Below, one piece after another: positions 1-64,000 of a DNA stretch of 64,000 bases. Both the position numbers and the translations under genes were made by a program. Origin of the DNA: Anaerolineae bacterium (GTDB lineage Bacteria > Chloroflexota > Anaerolineae > JACRMK01); NCBI GenBank assembly GCA_038198935.1, contig JBBPZQ010000103.1, forward strand, positions 25,649 through 89,648. The letters are read 5' to 3'. Numbering within the stretch: position 1 is the stretch's first letter; the number at the start of each line of letters is the position of its first letter. Below the pieces are notes generated by a model. That model was not told the DNA's origin and ran no database searches. It saw only the letters and a program-made list of their open reading frames with translations.

Positions 1-197
1 AAGCACAAATTAGATGCGTTTGCCCGTTTGCTCGTTTGCTCACACACATTGACGACGCTCGGCAACTATGATACACTCTGCTCATCTTACGGAAGGAGGC
101 GCACAGTTCGATGGCAGCCAAATTGATGAACGTTAACGCAATGCTCGAACTGAGTGCGCCTGCCGCGCGGTAATCTTCCTCTAAGTTTAGATGCCTC

Positions 198-230
198 GCC
201 ACGGGTGCGCTCGCACCCGTGGCTTTTTTT
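198..230 (+). terminator. Rho-independent terminator (hairpin GCCACGGGTGCG/CGCACCCGTGGC followed by T7)
   Basis: Perfect 12-bp inverted repeat with 2-nt loop followed by TTTTTTT, seen directly. Confidence 0.7.
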
Positions 231-257
231 GCGCCTTGCGCCGTTCGCGTGCGCACT

Positions 258-288
258 GCCACGGGCAATATCGGCTCGTGGCTTTTTT
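258..288 (+). terminator. Second tandem terminator-like hairpin (GCCACGGG...CTCGTGGC + T6)
   Basis: Imperfect 8-bp stem with 9-nt loop followed by TTTTTT, 28 nt after the first terminator. Confidence 0.5.
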
Positions 289-424
289 GCACCACGTTGA
301 AAATTCCGAATGTTGGTCCGAATGTTGGATTGTATGCGCGCATGCTGCGGCGCACAGAAACCAAAGACCGCGCGGGTCGCGTAGATCCGCGCGGTCGCGC
401 CACGACTGAAGGAGTCACCACACC

Positions 425-1360
425 ATGAAGAACTACGTCCACTATCTCGACGTATTTGAGCGCGATGGCTTCGAGAAGCGCAAGAAGATGCGCCGCAAAC
501 CGAAGAGCAGTACGGGGCAGACGACCGAACATCTGGCCGCCTCAGCCGATCACACCGAACTCGTGCTGAAGATGACCTATCGCCCCGCGCGCTTCGAGGC
601 GGAATGGCTCACCGATTACCTGAGCGGCTTCTACGACGACATGCAGATCACGGATGTGCTGCGCAACGTGAAGGGCGGCAAAGAGGCGACGGTCTATTGC
701 TGCCGCGCGCATCCGAACACCGGTTGCGATTTAGTCGCCGCGAAAGTCTATCGCCCACAGAAGCTGCGCAACCTGCGCAACGACGCGCTCTATCGCGAAG
801 GGCGCGTCACGCTCGACGATGCGGGCAAAGGCATCGTGCGCGGGCGGCGTCCGAAGGTGGCGATGCAGAAGCACACTCACTTCGGACAAGAACTGCGCCA
901 TACCTCGTGGCTCGGTCACGAGTACGCGACGATGCAGTTGCTGCACGCGGCGGGCGTGAGCGTGCCCAGGCCGATTGCCAGCAGCGACAACGTGATCTTG
1001 ATGGAATATGTTGGCGACGAGACCGATGCCGCGCCGCCGCTGCACGCCGTCCGACTCGAACGCGGCGAGGCACGCGTGCTGTTCGAGCGACTGATGCGCG
1101 ACGTGGAGACGATACTGGTCAACAACCGCATACACGGCGACCTGTCGGCCTACAATGTGCTGTACTGGGAAGGTGCAGTGAAGATCATTGACTTTCCGCA
1201 AGCGGTTGATCCGTTTGTCAACCCGCGCGCGTTCGATCTACTCGTGCGTGACGTGACGCGCCTCTGCGAATATTTCGCGCGCTACGGCATTGACGTAAAC
1301 GGCGCGCGGCGCGCGCATGAGATGTGGGAGCGATGCTTTCCTGTAGAGGGCATTACATGA
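425..1360 (+). CDS. RIO-type serine/threonine protein kinase
   Basis: 311-aa ORF; RIO kinase motifs (VYRPQKLRNLRND, HGDLSAYNVLYWEG, IIDFPQAVD); AAGGAG RBS 6 nt upstream of the ATG. Confidence 0.8.
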   Translation: MKNYVHYLDVFERDGFEKRKKMRRKPKSSTGQTTEHLAASADHTELVLKMTYRPARFEAEWLTDYLSGFYDDMQITDVLRNVKGGKEATVYCCRAHPNTGCDLVAAKVYRPQKLRNLRNDALYREGRVTLDDAGKGIVRGRRPKVAMQKHTHFGQELRHTSWLGHEYATMQLLHAAGVSVPRPIASSDNVILMEYVGDETDAAPPLHAVRLERGEARVLFERLMRDVETILVNNRIHGDLSAYNVLYWEGAVKIIDFPQAVDPFVNPRAFDLLVRDVTRLCEYFARYGIDVNGARRAHEMWERCFPVEGIT

Positions 1361-1438
1361 CTAAACTGTTATTCTGAGCGAACTCCTGCGCTTCGCTATG
1401 GAGCCGCAGGCTTTGACGATTTCGGGAAGTAAGACGAC

Positions 1439-1804
1439 TCATGCAATCAACTTGCATCTCGTCGGCAGCGCGCGTTCATATTCAACGTCGGCGCAGTAGC
1501 GATCGAACGCGTGCGCCAGAATCTCCTGCAGGCGCCAGTCCGCATCGCGGCTGACGCGCTCGCGCAGGAAGCGCAATGCCTCACGCGACTGTGCCGCACA
1601 CATGCCGACGATGAACGTGGCGATCATGCGCGTCTGATGCACATCTAATGCGAACAATTGCTTCGCGAGGTGCAGACTCTCCGCGTGTGTATGGCTCGCC
1701 ACGATTTCGTCGGCGGCGCTGCGCAGATCGCCGAAGCCATCAGTGGTGCGCCGCGCGCGGCGACTGACGCGATCAGTCGCCACACGCGGTTGTGCGAAAG
1801 CCAT
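1439..1804 (-). CDS. hypothetical protein, possibly HEAT-like / DNA-alkylation-repair-like C-terminal fragment
   Basis: 121-aa ORF whose ATG overlaps the upstream VOC gene stop by 1 nt (TGATG coupling); weak resemblance only. Confidence 0.35.
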   Translation of the reverse strand: MAFAQPRVATDRVSRRARRTTDGFGDLRSAADEIVASHTHAESLHLAKQLFALDVHQTRMIATFIVGMCAAQSREALRFLRERVSRDADWRLQEILAHAFDRYCADVEYERALPTRCKLIA

Positions 1805-2163
1805 CAGCCTTGCGGGTTCATGTCCTTGTACACGCCAATGCGATTGCCCGATGGGTCGGCGAACATCGCAAACCAGCCGATGCCGGGAATCTCCGTCTTG
1901 GGTTCGAGCGTCTTGCCGCCGAGCGATTCGGCTTTCTTGAGGAACGATTCGATGTCGTCGGTGGCGACATAGATGACCACACCGCCACTGCTGTTCTCGG
2001 GCCCGGTGAAGCCGCCGCCAGGTCCGCCTTCCGCTCTAAAGGTGTAGTAGTTGAACTGCGGGGCATGGTCAATCTGCCAGCCGCACAATTCCTTGTAGAA
2101 CTCGCTCGCGGCTTTGGTGTCCTTTGCCGCAATCTCGACGTGCACGATCGGGTGAGTCTTCAT
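1804..2163 (-). CDS. VOC family protein (glyoxalase/bleomycin-resistance fold)
   Basis: 119 aa, HVEIAAKD...GWFAMFADPSGNRIGVY typical of the VOC superfamily. Confidence 0.85.
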   Translation of the reverse strand: MKTHPIVHVEIAAKDTKAASEFYKELCGWQIDHAPQFNYYTFRAEGGPGGGFTGPENSSGGVVIYVATDDIESFLKKAESLGGKTLEPKTEIPGIGWFAMFADPSGNRIGVYKDMNPQG

Positions 2164-2236
2164 CTGGAGCCTCCTGAATTGGGTTTGCGTTACGGCTTGT
2201 CACTGCACGTTGCAATGACTGTGTGTAACTGATGGG

Positions 2237-2617
2237 TTAAGATTTTTTCTGCGTCCGCGATTTCGCTTCTGTCCATGCTGCCTTGACGAGCCGCTTCAGC
2301 GCGGGACGGTGCGCTTCGGTCAGCGTTCTCACTTTGACATGCCTCATGCGCTTGCCTTCGCCTTCCAACAACTGTTCGGCATCGTCTAAGTAGCCGCCAT
2401 AGTCGAAGCCGAAGCGCACGTAGTCCTGTATCGGGCAAATGTAAACGATGCGGTTGCGCATGGATTCGCGGAACGAATACCCGAAGTGATTATGCCGCGC
2501 GACGAGGATTTCGTGCGCCTGCGGCATCGTGCACTTGACGAGCGCGCGCAGTGCGCGGCTGATCGTTCGGATGTCGTCTGGATAGCGCGCCAGAAATTCC
2601 TCGACAGCATCGCTCAT
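2237..2617 (-). CDS. DUF1801 domain protein (YdhG-like)
   Basis: 126 aa; DUF1801-like C-terminal region (RPALKRLVKAAWTEA). Confidence 0.7.
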   Translation of the reverse strand: MSDAVEEFLARYPDDIRTISRALRALVKCTMPQAHEILVARHNHFGYSFRESMRNRIVYICPIQDYVRFGFDYGGYLDDAEQLLEGEGKRMRHVKVRTLTEAHRPALKRLVKAAWTEAKSRTQKKS

Positions 2618-2618
2618 A

Positions 2619-3002
2619 TCACATCAACTTGCCGCGCTTGAATTTGTCCACGCCGCGCCGTGTCAACTGCGCCAACTCGCGGAACAGTTTTGGATCGGAC
2701 GCTTTGAAATTGAAACACGCTTTGCCTTGCATGTGCCGGCGCAGGTCGTCCGAGATGCCGTCGAGCAGTTCGGGAAAGACGTACACTGGGACCAAGTGAT
2801 AACTGACATAGTTCTTTTTGATCTGTACCGCGCCGAACATCAATTCCTTCTTCCACTGTTCGGCGTATGGCGTGCTCAGACAATAATTCTGCGGTGTGTC
2901 AGCGACGACGACGAGGCGCGGCTCGTGTTTTTGCAAGATCGCTTTCAGTTGCGCGAACACTGCCGAGAAGTCGGCTTGAGTTGTTTTCATCAAGGCAGCC
3001 AA
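2619..3002 (-). CDS. DUF1801 domain protein
   Basis: 127 aa; second DUF1801-like paralog directly upstream of the first. Start may be at MKTTQ (2990), overlapping the upstream VOC stop. Confidence 0.65.
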   Translation of the reverse strand: MAALMKTTQADFSAVFAQLKAILQKHEPRLVVVADTPQNYCLSTPYAEQWKKELMFGAVQIKKNYVSYHLVPVYVFPELLDGISDDLRRHMQGKACFNFKASDPKLFRELAQLTRRGVDKFKRGKLM

Positions 3003-3391
3003 TATTCCAGTTGGATATTGTCGGGGTCACGGAAGGCGACATACCAGTTTCCTGATGGCTTGAACTGTTCAACGCCGTTCGTCTCGACGCCTGCCGCTTG
3101 CAGCGTCGCGGTCAGTTCGTGCAGTGCCTCCATGCTCGGCGCACGAAACGAGATGTGATCAAGCCCGATACGGAACTCGCTGAAGCGGTCGGCGGCGATG
3201 GGCTTCGCCGACGGAATGAGGAAGAACCACATGTCGCTCAACATGAAATAGAATCCGCCGTGCGGCAGCATCTTCACGTCGAAGCCGAGCAGGTCGCCGT
3301 AGAACGCGCGCGAGCGTTCCAAATCGGAGATAGTGAGGATGATGTGGTCGAGTCCTATGGGTTGCATCTGTTTTAGTTCTCCCAATTGCAC
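2990..3391 (-). CDS. VOC family protein
   Basis: 133 aa; GLDHIILTISDLERSRAFY and GLDHISFRAP glyoxalase motifs. Confidence 0.8.
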   Translation of the reverse strand: MQLGELKQMQPIGLDHIILTISDLERSRAFYGDLLGFDVKMLPHGGFYFMLSDMWFFLIPSAKPIAADRFSEFRIGLDHISFRAPSMEALHELTATLQAAGVETNGVEQFKPSGNWYVAFRDPDNIQLEYWLP

Positions 3392-3421
3392 GACGATGAC
3401 TCTGCGGTTGTCAAGCAGCGA

Positions 3422-3805
3422 TCAAGCCTGATAAAGCTGGATGAGGTTGCCGCACGTGTCGTCAAATACGGCGATGGTCACGGGTCCCATTTGCGTTGGC
3501 TCCTGAGCGAACTTCACGCCCAGCGCCTTCATGCGCGCAAACTCACTTTGAATATCGTCAACGGCAAACGCGGTTAACGGTATGCCCTGCTCGAACAGAG
3601 CCTGTTGATAGGTCTTGGCGGCTGGGTTGACGTTTGGCTCCAACAGCAGCTCCGTGCCGTTGGGTTCGTCGGGCGAGACGACGGTCAGCCATTTGAACTC
3701 ACCGAGCGGGACGTCTTGTTTCTTCACGAATCCCAAGACCTCCATGTAAAACTTGAGCGCCTTGTCTTGGTCGTCCACGAAGACGCTATTCAGTCGAATT
3801 TTCAT
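3422..3805 (-). CDS. VOC family protein
   Basis: 127 aa; glyoxalase-like fold motifs. Confidence 0.8.
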   Translation of the reverse strand: MKIRLNSVFVDDQDKALKFYMEVLGFVKKQDVPLGEFKWLTVVSPDEPNGTELLLEPNVNPAAKTYQQALFEQGIPLTAFAVDDIQSEFARMKALGVKFAQEPTQMGPVTIAVFDDTCGNLIQLYQA

Positions 3806-3901
3806 TAAGGTCTTCCTCTTATGGTCTGCTGCAATCAGTGTAATAGCGCAGTGTCCCCGATGCTGTCGCTTGTTTTTACTGCACGATGTCAGCGCTCATT
3901 A

Positions 3902-4447
3902 TTATTTTCTGACAGGCTGGTACGTGAGGAGCACCACACCCGTGCGGGTCGTTTTGGAATCTACAAGTTTCATTCGCTTTAGATCGCTCCCATCCGTAAA
4001 GAGACGCTTGCCCTTACCCACAACGACAGGATGAATCATCAGCATCAATTCATCAAGCAGATCGTTTTGCAGCAGAGATCGAACAAGGGTGGGACTACCC
4101 TGGACTCCAATGTTCTTGCCGGGTTGCTGCTTGAGCTTGGCGATTTCCTCGGCGAGATTTCCCGTGATCAGTGTTGAGTTTTTCCACTCGACCTTTTTCA
4201 GAGTCGTTGAGACGATGTACTTGGGCACGTTGTTAATAAAGCTTGCATACGGTTCGTCAGTCGCGGTGGGCCAGTAGGATGCCCAATCCTGATAGGTCAC
4301 TCGCCCGAGCAGAGCGGCATCCAGTTCAGCGAGGGCTGTCCCCATGGCGGTCATCATGTCCTCGTCAAAGTTGTCGAATTGCCATTTGTCGGGCGATTCC
4401 GTAACGCCGTCCAGTGAGGTGAACAGTGCTGAAACGACTTGTCTCAT
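3902..4447 (-). CDS. dihydrofolate reductase family protein (RibD C-terminal domain, YwjB-like)
   Basis: 181 aa; FTSLDGV...GRVTYQDWASYWP...PKYIVSTTL...IHPVVVGKG motifs of the RibD_C/DHFR-like family. Confidence 0.8.
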   Translation of the reverse strand: MRQVVSALFTSLDGVTESPDKWQFDNFDEDMMTAMGTALAELDAALLGRVTYQDWASYWPTATDEPYASFINNVPKYIVSTTLKKVEWKNSTLITGNLAEEIAKLKQQPGKNIGVQGSPTLVRSLLQNDLLDELMLMIHPVVVGKGKRLFTDGSDLKRMKLVDSKTTRTGVVLLTYQPVRK

Positions 4448-4495
4448 TCCAATTACTCCTTTGCGTTACTCATTTATGTTGATTCATTCCATTGA

Positions 4496-4660
4496 TCATG
4501 TTGACTCCGGCATCGGCGCGTCGAGGAAGGCTATGATCATCGGCAGCAGCAGCTCGGCGCGCTGTACGAGCGTCACGTGCGAAGTGCCGGGCAGGATGGC
4601 GAGCTGTGAATGCGGCAGACCGACGGGCGAATCACCGAAGACGCCGCCGCCCAGCAGCCG
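4496..4660 (-). pseudogene. 3' remnant of an alpha/beta hydrolase gene
   Basis: Translated ...LLGGGVFGDSPVGLPHSQLAILPGTSHVTLVQRAELLLPMIIAFLDAPMPEST aligns to the C-terminus of the intact hydrolase at 7582..8394 (...LLGGGKRDGSWDGSG...LAVLPATTHYDII...FLDAPMPDEKGS). No N-terminal catalytic part is present. Confidence 0.55.
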
Positions 4661-4697
4661 AAATCGAGGCCGTTGACGTTGACGTACTTGCCGTGCG

Positions 4698-5282
4698 TCA
4701 TCTCGATGCCTCGTCTGAATTTTGAGGTGCCCCGTAGTAGAGCAAAACGTTGCCATTGTGAAACGTTTTGGTTCTGAGCAGTTTCAGATTCAGTTTGTCG
4801 TTCACGCCTTGAAACAACGGTGTGCCCTTGCCCAAGACGACGGGATTCACGATGATGCGAAATTCGTCAATCAAACCTGCGGGGATGAGGCTGGCCGCCA
4901 AGTTGGCGCTGCCGAAGATCGCCATGTCTTTGCCGGGCTGCTGCTTCAAGTTCGAGATTTCTACCTCCGCGTTCTTCGCCAGCCGTGAATGGCTCCAGTC
5001 TGCGCTGTCGAGTGTTCTGGAAAAGACGACCTTTGGCAGCTCGTTCATCTTCGCGGCGACGATGGGATCGCTCTCGATGGCGACTGGCGTGGGCCAGTAA
5101 CTCGCCATGAGTTGGTAGGTGAGTCTGCCGAATAGCAGGGTGTCCAGCTCGTCGAGCTGATGAATGGCGAACTTATTGAATTCGTCGTCAACGTTATGCC
5201 AACTGATGTCGTGGTTGGGTCCCTCGAAGAAACCGTCGAGCGTGACCAAATTGAACAAGATCACTTTTCTCATCACGGTCAC
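4698..5282 (-). CDS. dihydrofolate reductase family protein (RibD C-terminal domain)
   Basis: 194 aa paralog of 3902..4447 and 8536..9105 (LTYQLMASYWP, PKVVFSRTL, VNPVVLGKG). Confidence 0.8.
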   Translation of the reverse strand: MTVMRKVILFNLVTLDGFFEGPNHDISWHNVDDEFNKFAIHQLDELDTLLFGRLTYQLMASYWPTPVAIESDPIVAAKMNELPKVVFSRTLDSADWSHSRLAKNAEVEISNLKQQPGKDMAIFGSANLAASLIPAGLIDEFRIIVNPVVLGKGTPLFQGVNDKLNLKLLRTKTFHNGNVLLYYGAPQNSDEASR

Positions 5283-5286
5283 CGCT

Positions 5287-5721
5287 TCAGGCCTTCTTGG
5301 ATTTCTTGCGCGCCGATGTCGGCTTCGATTTCGCTCGTGCTGCGGATGTCTTGGGAGCGGTGGATTTGGCGCTGTTAAGCGTGGCAGCAGCGCGCACCAA
5401 CTCTTTCAACGCACTCTCGTCGAGGGCATCGCTTTCGTAGATGTCAACGGCGCGACTCGTCTTGGCGTCTAAACCAGCGTTGAACAACCCGTGCGGATCG
5501 GGCAGGGATGCGCCCTTGAAAAAGTTGAGCTTGACATGATCGGCGAACGCTCCAACCGCGACGACATTTCCGTTGTGCGACCACACGGGCGTGTCCCATT
5601 TCCATTCCTCGACGATCTGCTGGTCTGCTTCGCGGATCAGCTGGCGCAGCCGCGCGAGCCGCTTGCCGCGCCAATCGGCCAGTTCGTTAATGTGTTTGCT
5701 GATTTGCTCTGATACGTTCAT
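5287..5721 (-). CDS. DUF1801 domain protein with Lys/Ala-rich C-terminal tail
   Basis: 144 aa; YdhG-like N-terminal region plus basic tail. Confidence 0.65.
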   Translation of the reverse strand: MNVSEQISKHINELADWRGKRLARLRQLIREADQQIVEEWKWDTPVWSHNGNVVAVGAFADHVKLNFFKGASLPDPHGLFNAGLDAKTSRAVDIYESDALDESALKELVRAAATLNSAKSTAPKTSAARAKSKPTSARKKSKKA

Positions 5722-5749
5722 CGGCTAAAGAACTCCTTCGACTCACCTG

Positions 5750-5968
5750 CTACTGGTTGGCACGGAATGACAAGCCATGTGCCGCCAGCGCGCGGCGCAG
5801 TTGCTCCAGTGCATTGGGGCCAATGCCGTGCAACCGCCTGATGTCGTCTTCAGTGAACTTCGCCAGTTGAGCGAGTCGCCGAATGCCGGCGGCCGCGAGC
5901 GCCCGCTGCGCCGGCGCAGACAGCTTGGGTAGATTACTTTCGGCCTGATGTGCTTGTTGACGCTTCAT
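5750..5968 (-). CDS. small helix-hairpin-helix DNA-binding protein
   Basis: 72 aa; LHGIGPNALEQL HhH motif. Confidence 0.45.
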   Translation of the reverse strand: MKRQQAHQAESNLPKLSAPAQRALAAAGIRRLAQLAKFTEDDIRRLHGIGPNALEQLRRALAAHGLSFRANQ

Positions 5969-6021
5969 GACTTTTCCATTTGGAGTTGCGCCGCTGAATA
6001 TGTTTCACCACACAGACAGTT

Positions 6022-6282
6022 CTAGCCGCCGCTGAGCGCCATGCTGATGCGCACCGTATCGCCGCTGTGCAGCGGGTGAGACAGGTCGCTCGCGAGTTCC
6101 TGATTGACGAAAATCTTAATGTGCTCGCGAATGCGATCCTGCTCGTTGACGACGCGAAAGCGCATGCCGGGAAATTGGCGATCCAGATCGGCAAACAGCT
6201 CCACCAGCGTCGCGCCTTCGGCCTCGACCGTGCTGCGCTTGCCTGTGTACATGCGCAGCGGCGACGGCACATAGACTTTCAT
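6022..6282 (-). CDS. MoaD/ThiS-family ubiquitin-fold protein with C-terminal Gly-Gly
   Basis: Internal start MKVYV...; ends ...ISMALSGG*; start overlaps the stop of the upstream beta-propeller gene by 4 nt (ATGA). Confidence 0.7.
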   Translation of the reverse strand: MKVYVPSPLRMYTGKRSTVEAEGATLVELFADLDRQFPGMRFRVVNEQDRIREHIKIFVNQELASDLSHPLHSGDTVRISMALSGG

Positions 6283-7451
6283 GCGGGCTCGGCGACCTCG
6301 ACGGAATAGATTTCGGGAAGCGAATGAGCCACTTGCGCCCAACTCTCGCCTTCGTCAGCGCTAGCCCACACCTCGCCGCCCGTCGTGCCGAAATAGACGC
6401 CGACGGGATCGCGCGAATCGCAGCACATCGCTTGGCGCTTCAGACTGAACCACGCATCATGCGGCGGCAGCCCCTTGTCTTGGCGTTTCCAGCTTTTGCC
6501 CCCATCGCGCGTGATGTACGTCGCGGGTTTGCCATTCGGCGTGATGCGACCGAGTGGAAAGCCGCCGTCGAGCGGGAGCAACCAGACCGTGTCGGGGTCG
6601 CGCGGGTGCAGCACGATGGGGAACGAGTAGTCGCTGATGTCGTTTTCCTTCGGCAGGTTCTCGCCAACGCGCACCCATACACCCTCGGCGCGATCCATGC
6701 GATAGACACCGCAGTGACTTTGCTGGTACATGCGATCAGGATTGAGCGGGTGGATGCGCATGCAGTGCGGCTCCGCGCCGACTTCTGCATCCAGCGGCAC
6801 GCCGAGTTCCTGACAATCTACACCTTTATTCAATGGTTTCCAGTTCGCGCCCTGATCAGTGCTCTCGAATACGCCGCTGCCATTGGCCGAGAGACAGATA
6901 TACATGTGCTTCGGGTCGCGCGGATCAATCATGATTGAGTGCAAGGTCGAGCCGTCAGGCGGACCCTCTTGTGCGGGTCCGACCCATTGAGCGTTATTGG
7001 GGTGTTCGTTGAAGCCGGACACGGCTTGCCACGTCATACCAGCATCTTCGGAGCGGAACAGAGCGGGCGGCGACGTGCCAACATACCAAACCTGCGGCTC
7101 GCTCGGATGGCCGGGCGACAACCAGAAATTGTGATTCACAACTCGGCCCGTTTGTCCTTCGGGCGCTTTGGGGAATGCGGGCGGCTTCGTAGCTTCGGTC
7201 CACGTCTTGCCCATGTCCGTCGAACGAAAGATGGTGGGCCCCAAATGCCCCGTGCGAACCGTCATGACGATCGTTTGGCGGTCGCGCGGGTCCATCACCA
7301 TGTGATTCACGATGTTGCCGACGAACATGCCGTCGGACAGTTTCCACGTGCTGCGCGTTTCATCGCCATGAATGATGAACGCACCCTTGCGTGTGCCGAC
7401 CAGCAGCGAGAGTGCACCACGACCATTGCTCTTACCAGCGGTGTTTGACAT
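6279..7451 (-). CDS. BNR/Asp-box repeat beta-propeller protein (sialidase-like / glycosyl hydrolase BNR-repeat family)
   Basis: 390 aa; repeated S-x-D-x-G-x-T-W motifs (STDMGKTW, SEDAGMTW, STDQGANW, TRDGGKSW, SADEGESW). Confidence 0.7.
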   Translation of the reverse strand: MSNTAGKSNGRGALSLLVGTRKGAFIIHGDETRSTWKLSDGMFVGNIVNHMVMDPRDRQTIVMTVRTGHLGPTIFRSTDMGKTWTEATKPPAFPKAPEGQTGRVVNHNFWLSPGHPSEPQVWYVGTSPPALFRSEDAGMTWQAVSGFNEHPNNAQWVGPAQEGPPDGSTLHSIMIDPRDPKHMYICLSANGSGVFESTDQGANWKPLNKGVDCQELGVPLDAEVGAEPHCMRIHPLNPDRMYQQSHCGVYRMDRAEGVWVRVGENLPKENDISDYSFPIVLHPRDPDTVWLLPLDGGFPLGRITPNGKPATYITRDGGKSWKRQDKGLPPHDAWFSLKRQAMCCDSRDPVGVYFGTTGGEVWASADEGESWAQVAHSLPEIYSVEVAEPA

Positions 7452-7581
7452 TGTGTCTCCTCTTGTTTTGACTCGTGCACGCTTCGGAATCGCTCAGTTG
7501 TAAAGGCGTTACCGACTTCATCGGTGGGAGGTCTCCAGAGACCGATGTCGGGGTCAGAGACGCCTCCTACATTCTAATTGC

Positions 7582-8394
7582 TTAACTCCCTTTTTCATCG
7601 GGCATTGGCGCATCGAGGAACGACGTGACGACAGGCGCGAGCATTGGCGACATGATGATGTCGTAATGTGTCGTGGCCGGCAGGACGGCGAGCCGAGCAT
7701 TGGACATGCCCGATCCATCCCAGCTGCCGTCGCGTTTGCCGCCGCCCAGCAGCGCGAAGAACTCCGCAGCCTGAGCAGGGCTGATGCCGTCGGCATCGCC
7801 CATCACGATCAGCGTCGGCATCTTCAACAAAGCAACTGCCTCCGACCAGTCATAGTCCTGTGCGACGAGTTTGCCTGTCTTGCTCACCAGCGTCGTCCAA
7901 CCTTGCGGATCGGGTGCGACGCTCACATAGGCTTGGTGCATCGGCGACCCGACCCATGCCTGAGCCGACTCGGCATTGATCATTTTCATTGCCGCGCGCA
8001 TTTCGGAATACCAGGCATCGCTCTTGTGCGCGGTTGAGACGAGCGCCAGCTTGCGGATCACTTCGGGGTGTCGAATGGCGGTTTGCAGCGCGACACCGCC
8101 GCCGAGCGAGTAGCCCATCATGTCGGCTTTTTCAAAGCCAAGTTGCTGGATGAGCGCGGCGATGTCGTCCGCCATCTGCTCGAACGACATGGCGCGATTG
8201 AGCGCGCGCGTACGCCCATGCGCTTCCAACTCTATGGCGATGACCTGTCGGTTCTCGGCAAGCGCTGGCAGCACATCGGCGAACATCCCGATCACGCCCA
8301 TGCCGCCGTGCATCAGGATTAACGGCTTGCCCGTGCCGTAGGTCTCGTAATACATCTGCAGACCGTTCACACTTGCATAGTTGCCTTGTGTCAT
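7582..8394 (-). CDS. alpha/beta hydrolase
   Basis: 270 aa; HGGMG, GYSLGG nucleophile elbow, C-terminal His region. Confidence 0.85.
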   Translation of the reverse strand: MTQGNYASVNGLQMYYETYGTGKPLILMHGGMGVIGMFADVLPALAENRQVIAIELEAHGRTRALNRAMSFEQMADDIAALIQQLGFEKADMMGYSLGGGVALQTAIRHPEVIRKLALVSTAHKSDAWYSEMRAAMKMINAESAQAWVGSPMHQAYVSVAPDPQGWTTLVSKTGKLVAQDYDWSEAVALLKMPTLIVMGDADGISPAQAAEFFALLGGGKRDGSWDGSGMSNARLAVLPATTHYDIIMSPMLAPVVTSFLDAPMPDEKGS

Positions 8395-8535
8395 AATCTT
8401 TTCCCCAATATGACTCTCACGATCCAGGTCGTGTCCGGGTCAACGTTTTTGTCTTGAAACTGTACGCGTCGCATTTTACTTTCTGGCGGATGGCGACGTC
8501 GTTAAACTCCTTAAAGCTGCGCCATCGCAGATACG

Positions 8536-9105
8536 TCAGGCGATCGGCTTGTAGCATAGGAATACTTTCCCGTTCTTGAAGGTCCGCATCTTGCTTAGCT
8601 TGAGCGGCATCTTCTCTTGGACGCCATCGAACAGCGTCCTGCCACGCCCGATGACGACGGGATTCACTACGAGCTGGTATTCGTCAATCAACCCCGCCTG
8701 CGCCAACTGCGAGACGATGCTGCCGCTTCCCAAAATCGCCATAGCGGGTCCGGGCTCGTCCTTCAGCTTGCGTACTGCCGCCGCGAGGTTGCCCTTCACC
8801 AAGGTCGTATTGTTCCACGACGCTTTGTCCAGCGTTGTCGAGAACACGATCTTCGGCATCCGGTTCATACCTTCAGCTACGACAGGATCGTTCTGCAACG
8901 CAGCGGCTGTGGGCCAATAGCTGGCCATCAGCTCATACGTAATCCTGCCGAGCAATAACTGACCGCCGCCCTTTGCATTATCAGCGACGAACGCATCAAA
9001 CTCTGCATCCGCGTCCCCCGTGTGCGCCCAACTAAAGTCGTAGGGGTTCAGTGCGGCGAAGAATCCATCCAGGGTTACGTTGTTGAAGACGACCAATTTC
9101 CGCAT
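8536..9105 (-). CDS. dihydrofolate reductase family protein (RibD C-terminal domain)
   Basis: Start at MRKLVVFNNVTLDG; paralog of 3902 and 4698 genes. Confidence 0.8.
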   Translation of the reverse strand: MRKLVVFNNVTLDGFFAALNPYDFSWAHTGDADAEFDAFVADNAKGGGQLLLGRITYELMASYWPTAAALQNDPVVAEGMNRMPKIVFSTTLDKASWNNTTLVKGNLAAAVRKLKDEPGPAMAILGSGSIVSQLAQAGLIDEYQLVVNPVVIGRGRTLFDGVQEKMPLKLSKMRTFKNGKVFLCYKPIA

Positions 9106-9124
9106 CTTGCTTCTCCTTTGGCCA

Positions 9125-9673
9125 TCACTTGACCACACGGAACCACAAGTCTATTCGATCCGGTGACTCAATCACTCGAATTTGTTCCAGTTGCATGTGC
9201 TCGTTGGCGCCTTGCTCAAAAAAGCGCAGACCGTCGCCGAGCAGAATGGGCACGATACCGATCCGTATTTGATCAGCCAAGCCAACGCTGATGATCTGTC
9301 GGGCAGTATTCGCGCCGCCGATCACCATCACGTCTTTATCGTCGGCGGCTGTCTTCGCCTGTTCAATCGCGCTTTCGATTCCATCGGCGACGAATGTGAT
9401 CCTCAACTTGTCGTTTTGGCCTTTCGCCACTTTGTCTGGAACGTGATGCGTCAGCACGAAGATCGGTACTTGAAATTCGTAACCCGTGAAATCGCCTTGC
9501 GCCATGTCGTAGGCGCGCCTGCCCATCACGGCTGCACCGGTCGTCCGTATTTCTTCCTGAAGCATTTCGGTTTTTCGCAATGCGTCCAAATCAGGATAGA
9601 GTCGACTGATGTCGCCGTTGCGATCGGCGCTAAACCCGTCCAGTGACATGGTCGTGCCGACTATCACTTTGCT
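9125..9673 (-). CDS. dihydrofolate reductase family protein (RibD C-terminal-like)
   Basis: Start at MSKVIVGTTMSLDGF; ...VMVIGGANTARQ...IVPILLGDG motifs. Confidence 0.75.
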   Translation of the reverse strand, partial: SKVIVGTTMSLDGFSADRNGDISRLYPDLDALRKTEMLQEEIRTTGAAVMGRRAYDMAQGDFTGYEFQVPIFVLTHHVPDKVAKGQNDKLRITFVADGIESAIEQAKTAADDKDVMVIGGANTARQIISVGLADQIRIGIVPILLGDGLRFFEQGANEHMQLEQIRVIESPDRIDLWFRVVK

Positions 9674-9727
9674 CATTCGTTCTCCGCACGCTGATTCGTA
9701 ACCATCAAACACAACAACATGTGCACG

Positions 9728-10228
9728 TCAGGATCGGCTGGACTGCGCGGATTGCGAGGGTTGATCGTGCGCTCGCTGAAGCGCCGCGATGTCGAGCTTC
9801 TTCATTTTGAGCAATGCTTGCATCACGCTCTGCGCTTTGGTTGGATCCGGGTCGGACATCAATTCGCCGATCACCGTCGGGACGATTTGCCACGAGAGCC
9901 CGTACTTATCCTTCAGCCAGCCGCATTGGCTTTCTTCGCCACCCTCGGTGAGCTTGTCCCACAACTCGTCTACCTCTGCCTGTGTCTGGCAGTTGACCAT
10001 GAGCGAGATGGCTTCCGTGAATTTGAATTCGGGACCGCCATTGAGCGCCGTGAATTCTTGCCCTTCGAGTTGGAACAGCACCGTCAGAGCCATATCTGCC
10101 GGGCGCGGTGCGCCTTCGCCGTAGCGGCTCACGTTCAAGACTTTTGAATTCTTGAAGATGGAGACATAAAAATTCGCCGCCTCTTCGGCATTGTCGTCGA
10201 ACCACAAGCATGGGGTGATCTTTTGCAT
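9728..10228 (-). CDS. VOC family protein, PhnB-like
   Basis: 166 aa; MQKITPCLWFDDNAEEAANFY...SWQIVP typical of PhnB-like proteins. Confidence 0.8.
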   Translation of the reverse strand: MQKITPCLWFDDNAEEAANFYVSIFKNSKVLNVSRYGEGAPRPADMALTVLFQLEGQEFTALNGGPEFKFTEAISLMVNCQTQAEVDELWDKLTEGGEESQCGWLKDKYGLSWQIVPTVIGELMSDPDPTKAQSVMQALLKMKKLDIAALQRAHDQPSQSAQSSRS

Positions 10229-10291
10229 CGTTTGACTCCTTGTCCTCAGGTTAAGTTCAGTTCTTTACCACGTCCTGCAAGATGACTCACG

Positions 10292-10758
10292 CTACGAGGG
10301 ACTGGCGGGCTGGCCGCCCCACGTCTCAGGCGCGACATCAATCACCGATTGGCTAAACGTCCAGCGGTGACCGCCGAGGTCTTCGACGCTGTACTGACGT
10401 TCGCCGAAAGGGTAGGTCTCGGGTGGGCGGACGATGTGCGCGCCGCAACCTTTGACATGTTCGTAATGGCGATCCACATCGGCGACGCGCACCACATCAG
10501 TGAGTGTGTCACCTCGCCGCGTCGTGGCTGTAATGTATGTCCTGCACTCTGCGCGACCACGACGAGCGACGCAGCGCCCAAGACGAGTTGCGCGCGATGA
10601 TTCGCAATGCGCAGTCGCTCGCGGAAGCCAAACGTCTGGCAGAGCCAAGTGACGGCGCTATCCATGTCGCCATAGACCAGTTCAGGAATAATCGTGCCGG
10701 GCGGCATCGAGCGGTTGACGATCATACCAGACGGCTTGAATTGAGTGTCTGCAACCAT
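10292..10758 (-). pseudogene. VOC/glyoxalase family gene disrupted by a frameshift
   Basis: The N-terminal half (MVADTQFKPSGMIVNRSMPPGTIIPELVYGDMDSAVTWLCQTFGF...) and the C-terminal half (DTLTDVVRVADVDRHYEHVKGCGAHIVRPPETYPFGERQYSVEDLGGHRWTFSQ) are in two overlapping frames (10342..10758 and 10292..10648). Confidence 0.55.
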
Positions 10759-10761
10759 ACG

Positions 10762-11022
10762 CTATCCGCCGCTCAACGCGCCGATGATGTGAATCGTGTC
10801 GCTAGGTTGCGGCGGCGCACTGAGCGCATGTGCTTGCTCGGCGTTCACGAAAATTTTGATGTGCTCACGAATCTCGTCCTGCTCGTCAATGATGCGGAAG
10901 CGCACGCCGGGAAACTGCCGATCCAAGTCGCGCGTCAGTTCGTCCAGTGTCGCGCCGTGCGCCTCGACGGTGCGCTGGTTGTGGGTGTAGCCTCGCAAGT
11001 GCGTCGAGACATGCACCTTCAT
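10762..11022 (-). CDS. MoaD/ThiS-family ubiquitin-fold protein with C-terminal Gly-Gly (second copy)
   Basis: Start MKVHV...; ends ...IIGALSGG*; 4-nt ATGA overlap with the upstream BNR gene. Confidence 0.7.
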   Translation of the reverse strand: MKVHVSTHLRGYTHNQRTVEAHGATLDELTRDLDRQFPGVRFRIIDEQDEIREHIKIFVNAEQAHALSAPPQPSDTIHIIGALSGG

Positions 11023-12182
11023 CGCGCGTGCTCCATCACTTCGACGCCGAACACTTCGGGCAAATCTTTCACGAGCAGTTGCCACGTTTCGCCTTCGTCG
11101 TCGCTGCCCCACACTTCGCCGTTGGTCGTGCCGAAATAGACGCCGACGGGATCATGGCGATCCGTCGTCAACGCTTGACGCTTGACGTTGTACCACGCCT
11201 GCTGCTTTGCGAGACCCTTGTTCTGCTTCTTCCACGTCTTGCCCGCGTTGCGCGTGACGTATGCGGATGGTCTGCCGCTGACGTTGGTGCGGGGCCAGAC
11301 GAGCGTGCCGTCCATCGGGAAGACCCACGCCACATCCGAGTCGCGCGGATGCAGCGCAATGGGGAAGCCGACGTCGCCCACTTCCTTCGGCATGTTGTCG
11401 CCGATGCGCACCCATTTGCCTTCGGCGCGATCCATGCGATAGATGCCGCAGTGATTCTGCTGATAGAGCCGATCGGGGTCGAGCGGGTGCAGTTGCAGGC
11501 AGTGAGGGTCGTGACCGTATTCGGGGTCGGGAATCGGAATGAAGTCGGCGGCACAGCCCTTGTTGAGTGGCTTCCAGTCCTCGCCGCCGTCGCTGCTCTC
11601 GAACACGCCGGCGGTCGAGATGCCGAAGTAGATGTGGTCGGGATTGCGCGGATCAATTTGGATCGAGTGCAGCGTCGCGCCGCCGGGTGGCGCATCTTGC
11701 AACGAGCCAACCCACTTCGTGCGCATTGCATGCTCGTTGAAGCCGGGCATCCCTTCCCACGTCTCGCCACCATCCATCGAGCGAAACAAGCCGGGCGGCG
11801 ACGAGCCTGCGTACCACACGCCGGGCTGCAACGCGTGACCGGGTGACAGCCAGAAGACATGGTGCACCGACTCGCCTTTTTCTCCTTCGGCTGCTTTCGG
11901 GAAGGCGGGCGGCTTGCTCGCTTCCGTCCAGGTCTCGCCCATGTCGCTCGAGCGGAACACCGTCGGTCCCAGATGGCCCGTGCGCGCCGACATCAAGATC
12001 GTGCGATGGTCGCGCGGATCGGCGACCATGTGATACGCGATGCTGCCGAGCAGGAAGGGACCCGACAACTTCCAACTCTGCCGCGAGCGATTGCCGTGCA
12101 GCATGAAGCCGCCTTTGCGTGTGGCGACAAGCAGGGTGACTGGACCGTTTGCGGGCGCGGAAGCGCCATTTTGTTTGGGCAT
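11019..12182 (-). CDS. BNR/Asp-box repeat beta-propeller protein (second copy)
   Basis: 387 aa paralog of 6279..7451 (SSDMGETW, SMDGGETW, SSDGGEDW, TRNAGKTW, SDDEGETW). Confidence 0.7.
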   Translation of the reverse strand: MPKQNGASAPANGPVTLLVATRKGGFMLHGNRSRQSWKLSGPFLLGSIAYHMVADPRDHRTILMSARTGHLGPTVFRSSDMGETWTEASKPPAFPKAAEGEKGESVHHVFWLSPGHALQPGVWYAGSSPPGLFRSMDGGETWEGMPGFNEHAMRTKWVGSLQDAPPGGATLHSIQIDPRNPDHIYFGISTAGVFESSDGGEDWKPLNKGCAADFIPIPDPEYGHDPHCLQLHPLDPDRLYQQNHCGIYRMDRAEGKWVRIGDNMPKEVGDVGFPIALHPRDSDVAWVFPMDGTLVWPRTNVSGRPSAYVTRNAGKTWKKQNKGLAKQQAWYNVKRQALTTDRHDPVGVYFGTTNGEVWGSDDEGETWQLLVKDLPEVFGVEVMEHAR

Positions 12183-12276
12183 GTATTCACCGGTCAGAGT
12201 TTCATTCGGAGCAGCGCGCAGAATCTCTTTGGGGCTGCTGTCTTAGCGCGCCGCTCAGAATGTTTGTAACGGAGAC

Positions 12277-12663
12277 TTAGCGCTGCGGCGATTGCAAGAC
12301 ATCGAACGTGTTGCCGTACAAATCCTCGAACACAAAGTCGGTGCCCCAAGGATTTTGGCGCGGCTCGTTGTGGACTTTGACGCCGCGCGACTTCAATCGT
12401 TCGTAGTCCTCTTGAATATTGTCGGAGTCGAGCACCCACGTGCCTTGCTTGCCAATCAGCGAGCGCTGCTGCTCGTCCATCGTCATGCCGAGCACGATCT
12501 CCAACTCCTTCTGCTCGGCCGGCGCGACGGTCAGCCAGCGATAATTGGGCACCGTAGTCGCGTCGTCGGTGCGGACACTGAAGCCGAGTTTGTTGACGTA
12601 GAAGTCTTTGGCTTCGTCCTGATCGTTCACCCAGATCGTAACAACGGCTAGTTTGCGAATCAT
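12277..12663 (-). CDS. VOC family protein
   Basis: 128 aa glyoxalase-like. Confidence 0.8.
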   Translation of the reverse strand: MIRKLAVVTIWVNDQDEAKDFYVNKLGFSVRTDDATTVPNYRWLTVAPAEQKELEIVLGMTMDEQQRSLIGKQGTWVLDSDNIQEDYERLKSRGVKVHNEPRQNPWGTDFVFEDLYGNTFDVLQSPQR

Positions 12664-12687
12664 GGACTACTCCTGTAGAACATAATC

Positions 12688-13131
12688 TTAGGATTGCTGC
12701 TGTGACTGCGCTGCGGCACGGCGGCGCACTTCCTCGGGCGACACATCTTCGACGTGTGTGGCGAGCCACCACTGATTGCCGAACGCGTCTTTCACGCCGG
12801 CGCTGCGGTCGCCATAGAATTGATCTTCGGGCGCGCGCAGCGAGGTAGCGCCGGCTTTCAGCGCGCGGCGATACGCCTCATCCGAGTCATTGACATACAG
12901 GTGAATCATGGCGGGCATCTGGCTGGACGCGTCCGATGCCTCCGCCAGCATCACGACCGAATCGCCTATTTTCACCTCGGCATGTGCGATGCGTCCGTTT
13001 GGATCCGTCATGCGCACCGTCTCCTGCGCGTCGAATGCATCTTGTAAAAATTGCATCAACGCTGGCGCGCGCTGAACGACGAGGTATGGCGTCACGCTGT
13101 GATACCCGTCGGGGATTGGTTTGACAGCCAT
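12688..13131 (-). CDS. VOC family protein, PhnB-like
   Basis: Start at MAVKPIPDGYHSVTPYLVV; ...GNQWWLATH motif. Confidence 0.75.
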   Translation of the reverse strand: MAVKPIPDGYHSVTPYLVVQRAPALMQFLQDAFDAQETVRMTDPNGRIAHAEVKIGDSVVMLAEASDASSQMPAMIHLYVNDSDEAYRRALKAGATSLRAPEDQFYGDRSAGVKDAFGNQWWLATHVEDVSPEEVRRRAAAQSQQQS

Positions 13132-13157
13132 CGGTGTTTCTCCTTTGCGCTTGTGGC

Positions 13158-14558
13158 TCAAGCTAGCGAGAGTGAATTCAAGAAGTCGAGCACGATGCGA
13201 TTGAACTCGTCGGGTCGTTCCATGTTGGGCAGATGTGCGGTGCCGCGCATCACTCTCGTCTGCGCGTTGGGGATTTGCTCGCCCAGCACTTTGCATGTCT
13301 GGTCAGTCTCCGTTGGGTCAAGGTCACCATAGATGATGAACGTCGGCATCCGAATCTCGTTCAAGCGGTTCACCGCTGGCGGGTCGAGCTGCTTGGGCGT
13401 CCACTCGGTCGTGTCCTCGTCCTGCATCATCGTGCGCACCTTGTCGCGCATCGCGGCGGGTACACGCTCGCGCGGTTGCAGCGGTCCATCAACCCACACC
13501 TGCATCTGCAACTCAATATATTGCGCGCTGTCTTTGTCTTTCCAGGCTTGTTGGCCGCGCGCGAACGTTTCTTTTTCCCACTGTGCTTTCGCGTCGTCCC
13601 CCATCGGGGGCCAGTAGCCGCTCAGACCCGGGGCGACGGCGATGAACGCCGCTACCATCTCCGGATGTTCGAGCGCGAAATCAATCGTCAAGCCGCCGCC
13701 CATCGAGACGCCGCACAGATACGCGCGCTCCACCTCGAGATGGTTGAGCAGGGCGAACAGGTCGTCGCGCAGGCTGTAGGTGCCGGCCTCGGTTTTGGAT
13801 TTGCCGAAGCCGCGCATGTCCCAACGGATCACGCGATAACGTTCCGCGAACTCCGCAACCTGCTCGTCCCACATGCGATGGTCGGCAATGCCTGCATGCA
13901 GCAAGACGAGTGGATGTCCTTCGCCCTGCTCCTCGTAATACAAATTACAGCCGTCCACTTTGATGAAGCCTGATGACATCGCTATCCCTCCATGCTGTCG
14001 CAAGCTGCGCGCAATCTCGTCGCGTTTGTTGCTGACGGCAGCCGTGAGCGCAGTGCGGTTCTGGTAATCGCGCGCGTTCACGTCCGCGCCGTGCACGAGC
14101 AGCCACTCGACCAACGGTGGGTGATTGAAATACACAGCGCCATGCAGCGGCGGACTAATACCGTCGCCGCCGTTCACAGGCGCGCCGTGCGCGAACAGCA
14201 GCTCGGCAATGTCCAAACGACCGCTGATGGCGGCAAAATAGAGCGCGGGCAAGCCGTGTGCGCCGCTGGCTTTTGCGAGTGAGGCATCGCCTTGCAGCAT
14301 TGCCGCGACGCGCTCATGCTCGCCGAGCATTGCGGCGGTGCAGATGTCAAGCGGCGCGCCAGCATCCAGCAAGAGTTGCACAATCTCCCGCTGGCCCGTT
14401 TGTGCTGCCGCTTGAATCGGGGTCTCTATCCAACTGGCATTCGTCGTCGCTAACACGGGGTATTGCGCCAGTAGCGTCTTGACGCGCGCGAAGTCACCAT
14501 GACAGACGCCGACGAATTCATCAATGATGTTTTGGGGGATGGCTGTGCTCGAACTCAT
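13158..14558 (-). CDS. ankyrin-repeat domain fused to an alpha/beta hydrolase domain
   Basis: 466 aa; N-terminal ankyrin repeats (TPIQAAAQTGQREIVQLLLDAGAPLD...), C-terminal hydrolase (HPLVLLHAG, GVSMGGG). Confidence 0.75.
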   Translation of the reverse strand: MSSSTAIPQNIIDEFVGVCHGDFARVKTLLAQYPVLATTNASWIETPIQAAAQTGQREIVQLLLDAGAPLDICTAAMLGEHERVAAMLQGDASLAKASGAHGLPALYFAAISGRLDIAELLFAHGAPVNGGDGISPPLHGAVYFNHPPLVEWLLVHGADVNARDYQNRTALTAAVSNKRDEIARSLRQHGGIAMSSGFIKVDGCNLYYEEQGEGHPLVLLHAGIADHRMWDEQVAEFAERYRVIRWDMRGFGKSKTEAGTYSLRDDLFALLNHLEVERAYLCGVSMGGGLTIDFALEHPEMVAAFIAVAPGLSGYWPPMGDDAKAQWEKETFARGQQAWKDKDSAQYIELQMQVWVDGPLQPRERVPAAMRDKVRTMMQDEDTTEWTPKQLDPPAVNRLNEIRMPTFIIYGDLDPTETDQTCKVLGEQIPNAQTRVMRGTAHLPNMERPDEFNRIVLDFLNSLSLA

Positions 14559-14712
14559 CGTCGTCGCTCCAAAAAAAAATCACCACAGCGATGCAGTTGC
14601 TCGTAAACCTCCCGTGCTCTCTGCGCCTCTGCGGTGAACTAGACTAACCCCATTGTATCACAACGTGCCCTCGACCGTACAAATATTCAGTTGTCACTGC
14701 ACTCTCCCGCAT

Positions 14713-14810
14713 CCCAGACCCTCTGCCGATTTATCGCTCCGAGCGGAGCGATAAATCGGCAGAGAGGTGAACTCCTCCCCTACAACGCGGGGGAGGGCTG
14801 GGGTGGGGTC
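14713..14810. repeat. intergenic nested palindromic element of the GC-rich family
   Basis: Perfect 21-bp IR CTCTGCCGATTTATCGCTCCG/CGGAGCGATAAATCGGCAGAG, then CTCCTCCCC-N8-GGGGGAGGG, flanked by CCCAGACCC...GGGGTGGGGTC. Confidence 0.65.
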
Positions 14811-14815
14811 GAAAT

Positions 14816-15085
14816 TTATTCTGCCACGCCCAACCAGAAGTGATTGGGCAGAATCGAACGCGCTTGCTTCAACATTACTTGAGGTATGTGCGCTGCCGCG
14901 ACGCTCTTGCCGCTGTTCGCTTTCAGATTGATCGTCGGCTGCGCGTCGCCGACGGTGCGCGGGTTCGCATAGCACAGGTTCGGCGGCTCGCCGTACTTCT
15001 CTTGGTAACGCTTGGCGGCGCGCTCGATCTTTTCCTCCAACGGCCGTTTCGGATCATCGTCAAACCAAAGCATCCCGATCTTCAT
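14816..15085 (-). CDS. hypothetical protein
   Basis: ORF starting MKIGMLWFDDDPKRP; no recognisable family. Confidence 0.35.
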   Translation of the reverse strand: MKIGMLWFDDDPKRPLEEKIERAAKRYQEKYGEPPNLCYANPRTVGDAQPTINLKANSGKSVAAAHIPQVMLKQARSILPNHFWLGVAE

Positions 15086-15485
15086 AGTGAAAATCCTCCT
15101 GCCCCACAATTTTAAATTCACGGGCAGGGCGCGAGTAAGTTGCCATGGGGCTCGGCGGGTTGAGGTACGCGCCCTGAACAGGCTGCTGGTACTGCGTGCT
15201 TTGCACGTACTGCGGCGCAGCGTATGGCTGCGGTTGAATGACCATGATGCGCGGCGCTTCTTCGCGCGGCGCGGGTTCGGAGCGAGTGAGGGGCTGTGCG
15301 TAGCGCGTGGTCTCGCGCGAGCGCAATGTCAGCCACAGCACGACAGCCGTCATCGGCATGGAGGCGACGACGCCGATCACAGAGCCGACGATCACCGCCA
15401 TCGCTTGGTCGCTGAGTCGCTGACCAATCAGAACGGCGAGCGTGATGCTGAACGCCAACACGCCGAAGGCAATCAATCTGTTCAT
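15060..15485 (-). CDS. hypothetical membrane protein (2 predicted TM helices, Pro/Gln-rich C-terminus)
   Basis: 141-aa ORF with hydrophobic N-terminal segments. Confidence 0.4.
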   Translation of the reverse strand: MNRLIAFGVLAFSITLAVLIGQRLSDQAMAVIVGSVIGVVASMPMTAVVLWLTLRSRETTRYAQPLTRSEPAPREEAPRIMVIQPQPYAAPQYVQSTQYQQPVQGAYLNPPSPMATYSRPAREFKIVGQEDFHYEDRDALV

Positions 15486-15510
15486 GTGTCGCTCCTGTGG
15501 AGTACGCGAT

Positions 15511-15786
15511 TTAATCGCTTTGGGTTCCGACGATAGTAGTCACCTCTTTCCAGATTCGAGTTTTAGGTATGGTTAAAGTTAGAGGTTCTGGCAAAACATT
15601 GGGCAGTGCGATGCCCAGAGCAATGGCGACGGCGCGCAGCGCATCACAGTAGCCGTCGCGATAAGTTTGTAATTCAGAAAGATCATTGGCATTGGCGGCG
15701 AGTCGCACGAGCATCGTGCCGTTCGCCTCGTTCAGCGCGAGAAGCGTGTGCTGGATGTCTTCCTTAAACCACACGTCGAGGCTCAC
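15511..15786 (-). CDS. hypothetical small protein, translationally coupled to the FtsK-like gene
   Basis: 91 aa; start overlaps the upstream gene stop (ATGA). Confidence 0.4.
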   Translation of the reverse strand: MSLDVWFKEDIQHTLLALNEANGTMLVRLAANANDLSELQTYRDGYCDALRAVAIALGIALPNVLPEPLTLTIPKTRIWKEVTTIVGTQSD

Positions 15787-16826
15787 GCAGCCATCCTCTG
15801 CAATAGCGCCGACTGTGGCATGCGCATTGCACTCAGCAACTCGTGCGTATCATCGCGCGTAGCGAACGCGGATTGGAAGCGAATCGTCTGCCCCTCGGCG
15901 ACGAGCAGAAACTCGCCGTGTCCGCCCAACTTCTCTGCGCCTGTGCCGCCGATGCCTGAGGCGGTGCGCGCGTCTTCCGGGCTTGCGACTTTGCCGATGA
16001 GGCGCGTCGGGAAGTTGCTCTTCACGATGCCGCTCATCACTTTGCTGCTCGGTTTTTGCGTCGCCGCGATGACGTGAAAGCCGGCTTCGCGTCCGCGCTG
16101 CACCAGCCGCATCAACGGCTGCTCGATTTGCTTGCCGCCGGTTTGCAGCAAGTCTGCCAACTCGTCAATCGCGATCACCACGCGTGGACGGCTCACTTGC
16201 TCCGCGTCGCGCCGCTCCATGTGCGCCACCAATTTATTCAACACTTGAATCGCATCGTTCGTCTCGCGCACGGCGGGGTAGAGCAGGTGCGGCAATTCGC
16301 TCAGGTGTTCGAAGCCGCGCCCTTTGGGGTCAATCAACACCAAGCGCAATTCGCTGGAGCGATTGAAGCGCGCGAGCGAGAGCAACATGCTGCGCACGAG
16401 CGCGGTCTTGCCCGAACCTGTCGTGCCCGCGACCAGCACATGGGCGATGGATGGACTTGACAAGCGCAGCAGCAATGGATTGCCGTTCGCATCCAAGCCG
16501 AGCACGGCCGTGGTGGCGGGTGCATTGCCCAATTGCTTGCACAACTTTGCGAGCGCAACCGGCTCGCGGTCGTCGCGCGGCAACTCGATCTGTACCATGC
16601 CGCCCTCGCGCTGGATGCGCACGTTCGACGCGCCGAGCGCGAGCGCGATCTCCTCGGTCAACGCGGCGAGCTTGTTCAACTTGATGCTGGGCGACAGATT
16701 GAGATTGAAGCGCACGACGCTTGGCGTGACCGTGCCGCCCGCGACATGCGCGGGCAGCTTGTGCTGCGCCAAGACCATTTCAATCTGGTCGGCTTGCAAG
16801 TTGAGGCGAGTGGTTCGGTTGCTCAT
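15783..16826 (-). CDS. FtsK/SpoIIIE family ATPase (motor domain only)
   Basis: 347 aa; Walker A GTTGSGKT, Walker B VVIAIDELADL, FtsK-like layout without a membrane or gamma domain. Confidence 0.75.
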   Translation of the reverse strand: MSNRTTRLNLQADQIEMVLAQHKLPAHVAGGTVTPSVVRFNLNLSPSIKLNKLAALTEEIALALGASNVRIQREGGMVQIELPRDDREPVALAKLCKQLGNAPATTAVLGLDANGNPLLLRLSSPSIAHVLVAGTTGSGKTALVRSMLLSLARFNRSSELRLVLIDPKGRGFEHLSELPHLLYPAVRETNDAIQVLNKLVAHMERRDAEQVSRPRVVIAIDELADLLQTGGKQIEQPLMRLVQRGREAGFHVIAATQKPSSKVMSGIVKSNFPTRLIGKVASPEDARTASGIGGTGAEKLGGHGEFLLVAEGQTIRFQSAFATRDDTHELLSAMRMPQSALLQRMAA

Positions 16827-16901
16827 AGAACAATTGTGCTAAACGACTATAAGCCCGTTTGGGAATGGCTGTCAAGTAAGTTGGGATAAGTTTGGGAAAA
16901 A

Positions 16902-16930
16902 GTAGAGACGACCCGACGGGTCGTCTCTAC
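16902..16930 (-). terminator. lexA terminator hairpin (GTAGAGACGACCCG/CGGGTCGTCTCTAC)
   Basis: Perfect 14-bp inverted repeat 26 nt after the lexA stop, followed on the minus strand by CTTTTTCCC. Confidence 0.65.
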
Positions 16931-16955
16931 ACGAATTCTGAATTGCGAGGGAAAC

Positions 16956-17627
16956 TTACGCGGCGAGTTGGCGGATGACGACCAGCACCTTGCCTTGAAT
17001 CTCGACGTTGCCGGGGTGAGCGAAGATCGGCTGCATCGTCGGGTTGGCGGGCTGCAAGCGGATGCGGCCCTTCTCGCGATAGAATCGCTTCAAGGTCGTC
17101 TCGCCCTTGTCCTTCAGCCACACCGCAACCATATCGCCGTTGTGCACATCGGCTTCGCGCTTCATCACCACAATGTCGCCATCGTTGATGAGCGCGTCCA
17201 CCATCGAGTTGCCTTTGACGCGCAGCGCATACAAGCCTTCTTGCTCGCGCACGATGTCGCGCGTCAGCTCGACGCTCTCCTTCGGGATGTGCGAGAACGC
17301 ATCTTCGGCGACGGGCGCAGGCTTGCTCGCCACAATCGTGCCGACGAGCGGAATGCGGAAGCGATTGTCGCGCATCAGTGCGTCAAGCACTACAGGCGCA
17401 CGCGCGCCATCACGGCCCGCAATCTTCAAGCCGCGCGAGATCGTGCGGTCGCGTTCCAGCAAGCCTTCTTTTTCCAATTTGTCGAGATTGTAGTTGACGA
17501 CGGAGGTGGAACTGATGCCGACTTCTTTCCCGATCTCGCGAATAGTCGGTGGATAGCCTTGGCGATCCGAGAAGTCACGGATGAACCTCAGCATGTGATC
17601 TTGGCGGGGGGATAGCGCCATAGCCAT
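16956..17627 (-). CDS. lexA: LexA repressor
   Basis: 223 aa; HTH N-domain, Ala-Gly cleavage region, S24 peptidase motifs (GNSM, VVMKREADVHNGDMVAV, TLKRF). Confidence 0.9.
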   Translation of the reverse strand: MAMALSPRQDHMLRFIRDFSDRQGYPPTIREIGKEVGISSTSVVNYNLDKLEKEGLLERDRTISRGLKIAGRDGARAPVVLDALMRDNRFRIPLVGTIVASKPAPVAEDAFSHIPKESVELTRDIVREQEGLYALRVKGNSMVDALINDGDIVVMKREADVHNGDMVAVWLKDKGETTLKRFYREKGRIRLQPANPTMQPIFAHPGNVEIQGKVLVVIRQLAA

Positions 17628-17686
17628 TCTCCTCTAAATAAAGAGCCTGTGTTCAGAAACTCTGTTCTATAGAGCCCATTATAAGA

Positions 17687-17698
17687 GAACACTCGTTC
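17687..17698. promoter_or_regulatory. LexA (SOS) box GAACACTCGTTC
   Basis: Perfect GAAC-N4-GTTC palindrome about 60 bp upstream of the lexA start. A second imperfect box GAAACTCTGTTC lies at 17656..17667. Confidence 0.65.
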
Positions 17699-17884
17699 TA
17701 TGTCAAGCAGAATGTTTGTGCTAATGCGGCGGACGCTGCGTGTGCGTCGGGACAGCCTACAGATGCGGCTACGGTGATGCTAGGCGACAATTTGTGTGGT
17801 CGACCCGTTTGACACGGTTGCTACACTGAATGAGTAGATTGAGCCTTGTGCTGTCCGTTTCGGTTTGCCGCAAGGAGATGCGCA

Positions 17885-20275
17885 ATGAAAGAAAACGTCA
17901 TCAAGGTTGACGGACTGCTGACCGCAGGCTGTGCGCGCAACGTCGAGAACGCGCTGCTGAAAATTCCTGGCGTGCACCATGTGTCCGCCAACTACCTCAA
18001 TAGCACGGCGACCGTGCATTACGACGAGTCGCAAGTCTCGCTGCCCACATTGCAGTCTGCCGTGAAAGATTGCGGTTATGTCTGCGCGGGCGAGAGCCGC
18101 CCCGAGCACATGCAGCACGCTGCGCACGAGGCTCACTCGATGCACGCGCAAACTGAACACGCGATGCACACTGCGCCGTCCGCCGTCAGTCGTCCACCGT
18201 CCACCGCCCAAGACCACAGCGCACATGCGGCGATGAGCGCAATGGAAGATCACAGCGCGCACGGCGGCAGACCCGGCATGAGCGCCGCCGACATGGAACG
18301 CGACATGCGCAATCGCTTCCTTATCTCGCTCGTACTGACCGTGCCCGTGTTCCTGTTCTCGCATCTCGCGCGGCAGATTCTCGGCATCATGCTGCCGATG
18401 CCGTTCGGCATGGACGACAAGTTGTTCGGCTTTGTCCTGACCACGCCCGTCGTACTCTACGGCGGCTGGCCGTTTTTTGTCGGCGCGCGCAACGGCTTGC
18501 GGCAGGGCGTACTGAACATGAGCGTGCTCGTCACGCTCAGTGTGCTCACGGGTTATATCTTTTCGGTCGCCGCCACGTTCCTGTTCAACGGCGAAGTGTT
18601 CTACGAAGCGGCGGCGATGCTCGTCACGTTCGTGCTGTTCGGGCATTGGATGGAGATGCGCGCGCGTCGCACGACGGGTCAGGCGATTGAGAAGTTGCTG
18701 CAACTCGCGCCGCCGCACGCGACGGTCATTCGCGACGGCAACGAGATGGAAGTGCCGACGGAGCAGATCGTCGTCGGCGATGTGTTGCTCGTGCGGCCGG
18801 GTGAGAAGGTCGCGGTGGATGGCGCCGTCATTGAAGGCGAATCGTCGGTTGACGAAAGCATGATTACCGGCGAGAGCCTGCCCGTGCACAAGCAGAATGG
18901 CGATGCGGTTATCGGCGCGAGCCTCAACAAAACCGGTGCGTTCAAGTTTCGCGCAACCAAAGTCGGCACGGACACGACGCTCGCGCAAATCGTCAAACTC
19001 GTGCAAGCCGCGCAAAACTCCAAAGCGCCAGCGCAGCGATTGGCAGACCGCGCCGCGCATTATCTGGTGCTGGTCGCCGTCATCGCCGGCGTGAGCACGT
19101 TCCTGCTGTGGTATTTCGTGCTCGCGCCGCGCTTCATGCCGCCCGACGCCGACCGACTGGTGTTCGCGCTGACGTTCGCCATCACCGTCGTGGTCATCAC
19201 GTGCCCTGATGCACTCGGTCTCGCCACGCCGACCGCCATCATGGTTGGCACTGGACTGGGCGCGCGGCACGGAATTCTCTTCAAAGATGCCGCCGCGCTC
19301 GAAGGCGCCGCCAAGATTAACGCGGTCATCTTCGATAAGACCGGCACGTTGACCAAAGGCGAACCCGAAGTCGTGGATGTTGCCGTGCGTGATGGTATCA
19401 CGCAGGATGAACTGCTCGCGCTTGTCGCGTCTGCCGAGCAAAGCAGCGAGCATCCGCTGGCGCACGCCATCGTCAAAGCCGCTCACGCAAAAGGACTTGC
19501 GCTCTCAGACGTGCATCAGTTCGAGGCGGTGCCGGGACTCGGCTTGCAAGCGCACGTCGCCGAGCACGCGCTCTTGATTGGCAATCGCAAACTGCTCGAC
19601 GACCATCGCATCTCGCTCGACGGACTTGGTTCGCGGGCGGACGAGTTGGCGAGCGGCGGACGCACGGTCATTCACATTGCGCTGGATGGACGCGCGGCGG
19701 GACTCATCGCCGTCGCCGACGCGCCACGCGAGTCCGCCAAGCAAGCCATCGCGCAACTGAGCGCGCTCGGCATCGAGTCGGTGATGCTGACAGGCGACAA
19801 CCACGCGACGGCCGAACGCATCGCGCGCGACCTCGGCATCACGACCGTGTTTGCGGAAGTGTTGCCTGGCCAGAAGGCGGATAAGGTGAAGGAGATTCAG
19901 TCGCGCGGAAAGCATGTGGCGATGGTCGGCGACGGCATTAACGATGCGCCCGCGCTCGCGCAAGCCGACGTGGGCATCGCCATTGGTGCGGGCACCGACG
20001 TGGCGGTCGAGACCGCCGACGTGGTTTTGATGCGCTCCGACCCGCTCGACGTGGCGCGCGCGGTGCGGCTCGGACGCGAGACGGTGCGGAAGATGAAGCA
20101 GAACTTGGCGTGGGCAGTCGGCTACAACAGCGTGGCGATTCCGATTGCGGCAGGCTTGCTCTATCCGGCGTTCCACATTTACTTGCAGCCTGCGATTAGC
20201 GCGCTCTCGATGTCCGGCTCTTCGATTCTCGTCGCCGTCAACGCCGTGCTGCTCAAGAACGCGCGCATTGATTGA
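17885..20275 (+). CDS. heavy metal-translocating P-type ATPase (P1B type)
   Basis: [19 protein letters not shown] motifs; HMA-like N-terminal domain with a single Cys; His-rich stretch; membrane CPD (not CPC) motif; AAGGAG RBS before ATGAAAGAA. Confidence 0.9.
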
Positions 20276-20294
20276 GAGCGGTCGTGCGAAAAGC

Positions 20295-20331
20295 AAATCG
20301 GGCCACCTGACGGTGGCCCGATTTCTTTTTG
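20295..20331 (+). terminator. Rho-independent terminator after the P-type ATPase
   Basis: AAATCGGGCCACC-TGA-CGGTGGCCCGATTT hairpin followed by CTTTTTG. Confidence 0.8.
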
Positions 20332-20353
20332 TAAATGTTGAAGACTTGTAAGG

Positions 20354-21151
20354 CTACTGTACCCAGATGACGAACGTGACGACTTTTTCGCCGCCGCCGA
20401 AATCGCGTACGAAAGTCGCCTCGCGTGCACTGTTGCTGACGAGGGTGCCCCACTCACTGCGCTCGCTGACGTCAACGTTGGATGCGCCGCCTTTCATACT
20501 GAAGGCAGGCATGCCACTCAATGTGCTGAACGAGTCGAGGTGTGTGTAGATTGTCACCAACTCGTTGTAGTCGTGCGTATTGGGGTGCGTGCTCGTGGTG
20601 TCCGAATTACTCGTATTGTGATAGTAATCCATGCACGTGTTCTGTGACGACCCATCGGTGCTTTGATGATCGAGACCGAATGTGTGACCGATCTCCTGGC
20701 AGATCACGTGCTGCATCTCCTGCGTGTTATTGTATTGGTACGACGAGCTACCGAAGTAGTAGTCGTTGTTCTTCACCACACCCTGCGTGATGTGCTCGCC
20801 GCCCGTGATCCAGATTTGCGCCAAACCGAGCCAGCCGGTGTTGCCGTAGTCGGCGCTGCAGACCTCGTCTTGCCCGCTAGTTGGACGGCAACCCTTGGGT
20901 CGGGTCCCACCCGGGACGATCGTCGTATTGAGCACCGTGGAAGCTGTCCAATCGGATGATGCGGTGATAAGCATTCCATCCCACAGTCCTGAGACGTTAT
21001 CGCCGAGTTTGAGCGTAAACGGGTTGGCCGTGCGCGCCCAGTGGTATCCGCCCCACGAATTGGTTGCGCTGGCGTTCGATGGAAACGCAAACACGCCGAC
21101 GACTGCGATCACGACGACGGCATACAGAATTGAACGCATGTTGAACTTCAT
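20354..21151 (-). CDS. secreted metzincin-type zinc metalloprotease
   Basis: Start MKFNMRSILYAVVVIAVVGVFA (signal peptide) with AGGAGAG RBS; HEIGHTFGLDH = HExxHxxGxxH zinc motif. Confidence 0.7.
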   Translation of the reverse strand: MKFNMRSILYAVVVIAVVGVFAFPSNASATNSWGGYHWARTANPFTLKLGDNVSGLWDGMLITASSDWTASTVLNTTIVPGGTRPKGCRPTSGQDEVCSADYGNTGWLGLAQIWITGGEHITQGVVKNNDYYFGSSSYQYNNTQEMQHVICQEIGHTFGLDHQSTDGSSQNTCMDYYHNTSNSDTTSTHPNTHDYNELVTIYTHLDSFSTLSGMPAFSMKGGASNVDVSERSEWGTLVSNSAREATFVRDFGGGEKVVTFVIWVQ

Positions 21152-21256
21152 AGGTAGCACTCTCCTCTTGAGTAGTTGACCTGCAACGATCCTGACTGCG
21201 TGCTGAAAGTGGCGTGAGGTTATTTCGGCGCACCTCCTTTCGATTGTCGCCATCAA

Positions 21257-21361
21257 ACAAAAAGCGATGACCCGCGCGCAAACGCAAGTCACCGCTTCGT
21301 TCTTAGGCTTCCATCGCCGACGTACATGCAAATATTCTACATAGTTCAAAGCGTATTGCAA
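21257..21361 (-). promoter_or_regulatory. leader of the metalloprotease gene: promoter (TTGCAA-N16-TAGAAT), conserved box CATGTACGTCGGC, intrinsic terminator-like hairpin + U-run
   Basis: On the minus strand: -35 at 21356..21361, -10 at 21334..21339, box at 21316..21328, hairpin at 21264..21295 followed by TTTTTGT. Confidence 0.5.
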
Positions 21362-21432
21362 ATTTTCCGTTTAGGACTTGTGTACTATTGGACAATACAA
21401 AGCGGGCAACTCGTGAATTGCCCGCTCTTGTC

Positions 21433-23061
21433 CTATATACAACTGCTGAATTTGAACGAAACGATCCACGTGCTCCAGTTGAACGTGCCACTCGACTTTA
21501 GATACTCCGACGTGAACCAGAACGTGCAGTCGTCAACCGGATCAACGGTCATCGCGCTGTAGTCGCCCCAGCGGCTCAGGTTCGGCAGCTGTGAGCCGCC
21601 GCCCGGCTTTACGATCGTTTCTGCACCCATCGTGTTGAGCGCATCAGTCGCCGCGCGCCCCGTGTAGCGCAGTGACGGCAATACGCTGCTGGACGACGCG
21701 CTGTAGCCAAGTGCGATGTCGCCATTCTTGTCCATCGCGATACTGCCCATCCAGCGCGAGGTCGAATCGGGTGAGTACGTCCCTTGCTGATACACGACGG
21801 GCGTACCATTTGCCATCGTGTTGCCCGACGGATTGCGCAGTTCATACCAGCGCACACCCGTGACACTGCTGTGCTTGTTGCCGGAAATGGCAACAGAGTG
21901 ATTGACGACCAGCGATTCAACGCCGGCGCGATTGCGATAGGCGAGGCGATACATCAAGCGGTCGGCGAGCGAATCCAACTGCTGGCGCGTGTTGGGCTGC
22001 GGGATGCAGTTGCCGCCGCCACTGCACGCCGTATTGAACGCGGCGACGGGAATATTGGTGGGACCCGTGAGCGTGCTGTTCGCGCTGTTCGTCCAGTCCA
22101 CGTGGAACTTCCACAGGTTCAGCGAGTTGTTGGCGAAATTCATGAAGAAGTTCGGCGACCCGGTGGGCGGCGCCGTCGAGCCATCGAGATCGGACGGCAG
22201 CAGTCCGCCGTAAGCAGTGCTCAATTGGTAGCACTGCTGATTTGCCGAAGCGCCCGCGAGCATCGCGGTGCGATCAAACGCGCACACCTTCGAACCGGCG
22301 AATGTCTGCCCGTTGTTGAAGATGTTGTAAGAAATGTAGTAGCCGTCGGGCCACACGCCGAGCTTGGGATAGTCGTTGAACTGCGAGCCGTAGCTGAACG
22401 AGTAGCGGTTGTACGTGCCTGTTGCGTCGGAAGTCGTCGAAACAGCAACGCACTGCAAGTAGGGCAGTGTGGACACCGAGAACTGTGTCATGATCCAGCG
22501 CCCGGCAGCCTTGTCATATTGCACAATCGGGTCGCCGTCGTTGTTCGTCTCGCACGCGCCGCCAAAACCAGCCCACAGCGCATTGCCTGCCTTGGGGTAT
22601 CCAGCCAGTATCGCGCCCGTTGTCTTGTCGTAGACCGCAAACGCTGTGTTGACCCACTGCACGTACTGTGTCGCTCCGACTGCGCCGTTGGTGTCTGGCG
22701 GCGCGCAGTTGCAGGGATTGGAGGGCGTGTTACTCGTGTCGCCAATGCCGTCGAAGCTCAAAGCACCAGCCACGTTCACGACGGGCCCCGCTTGCGATTG
22801 CACCACCGGGTCATTCTCCGCATTCGACGCGCCATGCACGCCGAGAATGCGCAGCGGGCGTTCGGTTAAATTCCGCGCGCTCGGCGATGACGGCTGATTG
22901 CCGATTGGCCCCGACACATCGTGATGCACATTGGCGCTCACTTCGACTTGCGGCGCTTGCTCGTTCGGCTGCGCCAGCACGCTCTGTGCTGTCGAAGCGA
23001 TCACGACGAGCACGAGCGCCAATGCGAAAACTGCAAACCACTTCATGTTCTTGTAAGACAT
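21433..23061 (-). CDS. secreted hypothetical protein (Cys-containing, Asn/Thr/Ser-rich)
   Basis: 542 aa; signal peptide MKWFAVFALALVLVVIASTAQSVLA; AGGAGAG RBS; no recognisable family. Confidence 0.6.
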   Translation of the reverse strand: MSYKNMKWFAVFALALVLVVIASTAQSVLAQPNEQAPQVEVSANVHHDVSGPIGNQPSSPSARNLTERPLRILGVHGASNAENDPVVQSQAGPVVNVAGALSFDGIGDTSNTPSNPCNCAPPDTNGAVGATQYVQWVNTAFAVYDKTTGAILAGYPKAGNALWAGFGGACETNNDGDPIVQYDKAAGRWIMTQFSVSTLPYLQCVAVSTTSDATGTYNRYSFSYGSQFNDYPKLGVWPDGYYISYNIFNNGQTFAGSKVCAFDRTAMLAGASANQQCYQLSTAYGGLLPSDLDGSTAPPTGSPNFFMNFANNSLNLWKFHVDWTNSANSTLTGPTNIPVAAFNTACSGGGNCIPQPNTRQQLDSLADRLMYRLAYRNRAGVESLVVNHSVAISGNKHSSVTGVRWYELRNPSGNTMANGTPVVYQQGTYSPDSTSRWMGSIAMDKNGDIALGYSASSSSVLPSLRYTGRAATDALNTMGAETIVKPGGGSQLPNLSRWGDYSAMTVDPVDDCTFWFTSEYLKSSGTFNWSTWIVSFKFSSCI

Positions 23062-23206
23062 TCAACTCTCTCCTCTTGAACTGTCGGCAGTCATTCACCG
23101 CCGAAACTTACGTTGCCTTTGAACTCGCAACGCGCATGGGACAGCACGACGGGTGGTTCGTCGAAATACAATCAATTGGGAGTGGCGCCTCCTTACACTG
23201 GCGAGC

Positions 23207-23322
23207 AAATAAAAAGCGATGACCTGCGCTTGTGCGCAAGTCATCGCTCGCTTGTTAGGCTGACTTTGCCGACGTACATGAGATGTATTTTACAGGAGGT
23301 TAGCGCGCTATCCAAAAAGTGC
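23207..23322 (-). promoter_or_regulatory. leader of the secreted-protein gene: promoter (TTGGAT-N17-TAAAAT), conserved box CATGTACGTCGGC, strong hairpin + U-run
   Basis: -35 at 23310..23315, -10 at 23287..23292, box at 23268..23280, hairpin GCGATGACTTGCGC/GCGCAGGTCATCGC at 23216..23247 followed by TTTTTAT on the minus strand. Confidence 0.5.
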
Positions 23323-23499
23323 GATAGCATATATTGCCTATTGCCTACTGCTTATTTTCGGCTAACGTGTTCGCCTTGTACAAAGACGCGAAGCCGCACG
23401 TTTCTCAATCATTGTATCGTTGCGTACTTTGTGTTTGCTGTGAGCACGAATCAGTCACGGGCGACCACTACGGTCGCCCGTTGTTGCTCATCAATAAGA

Positions 23500-25737
23500 T
23501 TAGCTTCGCGGTCCGCGGTCGCCGCCGCCACGGAATGGCGGACGTCCGCCACGATCTCCGCCGCGGTCGCCACCACCACGATAGCCGCCACCGTCACGTC
23601 CACCGCCAGAGCGCCCGCCACTGCTCGGCTTGCGGTCGGCATCACGCGCTTGCTCCGCCGTCCAGCCCGCCAGTACTGCCTGGCGCGACAAACGCACCTT
23701 GCCGGCCGGATCAATGTCAATCACCATCACCGTCAACTCGTCGCCGAGCTTCACGATGTCCTCGACGCGGTTCACGCGATAGTCGGCTAACTGCGAGATG
23801 TGTACCATGCCGTCCAGCCCGGGCAGAATCTCCACGAACGCGCCAAAGTCGGCGACGCGCGTGACCTTGCCCGTGTAAATGTCGCCGATCTTCGCGTCTT
23901 CGGTCATGGCGCGAATCTTCGCCTCGGCGGCCGCAGCACCCGCGCCGTCGGGCGACGAGATGAACACCGAGCCGTCGTCCTCCACGTCAATCTTCACCTT
24001 GAACTCTTCGATCATCGCGCGAATCGTCTTGCCGCCAGGCCCGATGACCTTGCCGATCTTCTCCGGATCAATCTTGACGACGGTCACGCGCGGCGCGTAC
24101 TGACTCATCTCTGCGCGCGGCTGGTTGATCGCCGCCAGCATCTTGTCCATGATGAACATGCGGCCCTCGCGCGCCTGCGCCAATGCTTGCGTCATGATGT
24201 CGGCACGCAATCCTTTGATCTTCATGTCCATCTGCAACGCGGTGATGCCCTTCGCGGTGCCCGCGACCTTGAAGTCCATATCGCCGAGCGCGTCTTCCAT
24301 GCCCTGAATGTCGGACAGCACGGCGTACTTGCCGTCGTCGCGCGTGACGAGTCCCATGGCGATGCCAGCGACAGGCGCTTTGATCTTCACGCCCGCGTCC
24401 ATGAGCGCCAGCGTGCTCGAGCACACCGACCCCATCGAGGTCGAGCCGTTCGACGAGAGCACTTCGGACACGACGCGCACGGTGTACGGAAAGTCTTGCT
24501 CGTCAGGAATCACATTGCGCAGTGCAGTCTCCGCCAGCGCGCCGTGGCCGATCTCGCGGCGGCGCGGTCCCCGCATCGGATACGCTTCGCCCGTGCTGAA
24601 CGGCGGGAAGTTGTAATGATGGATGTAGCGTTTCGATTCTTCGGGGCGCAGTCCGTCCAAGGATTGCTCTTCGCCCACGGTGCCGAGTGTGGCGATGGAC
24701 AGCACTTGCGTCTGGCCGCGCGTGAACAAGCCCGAACCGTGCGCACGCGGCGAGAGGCCGACCTCAGAGCTGATGGGGCGAATCTCTGTCAGGCCGCGTC
24801 CATCAGGGCGAATGCCCTTGTCGAGGATCGCATTACGGACTTCGGTCTTCATCGCCGCGTCGAAACCCGCTTTGACTTCGGCCGGGTCCAGATCGGACAG
24901 CGACGCTTTCAGGTTGTCTTCAATGGTGTCGAGCGCGGACTCGCGCGCTTCTTTCGAGAGCGATTGCGAGAGCACATCGGTGATGCGCGTGCCGAGTTTC
25001 GCGACGACGGCGTCATGCGCGTCGCTCTTCGCGGCGGCGGGGTAGCTCATCTTCGGCTTGCCCATCTCTTTGGCCATCTGGTTCTGCAACACGATGACAT
25101 TTTGGATCGCCTGGTGTCCGCTGTTGAGCGCATTCAGCATCACATCTTCGGGCACTTCGTTCGCGCCCGCTTCGACCATCAGGATCGCTTCGCTCGTGCC
25201 CGCCAAACGCAGGTCGAGTTGCGACTTTTCCATCTGGTCGGCGGTCGGGTTCATCACAAAAGCGCCGTCAATCATGCCGACGCGCACCGCGCCGATGGGG
25301 CCATAGAACGGGATACTGCTGATCATCAATGCGGCGGACGCGCCGATAATGGCGGGGATGTCGAGATAGTTTTGTACGTCGTAAGAGATGGTCGTGGCGA
25401 CGACTTGCACGTCGTTGCGGAAATCTTTGGGGAAGAGGGGCCGCAGCGGGCGGTCTATCAGACGGGCGACCAGGATCGCGGCTTCGCTCGGTCGGCCCTC
25501 GCGGCGGAAGAATGAGCCGGGGATGCGGCCTGCCGCGTAGAGCCTCTCTTCAAATTCGACCGACAGCGGGAAGAAATCAATGTCGGGACGCGCGCTTTTG
25601 CTGGCAGTGGCTGTGACGAGCACGACCGTGTCGCCGATGCGCACCGTCACCGCGCCGCCGGCCAGCTGTGCCAGCTTGCCCGTCGAGATAACAACGTCTT
25701 GTTCGCCAAGTTTGGCGGTATAAACTTTTTCGTCCAT
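23500..25737 (-). CDS. pnp: polyribonucleotide nucleotidyltransferase (PNPase) with Arg/Gly-rich C-terminal tail
   Basis: 745 aa; two RNase PH domains, KH and S1 domains, plus about 50 aa of RGG-type tail. Confidence 0.95.
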
Positions 25738-25856
25738 GTGTGACTCCTGAGATAGTTGATTAGTTTGTTAGTTGGCTGATGCTTGAGTTGGCTAACCAAC
25801 GAACAAACCATCCAACCAACCAACGATTCTCCACAGAAGTCAGGGACTGGAAACTG

Positions 25857-25908
25857 GATCCAACCTTTGCTCTCTCCCTTGTGAAACGGGGGAGGGTGGG
25901 GGTTGGAT
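25857..25908. repeat. GC-rich palindromic element / stem-loop in the pnp 5' leader
   Basis: GATCCAACC-TTTG-CTCTCTCCC-ttgtgaaac-GGGGGAGGG-TGGG-GGTTGGAT. Confidence 0.55.
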
Positions 25909-25969
25909 GCACTCTCCAATTCCTGCCCTTCTGAGGATCAATTCATTGTGGGGTGAGCGCGCCTCCTTT

Positions 25970-26018
25970 GTCAAAACGACAAAACGAGCAGAGGAGTATG
26001 CCGCCTCTACTCGTTTTC
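25970..26018 (-). terminator. rpsO terminator / pnp leader hairpin
   Basis: AAAACGAG..CCTCTACTCGTTTT inverted repeat directly downstream of the rpsO stop, with T-runs on both sides. Confidence 0.55.
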
Positions 26019-26054
26019 AGTGTTCGGGATTGCAGTCGTGTCTGTCAAACCAGA

Positions 26055-26324
26055 TTACTTGCGCAAACCGAGCTTGGCGATGATCTCTTTGTAGCGGTTG
26101 GCGTCTTTCTTGCTCAGATATGTCAGATGCCGTCTGCGCTGCCCGACCAGTTTCAACAAGCCATGCCGTGAGCCATGATCGTGCTTATGTGACTTCAGGT
26201 GCTCGATCAACTGATTGATACGAGTCGTGAGCAGCGCGATCTGCACCTCTGGCGAACCGGTATCACTGGTGTGAATGTGGTATTGCTTGATAATATTTTC
26301 CTTGGCTTGACCTTTCAGAGCCAC
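26055..26324 (-). CDS. rpsO: 30S ribosomal protein S15
   Basis: 89 aa, canonical S15 sequence ([48 protein letters not shown]). Confidence 0.95.
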
Positions 26325-26403
26325 AAACTGCCTCCTTCTAGGATAGGAACAATCACCAAACCTTAAAATATTATAGCACAGCGGCCGATGAGCGACAAAC
26401 GAC

Positions 26404-26574
26404 GCGATTTGCGATTTGCCATTTCACTGTGGAGACATAACGCATAGAGCGCAGCGTGCCCGCCAACCGTATTCTGCTATTACGCCGATGAATCTTCCTC
26501 ATAGCCGACCCAATCGCAATTCGCAATGAGTTTTGCAATTCGCAATTCGCAACACGCTTGTTATAATCAATTTC
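26404..26574. repeat. short direct-repeat array (GCGATTT x2; GCAATTCGCAAT x3-4) in the rpsO-iscS divergent intergenic region, ending in TGTTATAAT
   Basis: cgcgatttgcgatttgcc at 26404..26421; caatcgcaattcgcaatgagttttgcaattcgcaattcgcaac at 26511..26553; extended -10 TGTTATAAT at 26559..26567, 7 nt before the iscS ATG. Confidence 0.5.
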
Positions 26575-27855
26575 ATGGCGACCCGACGTTTTATCTATCT
26601 CGATCACGCGGCGACAACGCCCGTACATCCCGACGTATTAGCCGCGATGACGCCATATTTTACGGAAGAATTCGGGAACCCCGGCGGCTTGTACTCGCTC
26701 AGTCAGCGCGCGAAGGATGCGGTCGAAACGGCGCGGCGCGACGTGGCTCGCGTGCTCGGCTGCTCGCCGTCGGAAATCATTTTTACCAGCGGTGGCTCGG
26801 AGAGCGACAACCTTGCGATTAGGGGCGTAGCGTTTGCGGCTCGGCCCATGTTCCGCCACGGTGCGCGTGTCCGTCGCGACAACCCAGCCATTCGCGGTGC
26901 AGCGTTTGAGGCAATTACTCGCTCCTCCGCGCAGAAAGGAAGGGCAGCGACGGGGGTTCGCGGTCATCTCATCACTTCGACCATCGAGCATCACGCCGTC
27001 GAGAGCACCTGCCATCAACTGCGCGATCATTTTGGCTTCGAGGTGACTGAGGTTGGCGTGGACGCTTATGGCCAGGTTGATCCTGACGACGTGCGGAAGT
27101 CAATCAGGCCAAACACCATCGCGATCTCGATCATGTATGCGAACAACGAGGTCGGCACCATTCAGCCGCTTGCGGAAATTGGCAGCATCGCGCGCGAGTA
27201 CGGCATTCCGTTCCATACCGACGCAGTGCAGGCAGCTGCGTACTTGCCCGTCAACGTCAACGCGCTTAATGTTGACTTGCTCTCGCTCGGCGCACATAAG
27301 TTTTATGGACCCAAAGGCGTCGGCGTGCTGTACGTGCGCAAAGGTACGCCGCTTATGCCGACGCAGACTGGCGGCGGACACGAGAGCAATCGGCGCGCGG
27401 GCACCGAGAACGTGCCGTACATCGTCGGCTTAGCGAAGGCGCTCGAACTGACGCAAGCCAATCGCGAGCAAAACGTCGCGCTGCTCAATCCACTGCGCAC
27501 ACGATTGATTGACGGCGTGACCAGCACGATCGAGCGCTCGCAGCTCACGGGTCACCCGACCGAGCGGTTGCCGCACAATGCGAGTTTCGTCATCGAAGGT
27601 GTCGAGGCGGGCCCCGTCTTGCTCGCGCTTGACATGGCTGGTATCGCCGCGTCGTCGGGCTCCGCCTGCACATCGGCGGCGATGGAGCCAAGCCACGTGC
27701 TCAAGGCGATAGGCGTGCCGCGCAAACACTCGCACGGCGCGCTGCGTATGACGCTTGGCCCAGAGAACAAGATGGACGAGATGGATGTGGTGTTGGAGAC
27801 GGTGGCGGATGTGGTGGCGCGGTTGCGGAAGATGACGACACGGAGTACAGGATAA
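26575..27855 (+). CDS. iscS: cysteine desulfurase (NifS/IscS family, class V aminotransferase)
   Basis: Start MATRRFIYLDHAATTP; PLP-lysine region SLGAHKFYGPKGVGVLY; active-site SSGSACTS. Carries an extra insertion of about 24-33 aa near residues 80-130. Confidence 0.9.
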   Translation: MATRRFIYLDHAATTPVHPDVLAAMTPYFTEEFGNPGGLYSLSQRAKDAVETARRDVARVLGCSPSEIIFTSGGSESDNLAIRGVAFAARPMFRHGARVRRDNPAIRGAAFEAITRSSAQKGRAATGVRGHLITSTIEHHAVESTCHQLRDHFGFEVTEVGVDAYGQVDPDDVRKSIRPNTIAISIMYANNEVGTIQPLAEIGSIAREYGIPFHTDAVQAAAYLPVNVNALNVDLLSLGAHKFYGPKGVGVLYVRKGTPLMPTQTGGGHESNRRAGTENVPYIVGLAKALELTQANREQNVALLNPLRTRLIDGVTSTIERSQLTGHPTERLPHNASFVIEGVEAGPVLLALDMAGIAASSGSACTSAAMEPSHVLKAIGVPRKHSHGALRMTLGPENKMDEMDVVLETVADVVARLRKMTTRSTG

Positions 27856-27925
27856 GTTCTGCTTGCTGCTCACGATGGCGGGGTGTATGCATAGTTGTAT
27901 TGACGTGAATCAGAAAGGTGGACAG

Positions 27926-30613
27926 ATGACTCAGGAATCCTCAAGAAAAATCGAAACAAGCAACCAAAGTGGCGGTATCAACATCAGCGGCGGCAATATC
28001 ATTAGTGTTGAAGGGGATTTTGTCGGGCGTGATCAGATCGTCAAGATTTCTGCTCCTGTTGCCATACACCAACTACCACCTGATTCGACTAACTTCATCG
28101 GTCGAGAAGAGGAAGTTAGCAAGGCACTCGCAATTCTGTCAACTAACATGGAAGCCCCTACAATTCTTATCTTCAACGGCAACGGGATGGGTGGGGTGGG
28201 TAAGACAGCGTTAGCTATACATATTGCTCATCAACTAATAGCGAGATACCCTGATAGTCAGCTGTTCGTGAATCTGCGTGGGGGAAGTGGTTCACCAATG
28301 AGTTCATCAGCGGCCATGGCCCATGTCATCAGATCATTTCACCCTGATGTGCGACTGCCTAACACTGTAGAGGATTTAACAGCGATCTATCGCAGTGTTT
28401 TGTACGGGCAGAGGATTCTGTTAATTCTCGATGACGCGGCAGATGCTGAGCAAGTGACCCCACTTCTCCCTAGTTCTTCATCGTGTGCGGTATTCATAAC
28501 CTCACGTAAACGCTTTGACCTGCCCGGCGTTCCCAGGGTTGATTTGGATGTGCTTTCGGCAGACGCTTCACGCGAGTTGCTGATGCGTTTGGACCCGCGC
28601 CTTCGTGATACCCCTGATATAGCTGCCCGAATTGCCTCTCTGTGTGGGCATTTGCCACTTGTCTTACGAATTGCCGGCTCTACCCTGAGAGCTAGGCCCC
28701 ATCTGATTCCAGCCGAATATGCCGGCGAATTGGCGGCAATAAGCCTCAGTTCACTTTCACAAGGGTCTGCTCACATCACCATCCAAGAGGTTTTCGACCT
28801 TAGTTACGGACAATTAAGCCCACAACTACAAGCAGCATGGGTTAAATTGGCTGTGTTCACATCTACGTTTGATCGCACGGCAGCGGCTGCTGTATGGAAC
28901 GTGGATGAAAGACAGACCAAGACGTGGCTAGACGAATTGGCGAACTCTAGCTTGATCAATCGGTACAATGAAACCCAACGTTATGCTCTACATCCCTTAT
29001 TGCTCGATTTCGCCTTGAGTTTCTCACCACAGTTTGATCTAACTGAAGCACATGAACGACACGCTCACTACTACCTCTCTGTAGCTCGCCAAGCTGGTAA
29101 ACTATACTTTGAGAGTGGAGAAGGGGTGCTGCGTGGTTTAGCTCTATATGACCAAGAGTGGCCGAACATTCAGTCAGCATTGACACGACTAGCTAAACAG
29201 GCCCCGGATAATTCCGTGGCTGCGCGGTTGTACTGCGATTACATTGACGCGAGTATTTATTACCTTGAACTTCGCCTGTCTCCAAAGGAACTAATCATGT
29301 GGTTGGAACGAGCAGTCGCCGCCGCTCGTTTATTAGGCGATAGACAGGCGGAAAGCAGCCACCTGAGCAACTTAGGCTTGAATTATTCAACACTAGGGGA
29401 AAGCCGTCAGGCCATAGAATATTACCAACAAGCGCTCACCATCGCGCGTGAAATAGGAGACAAACATGCCGAAAGTGTAGACCTAGTGAATCTTGGACAA
29501 GCGTATGCTACACTAGGTGAGATAAGGCATGGCATAGAGTTCTACACCGAAGCATTGCAAATAGCCAGAGAAATTGGAGATCGCCTCACAGAAAGCACAG
29601 TGCTGGATGGTTTGGGAGGGGCTTATTCTGCTCTAGGTGACTATCGGCGCGCCATTGAGTCCCATGAACAAGCATTACTAATTGCTCGTGCAATTGGAAA
29701 TAGACGAGGCGAAGGGAATATTCTCGGAAACCTAGGGGTTGCCTACGCCGCATTAGGCAATCTTCGCCACGCTATTGAGTTCTATGAACAGGCATTGATC
29801 ATTGCTCGCGAGATTGGTGATCGACGCAGCGAAAGTAACCAACTGGGCAGTTTAGGGAATGCTTATGCGGTCCTTGGTGAGGCTCACCACGCGATCGAAT
29901 ATTATGAACAAGCGTTACATATTGCGCGTGAATTGGGTGACCAAGTTAATCAAGGAGTCAATCTAGCAAATCTAGGAATAGCGTACACTCGTCTCGGGGA
30001 CATTCAACGCGCCTTTGAATTGTCTGAACAATCTCTGCTTATTGCACAGAGGACCGGCGACCGTCGAAGCGAAAGTAGCCGACTTGGTAATCTGGGAATG
30101 GCCTACGCATCACTAGGTGAAATACCCAATGCAATTCAATACTATGAGAAGGCGCTTGTCATCGCCCAGCAACTGGAGGATGCACGGTCTCTCGCTAACG
30201 TTTCGTTTGAGCTGGGCGTACTCTATGCCGAACATGATCGCTGGCACGACGGCCTCCGGTTGCTCGAACAGAGCCTTGCCATCCGTCGCCAATTCGACGA
30301 CCTCAACGCGCGCGCCGACACAATTTTTCAAATTGCTCGCACACACCACCTAATGAGTAATCTTGAAAATGCACGGGTACATTACCGCGATGCACTGCGC
30401 TTGTATCAACGGACCCATAACCAGCGCGGCATCGCCGCCTGCAAAAACGGTTTGGGCCGCCTGGCGATTCAGTTGGGCTTCAGTGCCGATGCGACACGGG
30501 AACTTGCTCAGGCGCACGAAATGTATGTTGAATTAGGAGACACGCAACGCGCCAGCGAGGTCGAAGAGGTTCTCCGGCTGGCTAATCACGCGAAGGAGAA
30601 ACAACCCGCATGA
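27926..30613 (+). CDS. STAND-family NTPase (NB-ARC-like P-loop) with C-terminal tetratricopeptide (TPR_12-type) repeat array
   Basis: AAAGGTGGA RBS; FIGREEE pre-Walker motif, Walker A GMGGVGKT, Walker B ILLILDD, about 10 TPR-like repeats (NLG.AY..LG....AIE.YEQAL.IAREIGDR). Local GC is visibly lower than the flanks. Confidence 0.8.
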   Translation: MTQESSRKIETSNQSGGINISGGNIISVEGDFVGRDQIVKISAPVAIHQLPPDSTNFIGREEEVSKALAILSTNMEAPTILIFNGNGMGGVGKTALAIHIAHQLIARYPDSQLFVNLRGGSGSPMSSSAAMAHVIRSFHPDVRLPNTVEDLTAIYRSVLYGQRILLILDDAADAEQVTPLLPSSSSCAVFITSRKRFDLPGVPRVDLDVLSADASRELLMRLDPRLRDTPDIAARIASLCGHLPLVLRIAGSTLRARPHLIPAEYAGELAAISLSSLSQGSAHITIQEVFDLSYGQLSPQLQAAWVKLAVFTSTFDRTAAAAVWNVDERQTKTWLDELANSSLINRYNETQRYALHPLLLDFALSFSPQFDLTEAHERHAHYYLSVARQAGKLYFESGEGVLRGLALYDQEWPNIQSALTRLAKQAPDNSVAARLYCDYIDASIYYLELRLSPKELIMWLERAVAAARLLGDRQAESSHLSNLGLNYSTLGESRQAIEYYQQALTIAREIGDKHAESVDLVNLGQAYATLGEIRHGIEFYTEALQIAREIGDRLTESTVLDGLGGAYSALGDYRRAIESHEQALLIARAIGNRRGEGNILGNLGVAYAALGNLRHAIEFYEQALIIAREIGDRRSESNQLGSLGNAYAVLGEAHHAIEYYEQALHIARELGDQVNQGVNLANLGIAYTRLGDIQRAFELSEQSLLIAQRTGDRRSESSRLGNLGMAYASLGEIPNAIQYYEKALVIAQQLEDARSLANVSFELGVLYAEHDRWHDGLRLLEQSLAIRRQFDDLNARADTIFQIARTHHLMSNLENARVHYRDALRLYQRTHNQRGIAACKNGLGRLAIQLGFSADATRELAQAHEMYVELGDTQRASEVEEVLRLANHAKEKQPA

Positions 30614-31881
30614 ACGAGGCAGACCGTCTTTGGGATGAACTGGACATCACCTACGCGCACTGGGGATTGAACGAGATTCCGTTTTCCGAAGTCCCGCCCT
30701 TGTTGCGCGAGTCGCAGTTGTCAGAGATTTTCACAGGCCGCACACAAGAATTGCGCGAGGTATTCAATCTGTTTCGCGGGCGCGAACGCAAACGCCTGTT
30801 TGTGTATGGCTGGGTCGGCATCGGCAAAACTGCCTTCATTCTTGAAGTGTTGAGCGTATTGCGCCGCCGAGCGAAAGATACATTAGCCGCGTACATCAGC
30901 CTGCCCCCAGAGACCGATTTGGCGACCGCGGCTCTGATCGCGCTCGCTCGCGAAATGGAAGACGACGAATGGGCGCAACACCAACTGAACCAGATGGGAT
31001 TGCGCCCGCGAACGCGCGCAGTCGAAAAAGAAACGACGGTGAAGGCTGGCTTAGCTGGCATGGGCGTCGAGACCAAAGAAGAAACCGTCCCGATTTCTCC
31101 GCCGCGTTTTCCTGCGCTGAGTTTTGAAGACCTATTGAAACGCGCGTTGCAGAAGTATCACCGCGTTGTCATTGCGATAGATGACCTCGACAAGCAAGAC
31201 CCGGCGCGCGTGCGCGAATTGCTGCGGAACGATCAGGGAATGCTCAAGGGCGGCGCTTGGTTCATGCTCACGGGGCATCCATCAGGCTTGACGCGCGATA
31301 TTGTAACGCGCGAACTGGGGTTGTTCGATCTCGCTATCGAGTTGAAGAAACTGGATCAACCCACAACCTATCGGATGCTGATCAACTACCTCAATAGCGC
31401 GCGTCCACACAATGCGCGGCGCGACCACGAAGATCCGCTTTCAGTCCGCCCCTTCACGCCTGAAACTGCGCGTATTCTTTGCGAACGGTCAGATGGGGTG
31501 CCACGTTGGCTCAATCGGCTGGGCAGTTATGTTTTGCTCAAGGCGGCTGAACTTCACGCCGACATCATCACTCCCGATGTGTTGCAGCACGGATTAGAGT
31601 ATGCCGATCAACAGTTGCGCGGACAAACAGGGCTGACGCTTGAAGATCGCTATGTGCTTGAGCTGGTGTTAGAGAAAGGCACTTTCTCAGATGACTCCGC
31701 AACACTGGATGATCTTGAACACCTCAAGGTTAAAGAGTTCAACGAGGTCATGCCGATCCTAGAGAAACTGGTGCAACTCGATCTGTTGCGTCGCGTGCCG
31801 ACCGAACGCGCAACGGAGTATGCGCCCACGCCGATGGTGTCAGGCAAGAGCGAATCGTCTTCTGAAATCGCGCATGACTAA
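30610..31881 (+). CDS. AAA+/STAND-like ATPase (AAA_16 / Orc1-Cdc6-like P-loop NTPase)
   Basis: 4-nt ATGA overlap with the upstream gene; FTGRTQEL motif, Walker A GWVGIGKT, Walker B VVIAIDDLD. Confidence 0.7.
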   Translation: MNEADRLWDELDITYAHWGLNEIPFSEVPPLLRESQLSEIFTGRTQELREVFNLFRGRERKRLFVYGWVGIGKTAFILEVLSVLRRRAKDTLAAYISLPPETDLATAALIALAREMEDDEWAQHQLNQMGLRPRTRAVEKETTVKAGLAGMGVETKEETVPISPPRFPALSFEDLLKRALQKYHRVVIAIDDLDKQDPARVRELLRNDQGMLKGGAWFMLTGHPSGLTRDIVTRELGLFDLAIELKKLDQPTTYRMLINYLNSARPHNARRDHEDPLSVRPFTPETARILCERSDGVPRWLNRLGSYVLLKAAELHADIITPDVLQHGLEYADQQLRGQTGLTLEDRYVLELVLEKGTFSDDSATLDDLEHLKVKEFNEVMPILEKLVQLDLLRRVPTERATEYAPTPMVSGKSESSSEIAHD

Positions 31882-31933
31882 CCATTTGCAACACACCACT
31901 TCGCGTCCCGAGCCTGTCGAAGGGCGCCCCCGT

Positions 31934-31985
31934 GTCGTCGTCGCCCTCAGCGGCAGAGTGGATAGTTCGAGCGTTGCCCACTGCT
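31934..31985 (+). pseudogene. degenerate duplicate of the mnmA 5' end (encodes RVVVALSGRVDSSSVA)
   Basis: About 52 bp at roughly 85% identity to mnmA codons 6-22 at 32348..32400 (KVVVALSGGVDSSTTA). Confidence 0.55.
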
Positions 31986-32031
31986 CGCCTAACAGGAGCA
32001 GGATCAAGTAGATTCCGATTGGAGGCTTATC

Positions 32032-32319
32032 GTGATGAATCCAACGATGACGACAACTAATATCCTGACATTAGAAGAAGTCGCCGAGTATCTGCGACTA
32101 CCAAAAGAGACCGTAGAGCGTCAGGCATTGCGCGGTCAAATTCCAGGACGGCGTATCGAAGATACTTGGCGTTTCCTCAAAACGGCGATTGACGAATGGT
32201 TGCGTAGCCACGACAGCCGCGCGATTTTGTTACAGCAAGCAGGCGCATTAGCAGACGATGAGTCTTTGCCGCAACTGGTCGAGACGATTTACGTAGGGCG
32301 CGGACATTGCGCGTCGTGA
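32032..32319 (+). CDS. helix-turn-helix DNA-binding protein, excisionase/HTH_17 family
   Basis: 95 aa; ILTLEEVAEYLRLPKETVERQALRGQIPGRRI...WRF matches excisionase-family DNA-binding domains. Confidence 0.6.
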   Translation: MMNPTMTTTNILTLEEVAEYLRLPKETVERQALRGQIPGRRIEDTWRFLKTAIDEWLRSHDSRAILLQQAGALADDESLPQLVETIYVGRGHCAS

Positions 32320-32329
32320 ACTGAATGGA

Positions 32330-33445
32330 TTGAAGATGAGCACGAAAGTCGTCGTCGCCCTCAGCGGCGGCGTGGACAGTTCGACAACCGCCGCGCTGCT
32401 CGTCGAGCGCGGTTATGATGTCGTCGGCGTGATGATGCGCCTGTGGGCGGGCGTGGGGCCCGACGGCGGCGAGTACAATCGCTGCTGCTCGCCCGAAGCC
32501 GTCGCCGACGCGCGCTCGGTGTGCGTGCGCCTCGGCATTCCGTTTCACTTACTGAACTTTGAAGCGCCGTTCAAGCAATACGTCGTGGATTTCTTTCTCG
32601 ACGGCTACACGCGCGGCGTCACGCCGAATCCGTGTGTCGAATGCAATCGGCACGTCAAGTTCGACGCGCTGCTCAAGCAGGCGCTCGCGCTCGGCGCGGA
32701 TTATCTGGCGACAGGTCACTACGCGCGTGTGCAAACACTTCAAGATGAAAGCGTTCAGTTGTTGAAGGGTGTTGATCCCCTGAAGGATCAATCGTATGCG
32801 CTCTGCATGTTGACGCAGGCGCAACTCTCGCGTTCGATGTTTCCGCTCGGCGAGTTCACGAAGCAGCAGGTGCGGCAGATGGCGCGCGAGCGCAACATCA
32901 TCGTCGCCGAGAAGAGCGAGAGTCAGGAATTGTGTTTCGTGCAGAAAGACTATCGCGAGTTTGTGCAAGAGCAGCGCCCAGACGCGTTCGTGTCGGGCCC
33001 CATTCTCGATTTGCACGGCAATGTTGTAGGCGAGCACGATGGCTTGCCCGCGTACACGATTGGCCAGCGTAAGGGCTTGCATATACATCCTGAGCCGCAT
33101 CGAACGATGGCGGCCGGCGAGCCGCTGTATGTGGTTGACGTGGACGCTGCTCGCAATGCGCTGGTCGTTGGGCGCAAGCACCAGGTGTGGCAAGAGCACA
33201 TGCTTGTCACGCACATTAACTGGATCAGCGGAGAAGCGCCGAGCGAGACGCTTGAAGTGAACGTGAAGATTCGCTACAAGAGTGAAGAAAAGTCCGCGCG
33301 CGTCGAGCCGTTGGCTGATGCGAGCGCGCGCGTGACATTCGCCCAGCCACAGCGTGCGATCACCCCCGGTCAAGCAGCCGTGTTCTATCGTGGCGACGCT
33401 TGTCTGGGCGGCGGCATCATCACGCGCATGGGAGCGAGCCAATGA
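32330..33445 (+). CDS. mnmA: tRNA 2-thiouridine(34) synthase MnmA
   Basis: 371 aa; PP-loop VVVALSGGVDSS, catalytic Cys motifs (NPCVECN, ELCF). Confidence 0.9.
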   Translation: MKMSTKVVVALSGGVDSSTTAALLVERGYDVVGVMMRLWAGVGPDGGEYNRCCSPEAVADARSVCVRLGIPFHLLNFEAPFKQYVVDFFLDGYTRGVTPNPCVECNRHVKFDALLKQALALGADYLATGHYARVQTLQDESVQLLKGVDPLKDQSYALCMLTQAQLSRSMFPLGEFTKQQVRQMARERNIIVAEKSESQELCFVQKDYREFVQEQRPDAFVSGPILDLHGNVVGEHDGLPAYTIGQRKGLHIHPEPHRTMAAGEPLYVVDVDAARNALVVGRKHQVWQEHMLVTHINWISGEAPSETLEVNVKIRYKSEEKSARVEPLADASARVTFAQPQRAITPGQAAVFYRGDACLGGGIITRMGASQ

Positions 33446-33699
33446 TGGTGCCGACCGTCGTGCCCGCCGTGCTGCTCGGCGTGGTGAGCAGCACGATGCT
33501 GGCTGCCGTCGTGCATCTCACGCGCGGCAACACTATTCGCGACCTGATCGTGATCTGGATTGCCGTCTCGCTTGGCTTTTGGCTCGCGGCTGTCGCAGCC
33601 GCTTGGCTGCACGCGCCACTGTTCACGATTGGCGAGTTGCAATTGATCGCAGGATTGGTCGGCGGGATGATTGCCGCGCTGATTGTCACACGCAAGTGA
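33442..33699 (+). CDS. small membrane protein (2-3 TM helices)
   Basis: ATGA overlap with the mnmA stop; hydrophobic 85-aa product. Confidence 0.45.
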   Translation: MMVPTVVPAVLLGVVSSTMLAAVVHLTRGNTIRDLIVIWIAVSLGFWLAAVAAAWLHAPLFTIGELQLIAGLVGGMIAALIVTRK

Positions 33700-33717
33700 G
33701 TGTGCTATAATTTTTTT

Positions 33718-34023
33718 ATGTCAGTACCTGAAATCATTGCAACCATTCGTGACATCTTCATCATCCTGTTGGCGTTGGCGGGCGTCGTCGTCGTCGGGTT
33801 GATGGTGTGGCTGATTTTTGAACTCAGAGGACTGATTCGCTTTTTGCGCGACGAGCTCAAACCGATTCTCGTCTCGGCGCAAGACACCGTGAGCACGGTG
33901 CGCGGCACGACGACCTTCGTCAGCAAGAACGTGCTGGAACCGGTCGTCAAAGTGTCGAGCTATGTCGCCGGCGTGCGCGCCATCTTCGACACGGTGCTGG
34001 GCCGCGGCAAGCAAAAGAGTTGA
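33718..34023 (+). CDS. DUF948-like membrane-anchored protein
   Basis: N-terminal TM helix followed by a helical region (LIRFLRDELKPILVSAQDTVSTV). Confidence 0.55.
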   Translation: MSVPEIIATIRDIFIILLALAGVVVVGLMVWLIFELRGLIRFLRDELKPILVSAQDTVSTVRGTTTFVSKNVLEPVVKVSSYVAGVRAIFDTVLGRGKQKS

Positions 34024-34051
34024 GAAATCTTGTTTTTGAAAGGAGTCTGAC

Positions 34052-34480
34052 ATGGCAGACAGAGACAGTGGCGGTTGGGAATTTTCCGCGGGGTTCTTCA
34101 TCGGCGGATTGGTGGGCGGTTTGCTCGGCGCAGTGGCAGCATTGCTGATGGCGCCGCAGGCCGGCGAAGACACGCGCGCAGTGCTGCGCGAGAAGGGCAT
34201 CGAGTTGAAAGAGCGCGCTGAGGACGTGACCTACGACGCGCGGCACAAGGCTGAAGAGACAGCGATGCAAGCGCGTATGCGCGCCGAAGAAGCCGCTGCG
34301 CAAGCGCGTGACCGCGCTTCGACGATGCGTGAGAGCGCGAAGCTGACGCTCGACGAGAAGGTGTCGCAAGTGAAGGACGCGATTGACACGGGCAAGCAAG
34401 CCGCCGACCGCAAGAAGGATGAGATGATGCAGAACCTCAATGCCGACAAGGGCAACAAGACGCCCGGCATGGAAAGCTGA
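34052..34480 (+). CDS. YtxH-domain protein (general stress-like, TM + coiled coil)
   Basis: FFIGGLVGGLLGAVAALLMAPQAGEDTR YtxH signature followed by a charged coiled-coil. Confidence 0.65.
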   Translation: MADRDSGGWEFSAGFFIGGLVGGLLGAVAALLMAPQAGEDTRAVLREKGIELKERAEDVTYDARHKAEETAMQARMRAEEAAAQARDRASTMRESAKLTLDEKVSQVKDAIDTGKQAADRKKDEMMQNLNADKGNKTPGMES

Positions 34481-34499
34481 GGCAGTCTCTCATCGAATG

Positions 34500-34531
34500 A
34501 AAATCCCGCTCACACGAGCGGGATTTTTTTA
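34500..34531 (+). terminator. Rho-independent terminator
   Basis: AAAATCCCGCTC-ACAC-GAGCGGGATTTTTTTAT. Confidence 0.85.
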
Positions 34532-34617
34532 TCAATCTATCTCAACCGCAGAGACGCAGAGAACGCAGAGAAAACAAGAATAACCTCTGCGCGCTCTGCG
34601 CCTTTGCGGTTATGTGT

Positions 34618-36192
34618 TTAGCCCATCTGCTTGATCGCCCTGAGTGCGCGCGGGATGCGCGGCAACAAGTCGCTCGCAATCACGCCAGCATCGCCGATGT
34701 CGTCGCGCGCAAGTTCGCCCGCGCTGCCGTGAAGGTAGCCGCCGACAATCGCCGCATCGCGTGGCGACAAACCTTGCGCCATCAATCCGACGAGGATGCC
34801 CGACAGCACGTCTCCACTGCCGGCCGTCGCGAGCGCGGGATTAGCAAACGGCAGCAGCGTCACTTGGCCGCTTGGCTCCGCGATCAACGTGAACGCACCT
34901 TTAAATAACACAATCTGATTCCACTGCTGCGAGTGTTCACGCGCACAAGTCTCTCGATTGTCGGTTATCGCCTTGCTGTCCAGCCCCGACAGCCGCGCGA
35001 ACTCGCCGACGTGCGGCGTGAGCACGCAGTTCGGCGGCAACGTGCGCCACCACTCGCGCTGTTCGCTCAAAATGTTCAGCGCGTCGGCGTCAATCACCGT
35101 GCGCGCGAAGGCAGGGGATTGTTCATGCGCATCGAGCAGGCGATAGATGAACTGCTGCGTGCCGCGCGCGCGCCCCAAGCCCGGCCCGATCAGCAGCGCA
35201 TCGTAATCCTTCAGTCCGTCCAGCAGTACACGCGTTGCATTGCTCGCAATCGCACCCGCGGCATCGGGCAGCGGCACGAACGTCGCTTCGTGCAGTGATG
35301 CCGCGACGATGTGCTGCACCTCGCTCGTCGTCGCCAACGTGACCAAGCCTGTGCCGACGCGCGCGGCTGCTGCCGCCGACAGATATGGCGCGCCCGTGTA
35401 GTAGCTCGACCCGGCGACGATCATCGCCTTGCCGAAGGTGCCCTTGTGTCCCGTGCGCGGGCGCGTGGGCAGCAGTTTGGCAATCTCAATTTGAGTGGCC
35501 AAGTTGAGCGCGATTGAATCGGCGAACTCAGGCGGGATACCAATGTCGGCAATCACCCACTCGCCGAGCGCATCCGCCGCAGGAAATTTGTAGAAGCCAA
35601 CTTTCGGAAATGCGAACGTGACCGTGAGATCGGCGGACACGGTCGCGGGATCGAGCGTGCCCGTGTCGGCGTTCAATCCGCTCGGCAGGTCAACGGCGAT
35701 GATGGAGGGTGGAGGGTGGGATTTGGGATTGGGGATTTGGGGATTGACGAGCACGAGGATTTCTTTGAGCGTTCCTTCAATCGGACGATTCGCGCCGGTG
35801 CCGAGCAGTGCATCCACGCTGATCGTGCTGCCATCGAGTGCGGCGCGCAGTTGCGAAAAGTTTTCGTCGCCCTCAGCGCGCAACGTCTTGATGCCCCGCG
35901 CTTGCGTCTGCGCGAAGTTGAAATCGCCTTCGGTTTTGCGCTTCCACAAGTAGAGCGTCACTTGCGCGCCCATGTCATGCAGATGGCGCGCGGCGACCAA
36001 GCCGTCGCCGCCGTTGTTGCCGGGTCCCACGAGCACGAGCATGTTCTGATCGCGTACACTCCAGCGCGCGACAATCGCATCGGCGACGGCGCGACCCGCC
36101 GCCTCCATCATCTGCGCGTAACTCACGCCCGCTACATCCGCGCGCTGTTCGAGCTGGCGCATCTGCTCGACCGTGACGATTTTCATGTGCAC
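34618..36192 (-). CDS. nnr: bifunctional NAD(P)H-hydrate repair enzyme Nnr (epimerase + ADP-dependent dehydratase)
   Basis: 524 aa; YjeF-N motifs (LVLVGPGNNGGDG) and dehydratase domain (GPGLG, GSGDVLSG). Carries a Pro-rich linker insertion. Confidence 0.9.
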   Translation of the reverse strand: MHMKIVTVEQMRQLEQRADVAGVSYAQMMEAAGRAVADAIVARWSVRDQNMLVLVGPGNNGGDGLVAARHLHDMGAQVTLYLWKRKTEGDFNFAQTQARGIKTLRAEGDENFSQLRAALDGSTISVDALLGTGANRPIEGTLKEILVLVNPQIPNPKSHPPPSIIAVDLPSGLNADTGTLDPATVSADLTVTFAFPKVGFYKFPAADALGEWVIADIGIPPEFADSIALNLATQIEIAKLLPTRPRTGHKGTFGKAMIVAGSSYYTGAPYLSAAAAARVGTGLVTLATTSEVQHIVAASLHEATFVPLPDAAGAIASNATRVLLDGLKDYDALLIGPGLGRARGTQQFIYRLLDAHEQSPAFARTVIDADALNILSEQREWWRTLPPNCVLTPHVGEFARLSGLDSKAITDNRETCAREHSQQWNQIVLFKGAFTLIAEPSGQVTLLPFANPALATAGSGDVLSGILVGLMAQGLSPRDAAIVGGYLHGSAGELARDDIGDAGVIASDLLPRIPRALRAIKQMG

Positions 36193-36222
36193 ATCTGATA
36201 GTCCAAAATTTTCGGAGGGTCG

Positions 36223-38010
36223 CTATTGCAGAAGATGTAATTGCTTACCTGTCGCGGATTCCCAGATCCGTGCGCTGCCATCATGGCTTGCCGTCGCTAC
36301 CGTCCTGCCATCTGGGCTCCAGGCTACCATGTTCACTGCGCCTTGATGCCCGCGCAAGACCGCGACGACTTGTCCGGAATTGGCGTCCCAAATTTGCGGT
36401 TCTTGGGCTGTCAGCACTCGGCTGGTTGCCACCCGTTGCCCGTTCGGGCTCCACGCCACATCGAAACTCTCTCCAGACGTTTTCAACGTCAACAGAATTT
36501 CACCCCTGGAGGGCTCCCAAACGCGCACCTCATTAATGGCAGCGGTGGCGATCCGCTTCCCCTCAGGACTCCAGACCGCATCAAAAACGCGATCGTTGTG
36601 CGGTAAGATGATAAGATTTTTCCCGCTGTTGGGATCCCACACCCGTGCCGTCTGATCGTCACTGGCTGTGAGCAGGCGCTGTCCGTCGGGACTCCAACTT
36701 ACCATGCGCACGCCTAACAAGTGCCCTGCAAGAACCGCCAAAGGCTTGCCCGTGTCGGCATCCCATACCCGTGCTGTCAGATCCAAACTTGCGGTGGCAA
36801 GGCGCTTCCCATCTGGGCTCCATGCCACCCGACTGACTAGAATTTGATGCCCCGTCAACGTTGAGAGCAGTTGGCCCGTCTGTGCGTCCCACACCCGCGC
36901 CCACACCCGCGCCCGCACATCCAAAGTCGCGGTCGCGAGGCGATCGCCTTTTGGGCTCCACGTGATCTGATTGACTTTCCCAAAGTCTGTCACTCCCAAC
37001 GTCAGCAGCAACTTGCCGCTGCCCACGTCCCATACACGCGAAACGTCGCTGGCGGTGGCGAGTTGTTTTCCATCGGGACTCCACTCCACGTTGAAAATCG
37101 CGGCCTTGCGAGTACCAAAAGTTTCGGAGAGAGTTCGTAGTCGCTTACCCGAGACGGAGTCCCACACATACGCCACGCCGTCGGAGTCCGCAGTTGCCAA
37201 CTGTGTGCCATCGGGACTCCATGCCACGCTGGTTACGCGTGGAAGGTTCGGCACGGCGCTTGCCGCGGGTGTTGGCGCAGCGGTGGTGCGGCTGATGGGC
37301 GTGAGGGTGGGCGCAACTGCCGCCGTCACAGTTAACAACATCTGATCATTCCACTTCCCGCCTGTCAATTCGCCTAAATCGGGAAAGCCGCTGTCCAGCA
37401 CTGCTCGTGTGGCTGGACTCGGCGCCGCAGGCGGCACGCCATCCGGCACGACGATCTGCTGCCCCGACACCGCCTCAACGGTCACGCCCGCAGCTGCTGC
37501 CTCCACGCTTCCCGTTTTGACGATTGTCCAGGTACGGTGCAAGCGCACATCGTAATTAACGAAGAACTCGGTGCCAGTGGCGGTGATCGTGACGCCACCA
37601 GGCGTTTGAAATTGTATGCGCTGTGCTGCGCGCGCTTGTGGCGTGATGGTGTTGAACACGCTGCCATTATTCAGCAGGAACTGAATGAGCAGCGGCGCGC
37701 TAGGGTCAACTCCTGCGTACTTCAGTTGCACCTCAGAATCATGGAAGATGTCCACCACGAGCAGGTCGGCAAACCTCAACAGTGCTTCGCCTTGAGGCTT
37801 CACATCAATCTTGTCACCTTGGCGCGCGACACGCGTAGAGCCGACGGGGATCGTTTCGCCTGCTGCGGATTGCGGCTGGAAAACGACTTCGGCCTTTTGC
37901 GTTTCCAGCGTCGCATCGGTTTCGGATGAAGATGGCCCCAATGGGCTAATCGGACCACATGCGAACAGCAATAGCAGCATCGCGAACAGTCGGCGATTAC
38001 GCGCGTGCAT
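36223..38010 (-). CDS. WD40-repeat lipoprotein with N-terminal non-WD domain
   Basis: Signal peptide with lipobox LLLFAC; at least 8 WD40 repeats (AWSPDG.QLATAS.D.TARVWD). Confidence 0.8.
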   Translation of the reverse strand: MHARNRRLFAMLLLLFACGPISPLGPSSSETDATLETQKAEVVFQPQSAAGETIPVGSTRVARQGDKIDVKPQGEALLRFADLLVVDIFHDSEVQLKYAGVDPSAPLLIQFLLNNGSVFNTITPQARAAQRIQFQTPGGVTITATGTEFFVNYDVRLHRTWTIVKTGSVEAAAAGVTVEAVSGQQIVVPDGVPPAAPSPATRAVLDSGFPDLGELTGGKWNDQMLLTVTAAVAPTLTPISRTTAAPTPAASAVPNLPRVTSVAWSPDGTQLATADSDGVAYVWDSVSGKRLRTLSETFGTRKAAIFNVEWSPDGKQLATASDVSRVWDVGSGKLLLTLGVTDFGKVNQITWSPKGDRLATATLDVRARVWARVWDAQTGQLLSTLTGHQILVSRVAWSPDGKRLATASLDLTARVWDADTGKPLAVLAGHLLGVRMVSWSPDGQRLLTASDDQTARVWDPNSGKNLIILPHNDRVFDAVWSPEGKRIATAAINEVRVWEPSRGEILLTLKTSGESFDVAWSPNGQRVATSRVLTAQEPQIWDANSGQVVAVLRGHQGAVNMVAWSPDGRTVATASHDGSARIWESATGKQLHLLQ

Positions 38011-40273
38011 CGGCTACCTCCCGTCGAGATGCTTCATCCGCCGACGCAAAAACATAAAAGCCCAGCCCGCCCAACGCGCCGATGCTGAGACCGCAGATCA
38101 ATGCCAACGCGAAATTGTTCGACCAAAGATCGCTGAACAACGCCGACAAGATGGCTGCGAGCGCGGTACCCATTGGGATGAACAACAATCGCTGCGTTCG
38201 CGCGCGCGCCAACGCGGCGCTCACACCCAAGCCAGCACCAAGCAGCGCACCAACGATTAGGTGTCCCGCGTTCAGCGGGGGAGCAGCTACGGCAACATAG
38301 AGCGCAAAGGCGATAGCGCTCAGGGGCGCGCAGACGAGTAGCATAGCCAACCATTTGCGTTTGGGTTGTGCTTGCCAACGCCACAAACACAGCCCCATAC
38401 CGAAACCGATCGCCGCGCCGATTGGGAACATGGTGAGAAACGCCAGTGCCACAACGCCGATCAGCAAATTCGGTAAGAGCGCAGCCGACTTGAAGTATGT
38501 GAGCAATGCGAAGCCGAGCGCAAAACCTAAGCCAACGCCTAAAGCGCCGCCGCCGGCTTGCTTCAAGAAGCGAAACTGCCTGTCTCTCTCATCGGCTAGC
38601 GCGTCCGATACCGCGCGCCTCTTTTCGATTTCACTTTCGCGCGCTTGTCTCTCTTCGTTCTGTTGCTGCTCGCGCTCGTGTGCTGCCTTGCTTGCGTCCA
38701 AGAAGGCTCGCGCCGAATCGTCCAGCGTGTCCTCGTGCTGTGCGCGCCACTGCATCGCGCCATCTAACTGGTACCCGTGATACAAGAAACTTTCGTTTTG
38801 ATCTGACTGCTCCCATTCTTGCGCGCGCTCGTTGAGGCGGCGCTTCACCCGCTCATCAGCGCGGCGGTCGTCGAGCCACGTTCGCAGCAAGTCCCATTCG
38901 CGGATGAGCGCTTCGTGTGCCACCTCGACCGTATCGGACTCCGCGATGACTAATCTCGCCTCCACCAGCATCGTTAGCACCGCATCCACACTTGGTTGAT
39001 CCGCACGGTGTGGAGACAATGAGCGGCGGGCGACCCGTCTCCGTGTATCGGGCGCGTCATCTCGCATCTCCGTCAAACTCACGAAGATGCCGCGCGCGAT
39101 GCGCTGCTGCTCGTCGCGCAATTGCAAATAGACAGCCGTAGCACTTTGTGCAATCGCGCCCCGCACGCCGCCTGCCTCGTGATAGCCTTGCAGCGTCAGT
39201 TGTCGCCCCCGCCGACGCTTCCACGTTTCGAGCAGCGCGTGAGAGAGCAAGGGCAGAGCACCAGGCTCATGGCCCACATCGGTGAGCAGCAAGTCCACCA
39301 AGCCTGCCTCAAACTGCCAGTTGCCCTCTCGCGCAGGTTGCTCGATGGCGCGGCGCAGTTCGTCGGGCTGCATTGCGTTGAGGTTGTACTGGTGCTGCGG
39401 CAGCACGCGGAAGAAGTCGGGGAAGACCGCGCACTGCTCGTAGAAGTCGGCGCGAACGGTGAGCACGACGCGCACTGGCCCCGCCGTGTCGTCCGCGACG
39501 GCATGGAGCAAGTTGTCCACGAACGCCTTGCGCTCGATGGGCTCTTTGCACGCGGTGAACACTTCCTCGAACTGGTCCACGACGAGCAGCAGTCGCTCGC
39601 CGCCATCCTGCTTGAGCGCGCGCGACGCGGCTAGGTCGAGGCTGCGCGCGTCGTGCGCGAGGTCGTCTATCAGCGTCGCCTGCGCGGTGACGGATTCGGA
39701 CGCGCGCGTGAGTGATGCCGCGAGTTCTTTCAGTGGATGCTCGGTCGGTTTGATGAGGTGCAGTTGCCAGCGTGGGCTGCCGTCGGGCATGACGAAGTGC
39801 TGCGGCTTGTCGGGATGCATAGCGGCGACGAGACCTGCGCGCACTACCGACGATTTGCCGCTGCCCGACGCGCCGACGACGGCGAGCAAGCGCTGCTCGC
39901 GCACATGGGCGACCAATTTGGCGGTGACCGCTTCGCGGCCGAAGAACAGCGGCGCATCCGCCACGTCGAAGTAGAGTAAGCCTTTGAACGGCGGCTCGCC
40001 GGGCGCGGGTTCGTCGGATTCAGCAGCGGCTGGCGCAGCCCGCTCACCAAAAATGACAGTCGCGCCCTCTCCAACGTTATAGATGTCGCGGATCACCTTG
40101 TCACGCCCGACAACATCTCCGCCGGCACGAACATGGCCGCTGCTGACGTTCACACCACCCGATTGGCTGGTGGTGGACCCACCCGCGGCGGAATTCGTCG
40201 GGGTATCTGCGCTGGGTTCATCGTTTGCGTTCGCACTCACGAGCTTTCTCCTGTCGAGCATCGTATGCCTCAC
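37997..40273 (-). CDS. STAND-type P-loop NTPase with N-terminal Gly-rich motif, coiled-coil and C-terminal multi-pass transmembrane domain
   Basis: FFGREAV pre-Walker motif, Walker A GASGSGKSS, Walker B LLLVVDQFEE, Glu/Arg-rich coiled coil, about 6 hydrophobic helices at the C-terminus; overlaps the WD40 gene by 14 nt. Confidence 0.7.
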   Translation of the reverse strand: MRHTMLDRRKLVSANANDEPSADTPTNSAAGGSTTSQSGGVNVSSGHVRAGGDVVGRDKVIRDIYNVGEGATVIFGERAAPAAAESDEPAPGEPPFKGLLYFDVADAPLFFGREAVTAKLVAHVREQRLLAVVGASGSGKSSVVRAGLVAAMHPDKPQHFVMPDGSPRWQLHLIKPTEHPLKELAASLTRASESVTAQATLIDDLAHDARSLDLAASRALKQDGGERLLLVVDQFEEVFTACKEPIERKAFVDNLLHAVADDTAGPVRVVLTVRADFYEQCAVFPDFFRVLPQHQYNLNAMQPDELRRAIEQPAREGNWQFEAGLVDLLLTDVGHEPGALPLLSHALLETWKRRRGRQLTLQGYHEAGGVRGAIAQSATAVYLQLRDEQQRIARGIFVSLTEMRDDAPDTRRRVARRSLSPHRADQPSVDAVLTMLVEARLVIAESDTVEVAHEALIREWDLLRTWLDDRRADERVKRRLNERAQEWEQSDQNESFLYHGYQLDGAMQWRAQHEDTLDDSARAFLDASKAAHEREQQQNEERQARESEIEKRRAVSDALADERDRQFRFLKQAGGGALGVGLGFALGFALLTYFKSAALLPNLLIGVVALAFLTMFPIGAAIGFGMGLCLWRWQAQPKRKWLAMLLVCAPLSAIAFALYVAVAAPPLNAGHLIVGALLGAGLGVSAALARARTQRLLFIPMGTALAAILSALFSDLWSNNFALALICGLSIGALGGLGFYVFASADEASRREVADARA

Positions 40274-40396
40274 CGGTCAACAGTCGTTGCGCGCTATGAT
40301 ACTGCTTTCCAAACGTGGCTGCAACCAAAACGCGCACCCTTGCTGCTCAGGTGCGCTTGTTCCTTGAAGACGTACTGAAGAATGTGAGACTCAATG

Positions 40397-40868
40397 CTAA
40401 TCCGGCACTACCTCCCACATTGGAAGCAATTGCTCCAGCGATTCCTTCTGCTCGTCGGGCAACGTCACGAACAGCCCTTTCGCTTCAACAGCGACTGAAT
40501 CATCCGCGAGGCGAATCTCGCCGCTGCCGCTCATGCCGTGCCGACTCAGTTTGTCCACGCGACCGATCACGGTGAGCGGCTGGCCAATCGGCACGGGTTT
40601 CAAGAAGCGCAGTTCGAGTTTCGCCGTCATCATCCACTGTTCGCGGCCCGCCGTCATCGAAGCGCGGCCAATCGTCTCATCGAGCAGTGCCGTCGCGATG
40701 CCGCCGTGCAGCACGCCGGGATACCCTTGATGCTGTTCCTCTGGCGTGAAGCGCACGACCACGCTGCCGTCGTCTTGCTCGTAGAAAAAAGTCTTGAGTC
40801 CGATCGGATTGTGCATCCCGCAGATGAAACACATCTGCGAGTTGGGTTGTTTGCGAGTGATGTCCATG
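40397..40868 (-). CDS. PaaI-family hotdog-fold thioesterase
   Basis: Start MDITRK; FICGMHNPIGL...GVLHGGIATALLDETIG motifs. Confidence 0.75.
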
Positions 40869-40886
40869 TGAAAGTGAAACGAAAAA

Positions 40887-40962
40887 GAAATCACCAAGAT
40901 ACCAAGACACAAAGAAGTGTTCGGAATCTTTGTGTCTTGGTGTCTTGGTGTCTTGGTGATTT
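40887..40962. repeat. intergenic hairpin with tandem-repeated arms (ACCAAGA / TGTCTTGG x3)
   Basis: aaatcaccaagataccaagacacaaag...ctttgtgtcttggtgtcttggtgtcttggtgattt. Confidence 0.7.
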
Positions 40963-41767
40963 AATAGATTTGTTTCTGCTTCTTGCGCCGCTTCTCTTTT
41001 TTGCTGACGGGCTGCGATGGCGTCTCGTCGGCAGGCTCATCATCGCTCGATACAGCGTCGGCTTGCGGCGTGATCGCATCAGCCAGCGCGCGATACATCG
41101 CGCTCGACAGTGCGGGCGTCGTGTGTCGCTGCAAGTAGGACTTCAAACCATTGAGCGGCATGATGTGCTCTGCCTGCTCAGGCACTTGCAATTCGACCTC
41201 CGGTTTCGTGAACACGATCAAGGGCTTCACGGGCGCGTCCGCACCTTCGCCGTTCGGCTTCAACCATTTTTGCAACCGAGCGATTTGGGATTGCGCTTCG
41301 GCCGTCGGGTTGCCCAAGCCGCCGTGCCGCCAATCGTGCCACACGCGGCTGAGCGAGAACGGCTGTCGCCACTGCTTGCCGTCGAAACTGACAAGTCCCG
41401 TTTCGTCTTTTATCACGATCACGTGCAGACCCGTCGGTGTGAGCAAGACGTGTTCCGCAGGTGTGTAGTAGTTGATCAGACGATAGCGCTTGTCCAATCC
41501 CTTCAACACCTTCTCCAGTCGCTGATCGTCGCGCGGCTCGATCTGCCAACGCTCTGCCAGCCGTCCGCCGATGGTCGCCACAATCGTGCCGACGATCAGC
41601 GACACGTAGGAGAGCGCGATGTACTCTGGCGCCGTCAGCGTTGGATTGGCCAAGCCGCCGAGCGCGATGAACAAACCCGGCAGCATGATCGCCAGCCCGC
41701 CGAGGCTCGCGTACTTTGCGAACTTAGTTTTGCGATCAATTTGTGATTGGTTGGTGTAAGTGATCAT
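40961..41767 (-). CDS. NERD-domain protein with N-terminal TM helices
   Basis: 268 aa; NERD-like core (RYRLINYYTPAEHVLLTPTGLHVIVIKDETG) and KKEKRRKK tail. Confidence 0.6.
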   Translation of the reverse strand: MITYTNQSQIDRKTKFAKYASLGGLAIMLPGLFIALGGLANPTLTAPEYIALSYVSLIVGTIVATIGGRLAERWQIEPRDDQRLEKVLKGLDKRYRLINYYTPAEHVLLTPTGLHVIVIKDETGLVSFDGKQWRQPFSLSRVWHDWRHGGLGNPTAEAQSQIARLQKWLKPNGEGADAPVKPLIVFTKPEVELQVPEQAEHIMPLNGLKSYLQRHTTPALSSAMYRALADAITPQADAVSSDDEPADETPSQPVSKKEKRRKKQKQIY

Positions 41768-41771
41768 AATC

Positions 41772-41825
41772 TAATGCGTGATGCGTCATGCGTAACAAGG
41801 AATTACGCATCACGCATGACGCATT
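41772..41825. repeat. palindrome built from ATGCGT/ACGCAT hexamer repeats (3 per arm) overlapping the fabF stop
   Basis: taATGCGTgATGCGTcATGCGTaacaaggaattACGCATcACGCATgACGCATta. Confidence 0.7.
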
Positions 41826-43086
41826 ACTCCTTGTATCTCCCCATCACCAGACACGCATTCTGCCCGCCGAGTCCAAACGAATTTGAAAGCGTGTAATTGA
41901 CTTCCGCTTTGCGCGCAACGTTAGGCACGTAGTCGAGGTCACACTGCGGGTCGGGCGTCTCGTAGTTGATCGTCGGATGAATGACTTGCGTGTGCAGCGT
42001 CATCACGCACGAGAGCGCCTCAATCGCGCCCGTCGCGCCAAACGAGTGGCCGCACATGGATTTGGTCGAGCTGATCGGAATGGCGTATGCCTTCTCGCCG
42101 AACAGCGTCTTGATCGCGAGCGTTTCGATCGCATCGCCGAGCGGCGTGCTGCTGCCGTGCGCGTTGATGTAGCCGATCTGCTCCGGCGCGACGCCTGCAT
42201 CTTGAATCGCCCAACGCATCGCGCGGATCGCACCGTCGCCGACGGGATCGGGCGCGGCGACATCGTAGGCGTCGGTTGATGCGCCATAGCCGAGCACCTC
42301 GCAATAGATTTTCGCGCCGCGCTGCTGGGCATGCTCCAATTCTTCGAGCATCAGCACGCCGCAGCCCTCGCTGAACACAAAACCGTCGCGGTTCTTATCG
42401 AACGGACGGCTGGCACGTTCCGGTTCGTCGTTGCGCATAGACAGCCCGCGCATCGCGGTGAAGCCGACGACACATTCCGGAATAATCAAGGCTTCCGCAC
42501 CGCCCGCAAACATGATCTCGGCGCGGCCCAATTGGATCGCTTCCATCGCTTCGCCAATGGCTTGCGTGCCGGCCGCGCACGCCGTTACGACGGTGTTATT
42601 GAAACCCTTCGCGCCATAGTGCAGGCTCACGTGATGCGACGGCATGTTTGCGAGCGACTCCGGCAGTGAGAACGGGCTGACGCGCTTCCAGCCTTTCTCG
42701 CGCATCGTCTGCACGCCGAGCAGTGCCATGTCGAAGCCGCCAATCGCGCTGCCCATCAGCGCGCCGACGCGCTCGGCTTCGCTCGCGATGTCGTTCAGTC
42801 CCGCATCGTCCATCGCTTCTTTCGCGGCGGCGATGGCGAACTGCGAACAGCGCGCCATCCGACGCGCTTCCTTAAAGTTCATGTACTGGGCCGGATCAAA
42901 GCCTTTCACCTCGCCCGCGATCTGCGTCGGATACTCGGAGGCATCGAATGCGGTAATCTTCTTGATGCCCGACACGCCAGCGACTAGCTTATCCCAATGC
43001 TCTTTTGCTTTCAATGCCAGCGGCGTGATTGCACCCACACCCGTCACGACGACGCGCCGCAACTGCCGTGAACCATTGCTGCTCAT
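41824..43086 (-). CDS. fabF: beta-ketoacyl-ACP synthase II
   Basis: RRVVVTGVGAITPLA..., active-site Cys region TACAAG, His motifs; GGAGAC RBS. Confidence 0.9.
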   Translation of the reverse strand: MSSNGSRQLRRVVVTGVGAITPLALKAKEHWDKLVAGVSGIKKITAFDASEYPTQIAGEVKGFDPAQYMNFKEARRMARCSQFAIAAAKEAMDDAGLNDIASEAERVGALMGSAIGGFDMALLGVQTMREKGWKRVSPFSLPESLANMPSHHVSLHYGAKGFNNTVVTACAAGTQAIGEAMEAIQLGRAEIMFAGGAEALIIPECVVGFTAMRGLSMRNDEPERASRPFDKNRDGFVFSEGCGVLMLEELEHAQQRGAKIYCEVLGYGASTDAYDVAAPDPVGDGAIRAMRWAIQDAGVAPEQIGYINAHGSSTPLGDAIETLAIKTLFGEKAYAIPISSTKSMCGHSFGATGAIEALSCVMTLHTQVIHPTINYETPDPQCDLDYVPNVARKAEVNYTLSNSFGLGGQNACLVMGRYKE

Positions 43087-43107
43087 GAATACGTCTCCAG
43101 TGAACAA

Positions 43108-43162
43108 GTCCTGAGTGCTGAGTCCTGAGCAAACGTGACTTGGCACTCAGCACTCAGGACTG
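43108..43162. repeat. palindrome with AGTCCTGAG/GTGCTGAG repeat arms between plsX and fabF
   Basis: agtcctgagtgctgagtcctgagc...cactcagcactcaggact. Confidence 0.65.
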
Positions 43163-44149
43163 AATCGCTCTGATCGCGCCGACCACATCGCTCTCGACTG
43201 CGCGCATCGCCGTGCGAATCATGTTCTTGATCGCGCGCGCGTCGCTGCGACCATGACCGATAATCACAACACCGTCCACGCCCAAAAGTGGCGCACCGCC
43301 GACTTCCGACGGGTCGAGCCGCTGGCGAATGCGATCGAAGGCCGAGCGCGAGAGCAGCCCGCCAATTTTAGTCAGCGTACTCGCCATCAACTCTTGGCGG
43401 ATCGTGCTGCTCATCATGCTCGCCACACCTTCAGCCGTCTTGAGCATGATGTTGCCGACGAAGCCATCGCACACGACCACATCCGCGCCGTGCTTCAGCA
43501 CATCTTTCGGCTCGATGTTGCCGACGAAGTTGAGCGTGCTCAGCGTCTTGAGCAGTGCGTGTGCTTCCTGCACGAGTTGGTCGCCCTTCGTGTCCTCTTC
43601 GCCGTTCGCCAGCAGTGCAACGCGCGGCGACTTCACGCCAAGCACGCGCTCGGCATACAGGCTGCCCATTTGCGCGAATTGCACCAAGTATTCAGGCTTG
43701 CAATCCGTGTTCGCACCGACGTCGAGCACGATAACGGGCGTGTCATCTTGCGGCAGTGCTGCGACGAGACCCGGCCGCTCGATACCTTTGATGCGCCCGA
43801 CGCGTCCGCTGCCGATGAGCGCGCCCGCCATGACCGCGCCCGTGTTGCCTGCCGACGCAAAGCCGTCGGCTTGCTTATCGCGCAGCAATTTCAAACCGAC
43901 GTTGATCGTTGCGTCCTTCTTGTCGCGGATCGCATTCGCGGGGTGCTCCTGCATCTCGATCACTTGTGTCGCGTTCACAACGTCAATGGACAGACCGTCC
44001 GTCTTGTGCTTCGCCAATTCCGTTTTGAGCAGTTGTTCGGGCCCGGCGAGGACGATGTCGACGCCGAACTCGCGCGCCGCTTCCACCGCGCCCGCGACAT
44101 CGTTCACAGGTCGGCTGTCGCTGCCCATTGCGTCAAGGACGATTTTCAT
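43154..44149 (-). CDS. plsX: phosphate acyltransferase PlsX
   Basis: 331 aa; MKIVLDAMGSD..., canonical PlsX. Confidence 0.9.
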   Translation of the reverse strand: MKIVLDAMGSDSRPVNDVAGAVEAAREFGVDIVLAGPEQLLKTELAKHKTDGLSIDVVNATQVIEMQEHPANAIRDKKDATINVGLKLLRDKQADGFASAGNTGAVMAGALIGSGRVGRIKGIERPGLVAALPQDDTPVIVLDVGANTDCKPEYLVQFAQMGSLYAERVLGVKSPRVALLANGEEDTKGDQLVQEAHALLKTLSTLNFVGNIEPKDVLKHGADVVVCDGFVGNIMLKTAEGVASMMSSTIRQELMASTLTKIGGLLSRSAFDRIRQRLDPSEVGGAPLLGVDGVVIIGHGRSDARAIKNMIRTAMRAVESDVVGAIRAIQS

Positions 44150-44154
44150 GTGGA

Positions 44155-45222
44155 TTACAACACACCGACTTGGCTGTGATCGCCGAGCATCAGGCGCAAG
44201 ACCTTGGGCTGCGGCGGCGTCTGATAGATTTCGACGAAGCGGCCGATGAGCGAATCGGAGATGCGGTCGCGCACGTTCTGTATCTGGCTGCGCTCCATCA
44301 CGATGCTGTTCTCGATCTCGGCACAGTAGAGCAGGCAGTCGTGGTCAATGGCAGTGAACGGGCCCACGAACGAGTTTTCGATGCGTGTATTCGCGCCGAT
44401 GATGGCGGGACCGCGCACGAGGCTGTTCACAATCTGCACGCCCTTTTCGATGATCGCGCGCCCGATCACCTTCGATCTCGCATCCACGCAGCCATCAATC
44501 TTCGGCTCGATCGTTTCGAGAATCAAGCGATTGGCGTCGAGCATGTCGTCGCTCTTGCCCGTGTCAATCCAATGGCTCTTGAGCAAGTGCGCGCGCACGT
44601 TCAGTCCGCGATCCACCAGATACTGGATCGCGTCGGTGATCTCCAATTCGCCACGTGCCGACGGTCGGATGGAGTTCACTGCCTCGAACACGTTGTGATC
44701 GAACATGTAGATGCCGATCACGGCGAACGGCGAGATGAACTGTTTCGGCTTCTCGACCAACTTCACCACGCGGTCGCTGCCATTCAGCACCGCCACGCCG
44801 AGCGAACTGGGATCGCTCATCTCTTTCAAGATGATCTGCGCGTTCATCGCGCCGTCGTGGAACGCATTGACCTGCGGCACGATGCCGTCACGGATGAAGT
44901 TGTCGCCGAGGAACAGTACGAAGCGGTCGTCCTGCAAAAAATCGCGCGCGATCTTTATGCCGTGCGCGATACCGAGCGGCGCGTCCTGCGGGATGTATGT
45001 GACTTTCGCATTGAACTTCGCGCCATCGCCGACGGCAGCCTTGATCTGATTGGCGGTGTCGCCGACGACGATGCCAATCTCGTCAATGCCCGCCTCGACC
45101 AAGTCTTCAATTGCATAAAACAAGACGGGCTTATTCGCCACCGGCACCAATTGCTTCGCGCCGGTATAAGTGAACGGCCGCAAGCGCGTGCCCTTGCCGC
45201 CGGAGAGTATGAGTCCCTTCAT
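44155..45222 (-). CDS. glucose-1-phosphate thymidylyl/nucleotidyltransferase, long form with C-terminal left-handed beta-helix
   Basis: Start MKGLILSGGKGTRLRPFTYTGAKQL with GGGAG RBS; the larger ORF N-terminal extension is judged spurious. Confidence 0.8.
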   Translation of the reverse strand: MKGLILSGGKGTRLRPFTYTGAKQLVPVANKPVLFYAIEDLVEAGIDEIGIVVGDTANQIKAAVGDGAKFNAKVTYIPQDAPLGIAHGIKIARDFLQDDRFVLFLGDNFIRDGIVPQVNAFHDGAMNAQIILKEMSDPSSLGVAVLNGSDRVVKLVEKPKQFISPFAVIGIYMFDHNVFEAVNSIRPSARGELEITDAIQYLVDRGLNVRAHLLKSHWIDTGKSDDMLDANRLILETIEPKIDGCVDARSKVIGRAIIEKGVQIVNSLVRGPAIIGANTRIENSFVGPFTAIDHDCLLYCAEIENSIVMERSQIQNVRDRISDSLIGRFVEIYQTPPQPKVLRLMLGDHSQVGVL

Positions 45223-45241
45223 CCTGCGCTCCCTATCGCAT

Positions 45242-45270
45242 GTAGAGACGTTGCACTGCAACGTCTCTAC
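45242..45270. terminator. hairpin GTAGAGACGTTGCA/TGCAACGTCTCTAC overlapping the BY-kinase stop
   Basis: Perfect 14-bp inverted repeat. Shares its 9-nt ends GTAGAGACG...CGTCTCTAC with the lexA terminator at 16902..16930. Confidence 0.55.
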
Positions 45271-45947
45271 GATTCGTTCCCATAATATTTGTGCAAACTG
45301 TTGTCGAACTTCACGTTGTTGAGCACCGCGCCGATCAGCGGCGCGTTCACTTTTTTCAAGAGTGCGTGCGCCTTCTGCATGTGCTCGCGCTTCGTGCCAC
45401 CCGCGTTGACGACCAATAGCACGCCATCCACTTTGGAAGCCAGCACGGCTGCGTCGGTCACGGCGAGGATCGGCGGCGCGTCGAAGATCACCATGTCCGC
45501 GCGCGACTTCAGCATCGCGATCACATCCTCCATGCGCTTCGAGCCGATCATCTCCGACGGATTCGGCGGCAGCGGACCCGCCGTGAGCAATTGCAATCCG
45601 TCTTGCGGCGTCGCTTGCAAGGGCGGATTGTTCCAGTCCGCATCGGGAATCATCAGGCTGGTCAAGCCGCGCTCGTTGCGCAGACCGAACGCGAGATGCT
45701 GCGACGGTTTGCGCAGATCGCAATCCACCAGAATCACTTTTTTGCCCGCCTGCGCCATGGTGACGGCGAGGTTGGCGAGCGTGGTGGACTTGCCTTCTTC
45801 GGGACTGGCGGACGTGACGACGAGCGTTTGCAGTTTCTTGTCGAACGAGGAGAATTCGATGTTGGTGCGCAGCGTGCGATACGCTTCGCTAATCGGCGAG
45901 CGCGGATTGCTCAGTGTGATGAGTGCGCTCGGACGGTGGTTCAGCAT
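45267..45947 (-). CDS. CpsD/CapB-family tyrosine-protein kinase (BY-kinase) for polysaccharide export
   Basis: Walker A SASPEEGKSTT, Walker B VILVDCDLR, ILAVTDA motif. Confidence 0.8.
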   Translation of the reverse strand: MLNHRPSALITLSNPRSPISEAYRTLRTNIEFSSFDKKLQTLVVTSASPEEGKSTTLANLAVTMAQAGKKVILVDCDLRKPSQHLAFGLRNERGLTSLMIPDADWNNPPLQATPQDGLQLLTAGPLPPNPSEMIGSKRMEDVIAMLKSRADMVIFDAPPILAVTDAAVLASKVDGVLLVVNAGGTKREHMQKAHALLKKVNAPLIGAVLNNVKFDNSLHKYYGNES

Positions 45948-45965
45948 GAACTGACTCCAAACAAT

Positions 45966-46036
45966 AGTCCTGAGTGCTGAGTGCGGAGTCCTGAGTATAC
46001 AATTCACCCAGCACTCAGCACTCCGCACTCAGGACT
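45966..46036. repeat. palindrome with AGTCCTGAG/GTGCTGAG/GTGCGGAG repeat arms (paralog of 43108..43162)
   Basis: agtcctgagtgctgagtgcggagtcctgag...cagcactcagcactccgcactcaggact. Confidence 0.65.
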
Positions 46037-46039
46037 GAT

Positions 46040-46756
46040 TTACGCTCGTTTCCAAAACGCCAGCCGCGCGCGCGGCGCGTTGGCAGTCTGTGCTTCACGC
46101 GCCGTGATGGTGGGAATCGAGCCGATGACGGGCAAGCCTGTGTAGCGTTCCACGTCCTCGCTGGAACGCACGACATCCGACTCCAGCCATTCGAGCGCGA
46201 ACACGACGACGACGCCGAGCAGTGCGCCGAGCACGCCGCCCGCCAGCATATTGATGCTCGTCTTCGGCGAGAACACTTCGGGTGCGCTGGCGTTGTCAAT
46301 GATGGTCGTGAGGATGCGGTCGCGCTGATCAATTTCCAGATTCTCGAGCTGCCGCTGCTGCACGAATAATTCTGCAAACGTCTGCGCGACACGCTGCGCC
46401 GTTGCGCCGTCGCGATGTTTGGCGTCCACCTGAATCGTGAGGTCTGCTTCGTCCGACGTGAAATTCACCATGCCCAGCACGGCTTCGGATCGCATATCCA
46501 ATTGAAGTTTAGTGTTGACCTTCTGCGCCATCGTGAGCGAACTGAGTTTCTTCGTGTAACTGCGCAGGATGTTCTTGATGGTGAGCGTCTGACCGTAGTC
46601 GGGGCGTGCGGGCTCATTGTTCAGCGTGATGATGGAGCGGTAGATGGTCGGCTGCGTCTTGCTGAAGACGTAGGCACTGGCGACGGCGATCACGGCGACG
46701 AGCGCGATGATCCACCAGCGTTTGCGCAAAATTTTTAGATAGTCCCGCAAGTCCAT
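46040..46756 (-). CDS. Wzz/chain-length-determinant (polysaccharide copolymerase) domain protein
   Basis: MDLRDYLKILRKRWWIIALVAV N-terminal TM helix, C-terminal TM helix and GLP motif. Confidence 0.7.
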   Translation of the reverse strand: MDLRDYLKILRKRWWIIALVAVIAVASAYVFSKTQPTIYRSIITLNNEPARPDYGQTLTIKNILRSYTKKLSSLTMAQKVNTKLQLDMRSEAVLGMVNFTSDEADLTIQVDAKHRDGATAQRVAQTFAELFVQQRQLENLEIDQRDRILTTIIDNASAPEVFSPKTSINMLAGGVLGALLGVVVVFALEWLESDVVRSSEDVERYTGLPVIGSIPTITAREAQTANAPRARLAFWKRA

Positions 46757-46878
46757 GAGCGTACTCCTCGCAAAACTTCGCGGATTGTAACATGAGAGGA
46801 AGCAATCACGAAAAGCGAATCACAATGCGCGATACGTAATGCGTGATGCGCAATGGTTACGAATTACGAATTGACGGA

Positions 46879-47571
46879 TCACCGCCGCAGCCAACTCCGA
46901 CTCTGCCGAGGAATCTCGCCGAGTACGGGCATGCCGAGTTGCTCGACATCGCGGGTGCCGCGCACGGAATCGTCCAGGTAGTCAATCAGAAACGCGAGCG
47001 CGACACCCGCGATGGCTGCGAGCGCGATGCGAATCGGCAGGTCCAGCCGCCCACGCAGGTCGGTGGTGGATTCGCTGATGGTAGGCCCGTCAATGATTTG
47101 AATCGAAGCGCGATAGGTGTTCAGTTGCGCGAAGTATTTCGCGTTGTCTTCCCTCAGTGCCTTCGCCGCGCAGTTCGCAACCTTCGTCAGCTGCTCGCGG
47201 TCTTGGCTGCTGATGCTGAGCGTCAGGATGCGATGCTGCTTCTGCGTATTCGCCGCGCCTTGAATGCCGCCGACTGGCACGCCCGCGCACGTGCTGACGC
47301 CTTGCGCGAATAGACCCGACTTCACCACTTCGGAAAAATCGTCGGTGATGTATTCGGACACGAGCCAGTCGTAGTAGGCGGGATCATAATAGATCGTGTT
47401 GGTGACCGGCACGCTCTCGCGCGCCAGTCCAATGGTGAAGCGCATCGTCGCCGTGTACGTCGTCGTCGGCTTCGGCGTGAGCAAGTACGATGCAGCGAAC
47501 ACGACGGCGACCAGCACGGCGATAATCCACCAGCGGCGGCGCACGACGTTCCAGTAGGCTCGAAGTTCCAT
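46879..47571 (-). CDS. Wzz/chain-length-determinant domain protein (second copy)
   Basis: MELRAYWNVVRRRWWIIAVLVAV...; same layout as 46040..46756. Confidence 0.65.
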   Translation of the reverse strand: MELRAYWNVVRRRWWIIAVLVAVVFAASYLLTPKPTTTYTATMRFTIGLARESVPVTNTIYYDPAYYDWLVSEYITDDFSEVVKSGLFAQGVSTCAGVPVGGIQGAANTQKQHRILTLSISSQDREQLTKVANCAAKALREDNAKYFAQLNTYRASIQIIDGPTISESTTDLRGRLDLPIRIALAAIAGVALAFLIDYLDDSVRGTRDVEQLGMPVLGEIPRQSRSWLRR

Positions 47572-47584
47572 GCAGACTCCAGCA

Positions 47585-47654
47585 GTCAGTAGCCAGTAGT
47601 CGGTAGTCAGACGAATCCATCTGGCTACTGGCGACTGGCGACTGGCGACTCTAC
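47585..47654. repeat. palindrome with GTAGYC / CTGGCGA repeat arms
   Basis: agtcagtagccagtagtcggtagtcag...ctggctactggcgactggcgactggcgact. Confidence 0.6.
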
Positions 47655-48731
47655 AAAATTCGTGAACTGTTCGCGAAACCGCTCGCGGCTGAACTGCTGT
47701 GCGTGCGCTTGGATCGCGGTCGCGTCAAAATGCAATTTTTCAAAACGGCGCACTGCATCCACGAGCGACTTCGCGCTGGGTTCGTGGAAAAAAATGCCGG
47801 TCACCCCTTTTGCCACCGTGTCGAGCGCGCCACCCGTGCCGAACGCGATCACAGGCCGGCCCGCCGCCATCGCCTCGACGGGCGCGATGCCGAAGTCGTC
47901 TTCGCCCGGGAAGATGAACGCGCGGCAGCGGTAGCGATAGCGGTCGCACTGAGCGTCGTCGAGCCGTCCGAGAAATTTGATGTGGGGCTTCGCCAGCGCT
48001 TGCAGCCGCGCGCGATCACGCCCATCGCCGATGACGACGAGCGGCAGTCCAAGCATGTTGAACGCCTCGACGACGAGATCAATGCGCTTGTATGGCAGCA
48101 GCCGCGAGACAACCAGATAAAATTTTTCAGGCGGCGCGTCATTCGCGTGGAAGCGCTCGGTGTTCACCGGCGGATAGATGACCTGCGAGTCGCAGCGATA
48201 AAATCGTTGAATGCGCTGTTGGATCGCGTGCGAGATGGCGGCGAAGCGCGTCACGCGCTGTGCCGCCTTGTACTCGACGCGCTTCAGCAGCGGCAGCAGC
48301 GGCGGCACGGCAATGCGCGCGATCCCGCCCGCGCCTTCGCCTTGCACGTAGTTGGCGAAATTCCAGACGAAGCGCGTCGGCGTGAGGCAGTAGCACAGGT
48401 GGCGCGCGTCGTGCCGCACGCGCACGTTGAGGCAGAACGCGCTCTTGTTGCTGATGACCAGATCGTATTCAGAGAGGTCGAGCGAGCGGAACGCAAACGG
48501 ATAGGCGAGCAGAAACCATTGGTGGTGCGTCTTGCTGAGGCGAATGCGATCTAGCGGCGAAGTGCGGATGTCCCATTGCTGATACTGCGGCGGCATCCTT
48601 TCGCGCCAATAGATCGAAGTGTAGATCGGCGCGTGGGGAAACAGCGCGTGCAATTCCTCCAGCACATTTTCCGCGCCGCCAACTTGATTGAGCCAATCGT
48701 GCACGAGCGCCACGCGCGGTTTCGTGATCAT
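47625..48731 (-). CDS. glycosyltransferase family 4
   Basis: Start MITKPRVALVHDW; GT4 C-terminal E..E motif region. Confidence 0.8.
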   Translation of the reverse strand: MITKPRVALVHDWLNQVGGAENVLEELHALFPHAPIYTSIYWRERMPPQYQQWDIRTSPLDRIRLSKTHHQWFLLAYPFAFRSLDLSEYDLVISNKSAFCLNVRVRHDARHLCYCLTPTRFVWNFANYVQGEGAGGIARIAVPPLLPLLKRVEYKAAQRVTRFAAISHAIQQRIQRFYRCDSQVIYPPVNTERFHANDAPPEKFYLVVSRLLPYKRIDLVVEAFNMLGLPLVVIGDGRDRARLQALAKPHIKFLGRLDDAQCDRYRYRCRAFIFPGEDDFGIAPVEAMAAGRPVIAFGTGGALDTVAKGVTGIFFHEPSAKSLVDAVRRFEKLHFDATAIQAHAQQFSRERFREQFTNFVESPVASRQ

Positions 48732-48790
48732 GCACGGCGAGTATAACGCAGGTTCGAGAAAATAGGGAAACAGGAAAATGCGATGGCGGA

Positions 48791-48895
48791 CAGGTGTCAA
48801 GTGTCACATGTCACGTCTGTGATCATTCACACATGACACATGACACATGGCACGTGACACTTGGCGCTTCCCGCTCCACACCTGTCACTTGTCTC
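48791..48895. repeat. palindrome with GTGTCA/TGACAC repeat arms upstream of the glycosyltransferase / downstream of arcC
   Basis: caggtgtcaagtgtcacatgtcacgtctgtgat...acatgacacatgacacatggcacgtgacacttg...cacctgtcacttgtc. Confidence 0.6.
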
Positions 48896-49829
48896 CTATG
48901 ATTCTTGTGCCCGTCTCGCCGCGCAGGGCGCGCGCGATGTTCTCGGGGTTCGTGATGATGGCTTCCTGTCCGCCGTTCACGATGAAGCGCACGCAGGCCT
49001 CGATCTTCGGACCCATGCTGCCCGCGGGGAACTGTCCTGCGGCGAGGAACCGCTGCGCATCGGCAACGCTGAGTTGCGCGAGCGGCTGCGGATTAGGGTT
49101 TTTGTAATTGAGCATGACCTGCTCGACGGCGGTGGAGATCAGGAACAGGTCGGCGTGAATCGAACTGGCAAGCAATGACGATGCGTAATCTTTATCAATC
49201 ACCGCTTCGACGCCGTGCAGCAGCCCATGCTCGTCGCGCACGACGGGGATGCCGCCGCCACCGACCGCGATCACGATGAAGCCGTCGCCAATCAATCGCT
49301 TGATCACGTCCACTTCGACAATCGCTTGCGGCTGTGGCGACGGCACGACACGCCGCCAGCCGCGCCCCGCGTCCTCGACCATCGCCCAGCCGCGCGTCTG
49401 CATGTGCTCGCGCGCCTTCGCGTCGTCGTAGAACGAGCCGATCGGCTTGCTCGGTTTTTGAAACGCCGGGTCGTCACGATCCACCAGCACCTGCGTGACG
49501 ACGGTCGCCGCCTGTCGCGCGATGCCTCGCTGCTGAAACTCGTTCTGCAAGCATTGCTGGATCATGTAGCCGAGCGCGCCCTGTGTGTCCGCGCCGCACG
49601 AATCGAGCGGGACGGTGTGCAGCACGTGCACCGACAAATCCGAGCGCAGCAAGATGAAGCCAACTTGGGGCCCGTTGCCGTGCGTCACGACGAGGTTCCA
49701 ACCGTCCTGCACCATCGCCGCGAGGTGCTTCGCGGTCTCGCGCGTGGCCGCGAACTGGTCGGGCACGCTCTGATGATGCGGATCGCTGATGAGGCTATTG
49801 CCGCCAATGGCGACGACGGCGGTGGGCAA
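48885..49829 (-). CDS. arcC: carbamate kinase
   Basis: 314 aa; VVAIGGN, THGNGPQVG motifs. Apparent TTG start. Confidence 0.85.
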   Translation of the reverse strand: MPTAVVAIGGNSLISDPHHQSVPDQFAATRETAKHLAAMVQDGWNLVVTHGNGPQVGFILLRSDLSVHVLHTVPLDSCGADTQGALGYMIQQCLQNEFQQRGIARQAATVVTQVLVDRDDPAFQKPSKPIGSFYDDAKAREHMQTRGWAMVEDAGRGWRRVVPSPQPQAIVEVDVIKRLIGDGFIVIAVGGGGIPVVRDEHGLLHGVEAVIDKDYASSLLASSIHADLFLISTAVEQVMLNYKNPNPQPLAQLSVADAQRFLAAGQFPAGSMGPKIEACVRFIVNGGQEAIITNPENIARALRGETGTRIIGDK

Positions 49830-49941
49830 TTGACATCTCCATCATCGGATGTTATATTGTGTTCGAGCGGTCTCGTAAGTCCTGGTGTCACTGGCTCCAC
49901 ATTTGGGAGTCCCACTCCGTCCAAACGGTCTTCAGTGATCG

Positions 49942-50581
49942 TCACTGGTCACGGTGGTCATCGGTGCCTAGGGTGAGCCGCTTTTTCTTTTTGGTGCTCA
50001 AATCGTCGAAGTGGATGATCTTCGAGCGGATGATGTTGTAGTACTCGCTGTGATGATGACGATAGTGCTGCATCACAGCCCAAGCCACGAAGTCGGGCGC
50101 GATCATCTCAGGCATTGTCTGTGAGTCGGTCTGATGCAGACGGACGATGTTGCCAGCAACGCCCGCAATCGCCTCGCGTAACCCCAGCCTCCAAGTCCGC
50201 TTGTTGTCTCTTGTTGGTGTGACGTTTGTCAATAAACAGGTCTATGCGAATGTGTCGCCTCACTGCTTGAAGCGCACAACCCTCAATCAATTCTTGGTAA
50301 AGTCTTTCGTAATCCTCAAGCGCATTTCCTCTATTACGCCAGATTGCAACATCAATCGAGATAACCGGATCGTCAGCAAGCGCATTCAGAACCTTTCGCA
50401 ATGTGCGCGGCGGTGAAACGGACGCTTTCAACTCGGAACGCGCTTTCAATTTCAGGACACGCCTCAAGCGTCGCATCGCCAATTCTAGATGGCGGCGATT
50501 CGTCGTGACGACCGAGACGACGGCGACGAAGTGGTCGTCGCTAGTTGCGTACAAGGACTCGTCAACGAAGGCTGCAATCAC
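49942..50581 (-). pseudogene. DUF3800-family gene disrupted by a frameshift
   Basis: The N-terminal part (MIAAFVDESLYAT..., GTG start at 50581) is in the 50108..50581 frame; a plausible C-terminal continuation is in the 49942..50232 frame. Confidence 0.45.
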
Positions 50582-50639
50582 TAGAGCATCCGTGCTGCAA
50601 TGTCATATGGACGACGCAGTGTCTTAAGAGAGCACTCAC

Positions 50640-50686
50640 TGGATTGCCGCTAATGGCGACGAAGGCGGTGGGCAATAGACACCCAC
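50640..50686 (-). pseudogene. degenerate duplicate of the arcC 5' end (encodes LPTAFVAISGNP)
   Basis: About 45 bp with 41 identities to 49793..49838 (LPTAVVAIGGNS). Confidence 0.55.
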
Positions 50687-50694
50687 CTGGTTTT

Positions 50695-53361
50695 TCAAAG
50701 CAATGCTGGTTGTGCAATCACCACCACATCGGCAAATTCGGTTGCTTGCAGTGCTTCGTATTCTGCTTGCTTGACCTTGATGTACTTCCATTCCGTGCCC
50801 GTCAGCCGCGTGGCGTTCTCCGCCCAGAGCGTGGCCGCGCGGTCTTTGTTTGCCACGTCCACATCCTCACGCCCTTTGGTCTCTATCAGGTAATTCGTAC
50901 CCTGTTCGGCCACAGCCACGAAGTCAGGCTCATAGTAGCGCAAGTTGTTGTTGGCGTCGGTGTATTCGATGGCGAAGCCAAATTGCTCAGGCAGCTTGGC
51001 GAAGGCCGCAACGTCGGGCGCGTTGTGCAGGAACTTGGCGAATGATTTTTCAAACTCGTTGCCACACGGCACGAGGTTGAACACGCACTTGCGCGAGTCG
51101 AACGTCGGGCGTGAATACGGAAACGGCGGCGTCACCGATAGTTTCCGACCCGCATCCAAGAGTTGCGGTTGCAGTTCTTGCACGACGAGCGGACGCAGCA
51201 CACGCACAAACTCTCGCACCGTGACGAACTGAACCACTTCGGAACTGATGGCTTTGATGAGCGCGGGGTCGTCCAAGTTGACGCGCTCACCAAAGGCGTA
51301 CACCTCCAAGAACTCGCGGACTTTCGGCACGAGCGCGGCGAACTGCGACGGCAGTTTTACATCTTGTGCGATGCGCTTGGCGTAGTAGGAGATGACCTCT
51401 TGCGAAGTTTGTACGTCGGGCAGTTTGTAGTCGCGCTCGACAATCTTTTGCAGCGTGATGAAGTCGTAGCCTTCATAGTGGAACTGCTGAATATCCGCCT
51501 GCTCGGACTTGCGCGGCAGCTTGGGTGCGCGTATCGCGGACACGTCTAGCGCGACAATCTCGTCGGCTAAGGTGCGCTTGCGCGTCAGTATCGGGCTGAG
51601 GACGGGCAGCGCGATGTCTTTGTCTAGCTTGTCTGGGTCGGGCGCGATGGTGACGATGGTGAGTTTGTCTTTGCCGACTTCAAATGTGTCTAATTTGATG
51701 TCCTCGTCTTTTTCGAGTTGCTCGACAAACTCGATGAATGCCTTATTGCCGATGACGTCCACGCGCTCGGTGTAGGCTGTAGCGAAGCCGCGAAACATGA
51801 GCCGCAAGCCGCGCCCGATGGTTTGTTCGGGCAAGATGTTGGCCTTCGATGAGTAAGGTCGCAAACCCACCACCACTGTTACGTTCTGCACGTCCCAGCC
51901 TTCGCGCAGCATCAACACGCTGACAATCGCATTGATGGGACTGTGCAGGTCGTCCACTTCGCGGGCGACGGTGCGCGCTTTGTCGAGGTCGCGCTTCGAC
52001 ACTTCGCCTTTGCGGTCGGTGTGGATGACGAGCAATTGGTCGCCGCCGAACTCGGATGGGTACTTGGTGCGCAGGTAGTCGCCCACGTCCTCGGCTTCGT
52101 CGGTGGTGTTCATCATCACGAACAACAGCGGCTTGCGCTTGAGTTGTGCGAGTTGTTCGCGGTATTCGCGCCAGCGTTCCACGCCTGCCGTGAGGTATGC
52201 CTTGTATTTGGTGCTCGTAACAGACGAAGGAGTTTCACGGATGCCCGTCGTGATGCCTTTCGTTGGACGCTTGACGATGCCATCAATAATGGCTTGCTTG
52301 AGCGGGTAATCGTAAATCGTCCAGGTGAACAGGCTGCCCATGCTGTAACGCGGCGTGGCGGAGAAGTCGAGTTGGGCAGCGACCCCCACCCCAACCCTCC
52401 CCCGTTCGCCAACTGCGCGAACAGGGGAGGGAGTTTGCTCCCCTTCCCCTGTCCGTGCTTTTTCGGACGGGGGAAGGGGTAGGGGGATGGGGGTCAGGCT
52501 CGCGTGCAACTGGCGGATACTCTTGTTCCATTCGCTTTCTTCGTCGTGGGTGTGGTGCGCCTCGTCGTTGACGACCAACAATCGCCCGCCGCGTTTGATG
52601 ATGCGCGTATCGAAGTCCGCAATCTCCATTGGTTGTGCGGGCGGCTTCGCGCCAAGCACCGCCGTCATGATGTCGGGTTCGTCGCCGTCGCCGTTGTCTC
52701 GTTCGTAAAATTGTTGGATGTTGGTCAGGTATAACGCGCCGAGCGAGTGTGCGCGTTCGCCATCGCCGCGCATGTAGCAATCGAAGTCCCAGTGGATTTT
52801 CAGTTCGGGCGGGATGAGCGGGTCAACCTTGAAGATTCTGCCGCTGGCAAAATCGGCCTTCAATCGCTCGAAGACAATCACGTTGGGAGCGATGACGAGA
52901 AACGTCGTGGCGTAATCGTCGGCATTTTCCAACACGGCATTGAAGTATTGCCACACGATCGCCAGCGACATGATTTTCGTTTTGCCGCTGCCCGTCGCCA
53001 TCTTGATGCAGTAGCGCGCGAACTCGTCGTATTGCAAGAGCCGCAAGTCTTTGTTCGAGCCTGCGTATTGCTCGACCAAATCCTTGTGACGGCGCACGCG
53101 CGCGACTTCGTACAGATAAATCAGCGTCTCGATGGCGAACTTCTGCGAGTCGTGATAGGTGAAGGCGCGGCCATTGGGCAGGCGATGGTCGGTCTTGAAC
53201 CAATGATTGAGCAGGGCGCGTGTCGTCGCGGTGACGCCTTTGTACTTGTCAGCGCGCCAGGCGTCAACGGCTTTGCGGATGGCGGGCACGCACGGCGCGG
53301 TCTTGAGGCGTGGCTCCAGTAGCGAGAGTTGGCTATCAGGTTTGCGAGCGCGGCGGGGCAT
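50695..53361 (-). CDS. res: Type III restriction enzyme Res subunit (helicase-like)
   Basis: 888 aa; helicase motif I TGSGKT, motif II VVNDEAHH, Type III Res C-terminal region. Contains an in-frame GC-rich palindromic insert. Confidence 0.85.
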   Translation of the reverse strand: MPRRARKPDSQLSLLEPRLKTAPCVPAIRKAVDAWRADKYKGVTATTRALLNHWFKTDHRLPNGRAFTYHDSQKFAIETLIYLYEVARVRRHKDLVEQYAGSNKDLRLLQYDEFARYCIKMATGSGKTKIMSLAIVWQYFNAVLENADDYATTFLVIAPNVIVFERLKADFASGRIFKVDPLIPPELKIHWDFDCYMRGDGERAHSLGALYLTNIQQFYERDNGDGDEPDIMTAVLGAKPPAQPMEIADFDTRIIKRGGRLLVVNDEAHHTHDEESEWNKSIRQLHASLTPIPLPLPPSEKARTGEGEQTPSPVRAVGERGRVGVGVAAQLDFSATPRYSMGSLFTWTIYDYPLKQAIIDGIVKRPTKGITTGIRETPSSVTSTKYKAYLTAGVERWREYREQLAQLKRKPLLFVMMNTTDEAEDVGDYLRTKYPSEFGGDQLLVIHTDRKGEVSKRDLDKARTVAREVDDLHSPINAIVSVLMLREGWDVQNVTVVVGLRPYSSKANILPEQTIGRGLRLMFRGFATAYTERVDVIGNKAFIEFVEQLEKDEDIKLDTFEVGKDKLTIVTIAPDPDKLDKDIALPVLSPILTRKRTLADEIVALDVSAIRAPKLPRKSEQADIQQFHYEGYDFITLQKIVERDYKLPDVQTSQEVISYYAKRIAQDVKLPSQFAALVPKVREFLEVYAFGERVNLDDPALIKAISSEVVQFVTVREFVRVLRPLVVQELQPQLLDAGRKLSVTPPFPYSRPTFDSRKCVFNLVPCGNEFEKSFAKFLHNAPDVAAFAKLPEQFGFAIEYTDANNNLRYYEPDFVAVAEQGTNYLIETKGREDVDVANKDRAATLWAENATRLTGTEWKYIKVKQAEYEALQATEFADVVVIAQPALL
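52381..52495. repeat. GC-rich nested palindromic element inserted in-frame in res
   Basis: gacccccaccccaaccctcccccg...ggggtagggggatgggggtc outer arms plus two inner hairpins; encodes ...PLPLPPSEKARTGEGEQTPSPVRAVGERGRVGVGV.... Confidence 0.7.
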
Positions 53362-53433
53362 AAAATTTTCTTACCTTGTTATTGACATACCCAAACGATG
53401 TGACTATACTGTGCCTGCAAACAAAAGTATTGC

Positions 53434-53715
53434 AGCCAGTCGCTTGTAGGTGAACGCCGGCTCCAAAGTCCCAGCACTGCTCAGTGCAGGGATGCCGTGC
53501 GCTGGGTAAACCAGCCTAGCCTACAGGGGGCTGGCGGCGATAGATGCGCCACCGACCACCGAAACCCGTACCGAGTGTATGGTGAACCTTCCGTCGGAAG
53601 GAGTTAGGGGGCAGGGCGTGTCCACTGTGTTGGAATAGCCAGTCGGCTGTAGGTGAAAGTCGGCTTCATGCCGTGCGCTCGACATCCGAGCCTAGCCTAC
53701 AGAGGGCTGGCTTTT
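53434..53715 (+). repeat. two tandem structured repeat units (GCCAGTCGSYTGTAGGTGAA...GCCTAGCCTACAGRGGGCTGG), the second ending in hairpin + TTTTTC
   Basis: Unit 1 about 53434..53545, unit 2 about 53640..53715; long-range CTGTAGG/CCTACAG and GCCAG/CTGGC pairing. Confidence 0.5.
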
Positions 53716-54479
53716 TCTATGTCAAACGGATTGTCGCGGCTATACCAGTTCTTCGGATACATGGCGCTGTCATAGCGGTCCACCAGTAAACTTACTTTGT
53801 CCTCGACGTAGCGATAGTAACGCATCTCCCTCCTCACAAAAGCGCGATAGACTGCCCAGTTCATGTAATCAATCACTTGCAGACACGGCTCGCCTACCGC
53901 ATTCTGAGGTAAGACGACAATCTCTGTTTCCACCTTGGTCTCCCAACGGGTTTCAAAATTGGCGACGCCGCGTTGAATCGCTTGCTCCAATTGGGCTTGA
54001 CGCTTGCGCGAGCCACGTTGGGCAAAGTAGATCAGATTGCGCGCATAGCGATGCAAGACATTCTCGAAAAGCAAACTGATCAAGTAATCATAGAACGTGC
54101 TTTCATTAGCATGAAACGAATTGCGAAAAACGCGCTCAACTTTGCGCGCAACGACGAACTGGGCTTTGAAATCCTGCGCGCGCAACATTTTGAACACGGC
54201 CTGGCGAACTTCGGGCGTATCATCCTTCGCATGAAACGCTGCGTATGTTTTGCCGATGGAAGGAATATCTCGCAAATACTCGTCGGCGGCAAGCTCGGCG
54301 TGCAATTCCGCCAGCGCGCGGCGAATCGGGCTCGCGTCGCTCGTCTCGATGAATCCCAAAATCAATATAGGCGAGCAGCCCTCCTGCCCGACAATCAGGT
54401 TGCCGTGGCGGTCGTAGAACGTCGGGTCGCCTGACTCGTCCACAAAATACCAACACGACCCCTCTGCCGCTTCCTTCAT
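53697..54479 (-). CDS. DUF3800-family protein
   Basis: 260 aa; N-terminal [12 protein letters not shown] motif typical of DUF3800; start overlaps the mod stop by 4 nt. Confidence 0.6.
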
Positions 54480-56584
54480 TCGTCCACCTTCACCCGCACC
54501 GTCTTCGTCGTGTCGTTCCCCAGAATGTCAATCACCTTGACGACAATCGTGTACTCGCCCGCCGCGTCGTAGCTGTGCGTCGTCGTCTTCTGCAAGTCGC
54601 GGTCTTTGCGCGTGCGATAGGTCTGCCATTCGTTGTGGAACGTGTCGCCCTTGTTGTCCCAATCCACCGCCCAATAGTCAATCCACTGCGACCAATGCTT
54701 GATGGCGCGCTGCACGTCGGCGGGCACGTCGTCGGGCGGGGTGACGAAATCGGTTAGGGTGAGAGTGACCGTGCGCGTAGAGACGGCTCGCCGAGCCGTC
54801 TCTACCTTCACATCCACCGCGAGCGCGGCGAGTTCAAAAAATTTGATGTCGCCTTGCTCGACGGCCTTCTTCTCCAACACTTCGCGCGGGATACGCACGA
54901 AGCGCACGGTGAGGTTGGCGAGCGCGGCTTGCTGCTTGGCGACTTCGTTCAATTCGAAGGCGAAGTCCCAACCGAGCACGTCCACGCCATTCGTCGTGGG
55001 CGCATCCGCGCCGGTGCCGACCGCGCGCTTGAACTCGGTGACGATATTGGTCACGTCGCCGACCGCGATGGGCGCGTCCACCACGCCGACATGCACCATG
55101 CGCCCCGCCTTCAAACCGTGCAGCCATGTGTAGCCCGTGATGGGGCGCGCGTTGTACAGTTTGAGAATGAAGTCGGTGTAAGCGCGATGCACGGCGTGGA
55201 GCTCTCCCTCACCCCTAACCCCTCTCCCGCTGGGCGAGGGGGACGCACTGCTCCCTTCTCCCTGCGGGAGAAGGGCTGGGGATGAGGGAGAGCTGCCGAA
55301 TTCATCCTTTACCCACAACTGCCGCTCGTACTTGCCCAAGTTTTGCACGACGAACGGGCGCACGTTGTCAATCGAGAGCAGACGCTTGCGCGTGGTGTGG
55401 ATGGCGAAGCGCCCCAGGTCGCAGGTAATCCAACGGCGGTTCAACTTCTCCGCGACGGCGGCGGTCGTGCCGCTGCCGCAGAAGCAATCGAGCACGAGGT
55501 CGCCTTCGTTCGATGACGCTTTGAGGATGCGTTCGAGTAAGGCTTCGGGTTTTTGTGTGGGGTAATCCACTCGTTCTAAAGCAGTCGGTGACAAAATGGG
55601 AATATCCATCCAAAGAGTGGACGCCGAAACTCCAGGTCTCTCGTCGAGATAGTATTTGATATAAGGTTGTCCTGGGCCGCTGAAATACAGTTTTCCAGTC
55701 TTATACATTTCTTCCATTTTGTCTCTTGTATAAGCCCAATAACGACCTTCTGGCGGGTAAACGCCATGAAACTCATATCGCGTATCGCCACCAGGTTTTG
55801 CAGCGGTGGGAGTTACAAGTCTGTATCGCCTGCCTTGCTCATCAATCTTGTTATACTGTTGTGCAATCTGCTGGTCGCTAAATGGAACGTACTGAGTTCG
55901 CCACTGAAAGTTTTGTGATTTCACGTAGAAAAAAATAGTGTCGTGCACCACATCATAGTGACGAGCGCCCTGTTTAGTATCGCCGTGTGCAGTAGTTCTT
56001 TTCCAAACGACCTCGTTCACAAAATTCTGTAAGCCAAACACCTCATCCATTACAGCCTTTGCATAGTGTGACACATGGTAATCTAAATGCACATAGATAC
56101 TCCCATCCTCCGTCAGCAACTCGCGCAACAACACGACCGTCTCGTAAAACCATTGCAAGTACGAATCGAGCCCGCGGCCCCACGTATCGCGGTAGGCTTT
56201 CATCTCGATGACGCTTGGCTCTTTGGTGAAGGATTCGATGTCGTCGGACTCTCCCTCACCCCCGTCCCCTCTCCCGCTGGGCGAGGGGGGCACGGTCGCC
56301 GTGAACGAAAAGTCCGCGCCGACGTTGAACGGCGGGTCAATGTAAATCAAGTTCACCTTGCCCGCGAACTCGTCGAGCAGCGACGGCAGCACATATTTCT
56401 TGTCGCCCCAAATCAAGCGGTTGCGCCATTCGGAATCGCGTCCCGCGCTGAACATATCGAGCGCGCGCTGGCGTTGCTGCGCGGACTCGTTCACCGTCTC
56501 GACAGTCTGAAACGGCAGCGCCACGCGCAACGGGGCGACGCGCTTGCCGTCTTTGTATTTGCCATCCCACATCAGTTCGGTCAT
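54476..56584 (-). CDS. mod: Type III restriction-modification methyltransferase Mod subunit (N6-adenine)
   Basis: 702 aa; IYIDPPF motif [13 protein letters not shown] motif I, Type III target-recognition domain between them. Carries two in-frame GC-rich inserts. Confidence 0.85.
55199..55295. repeat. GC-rich nested palindromic element inserted in-frame in mod
   Basis: gagctctccctcacccc...ggggatgagggagagctg outer arms; inner CCCTTCTCCC-TGC-GGGAGAAGGG hairpin. Confidence 0.7.
56248..56290. repeat. half copy of the GC-rich element in mod
   Basis: actctccctcacccccgtcccctctcccgctgggcgagggggg: left outer arm and first inner hairpin only. Confidence 0.55.
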
Positions 56585-56666
56585 GGTGTGCCTCGTGTCA
56601 AAGACCTCACAGGCTTGCCCTGAGCACAGCGAAGGGTCTGAAGACCTGTGAGGTCTAGTGCCCTTC

Positions 56667-56852
<186 letters not shown>

Positions 56853-57098
56853 TCACGCAGCCATCTGCTCCAAGCGCACCGCAGGCCTGTCGGCATGCGT
56901 CGGTAAGCGCAGTGCGTTGGCGGGCAGCGTTACGACGGCAACCGTGTTGCCGAGCATGTCAAAGAATTCGACACTGTAGCCTGTCTCGCGTGCAGCGACA
57001 TTGTGACGCTCGACCACCGTTCCGACATCGCCAACGCGCAAGTGGTATTCGGGGACATCAAGCACGAGCACGACATCACTATAGAATTGAAAGTCCAA
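56853..57098 (-). CDS. small DUF4926-like protein
   Basis: 81 aa (MDFQFYSDVVLVLDVPEYHLRVGDVGTVVE...); lies exactly between the arcB stop and the arcB 3' fragment. Confidence 0.5.
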   Translation of the reverse strand: MDFQFYSDVVLVLDVPEYHLRVGDVGTVVERHNVAARETGYSVEFFDMLGNTVAVVTLPANALRLPTHADRPAVRLEQMAA

Positions 57099-57099
57099 T

Positions 57100-58071
57100 T
57101 TACTTCTTTGCCTTGCGCCTCACTGCCTTCTTCTCACTCGCCAACTTCACGCCCCCCAGCAGCCACGCGAGGATCGCTTTCTGCGCGTGCAGGCGGTTCT
57201 CGGCTTGGTCGAACACAATCGAGTTGGGCGAGTCGGCCACCGCGTCGGTGATCTCTTCGCCGCGATGGGCGGGCAGGCAGTGCATGATGAGCGCGCGTGA
57301 CGGCGCACTCTGCATCAGCGTCGCATTCAATTGATAATCTTTGAACGCCTTGCGTCGCACCTCGTTCTCCGCTTCTTGGCCCATACTCGTCCACACGTCG
57401 GTATAGACGACATCGGCATTGCGCAGCGCGTCGTGCGGGTCGGTTGTCCAGCGCACACGCGCGCCGCTGTCTTCGGAAAATTCCATCGCGCGCGCCATCA
57501 CCTCTTTGCTCGGCTTGTATGCTTCGGGTGTCGCGACGGTGATGTGCAGTCCGACTTTGCTCGCGCCGAACAGCAAGCCGTTCGCCATGTTGTAGCCATC
57601 GCCGATGAACACGAGTTGTTTGTCGCGCACATCTTTGCCGAGCTGCTCGCGGATGGTGAGCAGGTCTGCCATTACCTGACACGGATGATCGTAATCGCTT
57701 AAGCCATTGATGACCGGCACGCTCGCGTACTGCGCCATCGTTTCCAGATCGCGGTGTCGGAACACGCGCGCCATGATGCCCTGCGTGTAGCGGCTGAGCA
57801 CGCGCGCAATGTCGGGCACAGACTCGCGCTTGCCCATGCCGATCTCCGCGTCGGACAAATACAGTCCGCGCCCGCCGAGCTGATCCATGCCGACCTCGAA
57901 CGAGACGCGCGTGCGCAGCGACGGCTTCTGAAAATACAGCGCGAGCGTTTGTCCCGCGAGAATCGGTTTGTTACCGGCGCGCTTCCATTCGCGCTTCAAC
58001 TTTTCCGCGAGCTGCAGCAGGCCTTCGATTTCAGCAGGTGTGAGATCGGCGAGCGTGAGCAAGTGACGCAT
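57100..58071 (-). CDS. arcB: ornithine carbamoyltransferase
   Basis: Start MRHLLTLADL with AAGGAG RBS; STRTR, HCLP, DVVYTDVWTSMG motifs. Confidence 0.9.
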   Translation of the reverse strand: MRHLLTLADLTPAEIEGLLQLAEKLKREWKRAGNKPILAGQTLALYFQKPSLRTRVSFEVGMDQLGGRGLYLSDAEIGMGKRESVPDIARVLSRYTQGIMARVFRHRDLETMAQYASVPVINGLSDYDHPCQVMADLLTIREQLGKDVRDKQLVFIGDGYNMANGLLFGASKVGLHITVATPEAYKPSKEVMARAMEFSEDSGARVRWTTDPHDALRNADVVYTDVWTSMGQEAENEVRRKAFKDYQLNATLMQSAPSRALIMHCLPAHRGEEITDAVADSPNSIVFDQAENRLHAQKAILAWLLGGVKLASEKKAVRRKAKK

Positions 58072-58150
58072 AGGACTCCTTCGGAGAGACGGCGGACGAC
58101 GGACGGCAGACGGCTGATGTCTTGCCTCCATCGTCCGCCGTCTGCCGTCG

Positions 58151-59584
58151 TCAGTAGGCACCATCCGCGAGCAGCACGCTCGGAACGGTGCGCAGCATGA
58201 TTTTCAGATCGAGCGCGAGCGACCAGTTCTCGATGTAGAACAAGTCGAGCATGACCATCTCGTCGAACGTGAGCAGCGAGCGCCCGCTCACTTGCCACAA
58301 GCCGCTCATGCCCGGCGCGACTTCGAGCCGCTTCTTGTGCCACTCTTCGTATTGCGCGACTTCGCGCGGCAAGGGCGGACGCGGACCGACCAAACTCATT
58401 TCGCCGCGCAGCACGTTGAGCACCTGCGGCAGTTCGTCGAGCGAGGTGCGGCGGAAGAAGCGGCCCATGCGCGTCAGGCGCGGATCGTTTTTGATCTTGA
58501 ACAGGGGCCCCGTCGCTTCGTTCATCTCCAACAATTTTTCCACTTCCTCGTCCGCGCCCTCGCGCATCGAGCGGAACTTGAAGCAGGTGAACAGTTTACC
58601 GCCGCGTCCCACGCGTGTCTGTCGGAACAGAATGGGACCGGGCGAATCGAGTTTAAGCGCGACGGCAAACGGCAAAAATATCAGGGGCCCAAAAATCGCC
58701 AACACGATCACGCTGAGCACGATATCAATCGCGCGCTTGAGCGCGTAGTTCCAACCGCTGATGCTCACGTCGCGCACGCTGATCAGCGGGATGCCGTTGA
58801 TGTCGTCCACCGCGACGCGGCTGAGCGACATTTCGTACAGGTCGGGCACGATCTTCACGCGCGCGCCGTGCCGCTCGCATTCGTCCAGCATCGCCAAGAC
58901 TTGTTGATGGTGATCGGCCGGCAAGGCGATCACCACTTCGTCGGGCTGATGCGCGTGCAGCACCTCGCGCAAGTGCCGCGTGTCGCCGAGCGCGGGGAAG
59001 CGGCCGATGTTCACTTGCTGCGTCGGGTCGTCGTCGAGGAAGCCGATCACGCGATAGCCGAGTTCGGGCCGCGCGACGATGCTGCGCATCAACGTGCGAC
59101 TGCGCTCGCCCGCGCCGATGATCAGCAGCCGATCAACGGCGATGCCGCGCTTGCGCAAGCGCGCCAGCACGACGCCGAGCACGAGGCGGAACAGCGCGAG
59201 CGTAGCCACGATGAACGCGAGCGCGAACGCGAACATCAAGCGCGAGTACGAATACGGACGCAGATAGAAGAACACGACGATCATTGCCGCGACGCCGACC
59301 AGCGTGCCGTTGAAGATGGTCACGGTGCGGTCGAGCCACGATGCGCCGCGCTGCGAGGTATAGACGCCTTCGACCTTGTAAATGACGAGCAGCGTCGCGG
59401 TGAGGAAAACGGCGATGGGCACGTACTCGCCAAACGGGACGAAGTTGAATTCGTCCACAGGGCGAACCCACTCGCCGATGTAGCGCGCCCAGTACGCCAG
59501 CGCGAAGCCGACGTTAATCAGCAGCGCGTCAGCAATGACGAGCGCGAGCGATTGGTAGCGGTGGAGTCGTGCGAGCATGGTCAT
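58151..59584 (-). CDS. exopolysaccharide polyprenyl-phosphate glycosyl-1-phosphate transferase (WbaP/EpsB-type bacterial sugar transferase)
   Basis: 477 aa; 4-5 N-terminal TM helices, C-terminal sugar-transferase domain (KRAIDIVLS...PGP(I/L)F.Q.RVG..G..F...KFR(S/T)M). Confidence 0.85.
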   Translation of the reverse strand: MTMLARLHRYQSLALVIADALLINVGFALAYWARYIGEWVRPVDEFNFVPFGEYVPIAVFLTATLLVIYKVEGVYTSQRGASWLDRTVTIFNGTLVGVAAMIVVFFYLRPYSYSRLMFAFALAFIVATLALFRLVLGVVLARLRKRGIAVDRLLIIGAGERSRTLMRSIVARPELGYRVIGFLDDDPTQQVNIGRFPALGDTRHLREVLHAHQPDEVVIALPADHHQQVLAMLDECERHGARVKIVPDLYEMSLSRVAVDDINGIPLISVRDVSISGWNYALKRAIDIVLSVIVLAIFGPLIFLPFAVALKLDSPGPILFRQTRVGRGGKLFTCFKFRSMREGADEEVEKLLEMNEATGPLFKIKNDPRLTRMGRFFRRTSLDELPQVLNVLRGEMSLVGPRPPLPREVAQYEEWHKKRLEVAPGMSGLWQVSGRSLLTFDEMVMLDLFYIENWSLALDLKIMLRTVPSVLLADGAY

Positions 59585-59660
59585 GTGCGAGGACGAGAAC
59601 GGGCAGACGGCTGGCCGAGTGCAAGCGCGAGCTGATGCCGACCCGTCACTCGCGTACCGT

Positions 59661-60791
59661 TCACGTCAACACCTCGGAGTACACCTGCGCCGTCTGCCGC
59701 GCGGCTTCGTGCCAACTGAACTTGGCGGCTTGGCGTAGGCTGCGCTCGCGCATCTGCGTTCGCAGCGCAGTATCGTGCAGCGCATGTTCAATCGCCTCAC
59801 TCAACGCGAGCGTGTCGTCGGGCGCGATAGTGAGCGCGGCGTCGCCCGCCACTTCGGGTAGCGACGAGACGTTGGAGGTGATGGCGGGCGTGCCACATGC
59901 CATTGCTTCGAGCACGGGCAAGCCGAAGCCCTCGTACAGCGACGGGAACACGAACAGGTCGGCGGCGTTGTACCACAACGCCAATTCTGCTTGCGGCACG
60001 TAGCCCGTGAAGATCACGTCGCTCTGAGCGCCGCTTTGCTCGACGGCCGCAAACACGTCGTCGTAGCCCCAACCCTTCGCGCCGGCAATCACCAGTTTGG
60101 GTTTGTCGCTGCCGTTGCGCCTCAATGCAGCGTACGCGCGCACGAGTTGCGCGACGTTCTTGCGCGGCTCCAATGTGCCGAGATACAAAATGAAATGTGA
60201 CGGCAGCCCTTTCGCCGCGCGGAACTGCTCGACCTGCGCGCGGCTGATCGGATGGAACTCGTCGTCCACGCCACAATAAATGACGCGCACAAGCTCGGCG
60301 GGCACGCCGCAAAATTTCAGCACGTCGTCTTTGCTGCTCTGCGAGATGACCACGATGCGCGCGGCATGTTGCGCGGAGTAGCGGGTGATGAGACGCAAGT
60401 AGTGGCGTTGAAAACGCGGAAAGCGTTCGGGCATGCGCACGAAGCTCATGTCGTAAATCGTGAGCACGACGGGGCAGCGCGCGACGACGGGCCGCGCGAA
60501 TGCGAGCGCGTGCAGCAGGTCGAGTTTGTCCGTGAATGTGCTAATGGGCAGCACGCTCTGCTCCCACACAATGCGCCCAAAAGGGGTGCGCGTGGGGAGG
60601 TGCGTGAAGTGCAGGTGCATTGCGGGATGCGGCGCACGCATCGCGCGCTCGTTCAGGTACACGTCGTAGCGATGCTTTGGCGCGACCTGCGGCAGATTGA
60701 GGAGCAGACGATGGATGTAGTGATGAATGCCCGCGCCGCGATACGAGGCGGAGAGGTTGAGCAACTGCGCGTTCAGTCCGATGCGGCTCAT
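59661..60791 (-). CDS. glycosyltransferase family 4
   Basis: 376 aa GT4 fold (EGFGLPVLEAMACGTPAI). Confidence 0.8.
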   Translation of the reverse strand: MSRIGLNAQLLNLSASYRGAGIHHYIHRLLLNLPQVAPKHRYDVYLNERAMRAPHPAMHLHFTHLPTRTPFGRIVWEQSVLPISTFTDKLDLLHALAFARPVVARCPVVLTIYDMSFVRMPERFPRFQRHYLRLITRYSAQHAARIVVISQSSKDDVLKFCGVPAELVRVIYCGVDDEFHPISRAQVEQFRAAKGLPSHFILYLGTLEPRKNVAQLVRAYAALRRNGSDKPKLVIAGAKGWGYDDVFAAVEQSGAQSDVIFTGYVPQAELALWYNAADLFVFPSLYEGFGLPVLEAMACGTPAITSNVSSLPEVAGDAALTIAPDDTLALSEAIEHALHDTALRTQMRERSLRQAAKFSWHEAARQTAQVYSEVLT

Positions 60792-60888
60792 AGTGTGCTG
60801 CGGCGATTATACCATTCTTACGTGCGCAGCGGCGAAGCCATCGCGGCACGTCACAGTCTCGCTAGAGCGCCTCGCGCTTGCTTCGCCC

Positions 60889-62058
60889 CTACACCATTTG
60901 TTGATATACGCCGACCGTTTGTTCCGCGATACTTGCTTGCGTGAAATTTTGTAAGACACGCGTGCGCCCACGCTCCGCCAATGCGCAGCGCAATGATTCG
61001 TCGCGCATGAGTTGCACGAGACATGCTTGCAAGCCGCTGACATCATCTTCGTGGAAGATCAGCCCGGCATCGCCGATGGTGTTTGGAATCTCGCCCGTGT
61101 CCGAGCCGATCACCGGCACGCCGCACGCCATCGCTTCGATCAGCACGCGCCCGAACTGCTCGACCCAGTTGTGCGCGCGGCGCGAGGGAAGCACGAACAC
61201 GTCGAGCGCGCGATAGAAGTCCGGCATCTGCGTTGACGCGATCTGCGTCTCAAAGTGCACACGCTCGGCAATGGTGAGTTCGTGCGCGAGTCGCTGCAAG
61301 TGTGCCAGTGCGGGTCCTGAACCCGCGAGTCGCAATTGCCAATCTGCGTCGCCGAGTTGCGCAACGGCGCGCAGCAGTGTGTCAATGCCTTTCTCGCGCG
61401 TGAAGCGGCCCGCATAGCCGACGGTAAAAGAACCCCCACCCCAACCCTCCCCCGTCGAAGTGTGCGACCGGGAAGGGGGTCTGGCCTCCGCCCCTGCGAA
61501 GCGGGGGAGGTTGGGTGGGGGTTGAAAAATTTCCGGATCAACGCCGAACTGCGGGATGACGCGCACCACGCCGCGATAGCCTTTCGCGCGCAAGACGTTC
61601 ACCGCATCGGCGTTGCCCGCGATAGCGTGCGCGCAATGATGGAACGTGAAGCGTTGAAAGTAACTGAACGGGAACGGATAACGCCGCCGCAAATTCTGCC
61701 ACGTAAAGAACAGCGGACGCGCTCCGACCTGAAGGGCATGACGCACCGCATGGAACGTCACCAAATCCCACGGCTCTTCGTCCACATGCACGATGTCGGG
61801 TCGCAGTTCGCGCAAGATGCGCGCCAACTCTGGATAGAAATGAATGTGAAAGTGGCCATTGAAGCGCATCGGCGAGACGAGCAGCCGATAGCCGCGCGTG
61901 TATTTTTTTTCGAGCGTGCGCGTGCCGCTGGGGTCTTTCCATGCGGGCGGCACGACGACGGTGAGCGCAACGCCGCGCGCCGCGATCTCTTCCAGCTTGC
62001 GCTGATACGCGCCGACGACGCACGCTTTGGAGAGCAGCAAGACTTTCATAGACGCCAT
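60889..62058 (-). CDS. glycosyltransferase family 4 (with in-frame GC-rich insert)
   Basis: Start MASMKVLLLS; EQFGRVLIEAMACGVPVIGSD; insert encodes PSRSHTSTGEGWGGGS. Confidence 0.8.
   Translation of the reverse strand: MASMKVLLLSKACVVGAYQRKLEEIAARGVALTVVVPPAWKDPSGTRTLEKKYTRGYRLLVSPMRFNGHFHIHFYPELARILRELRPDIVHVDEEPWDLVTFHAVRHALQVGARPLFFTWQNLRRRYPFPFSYFQRFTFHHCAHAIAGNADAVNVLRAKGYRGVVRVIPQFGVDPEIFQPPPNLPRFAGAEARPPSRSHTSTGEGWGGGSFTVGYAGRFTREKGIDTLLRAVAQLGDADWQLRLAGSGPALAHLQRLAHELTIAERVHFETQIASTQMPDFYRALDVFVLPSRRAHNWVEQFGRVLIEAMACGVPVIGSDTGEIPNTIGDAGLIFHEDDVSGLQACLVQLMRDESLRCALAERGRTRVLQNFTQASIAEQTVGVYQQMV
61431..61524. repeat. GC-rich nested palindromic element inserted in-frame in the glycosyltransferase
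   Basis: aacccccaccccaaccctcccccg...cgggggaggttgggtgggggttg; left arm nearly identical to the res copy at 52381. Confidence 0.7.
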
Positions 62059-62083
62059 ATAGGGGTGAGTCGCCGACTCGCCC

Positions 62084-63166
62084 CTACGACAATACCTGAC
62101 AATAGACTTGCGCCGTCTCTCTCGCGCACTGTGCCCACGAGAACTTAGCCGCCTGCGCCAATCCTTTCGCGCGATGCTCTTGGCGCAGCCCTTCATCTAT
62201 CAGGCTGGCGATGATTGCGCCCGCCATTCGATTCACATCGTCGGGCTGGATGAGAAAGCCGGCATCGCCGACGATCTCCGGCAGCGAACTGCTGTCGCCC
62301 GCGACGACGGGCGTGCCGCACGCCATCGCTTCGAGCACCGGCAGACCGAAGCCTTCATAGTAGGAGGGCCAAGCAAAACAACTGGCGAGCGAATAGAGCG
62401 CCGGCTTGTCGTCGTCGCTCACCTCGCCGATGAAGCGCACGTGCTCGGTGAGTTGCAAGTCTTTGATGAGCGGCTGCACGTCAGGGAACAACGCCGAGTG
62501 ACTCAACCGTAGGCGGCCCGCGAGCACGAGCGAGTAGTCTGCGCCGAGACCGCGCGCCACTTTCTCAAATGCGCGAATCAGGTTCGGCACGTTTTTGCGC
62601 TGATCGAACCCGCCGAGATACAGGACGAACTGCTCGGGCAATTTGTATTTTGCACGCACGCGCTCCAGTGTGACGGCATCCGTGATCGGCTGATAGCGTT
62701 CGTCGGCAGCCAGATAGATCACGCGCACCTTGCGCTCGTCCACGCCAAGCAGTCGGATGATGTCGCGCTTGGATGCATCGGAGTCGGCGATGATCGCACG
62801 TGCGCGGCGTGCGGCAAGTGCGACCAAGCGAGTATATGCGCGCACCTTGAGTGAGCCGCGATAGGCGGGCAGCAGCATCGGAATCAAGTCGTGAATGGTG
62901 ACGACGGTCGGCACGCGCGTGCCGACCGCCGATCCGAAGTACGGCACGTGCGCGAGGTCGGCGCTCGCGGCGCGTGCGGCACGCGGAAAACCGATCTGCT
63001 CAAAACGCAGCTTATCAACGTTGTCGTCCGACGGCGGCTCGATCAACTGAGTTTCGATAGCGTATTCGGGTTTGCGAAATTCTTCGAGCAAGTGACTGAG
63101 ATACTGCCCGCTGCCCGTGTCGGGGCGATGGAGATACGAGGCATTAATCGCAACGCGGATTGGCAT
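62084..63166 (-). CDS. glycosyltransferase family 4
   Basis: 360 aa; EGFGLPVLEAMACGTPVVAGD. Confidence 0.8.
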   Translation of the reverse strand: MPIRVAINASYLHRPDTGSGQYLSHLLEEFRKPEYAIETQLIEPPSDDNVDKLRFEQIGFPRAARAASADLAHVPYFGSAVGTRVPTVVTIHDLIPMLLPAYRGSLKVRAYTRLVALAARRARAIIADSDASKRDIIRLLGVDERKVRVIYLAADERYQPITDAVTLERVRAKYKLPEQFVLYLGGFDQRKNVPNLIRAFEKVARGLGADYSLVLAGRLRLSHSALFPDVQPLIKDLQLTEHVRFIGEVSDDDKPALYSLASCFAWPSYYEGFGLPVLEAMACGTPVVAGDSSSLPEIVGDAGFLIQPDDVNRMAGAIIASLIDEGLRQEHRAKGLAQAAKFSWAQCARETAQVYCQVLS

Positions 63167-63213
63167 GGTGAAGGAGTGAAGAGGTGAAGGGTGAGTGATT
63201 CAAGGGTACCCGC

Positions 63214-64000
63214 TCACCCTCTCAGCTGTTGCGCCCACTGTTCGGGCAGCGCATCGGTGACGAACGTGCCCGCGCCGCTCTCGCAGCCTGCGCGATATTT
63301 CAGTTTCTCTTTGCTGCGGTTGAGCGGATAGAACTCGATATGGAAGTGCGCGTCCGGGTCGCCGCCGACGGGCGCTTGGTGCAGCACCATCATGTACGGC
63401 AGCGACATAGCGAACAGCGCATCGTAGCGCACGAGCACATCCTTGAGAATACGTGCGAGCGACCAGCGATCCGTCTCGTCGAAATCGAGCAGCGACTCGC
63501 GATGCGGAATCATCGCGACATGCACTTCATATGGAAAGCGTGCGAAGAATGGCACATATGCCACGCACGTTTCGTCTTGCGCGATGACGCGCCGCCCGTC
63601 GTCACGCTCTTGCTGCACGATGTCGCACAGCAAGCAGCTGCCCGTCTCGGCGCGGTGCGCGCGCGCCGCTTCGAGTTCGCGCGCGGGAATCGGCGGCACG
63701 AATGGGAACGCATAAATCTGGCCGTGCGGATGGTGGATCGTCGTGCCGACGACGTTGCCCTTGTTCTCAAAAATGAAAACGTATTTGACGAATGGCAGTT
63801 CAGCGAGCGACTTGTAGCGATCCGTCCAAACCAAAATCAATTTGTAGATGTGCGTGATCGGTTGATCGGTCAGCGTGCCTTCGTGCTGCGGCGTATAGAC
63901 GACGACTTCACACACGCCCTGCGCCGCTCGCACGGGTTCGAGTTCCGTTGCCTCGACATCGGGTGACGGTGGATTGCGCCGCAGCGCGGGAAAACGATTC
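63214..64000 (-). CDS. galT: galactose-1-phosphate uridylyltransferase (partial, 5' end beyond the window)
   Basis: HPHGQIYAF HxHxQ motif; the reading frame continues past position 64000. Confidence 0.7.
   Translation of the reverse strand, partial: NRFPALRRNPPSPDVEATELEPVRAAQGVCEVVVYTPQHEGTLTDQPITHIYKLILVWTDRYKSLAELPFVKYVFIFENKGNVVGTTIHHPHGQIYAFPFVPPIPARELEAARAHRAETGSCLLCDIVQQERDDGRRVIAQDETCVAYVPFFARFPYEVHVAMIPHRESLLDFDETDRWSLARILKDVLVRYDALFAMSLPYMMVLHQAPVGGDPDAHFHIEFYPLNRSKEKLKYRAGCESGAGTFVTDALPEQWAQQLRG

Follow-up and report, generated by a model that had tools for sequence, protein, structure and literature searches.

Two pairs of overlapping genes in a 64-kb stretch of Anaerolineae DNA, called the window here, raise the question of what a small ubiquitin-like (Ubl) protein ending in Gly-Gly does in the company of a beta-propeller. 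The original prediction placed two such modules on the minus strand, and their open reading frames were confirmed (Table 1), together with the ATGA junctions, in which the TGA stop codon of the propeller gene shares bases with the ATG of the Ubl gene. A Shine-Dalgarno-like GGAG lies 8–11 nt upstream at the overlap of copy 2, and the promoter-like match in front of propeller 1 is possibly the own promoter of pair 1. The assignment of the two products as a BNR/Asp-box beta-propeller and a MoaD/ThiS-type protein also held, as both copies of the large protein give BNR and Sortilin-Vps10 matches in Pfam and both small proteins exceed the Pfam ThiS threshold and end in Gly-Gly. The identity between the copies, judged by eye at about 55–60%, is borne out by the computed values in Table 1 (E 1e-174 for the propellers). 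A protein identical to Ubl copy 1 (P0121) is present in NCBI/Logan.

Table 1. Features of the two propeller–Ubl gene pairs in the window.
Feature	Position	Strand	Description
Propeller gene, copy 1 (390 aa)	6279..7451	(-)	Cytoplasmic 7-bladed Asp-box beta-propeller, 3B7F/Reut_B4987 family
Ubl gene, copy 1 (86 aa)	6022..6282	(-)	ThiS/MoaD-family, CysO-like beta-grasp protein, C-terminal ALSGG
ATGA stop/start overlap, propeller 1 to Ubl 1	6279..6282	(-)	Read directly from the sequence
Propeller gene, copy 2 (387 aa)	11019..12182	(-)	58% identity with copy 1
Ubl gene, copy 2 (86 aa)	10762..11022	(-)	64% identity with copy 1; C-terminal ALSGG
ATGA stop/start overlap, propeller 2 to Ubl 2	11019..11022	(-)	Read directly from the sequence
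Candidate promoter	7571..7598	(-)	Weak sigma-70-like match, about 120 nt ahead of propeller 1; such matches are no more frequent in the region than expected by chance

The two copies are separated by 3.3 kb and five intervening genes. Their propellers share up to 84% (copy 1) and about 70% (copy 2) identity with propellers of other organisms, compared with 58% with each other, so that each copy is nearer to foreign proteins than to its neighbor and the two are either old paralogs or separate acquisitions. The old tandem duplication under selection that had been proposed is better read as two copies that are old or were acquired separately, and not as a recent tandem event. Each copy moved as a unit of propeller and Ubl.

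The Ubl belongs to the ThiS/MoaD family of beta-grasp proteins and is nearest, by sequence and by fold, to the CysO sulfur carriers. Its two copies score 36.0 and 27.5 bits against ThiS (PF02597; Pfam cutoff 22.5), and a phmmer search of the PDB returned CysO (4N6E_B, E 1e-10) as the closest solved relative over the full length. The AlphaFold2 model (pLDDT 69) is a beta-grasp, for which the top Foldseek matches were CysO, a MoaD-related protein, SAMP1, MoaD, and Urm1, with TM scores of up to 0.73 for CysO. Narrower families were rejected. The MoaD equivalog TIGR01682 gave 15.9 bits for copy 2 (cutoff 66.15) and no match for copy 1, SAMP1 (NF041918) gave 33.6 and 32.3 bits (cutoff 60), and archaeal MoaD (TIGR01687) gave 35 and 27.8 bits (cutoff 49.5). 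In public annotations the protein is called “molybdopterin converting factor small subunit” or “ThiS”. The score far below the TIGR01682 cutoff and the duplication of the Ubl along with the propeller indicate that it is not a housekeeping MoaD.

The partner is a cytoplasmic protein and not a sialidase. It matches the 3B7F/YP_299179.1 family of 7-bladed Asp-box propellers in full-length sequence and in fold, with seven blades in the model and multiple Asp-boxes, and its polar, disordered N-terminus directly enters the first strand and carries no signal peptide. GH33 sialidases are 6-bladed enzymes with an F/YRIP motif, of which the bacterial exo-sialidases are usually secreted. The RIP motif is absent from both copies, and BNR_2 reaches 21.6 and 11.1 bits, below its cutoff of 31.4; therefore, the “sialidase-like” label of the original prediction was abandoned, and the secreted sialidase that it had named as a counter-possibility was not found. 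GH74 xyloglucanases form their catalytic cleft from two tandem 7-bladed propellers, whereas a single propeller is present here, with weak similarity to GH74 (E 2e-6, 20% identity). Ycf48/HCF136 was likewise rejected (PSII_BNR PF14870, 20.1 bits against 27; NF010237, 16.8 against 326). GH33 and GH74 share the Asp-box (BNR) repeats, from which the database names originate, and the public annotation of the propeller reads “exo-alpha-sialidase”. DCAF and WD40 adaptors occur among its generic fold neighbors. The COG4447 genes treated in the literature come from operons of another kind, which carry an RND exporter and DUF1302/1329.

The family representative 3B7F is Reut_B4987 (YP_299179.1) of Cupriavidus pinatubonensis JMP134, a structural-genomics target labelled “glycosyl hydrolase, BNR repeat”, whose crystal structure has been available since 2007. 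It does not differ in kind from the window propeller, and it was solved alone, its Ubl partner unnoted. It was described as “functionally uncharacterized”, with a central tunnel of 9 × 11 Å, in a study that also discusses the sortilin-type tunnel and regards the top face as the functional face of Asp-box propellers (PMC2716378). Six polar residues (Lys22, His171, His229, His246, Arg302, and Arg339) are invariant in 19 of 19 propellers from four clades. The strand map of the model places them in B–C loops, in D–A loops, or at the first residues of inner strands, so that this Lys/His3/Arg2 core is predicted to sit on the top face. Ubl-linked propellers add His69 and usually Cys247, the latter being missing in three Ubl-linked lineages (P. 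aeruginosa, Mitsuaria, and Arthrobacter).

The pairing is widely conserved, as the original prediction required. In clade A, which spans many phyla, the Ubl gene lies directly downstream of the propeller gene in 78 of 78 evaluable loci, with a 4-nt overlap in 32 of the 78 other loci, a 1-nt overlap in 7 more, and an overlap or a gap of at most 10 nt in 58. In clade B (P. aeruginosa, Ralstonia, Burkholderia, and C. metallidurans), the gene order is inverted and the pairing retained, and the Ubl bodies have diverged from those of clade A to about E 1e-12. Nevertheless, 75 of the 78 Ubls of clade A end exactly in Gly-Gly, as do all nine of the distant clade B, which points to chemistry at the C-terminus; the exceptions are four Ubls with short extensions after Gly-Gly, one without Gly-Gly (Nonomuraea), and two fusions. 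These natural Ubl–propeller fusions (P0259 and P0334), both verified in the DNA, carry the Ubl at the N-terminus with an internal Gly-Gly. Propellers of Streptomyces and Rhodobacterales have no Ubl. In a collection limited to a single genome for each species, at least 599 stretches matched (493 clusters at 50% identity, more than 10 phyla), and the module is part of the core genome of P. aeruginosa, R. solanacearum, B. cenocepacia, and C. metallidurans. No paper describing the pair was found in the literature, in line with the earlier impression that it is not a described system, and its recurrence in more than 10 phyla makes it a promising starting point in the search for a new client of Ubl sulfur chemistry.

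No E1 (ThiF), JAMM, or rhodanese gene was found among the larger ORFs scanned in the 64 kb, nor is an E1, sulfurtransferase, or JAMM gene linked to the pair in about 100 loci, which extends what had been noted for this neighborhood. Of the 146 genes flanking 78 loci, which fall into 133 Pfam families, the commonest family occurs eight times, and neither CysM (a PLP enzyme) nor Mec+/JAMM is among the 25 commonest, each with at least two genes; both are also absent from the window, and the pair was rejected as a CysO system proper. A Ubl conjugation or defence operon (E1-E2-JAMM, Bil, or CBASS-Cap2) was rejected as well, since PADLOC matched none of the four proteins and no E1, E2, or JAB gene is linked. 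VOC, YciI, and PhnB-like neighbors are seen only now and then (3, 2, and 2 of the 146 genes, plus the P. aeruginosa locus); with flanks this variable, the suggested functional link between the pair and the VOC/DHFR-like/DUF1801 genes around it is not general. Of 99 loci, two have MoCoBD genes close to the pair and one has MoaE. MoaE, XdhC, and a cysteine desulfurase lie close to the Chondrinema pair, and XDH-type molybdoenzyme genes are found near the pair at loci L081 and L099.

A tentative reading, with a real though somewhat less than even chance of being right, is that the Ubl is an orphan sulfur carrier that depends on activation in trans and that the propeller is its dedicated client, presumably an enzyme, with its active site at the Lys/His3/Arg2 core. 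A housekeeping E1 of the MoeB, MoeZ, or ThiF type, encoded elsewhere, would adenylate the C-terminal Gly-Gly and convert it to the thiocarboxylate. The E1 of A. orientalis is reportedly likewise encoded elsewhere and common to several carriers. Translational coupling would fix the ratio of Ubl to propeller, the two proteins would bind each other directly, and the flexible ALSGG tail could reach the top-face/central-channel site, where the thiocarboxylate sulfur would be handed to a substrate, probably a common one. In Ubl-less propeller clades, another donor such as free sulfide may take over, in parallel to the sulfide-using CysK beside its paralog, the CysO-dependent CysM.

CysO of M. tuberculosis (CysO-CysM) and A. 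orientalis (CysO-BexX), the nearest solved Ubl relatives by sequence (E 1e-10 and 9e-7), are thiocarboxylate carriers, which suggests the same role for the Ubl; they share its small size, its beta-grasp fold, and its terminal Gly-Gly, at an identity of only 28–32%. Their clients are CysM, a PLP enzyme, and BexX, a TIM barrel resembling ThiG, whereas here the partner is a 7-bladed Asp-box propeller, and the CysO system has Mec+/JAMM, which the window pair lacks, its own thiocarboxylate being putative. To our knowledge, no propeller is among the sulfur-carrier clients described so far, which counts against the model. In MoaD–MoaE and ThiS–ThiG, the carrier adjoins its client, is translationally coupled with it, and is sometimes fused to it (PMC1779556). 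The window pair shares the adjacent, coupled ThiS/MoaD-family carrier and, in its relatives, the fusions, but its Ubl fails the MoaD equivalog, no MoaE or ThiG gene is adjacent, and the fold of the partner is unrelated. The Gly-Gly tail of MoaD and ThiS enters the active site of the client. By analogy, P0259 and P0334 are evidence of the type given by the ThiS–ThiG and MoaD–MoaE fusions, and the post-Gly-Gly extensions of four Ubls resemble the precursor forms of HcyS and QbsE, which are known sulfur carriers. Adjacency at every clade-A locus, the tight junctions, and a pairing that survives inverted order also speak for the carrier, and the invariant core as modeled, with the 3B7F tunnel, could provide its site. 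Against it, no E1, sulfurtransferase, or JAMM gene is linked to the pair in the window or in the roughly 100 loci, which makes activation putative; the N-terminal fusions bury the Gly-Gly unless a protease frees it, the Nonomuraea Ubl and the Ubl-less propellers show that the core function of the propeller is not strictly Ubl-dependent, and Cys247, the obvious candidate acceptor for sulfur or a thioester, is absent from three Ubl-linked lineages.

The Ubl could instead be a non-covalent subunit, chaperone, or regulator that is never adenylated, its ALSGG tail serving as a docking peptide that plugs the channel or top-face pocket. Sortilin binds the free C-terminus of its peptide ligands inside a tunnel, and this offers a possible analogy for docking of the Gly-Gly tail; sortilin/Vps10 is the best Pfam match of the propeller, although the likeness is limited to the repeats, sortilin being a 10-bladed Asp-box propeller of eukaryotes that is luminal and acts as a receptor, not as an enzyme. 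The tunnel of 3B7F (PMC2716378), the lack of a linked E1, JAMM, or sulfurtransferase at any locus, the internal-Gly-Gly fusions, the Ubl-less and Gly-Gly-less relatives, and a stoichiometric coupling that suits a stable heterodimer all accord with such a subunit, and non-catalytic beta-grasp subunits such as TmoB exist (PMC1779556). Beta-grasp proteins without C-terminal chemistry, however, normally drop the Gly-Gly, which is conserved here, and the closest relatives of the Ubl are true thiocarboxylate carriers; this explanation is considered rather unlikely. Very doubtful is a role of the Ubl in protein modification in the manner of SAMP, TtuB, or Urm1, with an E1 in trans conjugating it to target lysines; the propeller would then receive the substrates or be the chief target itself, as WD40/DCAF adaptors do in eukaryotic ligases, and such adaptors are among its fold neighbors. 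The Gly-Gly terminus, the beta-grasp fold, the sub-threshold SAMP1 and archaeal MoaD matches, and the invariant Lys22 in a predicted top-face loop would suit it, and archaea and Thermus are known to conjugate with an E1 alone. That the small gene merely supplies MoaD or ThiS for the synthesis of Moco or thiamine in the cell, standing by chance beside an unrelated BNR glycosidase, has next to no probability. The public names and the molybdenum-related genes near a few pairs would fit, but the MoaD equivalog score, the rarity of MoCoBD and MoaE neighbors, and the lack of sialidase features contradict it already, and adjacency at all 78 loci, coupling, co-duplication, conserved inverted order, and true fusions cannot be incidental.

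A stronger form of the carrier proposal, quite unlikely as a whole, would make the 3B7F-family propeller a new class of Ubl-dependent enzyme and, among the clients of ThiS/MoaD proteins, the first with a beta-propeller fold. Its histidine hub, joined by the cysteine in most Ubl-linked propellers, would house a metal or another reactive centre, which would accept sulfur from the Ubl thiocarboxylate threaded into the central channel, for a sulfur-insertion or sulfur-detoxification reaction; in a bolder variant, the propeller itself would handle the Gly-Gly terminus without a classical E1.

Ubiquitin signalling has its evolutionary root in sulfur-carrier and ubiquitin-like proteins, and each client of which we know (MoaE, ThiG, CysM, TtuA, BexX, and others) revealed a distinct sulfur chemistry. 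Adjacency, coupling, co-duplication, and fusion now tie a carrier-type protein to the 3B7F family, mislabelled in databases as sialidase or glycosyl hydrolase. Since the module lies in the core genomes of tractable bacteria, the hypothesis is directly testable with existing mutant libraries. At the least, a pervasive annotation error is corrected and 3B7F gains a partner; if the stronger proposal is true, a previously unrecognised sulfur reaction would be encoded in many soil phyla and, as part of the core genome, in P. aeruginosa, Ralstonia, and Burkholderia.

Two pairs of genes, each coding for a seven-bladed Asp-box propeller of the 3B7F (Reut_B4987) family and, 3' of it, a small ThiS/MoaD-type ubiquitin-like protein (Ubl), were found exactly where the original prediction had placed them. 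In the sequence, the TGA stop of the propeller gene overlaps the ATG start of the Ubl gene as ATGA in both pairs, and both Ubls end in ...ALSGG-stop; the ATGA overlap and the Gly-Gly end had also been predicted. The propellers of copies 1 and 2 share 58% identity (E 1e-174) and the Ubls 64%. The pairs had further been described as tandemly duplicated; a recent tandem duplication is contradicted by the 3.3 kb and five genes that separate the copies and by the closer relatives found in other organisms (84% identity for copy 1 and about 70% for copy 2, vs 58% between the copies). Because each copy is closer to proteins of other organisms than to its neighbour, the two are old paralogs or separate acquisitions and, under either origin, the propeller and the Ubl moved jointly as a unit.

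Features of the window (window positions)
Feature	Position	Strand	Remarks
RIO-domain kinase	425-1360		eukaryote-like signalling
Dense array of small "stress-island" paralogs	1439-14558	minus	around the pairs
Pair 1 Ubl ORF	6022-6282	minus	86 aa; 3' of propeller
Pair 1 propeller ORF	6279-7451	minus	390 aa
Pair 2 Ubl ORF	10762-11022	minus	86 aa; 3' of propeller
Pair 2 propeller ORF	11019-12182	minus	387 aa
Short FtsK/SpoIIIE-like ATPase	15783-16826		347 aa; alpha and motor domains only
LexA	16956-17627		adjoins the short FtsK/SpoIIIE-like ATPase
Heavy-metal P-type ATPase with HMA domain	17846-20275		after LexA
Class-V aminotransferase, cysteine-desulfurase-like	26533-27855		15-20 kb from the pairs
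916-aa ORF	27863-30613		in GC dip
AAA_16 ATPase	30610-31881
MnmA-type gene	32330-33445		15-20 kb from the pairs
595-aa WD40 propeller protein, then overlapping 758-aa ORF	36223-40273		eukaryote-like signalling

Both small proteins of the window belong to the ThiS family of Pfam, above threshold. Their best solved sequence relative is CysO of Amycolatopsis orientalis (4N6E_B, E 1e-10), followed by CysO of M. tuberculosis (3DWG_C, E 9e-7), and the same CysO structures gave the best superposition (TM 0.73) on the AF2 model of the Ubl (pLDDT 69), with a MoaD-related protein, SAMP1, MoaD, and Urm1 as the next fold matches. The small protein, which did not reach the curated cutoffs of the MoaD (canonical and archaeal) and SAMP1 models, is a beta-grasp sulfur-carrier-type Ubl. 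Both propellers carry BNR/Asp-box and Sortilin-Vps10 repeats in Pfam. Over its full length, the large protein matches PDB 3B7F (E 5e-153), solved by structural genomics for Reut_B4987 of Cupriavidus (Ralstonia) JMP134. A 2009 survey of Asp-box propellers includes a "functionally uncharacterized" family for which 3B7F is the only structure, and records for it seven blades, five Asp-boxes, and a central tunnel of 9x11 A, with no partner named (PMC2716378). A sialidase identity was ruled out, as the propeller has neither a signal peptide nor an F/YRIP motif and its BNR_2 score is sub-threshold; the Ycf48 model also gave only a sub-threshold score.

In a search of genomes, one for each species, at least 599 matching stretches were found, of which the best 80 loci were analysed. 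These come from Chloroflexota, Nitrospirota, Acidobacteriota, Beta-, Gamma-, and Deltaproteobacteria (Cupriavidus isolates among them), Planctomycetota, Bacteroidota, Elusimicrobiota, Acidimicrobiia, Clostridia, Leptospiraceae, Bdellovibrio, and Binatia. A same-strand ThiS/MoaD-like ORF lies directly 3' of the propeller in 78 of the best 80 loci; in the other two, the contig stops at the propeller stop codon. The core idea of the original prediction holds: the Ubl/sulfur-carrier module is uncharacterised, the propeller is an unusual partner for it, and adjacency is seen in 78/78 evaluable loci. Propeller and Ubl overlap by 4 nt in 32 of the 78 loci and by 1 nt in seven, and an overlap or a gap of <=10 nt is seen in 58 overall. 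GG is the exact C-terminal end of 75 of the 78 Ubls, while one to eight residues follow it in the other three.

No further gene family is present in more than 9/80 loci upon sequence clustering, and the 146 genes that directly flank the pairs yielded 133 Pfam families, the commonest being a SAM methyltransferase with eight occurrences in related Nitrospira. The functional tie to the surrounding VOC/DHFR-like/DUF1801 stress genes that had been suggested is therefore not general; "stress-island"-like neighbours recur only occasionally, including YciI and VOC genes at the P. aeruginosa locus. In the window, this array holds five VOC/glyoxalase genes, two DUF1801 genes, one PhnB-like 3-dmu-9_3-mt gene, four RibD_C (DHFR-like) genes with mutual identities of 22-50%, and two alpha/beta hydrolases, one with fused ankyrin repeats (13158-14558); ORFs without a Pfam match include 2619-3002, 10342-10758, and 12194-12772. 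The ThiF, JAMM, and rhodanese families are absent from the 25 commonest families of these flanking genes, and no E1, JAMM, or rhodanese gene was seen among the larger ORFs scanned over the 64-kb window. A screen of the loci and the window for E1 with a MoeB query and a motif regular expression also gave no match, although this evidence is weak, as the screen had no positive control. The GC content is 0.49 at 28001-30000 of the window vs about 0.59 elsewhere. The 916-aa ORF and the AAA_16 ATPase, over which this dip falls, stand between the class-V aminotransferase and MnmA, and may have been inserted from a foreign source, perhaps as a STAND- or defence-like element that splits a sulfur-relay gene neighbourhood.

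Distant propeller clades, sought by tblastn against annotated plasmids and chromids, were found at 30-37% identity. In one of them (clade B), the order is reversed, with the Ubl immediately 5' of the propeller; its hosts are Ralstonia solanacearum, R. pseudosolanacearum GMI1000, C. metallidurans CH34, B. cenocepacia and other Burkholderia, Paraburkholderia, Mitsuaria, Chondrinema (Bacteroidota), and P. aeruginosa. Every one of the nine clade-B Ubls ends in (S/T)GG, despite divergence of the protein bodies to about E 1e-12 to 1e-24. The P. aeruginosa pair, whose genes we take to be PA1355/PA1356, is core chromosomal; the contigs on which its cluster was seen number at least 1000, reach 7.1 Mb in length, and include PA14, and the pair carries generic names only in annotation and is flanked by YciI genes, VOC genes, a sigma factor, and pmpM. 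The locus labelled as P. aeruginosa plasmid pZYPA1927 (L092, 1-11092) holds the core chromosomal genes pmpM, rhtA, YciI, VOC, and sigma factor. Within an actinobacterial clade, the Ubl lies 3' of the propeller and keeps GG in Arthrobacter (L094), ends in ...PALA without GG in Nonomuraea (L093, 6081-6395; checked at the DNA level), and is absent from two Streptomyces propeller loci (L083, L095), a series that looks like stepwise loss of the Ubl. Three Rhodobacterales propellers have no Ubl within 6 kb. As single observations, a Ubl-less propeller is divergent from egtB-egtD of ergothioneine biosynthesis in Rhodobacter sp. CZR27 (L085, 3595-7122), and a solo propeller adjoins an SCO copper chaperone and a multicopper oxidase in Fuscovulum (L087).

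The conserved polar residues form a regular pattern across 81 propellers of clade A (window-type loci, propeller then Ubl), and K22, H171, H229, H246, R302, and R339 are invariant in 19 sequences from all clades. On the strand map of the model, K22, H246, and R302 fall in B-C loops and R339 in a D-A loop, while H171 and H229 are among the first residues of inner strands. By this topology, all six would belong to the "top" face, on the side away from the Asp-boxes, which is the functional face of Asp-box propellers (PMC2716378). Cys247 is present in 96% of clade A, in most of clade B, and in none of the Ubl-less members. It is replaced by Asn in P. aeruginosa and Mitsuaria and by His in Arthrobacter, and it was set aside as a Ubl-handling residue; because these three lineages keep a GG-ended Ubl without it, Cys247 is associated with the Ubl linkage and not required for it.

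Two true Ubl-propeller fusions, both confirmed at the DNA level, were found. In P0259 (454 aa), the Ubl ends in ...AVSGG and is joined by a linker of ~9 residues to the first strand of the propeller; in P0334 (453 aa, on a 1.49-Mb contig), it ends in ...AISGG and the linker has about 13-17 residues. As evidence, they compare with the known fusions of ThiS with ThiG and of MoaD with MoaE (PMC1779556). The only propeller-then-Ubl "fusion" retrieved with a fused query, P0241, lacks the last ~45 propeller residues. In three independent metagenome proteins (P0241, P0257, and P0372), the propeller is cut near residue 315-350, with blade 6 and the closing strand missing, and is followed by an in-frame Ubl ending in ALSGG; assembly chimerism, deletion, and genuine variation are all possible explanations.

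Several functional leads were followed among the loci. A link to the maturation of Moco or xanthine dehydrogenase was rejected, as MoCoBD genes near the pair (2/99 loci) and MoaE/XdhC (1/99) are at chance level. The idea came from three loci: L099 (3272-10228), with the order Fer2 - MoCoBD - FAD_binding_5 - 81 aa - DUF1326 - fusion P0334 - GNAT; L081 (16700-21164), with a similar XDH/CODH-type cluster with GNAT 5 kb from the pair; and Chondrinema (L084, 2512-7098), where the pair adjoins cysteine desulfurase-SufU-MoaE and XdhC. A role of the pair in Moco sulfuration is conceivable in some lineages, the link not being systematic. A DNA-repair link was likewise dropped: a Tag-type 3-methyladenine DNA glycosylase (Adenine_glyco) lies directly 5' of the pair in two of 99 loci only (L081, 9368-9973; L002, 7354-7911; 66% identity between the two proteins), and the other hints in the window are LexA and a weak DNA_alkylation match. 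PADLOC gave no match to an anti-phage defence system, the ergothioneine link is not systematic among the loci, Rfam detected no riboswitch or regulatory RNA in window 1-20000, and no upstream k-mer is common to the loci.

Of the readings considered, the best-supported one, which we advance tentatively and at somewhat less than even odds, is that the Ubl is an orphan CysO-like sulfur carrier. It would be activated by a housekeeping E1 encoded in another region of the genome and would serve the propeller as its dedicated client at the top-face site; Ubl-less propeller clades may use another donor, by analogy with CysK vs CysM. Sortilin binds the C-termini of peptides, and the main rival, rather unlikely in our estimate, takes the Ubl as a non-covalent subunit whose tail merely docks on the propeller in that way. 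Such a subunit fits the lack of a linked E1 among the genes found, the internal GG of the fusions, and the existence of relatives without GG, whereas a GG that stays strictly terminal in clades of deep divergence argues against it. That the Ubl is a protein modifier of the SAMP/Urm1 type is improbable, this reading being weakened because propellers that lack a Ubl conserve the invariant Lys just as well. That a housekeeping MoaD or ThiS adjoins the propeller by coincidence is effectively ruled out. We regard the pair as a module of carrier plus client in which the client is of a new class.

Searches of the literature, incomplete in coverage, for 3B7F, COG4447, PA1355/PA1356, and MoaD/ThiS with propeller, sialidase, or BNR turned up neither a functional study nor a description of the Ubl-propeller pairing, and the two founding surveys of prokaryotic Ubls are silent on any partner of the propeller or BNR type. 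In the one paper found to mention it, PA1356 is described as promoting colonisation and biofilm (PMC11538994), a statement that apparently derives from the "sialidase" annotation and seems to propagate a wrong annotation in print. The module is widespread, mis-annotated everywhere, and represented by a solved structure, and it is directly testable in P. aeruginosa and Ralstonia.

What the first reader, a model, noticed from the sequence alone, without database searches (positions are those of the whole stretch)
14713..61524. GC-rich nested palindromic elements inserted in-frame into protein-coding genes (RPE-like behaviour)
- Copies of a CCCCACCCCAACCCTCCCCC…GGGGGAGGG…-type composite palindrome occur:
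  - intergenically at 14713..14810 and 25857..25908;
  - inside coding regions without breaking the frame at 52381..52495 (res), 55199..55295 and a half copy at 56248..56290 (mod), and 61431..61524 (a GT4 glycosyltransferase).
- The coding copies add 25-40 residue Pro/Gly/Ser/Glu-rich segments (e.g. ...[12 protein letters not shown]..., ...GEGWGGGS...).
- The res and glycosyltransferase copies share an almost identical 23-nt left arm, indicating recent mobility.
- This mirrors Rickettsia palindromic elements / Neisseria Correia-like MITEs that create new peptide segments, here in a high-GC genome. It is possibly an undescribed element family.
Basis: seen in the sequence. Interest (0 to 1): 0.6.

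Follow-up and report, generated by a model that had tools for sequence, protein, structure and literature searches.

The report
Triplex-motif DNA repeats inside protein genes
The flagged "nested palindromes" are real copies of an already described bacterial repeat (the BoxC / intrastrand-triplex motif known from E. coli), here sitting in-frame inside three genes of a Chloroflexi-type bacterium, where they are translated as floppy proline/glycine loops.

Summary

**What the elements are.** They resolve into nine units of one design:
- a C/T block;
- a loop;
- the complementary G/A block;
- a 1-3 nt loop;
- a second G/A block that mirrors the first.

This is the purine-motif intrastrand triplex motif published as BoxC / PIT / TMECO (Holder et al. 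2015). The "nested palindromes" are inverted pairs of such units. One mod unit nearly matches an E. coli BoxC arm.

**Not chance.** The window holds nine units. Shuffled copies give a mean of 0.25.

**Where the coding copies sit.** They lie in variable linkers that most res, mod and GT4 homologues lack. In the GT4 model the insert is the only low-confidence stretch.

**Age and turnover.**
- The res pair is shared with a related genome.
- That genome has mod site 1 empty and a different palindrome at mod site 2.
- Across four comparisons the three blocks are 91-98% identical and the loops 57-74%.

**The shared arm.** The 18-mer inside the "23-nt shared arm" occurs in at least 120 genome stretches from many phyla. 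It shows a family consensus, not recent mobility.

**Mobility.** No target duplication or transposase was found.

**Verdict.** Known family in a new host phylum and an unusual coding location. Moderate interest.

The parts
14773..14808 (+). Single triplex-motif unit, intergenic: TCCTCCCC / tacaacgcg / GGGGAGGG / ctg / GGGTGGGG
   Evidence: stem 8, 0 triad mismatches..
14710..14764 (.). Remnant outer C-rich arm (14710-14723) that pairs with the G-rich end of the unit above. It is followed by an unrelated perfect 21-bp-arm palindrome (14721-14764) that occupies the place of the second unit.
   Evidence: I11, 100% complementary; fold; the palindrome sequence occurs nowhere else in the window.
25872..25902 (+). 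Single triplex-motif unit within the imperfect palindrome 25857-25908, about 120-170 nt upstream of the pnp start codon
   Evidence: stem 7, 0 triad mismatches; I3; PNPase gene 23500-25737, minus strand.
52383..52431 (-). Unit 1 of the inverted pair inside res: CCCTCCCCT / 19-nt loop with its own mini-hairpin / GGGGGAGGG / ttg / GGGTGGGGG
   Evidence: Shared with the relative L001.
52440..52493 (+). Unit 2 of the inverted pair inside res: CCCCTTCCCCT / 18-nt loop / GGGGGAAGGGG / tag / GGGGATGGGGG
   Evidence: stem 11, 0 triad mismatches..
55206..55241 (-). Unit 1 of the inverted pair inside mod (site 2): CCCCTCGCCC / agc / GGGAGAGGGG / tta / GGGGTGAGGG. It is like TMECO type A.
   Evidence: also matches the TMECO pattern when loop 2 is relaxed. 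(E. coli BoxC arm)..
55253..55288 (+). Unit 2 of the inverted pair inside mod (site 2): CCCTTCTCCC / tgc / GGGAGAAGGG / ctg / GGGATGAGGG
   Evidence: perfect hairpin and perfect mirror block, 10 triads.
56253..56288 (-). It encodes [12 protein letters not shown].
   Evidence: 38/42 nt identical to the site-2 unit. The site is empty in the relative genome.
61434..61477 (-). Unit 1 of the inverted pair inside the GT4 glycosyltransferase gene
   Evidence: Shared with L127.
61485..61521 (+). Unit 2 of the inverted pair inside the GT4 glycosyltransferase gene
   Evidence: The insert is residues 176-207 of the protein, which is the only low-pLDDT stretch of the model.
50695..53361 (-). Host gene: type III restriction enzyme Res subunit. 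The insert lies in the loop between helicase motif II (DEAH) and the TATP motif.
54476..56584 (-). Host gene: type III Mod DNA methyltransferase, with inserts in two variable linkers
60889..62058 (-). Host gene: GT4-family glycosyltransferase. The longest ORF extends to 62196; the homologue alignment supports the start near 62049-62058. The insert lies in the linker between the two Rossmann domains.

Best explanation
**Identity (shown).** The flagged sequences are BoxC / PIT / TMECO-type intrastrand-triplex-motif repeats.
- Each unit has three blocks on one strand: a C/T block; after a loop, its Watson-Crick complement (a G/A block); and after a 1-3 nt loop, a second G/A block.
- The second G/A block is the mirror image of the first. 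It could lie on the hairpin as a third strand through G.G:C, A.A:T and T.A:T triads.

**In this genome (shown).**
- The window comes from a bacterium whose nearest homologues are named Anaerolineae or Caldilineales, within Chloroflexi.
- Seven of the nine units lie inside genes, in poorly conserved linkers of Res, Mod and a GT4 glycosyltransferase.
- There they are read through in frame.

**Why they are tolerated (inferred).**
- C-tract and G-tract arms contain few stop codons.
- They encode flexible Pro-rich then Gly-rich peptide that sits in surface loops.

**Maintained at the DNA level (shown).**
- In orthologous or co-sited copies the three blocks stay nearly invariant while loops, spacers and even the flanking codons diverge.
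- Base changes and single-base deletions in the stem are compensated.

**How they spread (inferred, the weakest step).**
- Copying is non-transposase and structure- or microhomology-driven, by template switching or gap repair from another unit, often a nearby one.
- This would give replacement-type junctions without target duplications.
- It would favour Pro/Gly/Glu-rich linker DNA that already offers CCC and GAG/GGA microhomology.
For: **Three-block anatomy**
- All six copies resolve into nine units with 0 triad mismatches. Stems are 7-11 nt and loop 2 is 1-3 nt.
- Shuffled windows give a mean of 0.25 units, against nine observed.

**The mirror rule is specific**
- The test used 184 hairpins with an asymmetric purine block, none containing the 18-mer used to fetch the loci.
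- 63 have a perfect mirror third block and 12 have a perfect direct-repeat block.
- Allowing one mismatch, 76 are observed. Permuted flanks give a mean of 46 and a maximum of 55.

**Polarity**
- 247 hairpins with the C-block 5' of the G-block, against 18 of the opposite polarity.

**Match to the published family**
- The TMECO pattern is CCCTCNCCC N3-6 GGGNGAGGG N3 GGGNGAGGG, with type A loop TTA and known inverted pairs (PMC4666352).
- Two mod units match this pattern once loop 2 is relaxed.
- The E. coli lldD-trmL spacer carries CCCTCACCCCTAACCCTCTCCC; the window has CCCTCACCCCTAACCCCTCTCCC.

**Inserts rather than ancestral sequence**
- Alignments of 120 homologues each show that most lack the segments.
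- Mod site 1 is empty in the related genome GCA_030157145.1 and in P0122. Mod site 2 is empty in P0122. In the relative, a different palindrome sits at site 2 between near-identical flanks.
- The GT4 site is a short Pro linker in P0242.

**Disordered loop**
- The GT4 model has mean pLDDT 93.3. The only low-confidence stretch is about residues 181-207, and the insert is residues 176-207.

**Few stop codons**
- Stop-free frames: res 5 of 6, GT4 6 of 6. Random 97-115 nt segments reach 5 or more in 5-9% of cases.

**DNA-level maintenance**
- Identity by class: third block 65/66, G block 63/66, C block 60/66, loop 2 12/21, loop 1 54/73, spacer 16/26, flanks 345/486.
- One compensatory stem change is seen: GTCCG/CGGAC became GTCGG/CCGAC. 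The indels are frame-preserving.

**Local copying**
- The mod site-1 unit is 38/42 identical to the site-2 unit, including loop 1.
- The co-sited unit in P0133 has different loops.

**Same behaviour elsewhere**
- In-frame units occur in RecF, UvrA, Lhr, PurL, MFS transporters, a P-type ATPase, HsdM, MmeI-type enzymes and urease alpha from other phyla.
Against: - Triplex formation was not measured here. Holder et al. saw it only for single-stranded oligonucleotides in vitro, not in duplex DNA or in vivo.
- Six of the nine units have a first loop of 9-19 nt, outside the 1-6 nt range used to define the published motif.
- The G-rich arm is also a canonical G-quadruplex motif, so the mirror symmetry could serve another structure.
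- The proposed copying mechanism rests on two junctions and one intra-gene similarity. No intermediate or enzyme is identified.
- The block conservation in the two non-orthologous comparisons (P0133, P0201) could reflect a shared family consensus rather than conservation in place.
- Flank identity is lowered by terminal alignment gaps.
- Translation of the inserts is inferred from intact frames, not from protein data.
Confidence: 0.8

Rival explanations
1. REP/REPIN-type elements mobilised in trans by a single-copy HUH (Y1) transposase of the RAYT kind. The hairpin plus its 5' single-stranded extension would be the recognition module, and the inverted pair would be the mobile REPIN.
For: - Inverted doublets with a variable spacer.
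- Conserved arms with variable loops.
- No target-site duplication.
- Strict strand polarity.
- REPs are known to occur inside genes (PMC3733652).
Against: - None of the nine units carries a GTAG or CGTC tag.
- ORF clustering found no recurrent transposase-like family across the 120 fetched loci. None was among the 13 window ORFs scanned with Pfam.
- Holder et al. found no transposase or integrase near TMECO sites.
- A RAYT model does not explain the mirror relation between the second and third blocks.
- A single-copy RAYT would easily be missed in the small fraction of each genome that was examined.
Confidence: 0.12
2. Classical MITEs (Correia or RPE-like): deletion derivatives of an insertion sequence, moved by a DDE transposase that recognises terminal inverted repeats.
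For: - The overall palindromic shape and size of about 95-115 bp.
- In-frame occurrence like RPE.
- In some metagenome contigs the units are embedded in a composite of about 130 bp with its own terminal inverted repeat GTAAGCGTTCACC.
Against: - No target-site duplication at mod site 1 or site 2. The junctions look like replacements.
- Interiors of the res, mod and GT4 elements are unrelated.
- Single units exist on their own.
- The same arms occur across many phyla without a shared parent IS.
Confidence: 0.04
3. Host-beneficial structural elements kept by selection where they lie. They could act as replication or recombination pause sites, or as instability hot-spots that let restriction-modification genes vary. 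On this view they are not selfish passengers.
For: - The three blocks are more conserved than the surrounding codons.
- Compensatory changes occur in the stem.
- Holder et al. link TMECO loci to local genomic instability.
- Restriction-modification genes are 7 of about 19 distinct coding hosts seen.
Against: - Hosts are functionally miscellaneous, including urease, PurL, MFS transporters and GT4.
- Sites are empty in close relatives without obvious consequence.
- Earlier work reported no promoter, terminator or in vivo polymerase-blocking activity for PIT elements.
- The restriction-modification excess comes mainly from a scan seeded with the mod unit itself.
Confidence: 0.15
4. Not insertions at all: ancestral low-complexity Pro/Gly linkers whose DNA happens to be palindromic.
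For: The sites are Pro-rich and acidic variable linkers in all homologues. P0242 has a (TCCCCCG)3 linker at the GT4 site.
Against: - The nearest relatives have different sequences or none between near-identical flanks.
- The same DNA units occur intergenically in the window and in many phyla.
- Conservation follows DNA block boundaries, not codons.
Confidence: 0.02

Closest known systems
BoxC / PIT elements / TMECO intrastrand triplex motifs (Bachellier et al. 1990s; Hoyne & Maher 2000; Holder et al. 2015, PMC4666352)
   Same: - Same three-block design: a C/T block, the complementary G/A block, and a mirror G/A block after about 3 nt.
- Same preferred sequences, for example GGGAGAGGG TTA GGGTGAGGG.
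- Same tendency to occur as inverted pairs.
- Stems conserved and loops variable.
- No transposase association.
- Wide phylogenetic spread.
- The E. coli arm CCCTCACCCCTAACCCTCTCCC differs from the window's mod arm by one base.
   Different: - In E. coli K-12 all 23 copies are intergenic. Here 7 of 9 units are in-frame inside genes.
- The first loop is often 9-19 nt and carries its own small hairpin, against 3-6 nt in TMECO.
- The host is a Chloroflexi-type genome. "Chloroflexi" does not occur in the text of the 2015 survey.
- The second pair member has loop CTG, TAG or TTG rather than type B CCG.
Rickettsia palindromic elements (RPE; Ogata et al. 2000)
   Same: Palindromic repeats of about 100 bp found in-frame inside functional genes. 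They add surface-loop peptide segments without destroying the protein. This is my own knowledge, and the elements are cited in PMC3733652.
   Different: - The comparison below is from my own knowledge and was not tested here.
- No sequence relationship to RPE.
- RPEs are AT-rich, confined to Rickettsia, and conserved along their whole length.
- The present units are GC-rich, defined by a three-block mirror rule, cross-phylum, and conserved only in the blocks.
REP / REPIN elements with RAYT transposases (Nunvar 2010; Bertels & Rainey 2011; Di Nocera 2013)
   Same: Short GC-rich hairpins, inverted doublets with a variable spacer, no target duplication, and occasional location inside genes.
   Different: No GTAG or CGTC tag and no associated RAYT seen. 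The units carry an additional mirror block that REPs lack.
Correia elements and other bacterial MITEs
   Same: Small non-coding palindromic repeats that can end up inside ORFs.
   Different: MITEs have terminal inverted repeats derived from an IS, target-site duplications and a conserved interior. None of these is seen here.

Membership tests
Intrastrand triplex motif, purine class II (ITxF definition, Holder et al. 2015) | Three consecutive blocks on one strand: a pyrimidine block, its Watson-Crick purine complement, and a third block mirroring the second with G.G, A.A or T.A triads. Stem 6-15 nt with at most 1 mismatch. | tested here: met
   nine units, stems 7-11 nt, hairpin mismatches 0-1, triad mismatches 0; shuffles give a mean of 0.25; mirror beats direct arrangement, 63 to 12.
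Intrastrand triplex motif, purine class II (ITxF definition, Holder et al. 2015) | Both loops 1-6 nt | tested here: inconclusive
   loop 2 is 1-3 nt in all nine units. Loop 1 is 3 nt in three units (all in mod) and 9-19 nt in six.
Intrastrand triplex motif, purine class II (ITxF definition, Holder et al. 2015) | Forms a triplex as single-stranded DNA in vitro (CD/NMR) | not testable with these tools
   The folding tool models Watson-Crick pairs only. The single unit scores z = -0.24.
TMECO / BoxC (E. coli family) | Consensus CCCTCNCCC N3-6 GGGNGAGGG N3 GGGNGAGGG | tested here: inconclusive
   no strict match. Two minus-strand mod units (55206-55240 and 56253-56287) match when loop 2 may be 5 nt, which is equivalent to 10-nt blocks with a 3-nt loop.
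TMECO / BoxC (E. coli family) | Direct sequence similarity to E. coli copies | tested here: met
   36 nt at 89% identity to the lldD-trmL spacer of E. coli YJ4, which carries a type A plus type B pair.
TMECO / BoxC (E. coli family) | Intergenic location | tested here: not met
   Seven of nine units lie inside intact ORFs. In E. coli the motif is "always located intergenically".
Rickettsia palindromic elements | In-frame insertion in functional genes at structurally permissive loops | tested here: met
Rickettsia palindromic elements | Sequence homology to RPE families | not tested
   No RPE sequences were compared. From my own knowledge RPEs are AT-rich and unrelated in sequence.
REP / REPIN-RAYT | GTAG (or CGTC) tetranucleotide tag at one end of the hairpin | tested here: not met
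   Sequences show none at the unit ends.
REP / REPIN-RAYT | A RAYT (Y1 transposase) gene flanked by the repeats | tested here: inconclusive
   ORF clustering found no recurrent transposase-like family in 120 loci. None was among the 13 window ORFs scanned with Pfam. Only about 8 kb per genome was seen, and a RAYT is single-copy.
MITE (Correia-like) | Target-site duplication and an IS-derived terminal inverted repeat with a conserved interior | tested here: not met
   filled versus empty junctions show replacement, with no duplication; the interiors are unrelated.

The most novel reading that the evidence does not exclude
The triplex-motif units may be actively maintained and copied by a sequence- or structure-specific process shared across bacterial phyla.
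- The process could be an unrecognised trans-acting enzyme or a universal repair or replication pathway that uses the folded unit as template.
- It would keep the third, non-Watson-Crick block intact even inside coding DNA.
- Their frequent presence in restriction-modification genes would then reflect a role as built-in instability or recombination sites.
Probability: 0.15. Interest if true: 0.8.

Novelty: new member of a known kind. Interest (0 to 1): 0.42.

Why it matters
**What is known and what is added**
- BoxC / triplex-motif repeats have been known for 30 years without an agreed function or mode of spread.
- They were described as strictly intergenic in E. coli.
- Here the same units sit in frame inside housekeeping and restriction-modification genes of Chloroflexi and several other phyla.

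**Two handles this gives**
- Coding copies provide a built-in neutral reference, the surrounding codons. Against it, the three blocks, including the one with no Watson-Crick partner, look constrained.
- Filled, empty and replaced sites between related genomes expose the insertion junctions. These show no target duplication.

**Practical point**
- The units explain the many "PSPxGRGxGGEG"-type low-complexity segments in predicted proteins from these phyla.
- Such segments can be masked when aligning or modelling these proteins.

Tried and rejected
**RNA families**
- Rfam at gathering thresholds found only an unrelated DUF3800-III RNA.
- A permissive scan of 50000-62500 found only far-sub-threshold miRNA-hairpin noise.

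**Search for a mobilising gene**
- All-against-all clustering of ORFs from 120 loci gave only an ABC-F ATPase (an orthologous Microcoleus locus) and sensor proteins. No transposase appeared.
- A search for long elements bounded by a left and a right arm gave only chance pairs.

**Collections and look-ups that gave little**
- Plasmid collection: no match. BLAST's low-complexity filter probably masks these queries.
- E. coli collection: only 14 weak hits for the same reason, but one was enough for a direct comparison.
- Looking up the window's own Res protein to name the source assembly failed.

**Literature**
- Searches for the sequence itself returned only G-quadruplex chemistry papers.
- Searches on Chloroflexi, REPIN and MITE found nothing specific.

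**Interpretations considered and dropped**
- The 24-nt arm shared by res and GT4 as evidence of recent transposition.
- The P-loop codons at 28184-28204 as another copy. They are an NB-ARC Walker A motif.
- Relaxed units with a stem of 6. They are at noise level: 4 extra in the window, against 0-8 per shuffle.

Full report
**1. Observation**

G-rich palindromic sequence.
- The window is about 59% GC.
- The four coding copies lie in uninterrupted ORFs. These are a type III restriction Res subunit (50695-53361, minus strand, 888 aa), the cognate Mod methyltransferase (54476-56584, minus, 702 aa) and a GT4 glycosyltransferase (60889-62196, minus). Pfam supports all three identities.
- The names that sources give to the nearest homologues point to Chloroflexi: Anaerolineae, Anaerolineales and Caldilineales.

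**2. Anatomy**

Each copy breaks down into one or two units of a single design. A unit consists of:
- a C/T block of 7-11 nt;
- a loop;
- the Watson-Crick complementary G/A block;
- a loop of 1-3 nt;
- a second G/A block that mirrors the first.

In the mirror block, G lies opposite G, and A or T lies opposite A.

There are nine units, and none has a triad mismatch:

| Location | Units | Coordinates and strand |
|---|---|---|
| Intergenic | single | 14773-14808 (+) |
| Intergenic, upstream of pnp | single | 25872-25902 (+) |
| res | inverted pair | 52383-52431 (-) and 52440-52493 (+) |
| mod site 2 | inverted pair | 55206-55241 (-) and 55253-55288 (+) |
| mod site 1 | single | 56253-56288 (-) |
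| GT4 | inverted pair | 61434-61477 (-) and 61485-61521 (+) |

- An inverted pair explains the "nested composite palindrome". The two third blocks pair with each other as an outer stem around the two unit hairpins (folds, z = -4.0 to -7.9).
- The 14713-14810 copy is one unit plus a remnant outer arm. An unrelated perfect 21-bp palindrome sits where the second unit would be.

**3. Statistics**

- Full units with a stem of at least 7: nine in the window. Twenty dinucleotide shuffles gave a mean of 0.25 and a maximum of 2.
- Perfect C/T to G/A hairpins: four in the window and none in 30 shuffles. None has the opposite (G-block first) polarity.
- In 845 kb of fetched loci the polarity counts are 247 against 18.
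- The mirror rule was tested on 184 hairpins with an asymmetric purine block, excluding those that contain the 18-mer used to fetch the loci. Of these, 63 have a perfect mirror third block and 12 a perfect direct-repeat block.
- Allowing one mismatch, 76 hairpins qualify. Permuting the flanks gives a mean of 46 and a maximum of 55.

**4. Coding context**

Alignments of 120 homologues for each protein show that every insert lies in a short, variable linker.
- Res: between helicase motif II (DEAH) and the TATP motif. Minimal homologues of 851 aa have only about four residues there.
- Mod: in two linkers.
- GT4: between the two Rossmann domains.

Further points:
- Most homologues lack the inserts.
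- Some homologues carry other units of the same type (PSPxGRGxGGEG-like peptides). Others carry unrelated palindromes or heptamer repeats at the same places.
- An AlphaFold model of the GT4 protein has mean pLDDT 93.3. Its only low-confidence stretch is about residues 181-207, and the insert is residues 176-207.
- The elements are poor in stop codons. Stop-free frames are 5 of 6 for res and 6 of 6 for GT4. Random segments of the same length reach 5 or more in 5-9% of cases.

**5. History**

A related genome, GCA_030157145.1, gives three informative comparisons.
- Its Res gene is 89% identical in protein and carries the same pair. The stems are conserved and the loops diverged. One stem base pair changed on both sides (GTCCG/CGGAC to GTCGG/CCGAC). 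The indels sum to 3 nt. So this insertion predates the split.
- Its Mod gene is empty at site 1, reading CCC GAC AAT CCC GAA ACG, like other homologues.
- At Mod site 2, between near-identical flanks, it carries a different 63-nt palindrome built from GGATGAA heptamers. P0122 (81% identical) has neither element.

These comparisons lead to four points:
- The mod units were gained or exchanged after the split.
- The junctions look like replacements of about 12-15 nt. No target duplication is visible.
- The site-1 unit is 38/42 identical to the minus-strand unit of the site-2 pair 950 nt away, including the first loop. The co-sited unit in P0133 has different loops. This suggests local copying.
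- For GT4, P0267 (77% identical) shares the pair, whereas P0242 (75%) has a short (TCCCCCG)3 proline linker.

Identity by sequence class, summed over the four comparisons:

| Class | Identical / compared | Percent |
|---|---|---|
| Third (mirror) block | 65/66 | 98% |
| G block | 63/66 | 95% |
| C block | 60/66 | 91% |
| Loop 2 | 12/21 | 57% |
| Loop 1 | 54/73 | 74% |
| Spacer | 16/26 | 62% |
| Flanking coding DNA | 345/486 | 71% |

The flank figure is somewhat lowered by terminal alignment gaps.

**6. Distribution**

- The 18-mer CCCACCCCAACCCTCCCC lies inside the arm shared by res and GT4. It is the complement of a G block, a TT loop and a mirror block.
- By record titles, the hosts include Alpha-, Beta- and Gammaproteobacteria, Desulfobacterales and Geobacter relatives, Cyanobacteria, Chloroflexi (Dehalococcoidia, Aggregatilineales, Chloroflexus), Tepidisphaeraceae and Fimbriiglobus, Bacteroidales, Cytophagales and Pontibacter, Spirochaetes, Armatimonadota and Ignavibacteria.
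- Almost all hits have the same hairpin partner, and many are inverted pairs.
- The identical arm therefore reflects a family consensus, not a recent copy.
- In-frame coding copies are not special to this window. Pfam confirms units inside an MmeI-type methyltransferase, Lhr helicase, RecF, two MFS transporters, PurL, UvrA and a P-type ATPase.
- A metagenome scan with the mod unit found it in frame, as LPSPSGRGAGGEG, in HsdM, two MmeI-family enzymes, an N6/N4 methylase and urease alpha.
- The relative's 16-kb locus has a second coding pair in an Fe-S/CCG protein.

**7. Known family**

Holder et al. (NAR 2015, PMC4666352) describe exactly this design as the G/C-rich intrastrand triplex motif TMECO.
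- The published pattern is 5'-CCCTCNCCC N3-6 GGGNGAGGG N3 GGGNGAGGG-3'.
- It is identical with the BoxC repeats of the 1990s and with the PIT elements of Hoyne and Maher.
- They counted 3610 copies in 262 proteobacterial genomes and found the motif abundant in cyanobacteria.
- There are two loop types, TTA and CCG. Five inverted pairs occur in E. coli K-12.
- Stems are conserved and loops variable.
- The motif is always intergenic in E. coli.
- No transposase is associated with it.
- A triplex forms in vitro from single strands but was not detected in duplex DNA or in vivo.
- The loci are associated with local genomic instability.

An E. coli copy in the lldD-trmL spacer reads CCCTCACCCCTAACCCTCTCCC-tcag-GGAGAGGGG. 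This is one base different from the window's mod arm. No Rfam family matches the elements.

**8. How it most likely works**

- Shown: identity as triplex-motif units; in-frame residence in permissive linkers; gain and exchange between related genomes; DNA-level maintenance of all three blocks.
- Inferred: tolerance comes from stop-poor arms that encode flexible Pro-rich then Gly-rich loops.
- Inferred, and weakest: spread occurs by template switching or gap repair from another unit, using CCC and GAG/GGA microhomology in Pro/Glu/Gly-rich linker DNA.
- Rivals: a RAYT-like HUH mobiliser (no tag, no gene seen, but poorly sampled); a classical MITE (no duplication, no conserved interior); host-selected structural sites (block conservation and an excess of restriction-modification hosts, but miscellaneous hosts and empty sites in relatives); ancestral linkers (contradicted).

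**9. Verdict**

The Rickettsia-like reading of in-frame palindromic inserts is right as a description of behaviour. The "undescribed family" and "recent mobility" claims are not supported.

The window adds a new host phylum and, relative to the E. coli description, an unusual coding location to a known repeat class. Cross-phylum examples show that this coding location is general. Interest is moderate. The open questions are how these units are copied and why the non-Watson-Crick block is kept. Those questions are old, but coding copies make them more tractable.

Noticed in passing
window 40888-40962, 41772-41826, 43107-43161, 45966-46036, 47573-47650, 48829-48865, 58087-58143: Many intergenic spacers carry hairpins whose arms are tandem 7-8 nt repeats, for example AGTCCTG/CACTCAG, ATGCGTC, CACCAAGA, CAGTAGT/CTGGCGA and AGACGGC. 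They resemble the short tandemly repeated heptamers of cyanobacteria. This is a second palindromic repeat system, distinct from the triplex motifs.
   Followed up: partly
L123 7123-7185 (Mod gene of GCA_030157145.1): At exactly the position where the window's mod has the triplex-motif pair, the relative has an in-frame 63-nt hairpin built from GGATGAA heptamers (encoding RMKDEEKKQNDSSFMPQPSAF). The flanks are near-identical. So the same linker has accepted two different palindromic repeat types.
   Followed up: yes
window 35700-35746, inside the YjeF/Nnr gene 34618-36192 (-): G-rich heptamer repeats (TGGAGGG x2.4, then GGGATTT/GGGGATT x3.6) lie in frame inside the NAD(P)HX epimerase/dehydratase gene. 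They encode NPQIPNPKSHPPPS. The unit resembles the GGGGA(C/T)T quadruplex-forming repeats described in Nostoc (PMC4692102).
   Followed up: partly
window 49864-49984 (+) and 53697-54479 (-): A DUF3800-III RNA motif (Rfam RF02962, 55.8 bits, above the gathering score) lies about 4 kb from a DUF3800 protein gene that sits between mod and res.
   Followed up: no
window 14721-14764: A perfect 21-bp-arm palindrome with a 2-nt loop (CTCTGCCGATTTATCGCTCCG / CGGAGCGATAAATCGGCAGAG) takes the place of the second unit in the 14713-14810 element. Its sequence occurs nowhere else in the window.
   Followed up: partly
window 27863-30613 (+): An NB-ARC plus TPR STAND-type gene lies in a stretch of clearly lower GC (0.49 against about 0.59), followed by an AAA ATPase gene. 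It may have been acquired horizontally.
   Followed up: no
window res and mod; L097, L129/L138, L133, L136, L139: Restriction-modification enzymes (type III Res and Mod, HsdM, MmeI-family, N6/N4 methylase) account for 7 of about 19 distinct genes seen with in-frame triplex-motif units. DNA repair genes (RecF, UvrA, Lhr) also appear. Part of this excess comes from seeding one scan with the mod unit.
   Followed up: partly
L130 7440-7590 (-); also L132, L137, L140, L141, L145: In one set of metagenome samples the same unit is part of a composite repeat of about 130 bp. It consists of the terminal inverted repeat GTAAGCGTTCACC, one unit, a 25-nt spacer, an inverted unit and the matching terminal repeat. 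Copies occur on at least six contigs with unrelated left flanks. Here the two units face outward, the opposite of the arrangement in the window.
   Followed up: partly
L004, L007, L040, L044, L054, L076, L088, L089, L114, L120: In Microcoleus, Tychonema and an Oscillatoriales MAG, one unit sits at a recurrent site with conserved flanks. In L004 it lies about 65-90 nt downstream of an ABC-F ATPase gene, and that ATPase family recurs in 16 loci. Stems are identical, but the first loop differs in every genome. The stems were part of the search pattern, so only the loop variability is informative.
   Followed up: partly
845 kb of fetched loci plus the window: There is a strong polarity rule. The C/T block is 5' of the G/A block in 247 hairpins, against 18 of the opposite order. 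This follows from the three-block design but has no other explanation offered here.
   Followed up: partly

What the first reader, a model, noticed from the sequence alone, without database searches (positions are those of the whole stretch)
21257..23322. Duplicated promoter-to-terminator leader upstream of two adjacent secreted-protein genes
- Each of the two secreted-protein genes (metzincin 20354..21151; large secreted protein 21433..23061) is preceded by the same roughly 90-nt element in the same order:
  - a sigma70-like promoter;
  - the box CATGTACGTCGGC;
  - a hairpin (GCGRTGAC...GTCAYCGC) + U-run that looks like an intrinsic terminator, about 110-160 nt before the start codon.
- Both genes also share the RBS context TCAAGAGGAGAG.
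- A terminator placed inside a 5' leader and conserved between two genes is the signature of an attenuator, riboswitch expression platform or small cis-regulatory RNA.
Basis: seen in the sequence. Interest (0 to 1): 0.55.

Follow-up and report, generated by a model that had tools for sequence, protein, structure and literature searches.

The report
Duplicated promoter-plus-terminator leader cassette
Two neighbouring secreted-enzyme genes in an uncultured Chloroflexota bacterium each carry a copy of the same 5' control region, in which a promoter is followed about 30 bases later by a strong transcription stop signal; this most likely makes their expression depend on read-through of that stop, an ordinary kind of bacterial control in a version not seen elsewhere.

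Summary
Both genes and both elements lie on the minus strand. Each gene is preceded by a sigma-70-like promoter, the invariant box CATGTACGTCGGC at the predicted transcription start, a 16-17 bp hairpin with a U-run (-25 and -29 kcal/mol), AAGGAGG 19-22 nt after the hairpin stem, and the RBS block TCAAGAGGAGAG.

Identity between the copies is mosaic:
- box 13/13, AGCCTAA 7/7, each stem arm 13/14, U-tract 9/10;
- hairpin loop 0/5, short spacers 2/6, rest of the leader 29%.
This looks like an old duplication with selection on specific blocks.

No Rfam family matches. No third copy turned up in the window, in 80 genome loci holding homologues of the large gene, or in a metagenome pattern scan. The closest relatives (PNPase 86-95% identical) lack these genes downstream of pnp, so covariation cannot be tested.

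Homologues of the large gene in other Chloroflexota show the same layout with different sensors. Two carry a sub-threshold c-di-GMP-II riboswitch, then a terminator, then AGGAGG.

Best reading: a portable cis-acting attenuator cassette plus a STAB-SD-like element. The trigger is unknown. Rival readings are a pair of small RNAs, a leaderless 12-codon leader ORF, or plain upstream-gene terminators. It is a new member of a known kind, of modest interest.

The parts
21356..21361 (-). Copy 1 promoter, -35 hexamer TTGCAA
   Evidence: Consensus scan; sequence.
21334..21339 (-). Copy 1 promoter, -10 hexamer TAGAAT (16-nt spacer, TG directly upstream)
   Evidence: The -10 region matches copy 2 in 8 of 9 positions.
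21316..21328 (-). Copy 1 invariant box CATGTACGTCGGC. The A at 21327 lies 7 nt after the -10 hexamer and is the predicted transcription start.
   Evidence: 13/13 identical to copy 2. The start-site position is inferred from promoter geometry.
21289..21327 (-). Copy 1 possible leaderless 12-codon ORF (MYVGDGSLRTKR, then a stop). Its TGA lies in the 5' arm of the terminator. Hypothetical.
   Evidence: Read from the sequence. Not statistically supported; see the rival explanations.
21303..21309 (-). Copy 1 second invariant block AGCCTAA (+19 to +25). GCC can pair with GGC of the box to form a 3-bp mini-hairpin.
   Evidence: 7/7; fold.
21251..21298 (-). Copy 1 intrinsic terminator: 17-bp stem, 4-nt loop, U-tract TTTTTGTTTG
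   Evidence: -24.7 kcal/mol.
21230..21239 (-). Copy 1 Shine-Dalgarno-like AAGGAGGTGC, 22 nt after the hairpin stem, with no start codon at usable spacing (STAB-SD-like)
   Evidence: sequence.
21160..21171 (-). Copy 1 shared RBS block TCAAGAGGAGAG
20354..21151 (-). Secreted metzincin-like protein gene (265 aa, signal peptide)
23310..23315 (-). Copy 2 promoter, -35 hexamer TTGGAT
   Evidence: Read from the sequence. The scan reports the overlapping TGGATA with a 16-nt spacer.
23287..23292 (-). Copy 2 promoter, -10 hexamer TAAAAT (TG directly upstream)
23268..23280 (-). Copy 2 invariant box CATGTACGTCGGC. The A at 23279 lies 8 nt after the -10 hexamer.
23241..23279 (-). Copy 2 possible leaderless 12-codon ORF (MYVGKVSLTSER, then a stop). 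Its TGA lies in the 5' arm of the terminator. Hypothetical.
   Evidence: Read from the sequence.
23255..23261 (-). Copy 2 invariant block AGCCTAA
23204..23249 (-). Copy 2 intrinsic terminator: 16-bp stem, 4-nt loop, U-tract TTTTTATTTG
   Evidence: -28.8 kcal/mol.
23185..23194 (-). Copy 2 Shine-Dalgarno-like AAGGAGGCGC, 19 nt after the hairpin stem, with no start codon at usable spacing
23068..23079 (-). Copy 2 shared RBS block TCAAGAGGAGAG
21433..23061 (-). Secreted 542-aa protein gene (signal peptide, predicted beta-propeller, no Pfam match)
21400..21428 (-). Hairpin directly after the 542-aa gene (GAGCGGGCAA..TTGCCCGCTT, then TGTATTGT). Its U-tract is weak.
   Evidence: Sequence. It was not called as a terminator by the scan, and it is absent from the list, which requires four T in a row.
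23459..23479 (-). Hairpin directly after pnp (GGGCGACC..GGTCGCCC) with no U-tract on this strand
   Evidence: Sequence. Not called.
25959..26015 (-). Analogous junction elsewhere in the window: the rpsO terminator (25983-26015) followed by AAGGAGGCGC (25959-25968) ahead of the pnp leader

Best explanation
The two elements are copies of one complete 5' regulatory region, running from promoter to RBS. It has been placed in front of two unrelated secreted-enzyme genes and works in cis as a promoter-proximal transcription attenuator.

**Proposed sequence of events**
1. Transcription starts at the A of the invariant box.
2. About 70 nt later most polymerases stop at a strong intrinsic terminator and release a short RNA.
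3. Only read-through transcripts reach the gene.
4. Read-through RNA carries AAGGAGG(Y)GC about 20 nt after the hairpin. This is an unusually long match to the 16S rRNA 3' end with no usable start codon. I read it as a STAB-SD-type ribosome-binding stabiliser of the long leader.
5. Because the 5' box (+1 to +13) and AGCCUAA (+19 to +25) are conserved base for base while their neighbours are randomised, I infer that a trans-acting factor recognises them and sets the read-through frequency. The factor could be an RNA-binding antiterminator or a polymerase-modifying NusG- or Q-type factor.

**Shown:** the anatomy, the duplication, the mosaic conservation, the absence of another promoter, and the analogous layouts in homologues.

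**Inferred:** that termination is partial or conditional, the stabiliser role, and the existence and nature of the factor.
For: - **Promoter then terminator.** The promoter-then-terminator order, with no promoter-like site between hairpin and gene, holds in both copies. Both hairpins are as strong as the gene-end terminators of the window.
- **Mosaic identity.** The box is 13/13, AGCCTAA 7/7, the stem arms 13/14 each and the U-tract 9/10. The loop is 0/5, the short spacers 2/6 each and the remaining leader 37/126. The two stem differences both convert a G-U pair to an A-U pair.
- **Whole leader copied.** The RBS block is 12/12 identical. Two metzincin homologues from other genomes have unrelated RBS contexts. 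This suggests the whole leader was copied as one unit, so it is an mRNA leader and not a free-standing gene.
- **Same layout in homologues.** L002 and L010 have a promoter, a c-di-GMP-II-like aptamer (36.7 and 37.8 bits), a terminator overlapping the aptamer 3' end, AGGAGGTGC, about 95 nt, then the RBS. L004 has a TTGACA-16-TAAAAT promoter, about 105 nt, a terminator, then AGGAGG. L009, L012, L087 and L100 have promoters followed by leaders containing a hairpin and T-run.
- **AAGGAGG is rare and placed consistently.** It occurs 5 times in 64 kb, and AGGAGGYGC 4 times. Three of these sit 14-22 nt after a terminator hairpin stem and ahead of a long leader: copy 1, copy 2 and the rpsO-pnp junction. 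An SD-like motif after the rpsO terminator is also present in relatives L103 and L104, with a weaker GGAGG in L105.
- **Precedent.** STAB-SD in cry3A is described in PMC4113751.
Against: - There are only two copies and no orthologues, so there is no covariation or phylogenetic support.
- No expression data exist. Read-through, conditionality and the predicted start site are all untested.
- No conserved antiterminator structure was found. Pairing of the box with the terminator 5' arm is possible in both copies, but it is no better than chance (P about 0.13-0.23).
- The segment ahead of the terminator is very short, and no candidate regulator gene was seen among the neighbours examined by Pfam.
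- The consensus scan covers only sigma-70-type promoters. A promoter for another sigma factor downstream of the hairpin cannot be excluded.
Confidence: 0.5

Rival explanations
1. The promoter-to-terminator units are two paralogous small RNA genes of about 70 nt that act in trans. The invariant single-stranded 5' end would be the seed and the terminator hairpin with its U-tail the scaffold. The adjacent protein genes would be expressed only incidentally, or the leader would be dual-function.
For: - Each unit has its own promoter, a Rho-independent terminator and a predicted 70-nt product.
- Conservation has the pattern of sRNA paralogue pairs such as OmrA/OmrB: identical 5' end and 3' hairpin with a diverged middle (the comparison is from my own knowledge).
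- Short terminated leaders acting in trans are known from riboswitch-derived sRNAs (own knowledge).
Against: - Conservation continues beyond the terminator, in AAGGAGG and the 12/12 RBS block, so the duplicated unit is the whole mRNA leader.
- No other promoter serves either gene.
- No target site stands out among 41 translation-initiation regions in the window. The best seed duplex is -12.9 kcal/mol, weaker than the median best of shuffled seeds at -14.2. This test has low power.
- No other copies were found anywhere.
Confidence: 0.2
2. This is translation-coupled attenuation by a leaderless leader ORF. The transcript would begin with AUG and encode 12 residues (MYVG..SL...R). The stop codon UGA lies inside the 5' arm of the terminator, so a ribosome reaching it would prevent hairpin formation and allow read-through. 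Poor translation of the leaderless ORF would give termination.
For: - In both copies the A of ATG lies 7-8 nt after the -10 hexamer and follows a C, the preferred start-site geometry.
- Both ORFs are open for 12 codons and end at the same in-stem TGA.
- Leaderless short ORFs that act as attenuators are documented in mycobacteria (bioRxiv 10.1101/834739; PMC4633059).
- Leaderless genes were predicted in 4 of 12 Chloroflexi genomes, at about 5% of genes (PMC3160421).
Against: - Conservation is at the nucleotide level, not the peptide level. The six fully conserved codons show no synonymous change, and five of the six differing codons change the amino acid, although unconstrained positions are saturated.
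- A 12-codon open frame is expected by chance about 59% of the time (my calculation).
- There is no run of regulatory codons.
- Most genes in the window have Shine-Dalgarno sequences (39 of 54 in a crude gene model).
Confidence: 0.1
3. The hairpins are simply the effective terminators of the upstream genes, pnp and the 542-aa gene. The resemblance would be left over from a duplication of intergenic DNA, and the promoter-like hexamers and box would have no regulatory role.
For: - The hairpins directly after pnp and after the 542-aa gene lack a run of four T. The leader hairpins are therefore the first canonical terminators downstream of those genes.
- The rpsO-pnp junction shows the same terminator-then-AAGGAGG arrangement, and there the terminator belongs to an upstream gene.
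Against: - A recent neutral duplication would not leave 100%-identical blocks beside blocks at 0-33% identity.
- The conserved part includes both promoter hexamers at correct spacing and a 13-nt box that a terminator does not need.
- Under this reading the two secreted-protein genes have no recognisable promoter at all.
- The two upstream genes are unrelated, so nothing explains a shared terminator with shared upstream sequence.
Confidence: 0.15

Closest known systems
Riboswitch or attenuator expression platforms built on an intrinsic terminator; nearest concrete case, the c-di-GMP-II-like leader upstream of the homologous gene in L002 and L010
   Same: - The order is promoter, sensor segment, intrinsic terminator, AGGAGG, about 100-nt leader, RBS.
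- It sits upstream of the same protein family.
- Expression requires read-through.
   Different: - The window elements have no c-di-GMP-II or other Rfam match, even at E up to 10.
- Only about 30 nt precede the terminator, against roughly 100 nt for the aptamer match in L002 and L010 (an 84-position model).
- No ligand-binding fold or alternative pairing could be demonstrated.
STAB-SD 5' mRNA stabiliser of Bacillus thuringiensis cry3A (Agaisse and Lereclus 1996; reviewed in PMC4113751)
   Same: - It is a strong Shine-Dalgarno-like sequence far upstream of the start codon (about 80-125 nt here, near -125 in cry3A).
- It is not used for initiation.
- It lies in the long leader of a highly expressed secreted or exported protein gene.
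   Different: - Function is untested here.
- Here the motif follows an intrinsic terminator, not a processing site.
- Whether the organism has RNase J was not checked.
Leaderless short-ORF attenuators of mycobacteria (bioRxiv 10.1101/834739) and pyrBI/pyrE-type translation-coupled attenuation in E. coli (own knowledge)
   Same: - A short ORF starts at the transcript's 5' end.
- Its translation could physically interfere with a downstream terminator hairpin.
   Different: - There are no regulatory codon runs.
- Conservation is at the nucleotide level, not the peptide level.
- Leaderless initiation is uncommon in Chloroflexi (PMC3160421).
Paralogous sRNA pairs with a shared 5' seed and terminator, such as OmrA/OmrB (own knowledge)
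   Same: - There are two nearby copies.
- The 5' end and 3' hairpin are identical and the middle has diverged.
   Different: - The copies are separated by a gene.
- Each is fused to a conserved downstream leader and RBS.
- No targets were found.
Processive antitermination at a promoter-proximal site: lambda Q at PR'/tR', RfaH at ops, LoaP (own knowledge)
   Same: - A constitutive promoter yields a short terminated RNA unless polymerase is modified.
- A short invariant leader element lies upstream of genes for secreted products.
   Different: - The box shows no similarity to ops or to a -10-like pause element.
- No Q, RfaH or LoaP gene was identified.
- The link is purely an analogy of architecture.
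The rpsO-pnp attenuated junction in the same window and its relatives
   Same: A terminator is followed within about 15-35 nt by an SD-like GGAGG motif (AAGGAGG in the window, L103 and L104) and then a long leader.
   Different: - There the terminator ends a real upstream gene.
- There is no promoter and no box directly in front of it.

Membership tests
Any Rfam 15 family (riboswitches, leaders, sRNAs) | Covariance-model match at the gathering score, or at least a suggestive E-value | tested here: not met
   A whole-window gathering scan found only DUF3800-III at 49864-49984. A permissive scan of 20300-23600 at E up to 10 gave only STnc250 over the hairpin after the 542-aa gene (E 0.16) and a prion pseudoknot (E 2.6); neither overlaps the elements.
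c-di-GMP-II riboswitch (RF01786) | Aptamer (84-position Rfam model) with pseudoknot and conserved core, upstream of an expression platform | tested here: not met
   No hit in the window leaders at E up to 10. In contrast, the leaders of homologues L002 and L010 score 36.7 and 37.8 bits, below the gathering score of 53.5.
Intrinsic (Rho-independent) terminator | G+C-rich stem-loop immediately followed by a U-tract on the transcribed strand | tested here: met
   Stems of 16-17 bp, 4-nt loops, TTTTTGTTTG and TTTTTATTTG tails; -24.7 and -28.8 kcal/mol, among the strongest in the window; z-scores -3.3 and -5.4.
Intrinsic (Rho-independent) terminator | Actually stops RNA polymerase in vivo or in vitro | not testable with these tools
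   Needs term-seq or in vitro transcription.
Sigma-70-type promoter | -35 and -10 hexamers at 16-18 nt spacing | tested here: met
   TTGCAA-16-TAGAAT and TTGGAT-17-TAAAAT. Both were called by the scan, which found 4 sites against 1.3 expected in the region. The hexamers are better conserved than the spacer. Activity is untested.
Leader-peptide attenuator | Short ORF in the leader positioned so that ribosome location controls terminator formation | tested here: inconclusive
   A 12-codon ORF with its stop codon in the terminator 5' arm exists in both copies. An open frame of this length is expected by chance, and the substitution pattern is not that of a coding sequence.
Leader-peptide attenuator | Run of regulatory codons and mutually exclusive antiterminator/terminator pairings | tested here: not met
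   There is no codon run. Box-to-5'-arm pairing of -8.2 and -6.9 kcal/mol is matched by 13-23% of shuffled or random boxes.
STAB-SD-type 5' stabiliser | Shine-Dalgarno-like sequence complementary to the 16S rRNA 3' end in the 5' UTR, not followed by a start codon | tested here: met
   AAGGAGGTGC and AAGGAGGCGC lie 19-22 nt after the hairpin stems, with no ATG, GTG or TTG at 5-10 nt.
STAB-SD-type 5' stabiliser | Binds the 30S subunit and protects the mRNA from 5'-to-3' decay | not testable with these tools
   Needs mRNA half-life measurements with the motif mutated.
Protein-dependent antiterminator targets (ANTAR two-hexaloop motif, RAT element of BglG/SacY type) | Two tandem hexaloop hairpins (ANTAR), or an imperfect hairpin of about 29 nt overlapping the terminator (RAT) (own knowledge) | tested here: not met
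   Ahead of the terminator, folding gives only one 3-bp stem with a 7-nt loop whose sequence differs between the copies. Compared by eye with consensus sequences recalled from memory, so this is a weak test.
Trans-acting sRNA | Own promoter and terminator, conserved seed, and complementary targets | tested here: inconclusive
   Promoter, terminator and a conserved 5' end are present. No target better than shuffled controls was found in the 64-kb window. The rest of the genome is not available.

The most novel reading that the evidence does not exclude
The invariant 5' segment of about 30 nt plus the terminator could be a previously undescribed minimal attenuator class, factor-dependent or dependent on leaderless translation and possibly doubling as a small RNA. 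A Chloroflexota lineage would use it as a portable cassette to bring horizontally acquired secreted-hydrolase genes under common control, taking the place that a c-di-GMP-II-type riboswitch occupies upstream of homologues in other Chloroflexota.
Probability: 0.15. Interest if true: 0.6.

Novelty: new member of a known kind. Interest (0 to 1): 0.35.

Why it matters
If read-through is regulated, this would be a compact control element of about 70 nt linking two very widespread but uncharacterised secreted protein families. One is a beta-propeller protein of about 540 aa with more than 8000 homologues. The other is a metzincin-like protein with an unusual QExxH motif. The phylum has almost no experimentally studied RNA regulation.

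The comparison with homologues also hints that this gene family is generally held behind leader terminators, in at least two cases apparently under c-di-GMP control. That gives a handle on when soil Chloroflexota deploy these enzymes.

With only two copies and no expression data, the practical value today is as a candidate for reporter assays or metatranscriptome mapping, not as an established mechanism.

Tried and rejected
- **Known RNA families.** Rfam at gathering and permissive thresholds found nothing at the elements.
- **More copies in the window.** blastn-short, a mismatch search and a covariance model with filters off found only the two copies. The next best hit is the rpsO terminator junction at 12.9 bits.
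- **Copies upstream of homologues.**
  - 80 genome loci of the 542-aa family, further contigs for the closest homologues of both proteins, nhmmer and the covariance model gave no sequence homologue of the core.
  - Smith-Waterman scores of the 5' segment against 85 leaders are below shuffled controls.
- **Metagenome pattern scan.** CATGTACGTCGGCN{5,7}AGCCTA gave five hits, none with the hairpin or the rest of the element. Most read as coding sequence, so I took them as chance matches.
- **Orthologous comparison through the adjacent pnp gene.**
  - Relatives with 95%, 88% and 86% identical PNPase were fetched. The DNA available downstream of pnp in all three has no match to the element.
  - L104, the only relative with more than about 250 nt downstream, continues with lexA. 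The two genes and copA therefore sit in an insertion of about 5.7 kb.
- **Extending beyond the window.** The look-up of an edge gene failed.
- **Antiterminator between box and terminator 5' arm.** It is possible in both copies but not better than chance.
- **Other ideas.**
  - Trans targets of the 5' seed in the window: none found.
  - Remnant of a c-di-GMP-II aptamer: the GTCGGCGA 8-mer shared with L002 is chance-level and the covariance model gives no hit.
  - DNA operator: the box has no dyad symmetry beyond GGC-N7-GCC.
  - AAGGAGG as the RBS of a small ORF: no start codon at usable spacing in either copy.
  - Regulator gene nearby: none was recognised among the neighbours scanned.
Full report
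**What is there**

The two genes and both elements lie on the minus strand.

Copy 1, reading 5' to 3' on that strand:
- the 542-aa gene stops at 21433, followed by its own hairpin at about 21400-21428 with a weak U-tract;
- -35 TTGCAA (21361-21356), a 16-nt spacer, and -10 TAGAAT (21339-21334);
- the box CATGTACGTCGGC (21328-21316);
- a 17-bp hairpin (21298-21261) with the tail TTGTTTGATG;
- AAGGAGGTGC (21239-21230);
- the RBS block TCAAGAGGAGAG (21171-21160) and the ATG at 21151.

Copy 2 follows pnp, which stops at 23500 and has a hairpin at about 23459-23479 with no U-tract:
- -35 TTGGAT (23315-23310), a 17-nt spacer, and -10 TAAAAT (23292-23287);
- the box (23280-23268);
- a 16-bp hairpin (23249-23214) with the tail TTTATTTGCT;
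- AAGGAGGCGC (23194-23185);
- TCAAGAGGAGAG (23079-23068) and the ATG at 23061.

The consensus scan called both promoters and both terminators. It found no promoter-like site between either hairpin and its gene.

**Is it more than chance?**

- The box occurs exactly twice. At up to 2 mismatches there are 7 matches against 2.5 expected, and no shuffle reaches 7.
- The RBS 12-mer occurs exactly twice against 0.23 expected.
- The 73-nt predicted transcripts fold at -31.8 and -33 kcal/mol, with z-scores of -3.3 and -5.4.
- In a scan of all hairpin-plus-T-run sites in the window, the two hairpins (-24.7 and -28.8 kcal/mol) rank with the true gene-end terminators.

The most informative result is the mosaic pattern of identity between the copies:

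| Segment | Identical positions |
|---|---|
| Box | 13/13 |
| Next 6 nt | 2/6 |
| AGCCTAA | 7/7 |
| Next 6 nt | 2/6 |
| 5' stem arm | 13/14 |
| Hairpin loop | 0/5 |
| 3' stem arm | 13/14 |
| U-tract | 9/10 |
| Leader up to the RBS | 37/126 |
| RBS block | 12/12 |

Both stem differences convert a G-U pair into an A-U pair. This is what an old duplication looks like when neutral positions have saturated and specific blocks are kept by selection.

**What the genes are**

- Both products have Sec-type signal peptides.
- The 265-aa protein gives only weak Pfam hits to metzincin families, E about 1e-3.
- Its family has more than 7800 homologues at 63-77% identity. It has an invariant HVICQExGHTxGLxH, with Gln where HExxH has its first His.
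- The 542-aa protein has no Pfam match. It has more than 8000 homologues, with 56-74% identity in genomes assigned to many phyla.
- Its AlphaFold model (pLDDT 57) is an all-beta propeller with weak sialidase/GH43-like matches, TM about 0.35.
- The organism is an unnamed Chloroflexota MAG.

**Search for relatives of the element**

- No Rfam family matches, at gathering or permissive thresholds.
- A profile HMM and a covariance model built from the two copies found nothing else in the window, apart from a weak structural echo at the rpsO terminator (12.9 bits). They also found nothing in about 100 fetched loci.
- A metagenome pattern scan gave five hits, none with the hairpin or the rest of the element; I took them as chance matches.
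- I tried to obtain orthologous regions through the adjacent pnp gene. Relatives with 95%, 88% and 86% identical PNPase exist. The DNA available downstream of pnp in all three has no match to the element.
- L104, the only relative with more than about 250 nt downstream of pnp, continues with lexA, an FtsK-like gene and later an ankyrin/hydrolase gene. In the window these lie at 16956-17627, 15783-16826 and 13158-14558. The metzincin gene, the 542-aa gene and copA therefore form an insertion of about 5.7 kb.
- The closest homologues of both proteins are only 73-77% identical, so there are no orthologues to compare.

**Context from homologues**

The sequence of the element is unique, but its architecture is not.
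- In L002 and L010 (Anaerolineales MAGs), a TTGACA...TATACT promoter lies upstream of the 542-aa homologue. It is followed by a sub-threshold c-di-GMP-II riboswitch match (36.7 and 37.8 bits against a gathering score of 53.5; E 2e-6 in the small search). Next comes a terminator whose 5' arm overlaps the aptamer's 3' end, then AGGAGGTGC about 30 nt later, then about 95 nt of leader and the RBS.
- L004 has TTGACA-16-TAAAAT, about 105 nt, a terminator, then AGGAGG.
- L009 and L012 (Ktedonobacterales MAGs) and L087 and L100 have strong promoters and long leaders containing a hairpin with a T-run.

So in Chloroflexota this gene family is repeatedly placed behind a leader terminator, with interchangeable sensor segments. 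This is the best indirect support for a cis-regulatory reading of the window elements.

**The AAGGAGG element**

- AAGGAGG occurs only 5 times in 64 kb, and AGGAGGYGC 4 times.
- Three of these sit 14-22 nt after a terminator hairpin stem and ahead of a long leader: copy 1, copy 2 and the rpsO-pnp junction.
- In relatives, an SD-like motif after the rpsO terminator is present in L103 and L104, with a weaker GGAGG in L105.
- The fourth AGGAGGYGC site (94-102, plus strand) lies about 17 nt after a promoter.
- In the two leaders no start codon follows at usable spacing.
- This matches the description of STAB-SD in cry3A. That element is a Shine-Dalgarno-like sequence in the 5' UTR which binds the 30S subunit without initiating translation and blocks 5'-to-3' decay by RNase J1 (PMC4113751).
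- A stabilising role here is inference.

**Mechanism**

- *Shown:* the only recognisable promoters fire into a strong terminator about 30 nt downstream, so gene expression needs read-through.
- *Inferred:* read-through is set by a trans-acting factor that recognises the invariant box (+1 to +13) and AGCCUAA (+19 to +25). Base-for-base conservation next to randomised neighbours is not required by a plain terminator.

I tested three specific mechanisms.
1. **RNA-only antiterminator.** The box can pair with the terminator 5' arm in both copies (9-11 bp), but 13-23% of shuffled or random boxes do as well. This is not supported.
2. **Leaderless leader peptide.**
   - The A of ATG sits 7-8 nt after the -10 hexamer. 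A 12-codon ORF ends at a TGA inside the terminator 5' arm in both copies.
   - Precedent exists in mycobacteria (bioRxiv 10.1101/834739; PMC4633059).
   - However, the conserved codons show no synonymous change, and five of the six differing codons change the amino acid. Such an ORF is open by chance about 59% of the time, and leaderless genes are uncommon in Chloroflexi (PMC3160421).
   - This is possible but weakly supported.
3. **Trans-acting sRNA.** The architecture fits, but conservation continues through the leader to the RBS, and no target stands out in the window.

The plain-terminator reading remains a partial possibility, because the hairpins directly after pnp and after the 542-aa gene lack a proper U-tract. 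It does not explain the conserved promoter and box, nor how the two genes would be transcribed.

**Comparison with known systems, and novelty**

- The element works like a terminator-based leader attenuator or expression platform.
- It is not a member of any Rfam family and fails the tests for c-di-GMP-II, classical leader-peptide attenuators, and ANTAR or RAT targets.
- It meets the sequence-level definition of an intrinsic terminator, of a sigma-70 promoter and of a STAB-SD-like motif.
- I class it as a new member of a known kind.

**Verdict**

Interest is 0.35: the feature is real and tidy, but there are only two copies, the lineage is narrow and there is no functional evidence. The most novel reading not excluded is a new minimal factor- or translation-dependent attenuator cassette used to domesticate acquired secreted-enzyme genes. 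I give it a probability of about 0.15.

Noticed in passing
window 49864-49984 (+): The only Rfam match in the window at gathering score is DUF3800-III RNA (RF02962), 55.8 bits, full length.
   Followed up: no
window 25735-26060 (-); L103 340-680, L104 700-1035, L105 5477-6006: In the rpsO-pnp intergenic region, the rpsO terminator (25983-26015) is followed by AAGGAGGCGC and a leader of about 220 nt. The leader contains a near-invariant hairpin block (CAGGAATTGGAGAGTGCATCCAAC ... TTGGATCCAGTTTCCAGTCCCTGACTTC) conserved across relatives with 86-95% identical PNPase. It is probably the pnp autoregulatory leader of this clade and has no Rfam match.
   Followed up: partly
window 49-300 (+): A TTGACG-17-TACACT promoter is followed by AAGGAGGCGC (93-102), a possible 20-codon ORF (111-173) and two tandem strong terminators (198-224 and 258-283), all upstream of a RIO-kinase gene (425-1360). 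This is another promoter, short unit, terminator, gene arrangement in the same genome.
   Followed up: partly
window 20354-21151 (-): In the metzincin-like family (more than 7800 homologues at 63-77% identity) the zinc motif is invariantly HVICQExGHTxGLxH, with Gln in place of the first His of HExxH. No Pfam model reaches its cut-off.
   Followed up: partly
window 21433-23061 (-): The 542-aa secreted protein has more than 8000 homologues, at 56-74% identity in genomes assigned to many phyla, including cultured Dyella and Oleiagrimonas. It has no Pfam domain. It is predicted as a beta-propeller with only weak sialidase/GH43-like structural matches. This degree of conservation is unusual for an uncharacterised secreted protein.
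   Followed up: partly
L002 997-1099 (+); L010 1249-1351 (+): A sub-threshold c-di-GMP-II riboswitch match (RF01786, 36.7 and 37.8 bits against a gathering score of 53.5) carries a 20-nt insertion and is followed by an overlapping terminator. It lies upstream of homologues of the 542-aa protein in two Anaerolineales MAGs and is probably a variant riboswitch.
   Followed up: partly
L009 about 1170-1500, L012 about 1170-1500, L017 about 1170-1500; L087 and L100 upstream of the gene: Two further types of long, structured 5' leader, conserved within each group, lie upstream of the same gene family. The Ktedonobacterales type has a CCAGG/CCTGG helix enclosing a GC-rich hairpin. The second type follows a TTGCCT..TGTTAGAAT promoter. 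None matches Rfam.
   Followed up: partly
window about 17800-23400: Compared with relative L104 (pnp directly followed by lexA), the window carries an insertion of about 5.7 kb holding copA (plus strand), the metzincin gene and the 542-aa gene. In the closest relative, L103, the roughly 250 nt available after pnp also has no match to the copy 2 leader. GC content is slightly lower over the two secreted-protein genes (0.51-0.61 against 0.62-0.65).
   Followed up: partly
window 20291-20327 (both strands): A single strong bidirectional terminator is shared by the convergent copA and metzincin genes (-25.5 and -26.4 kcal/mol).
   Followed up: no
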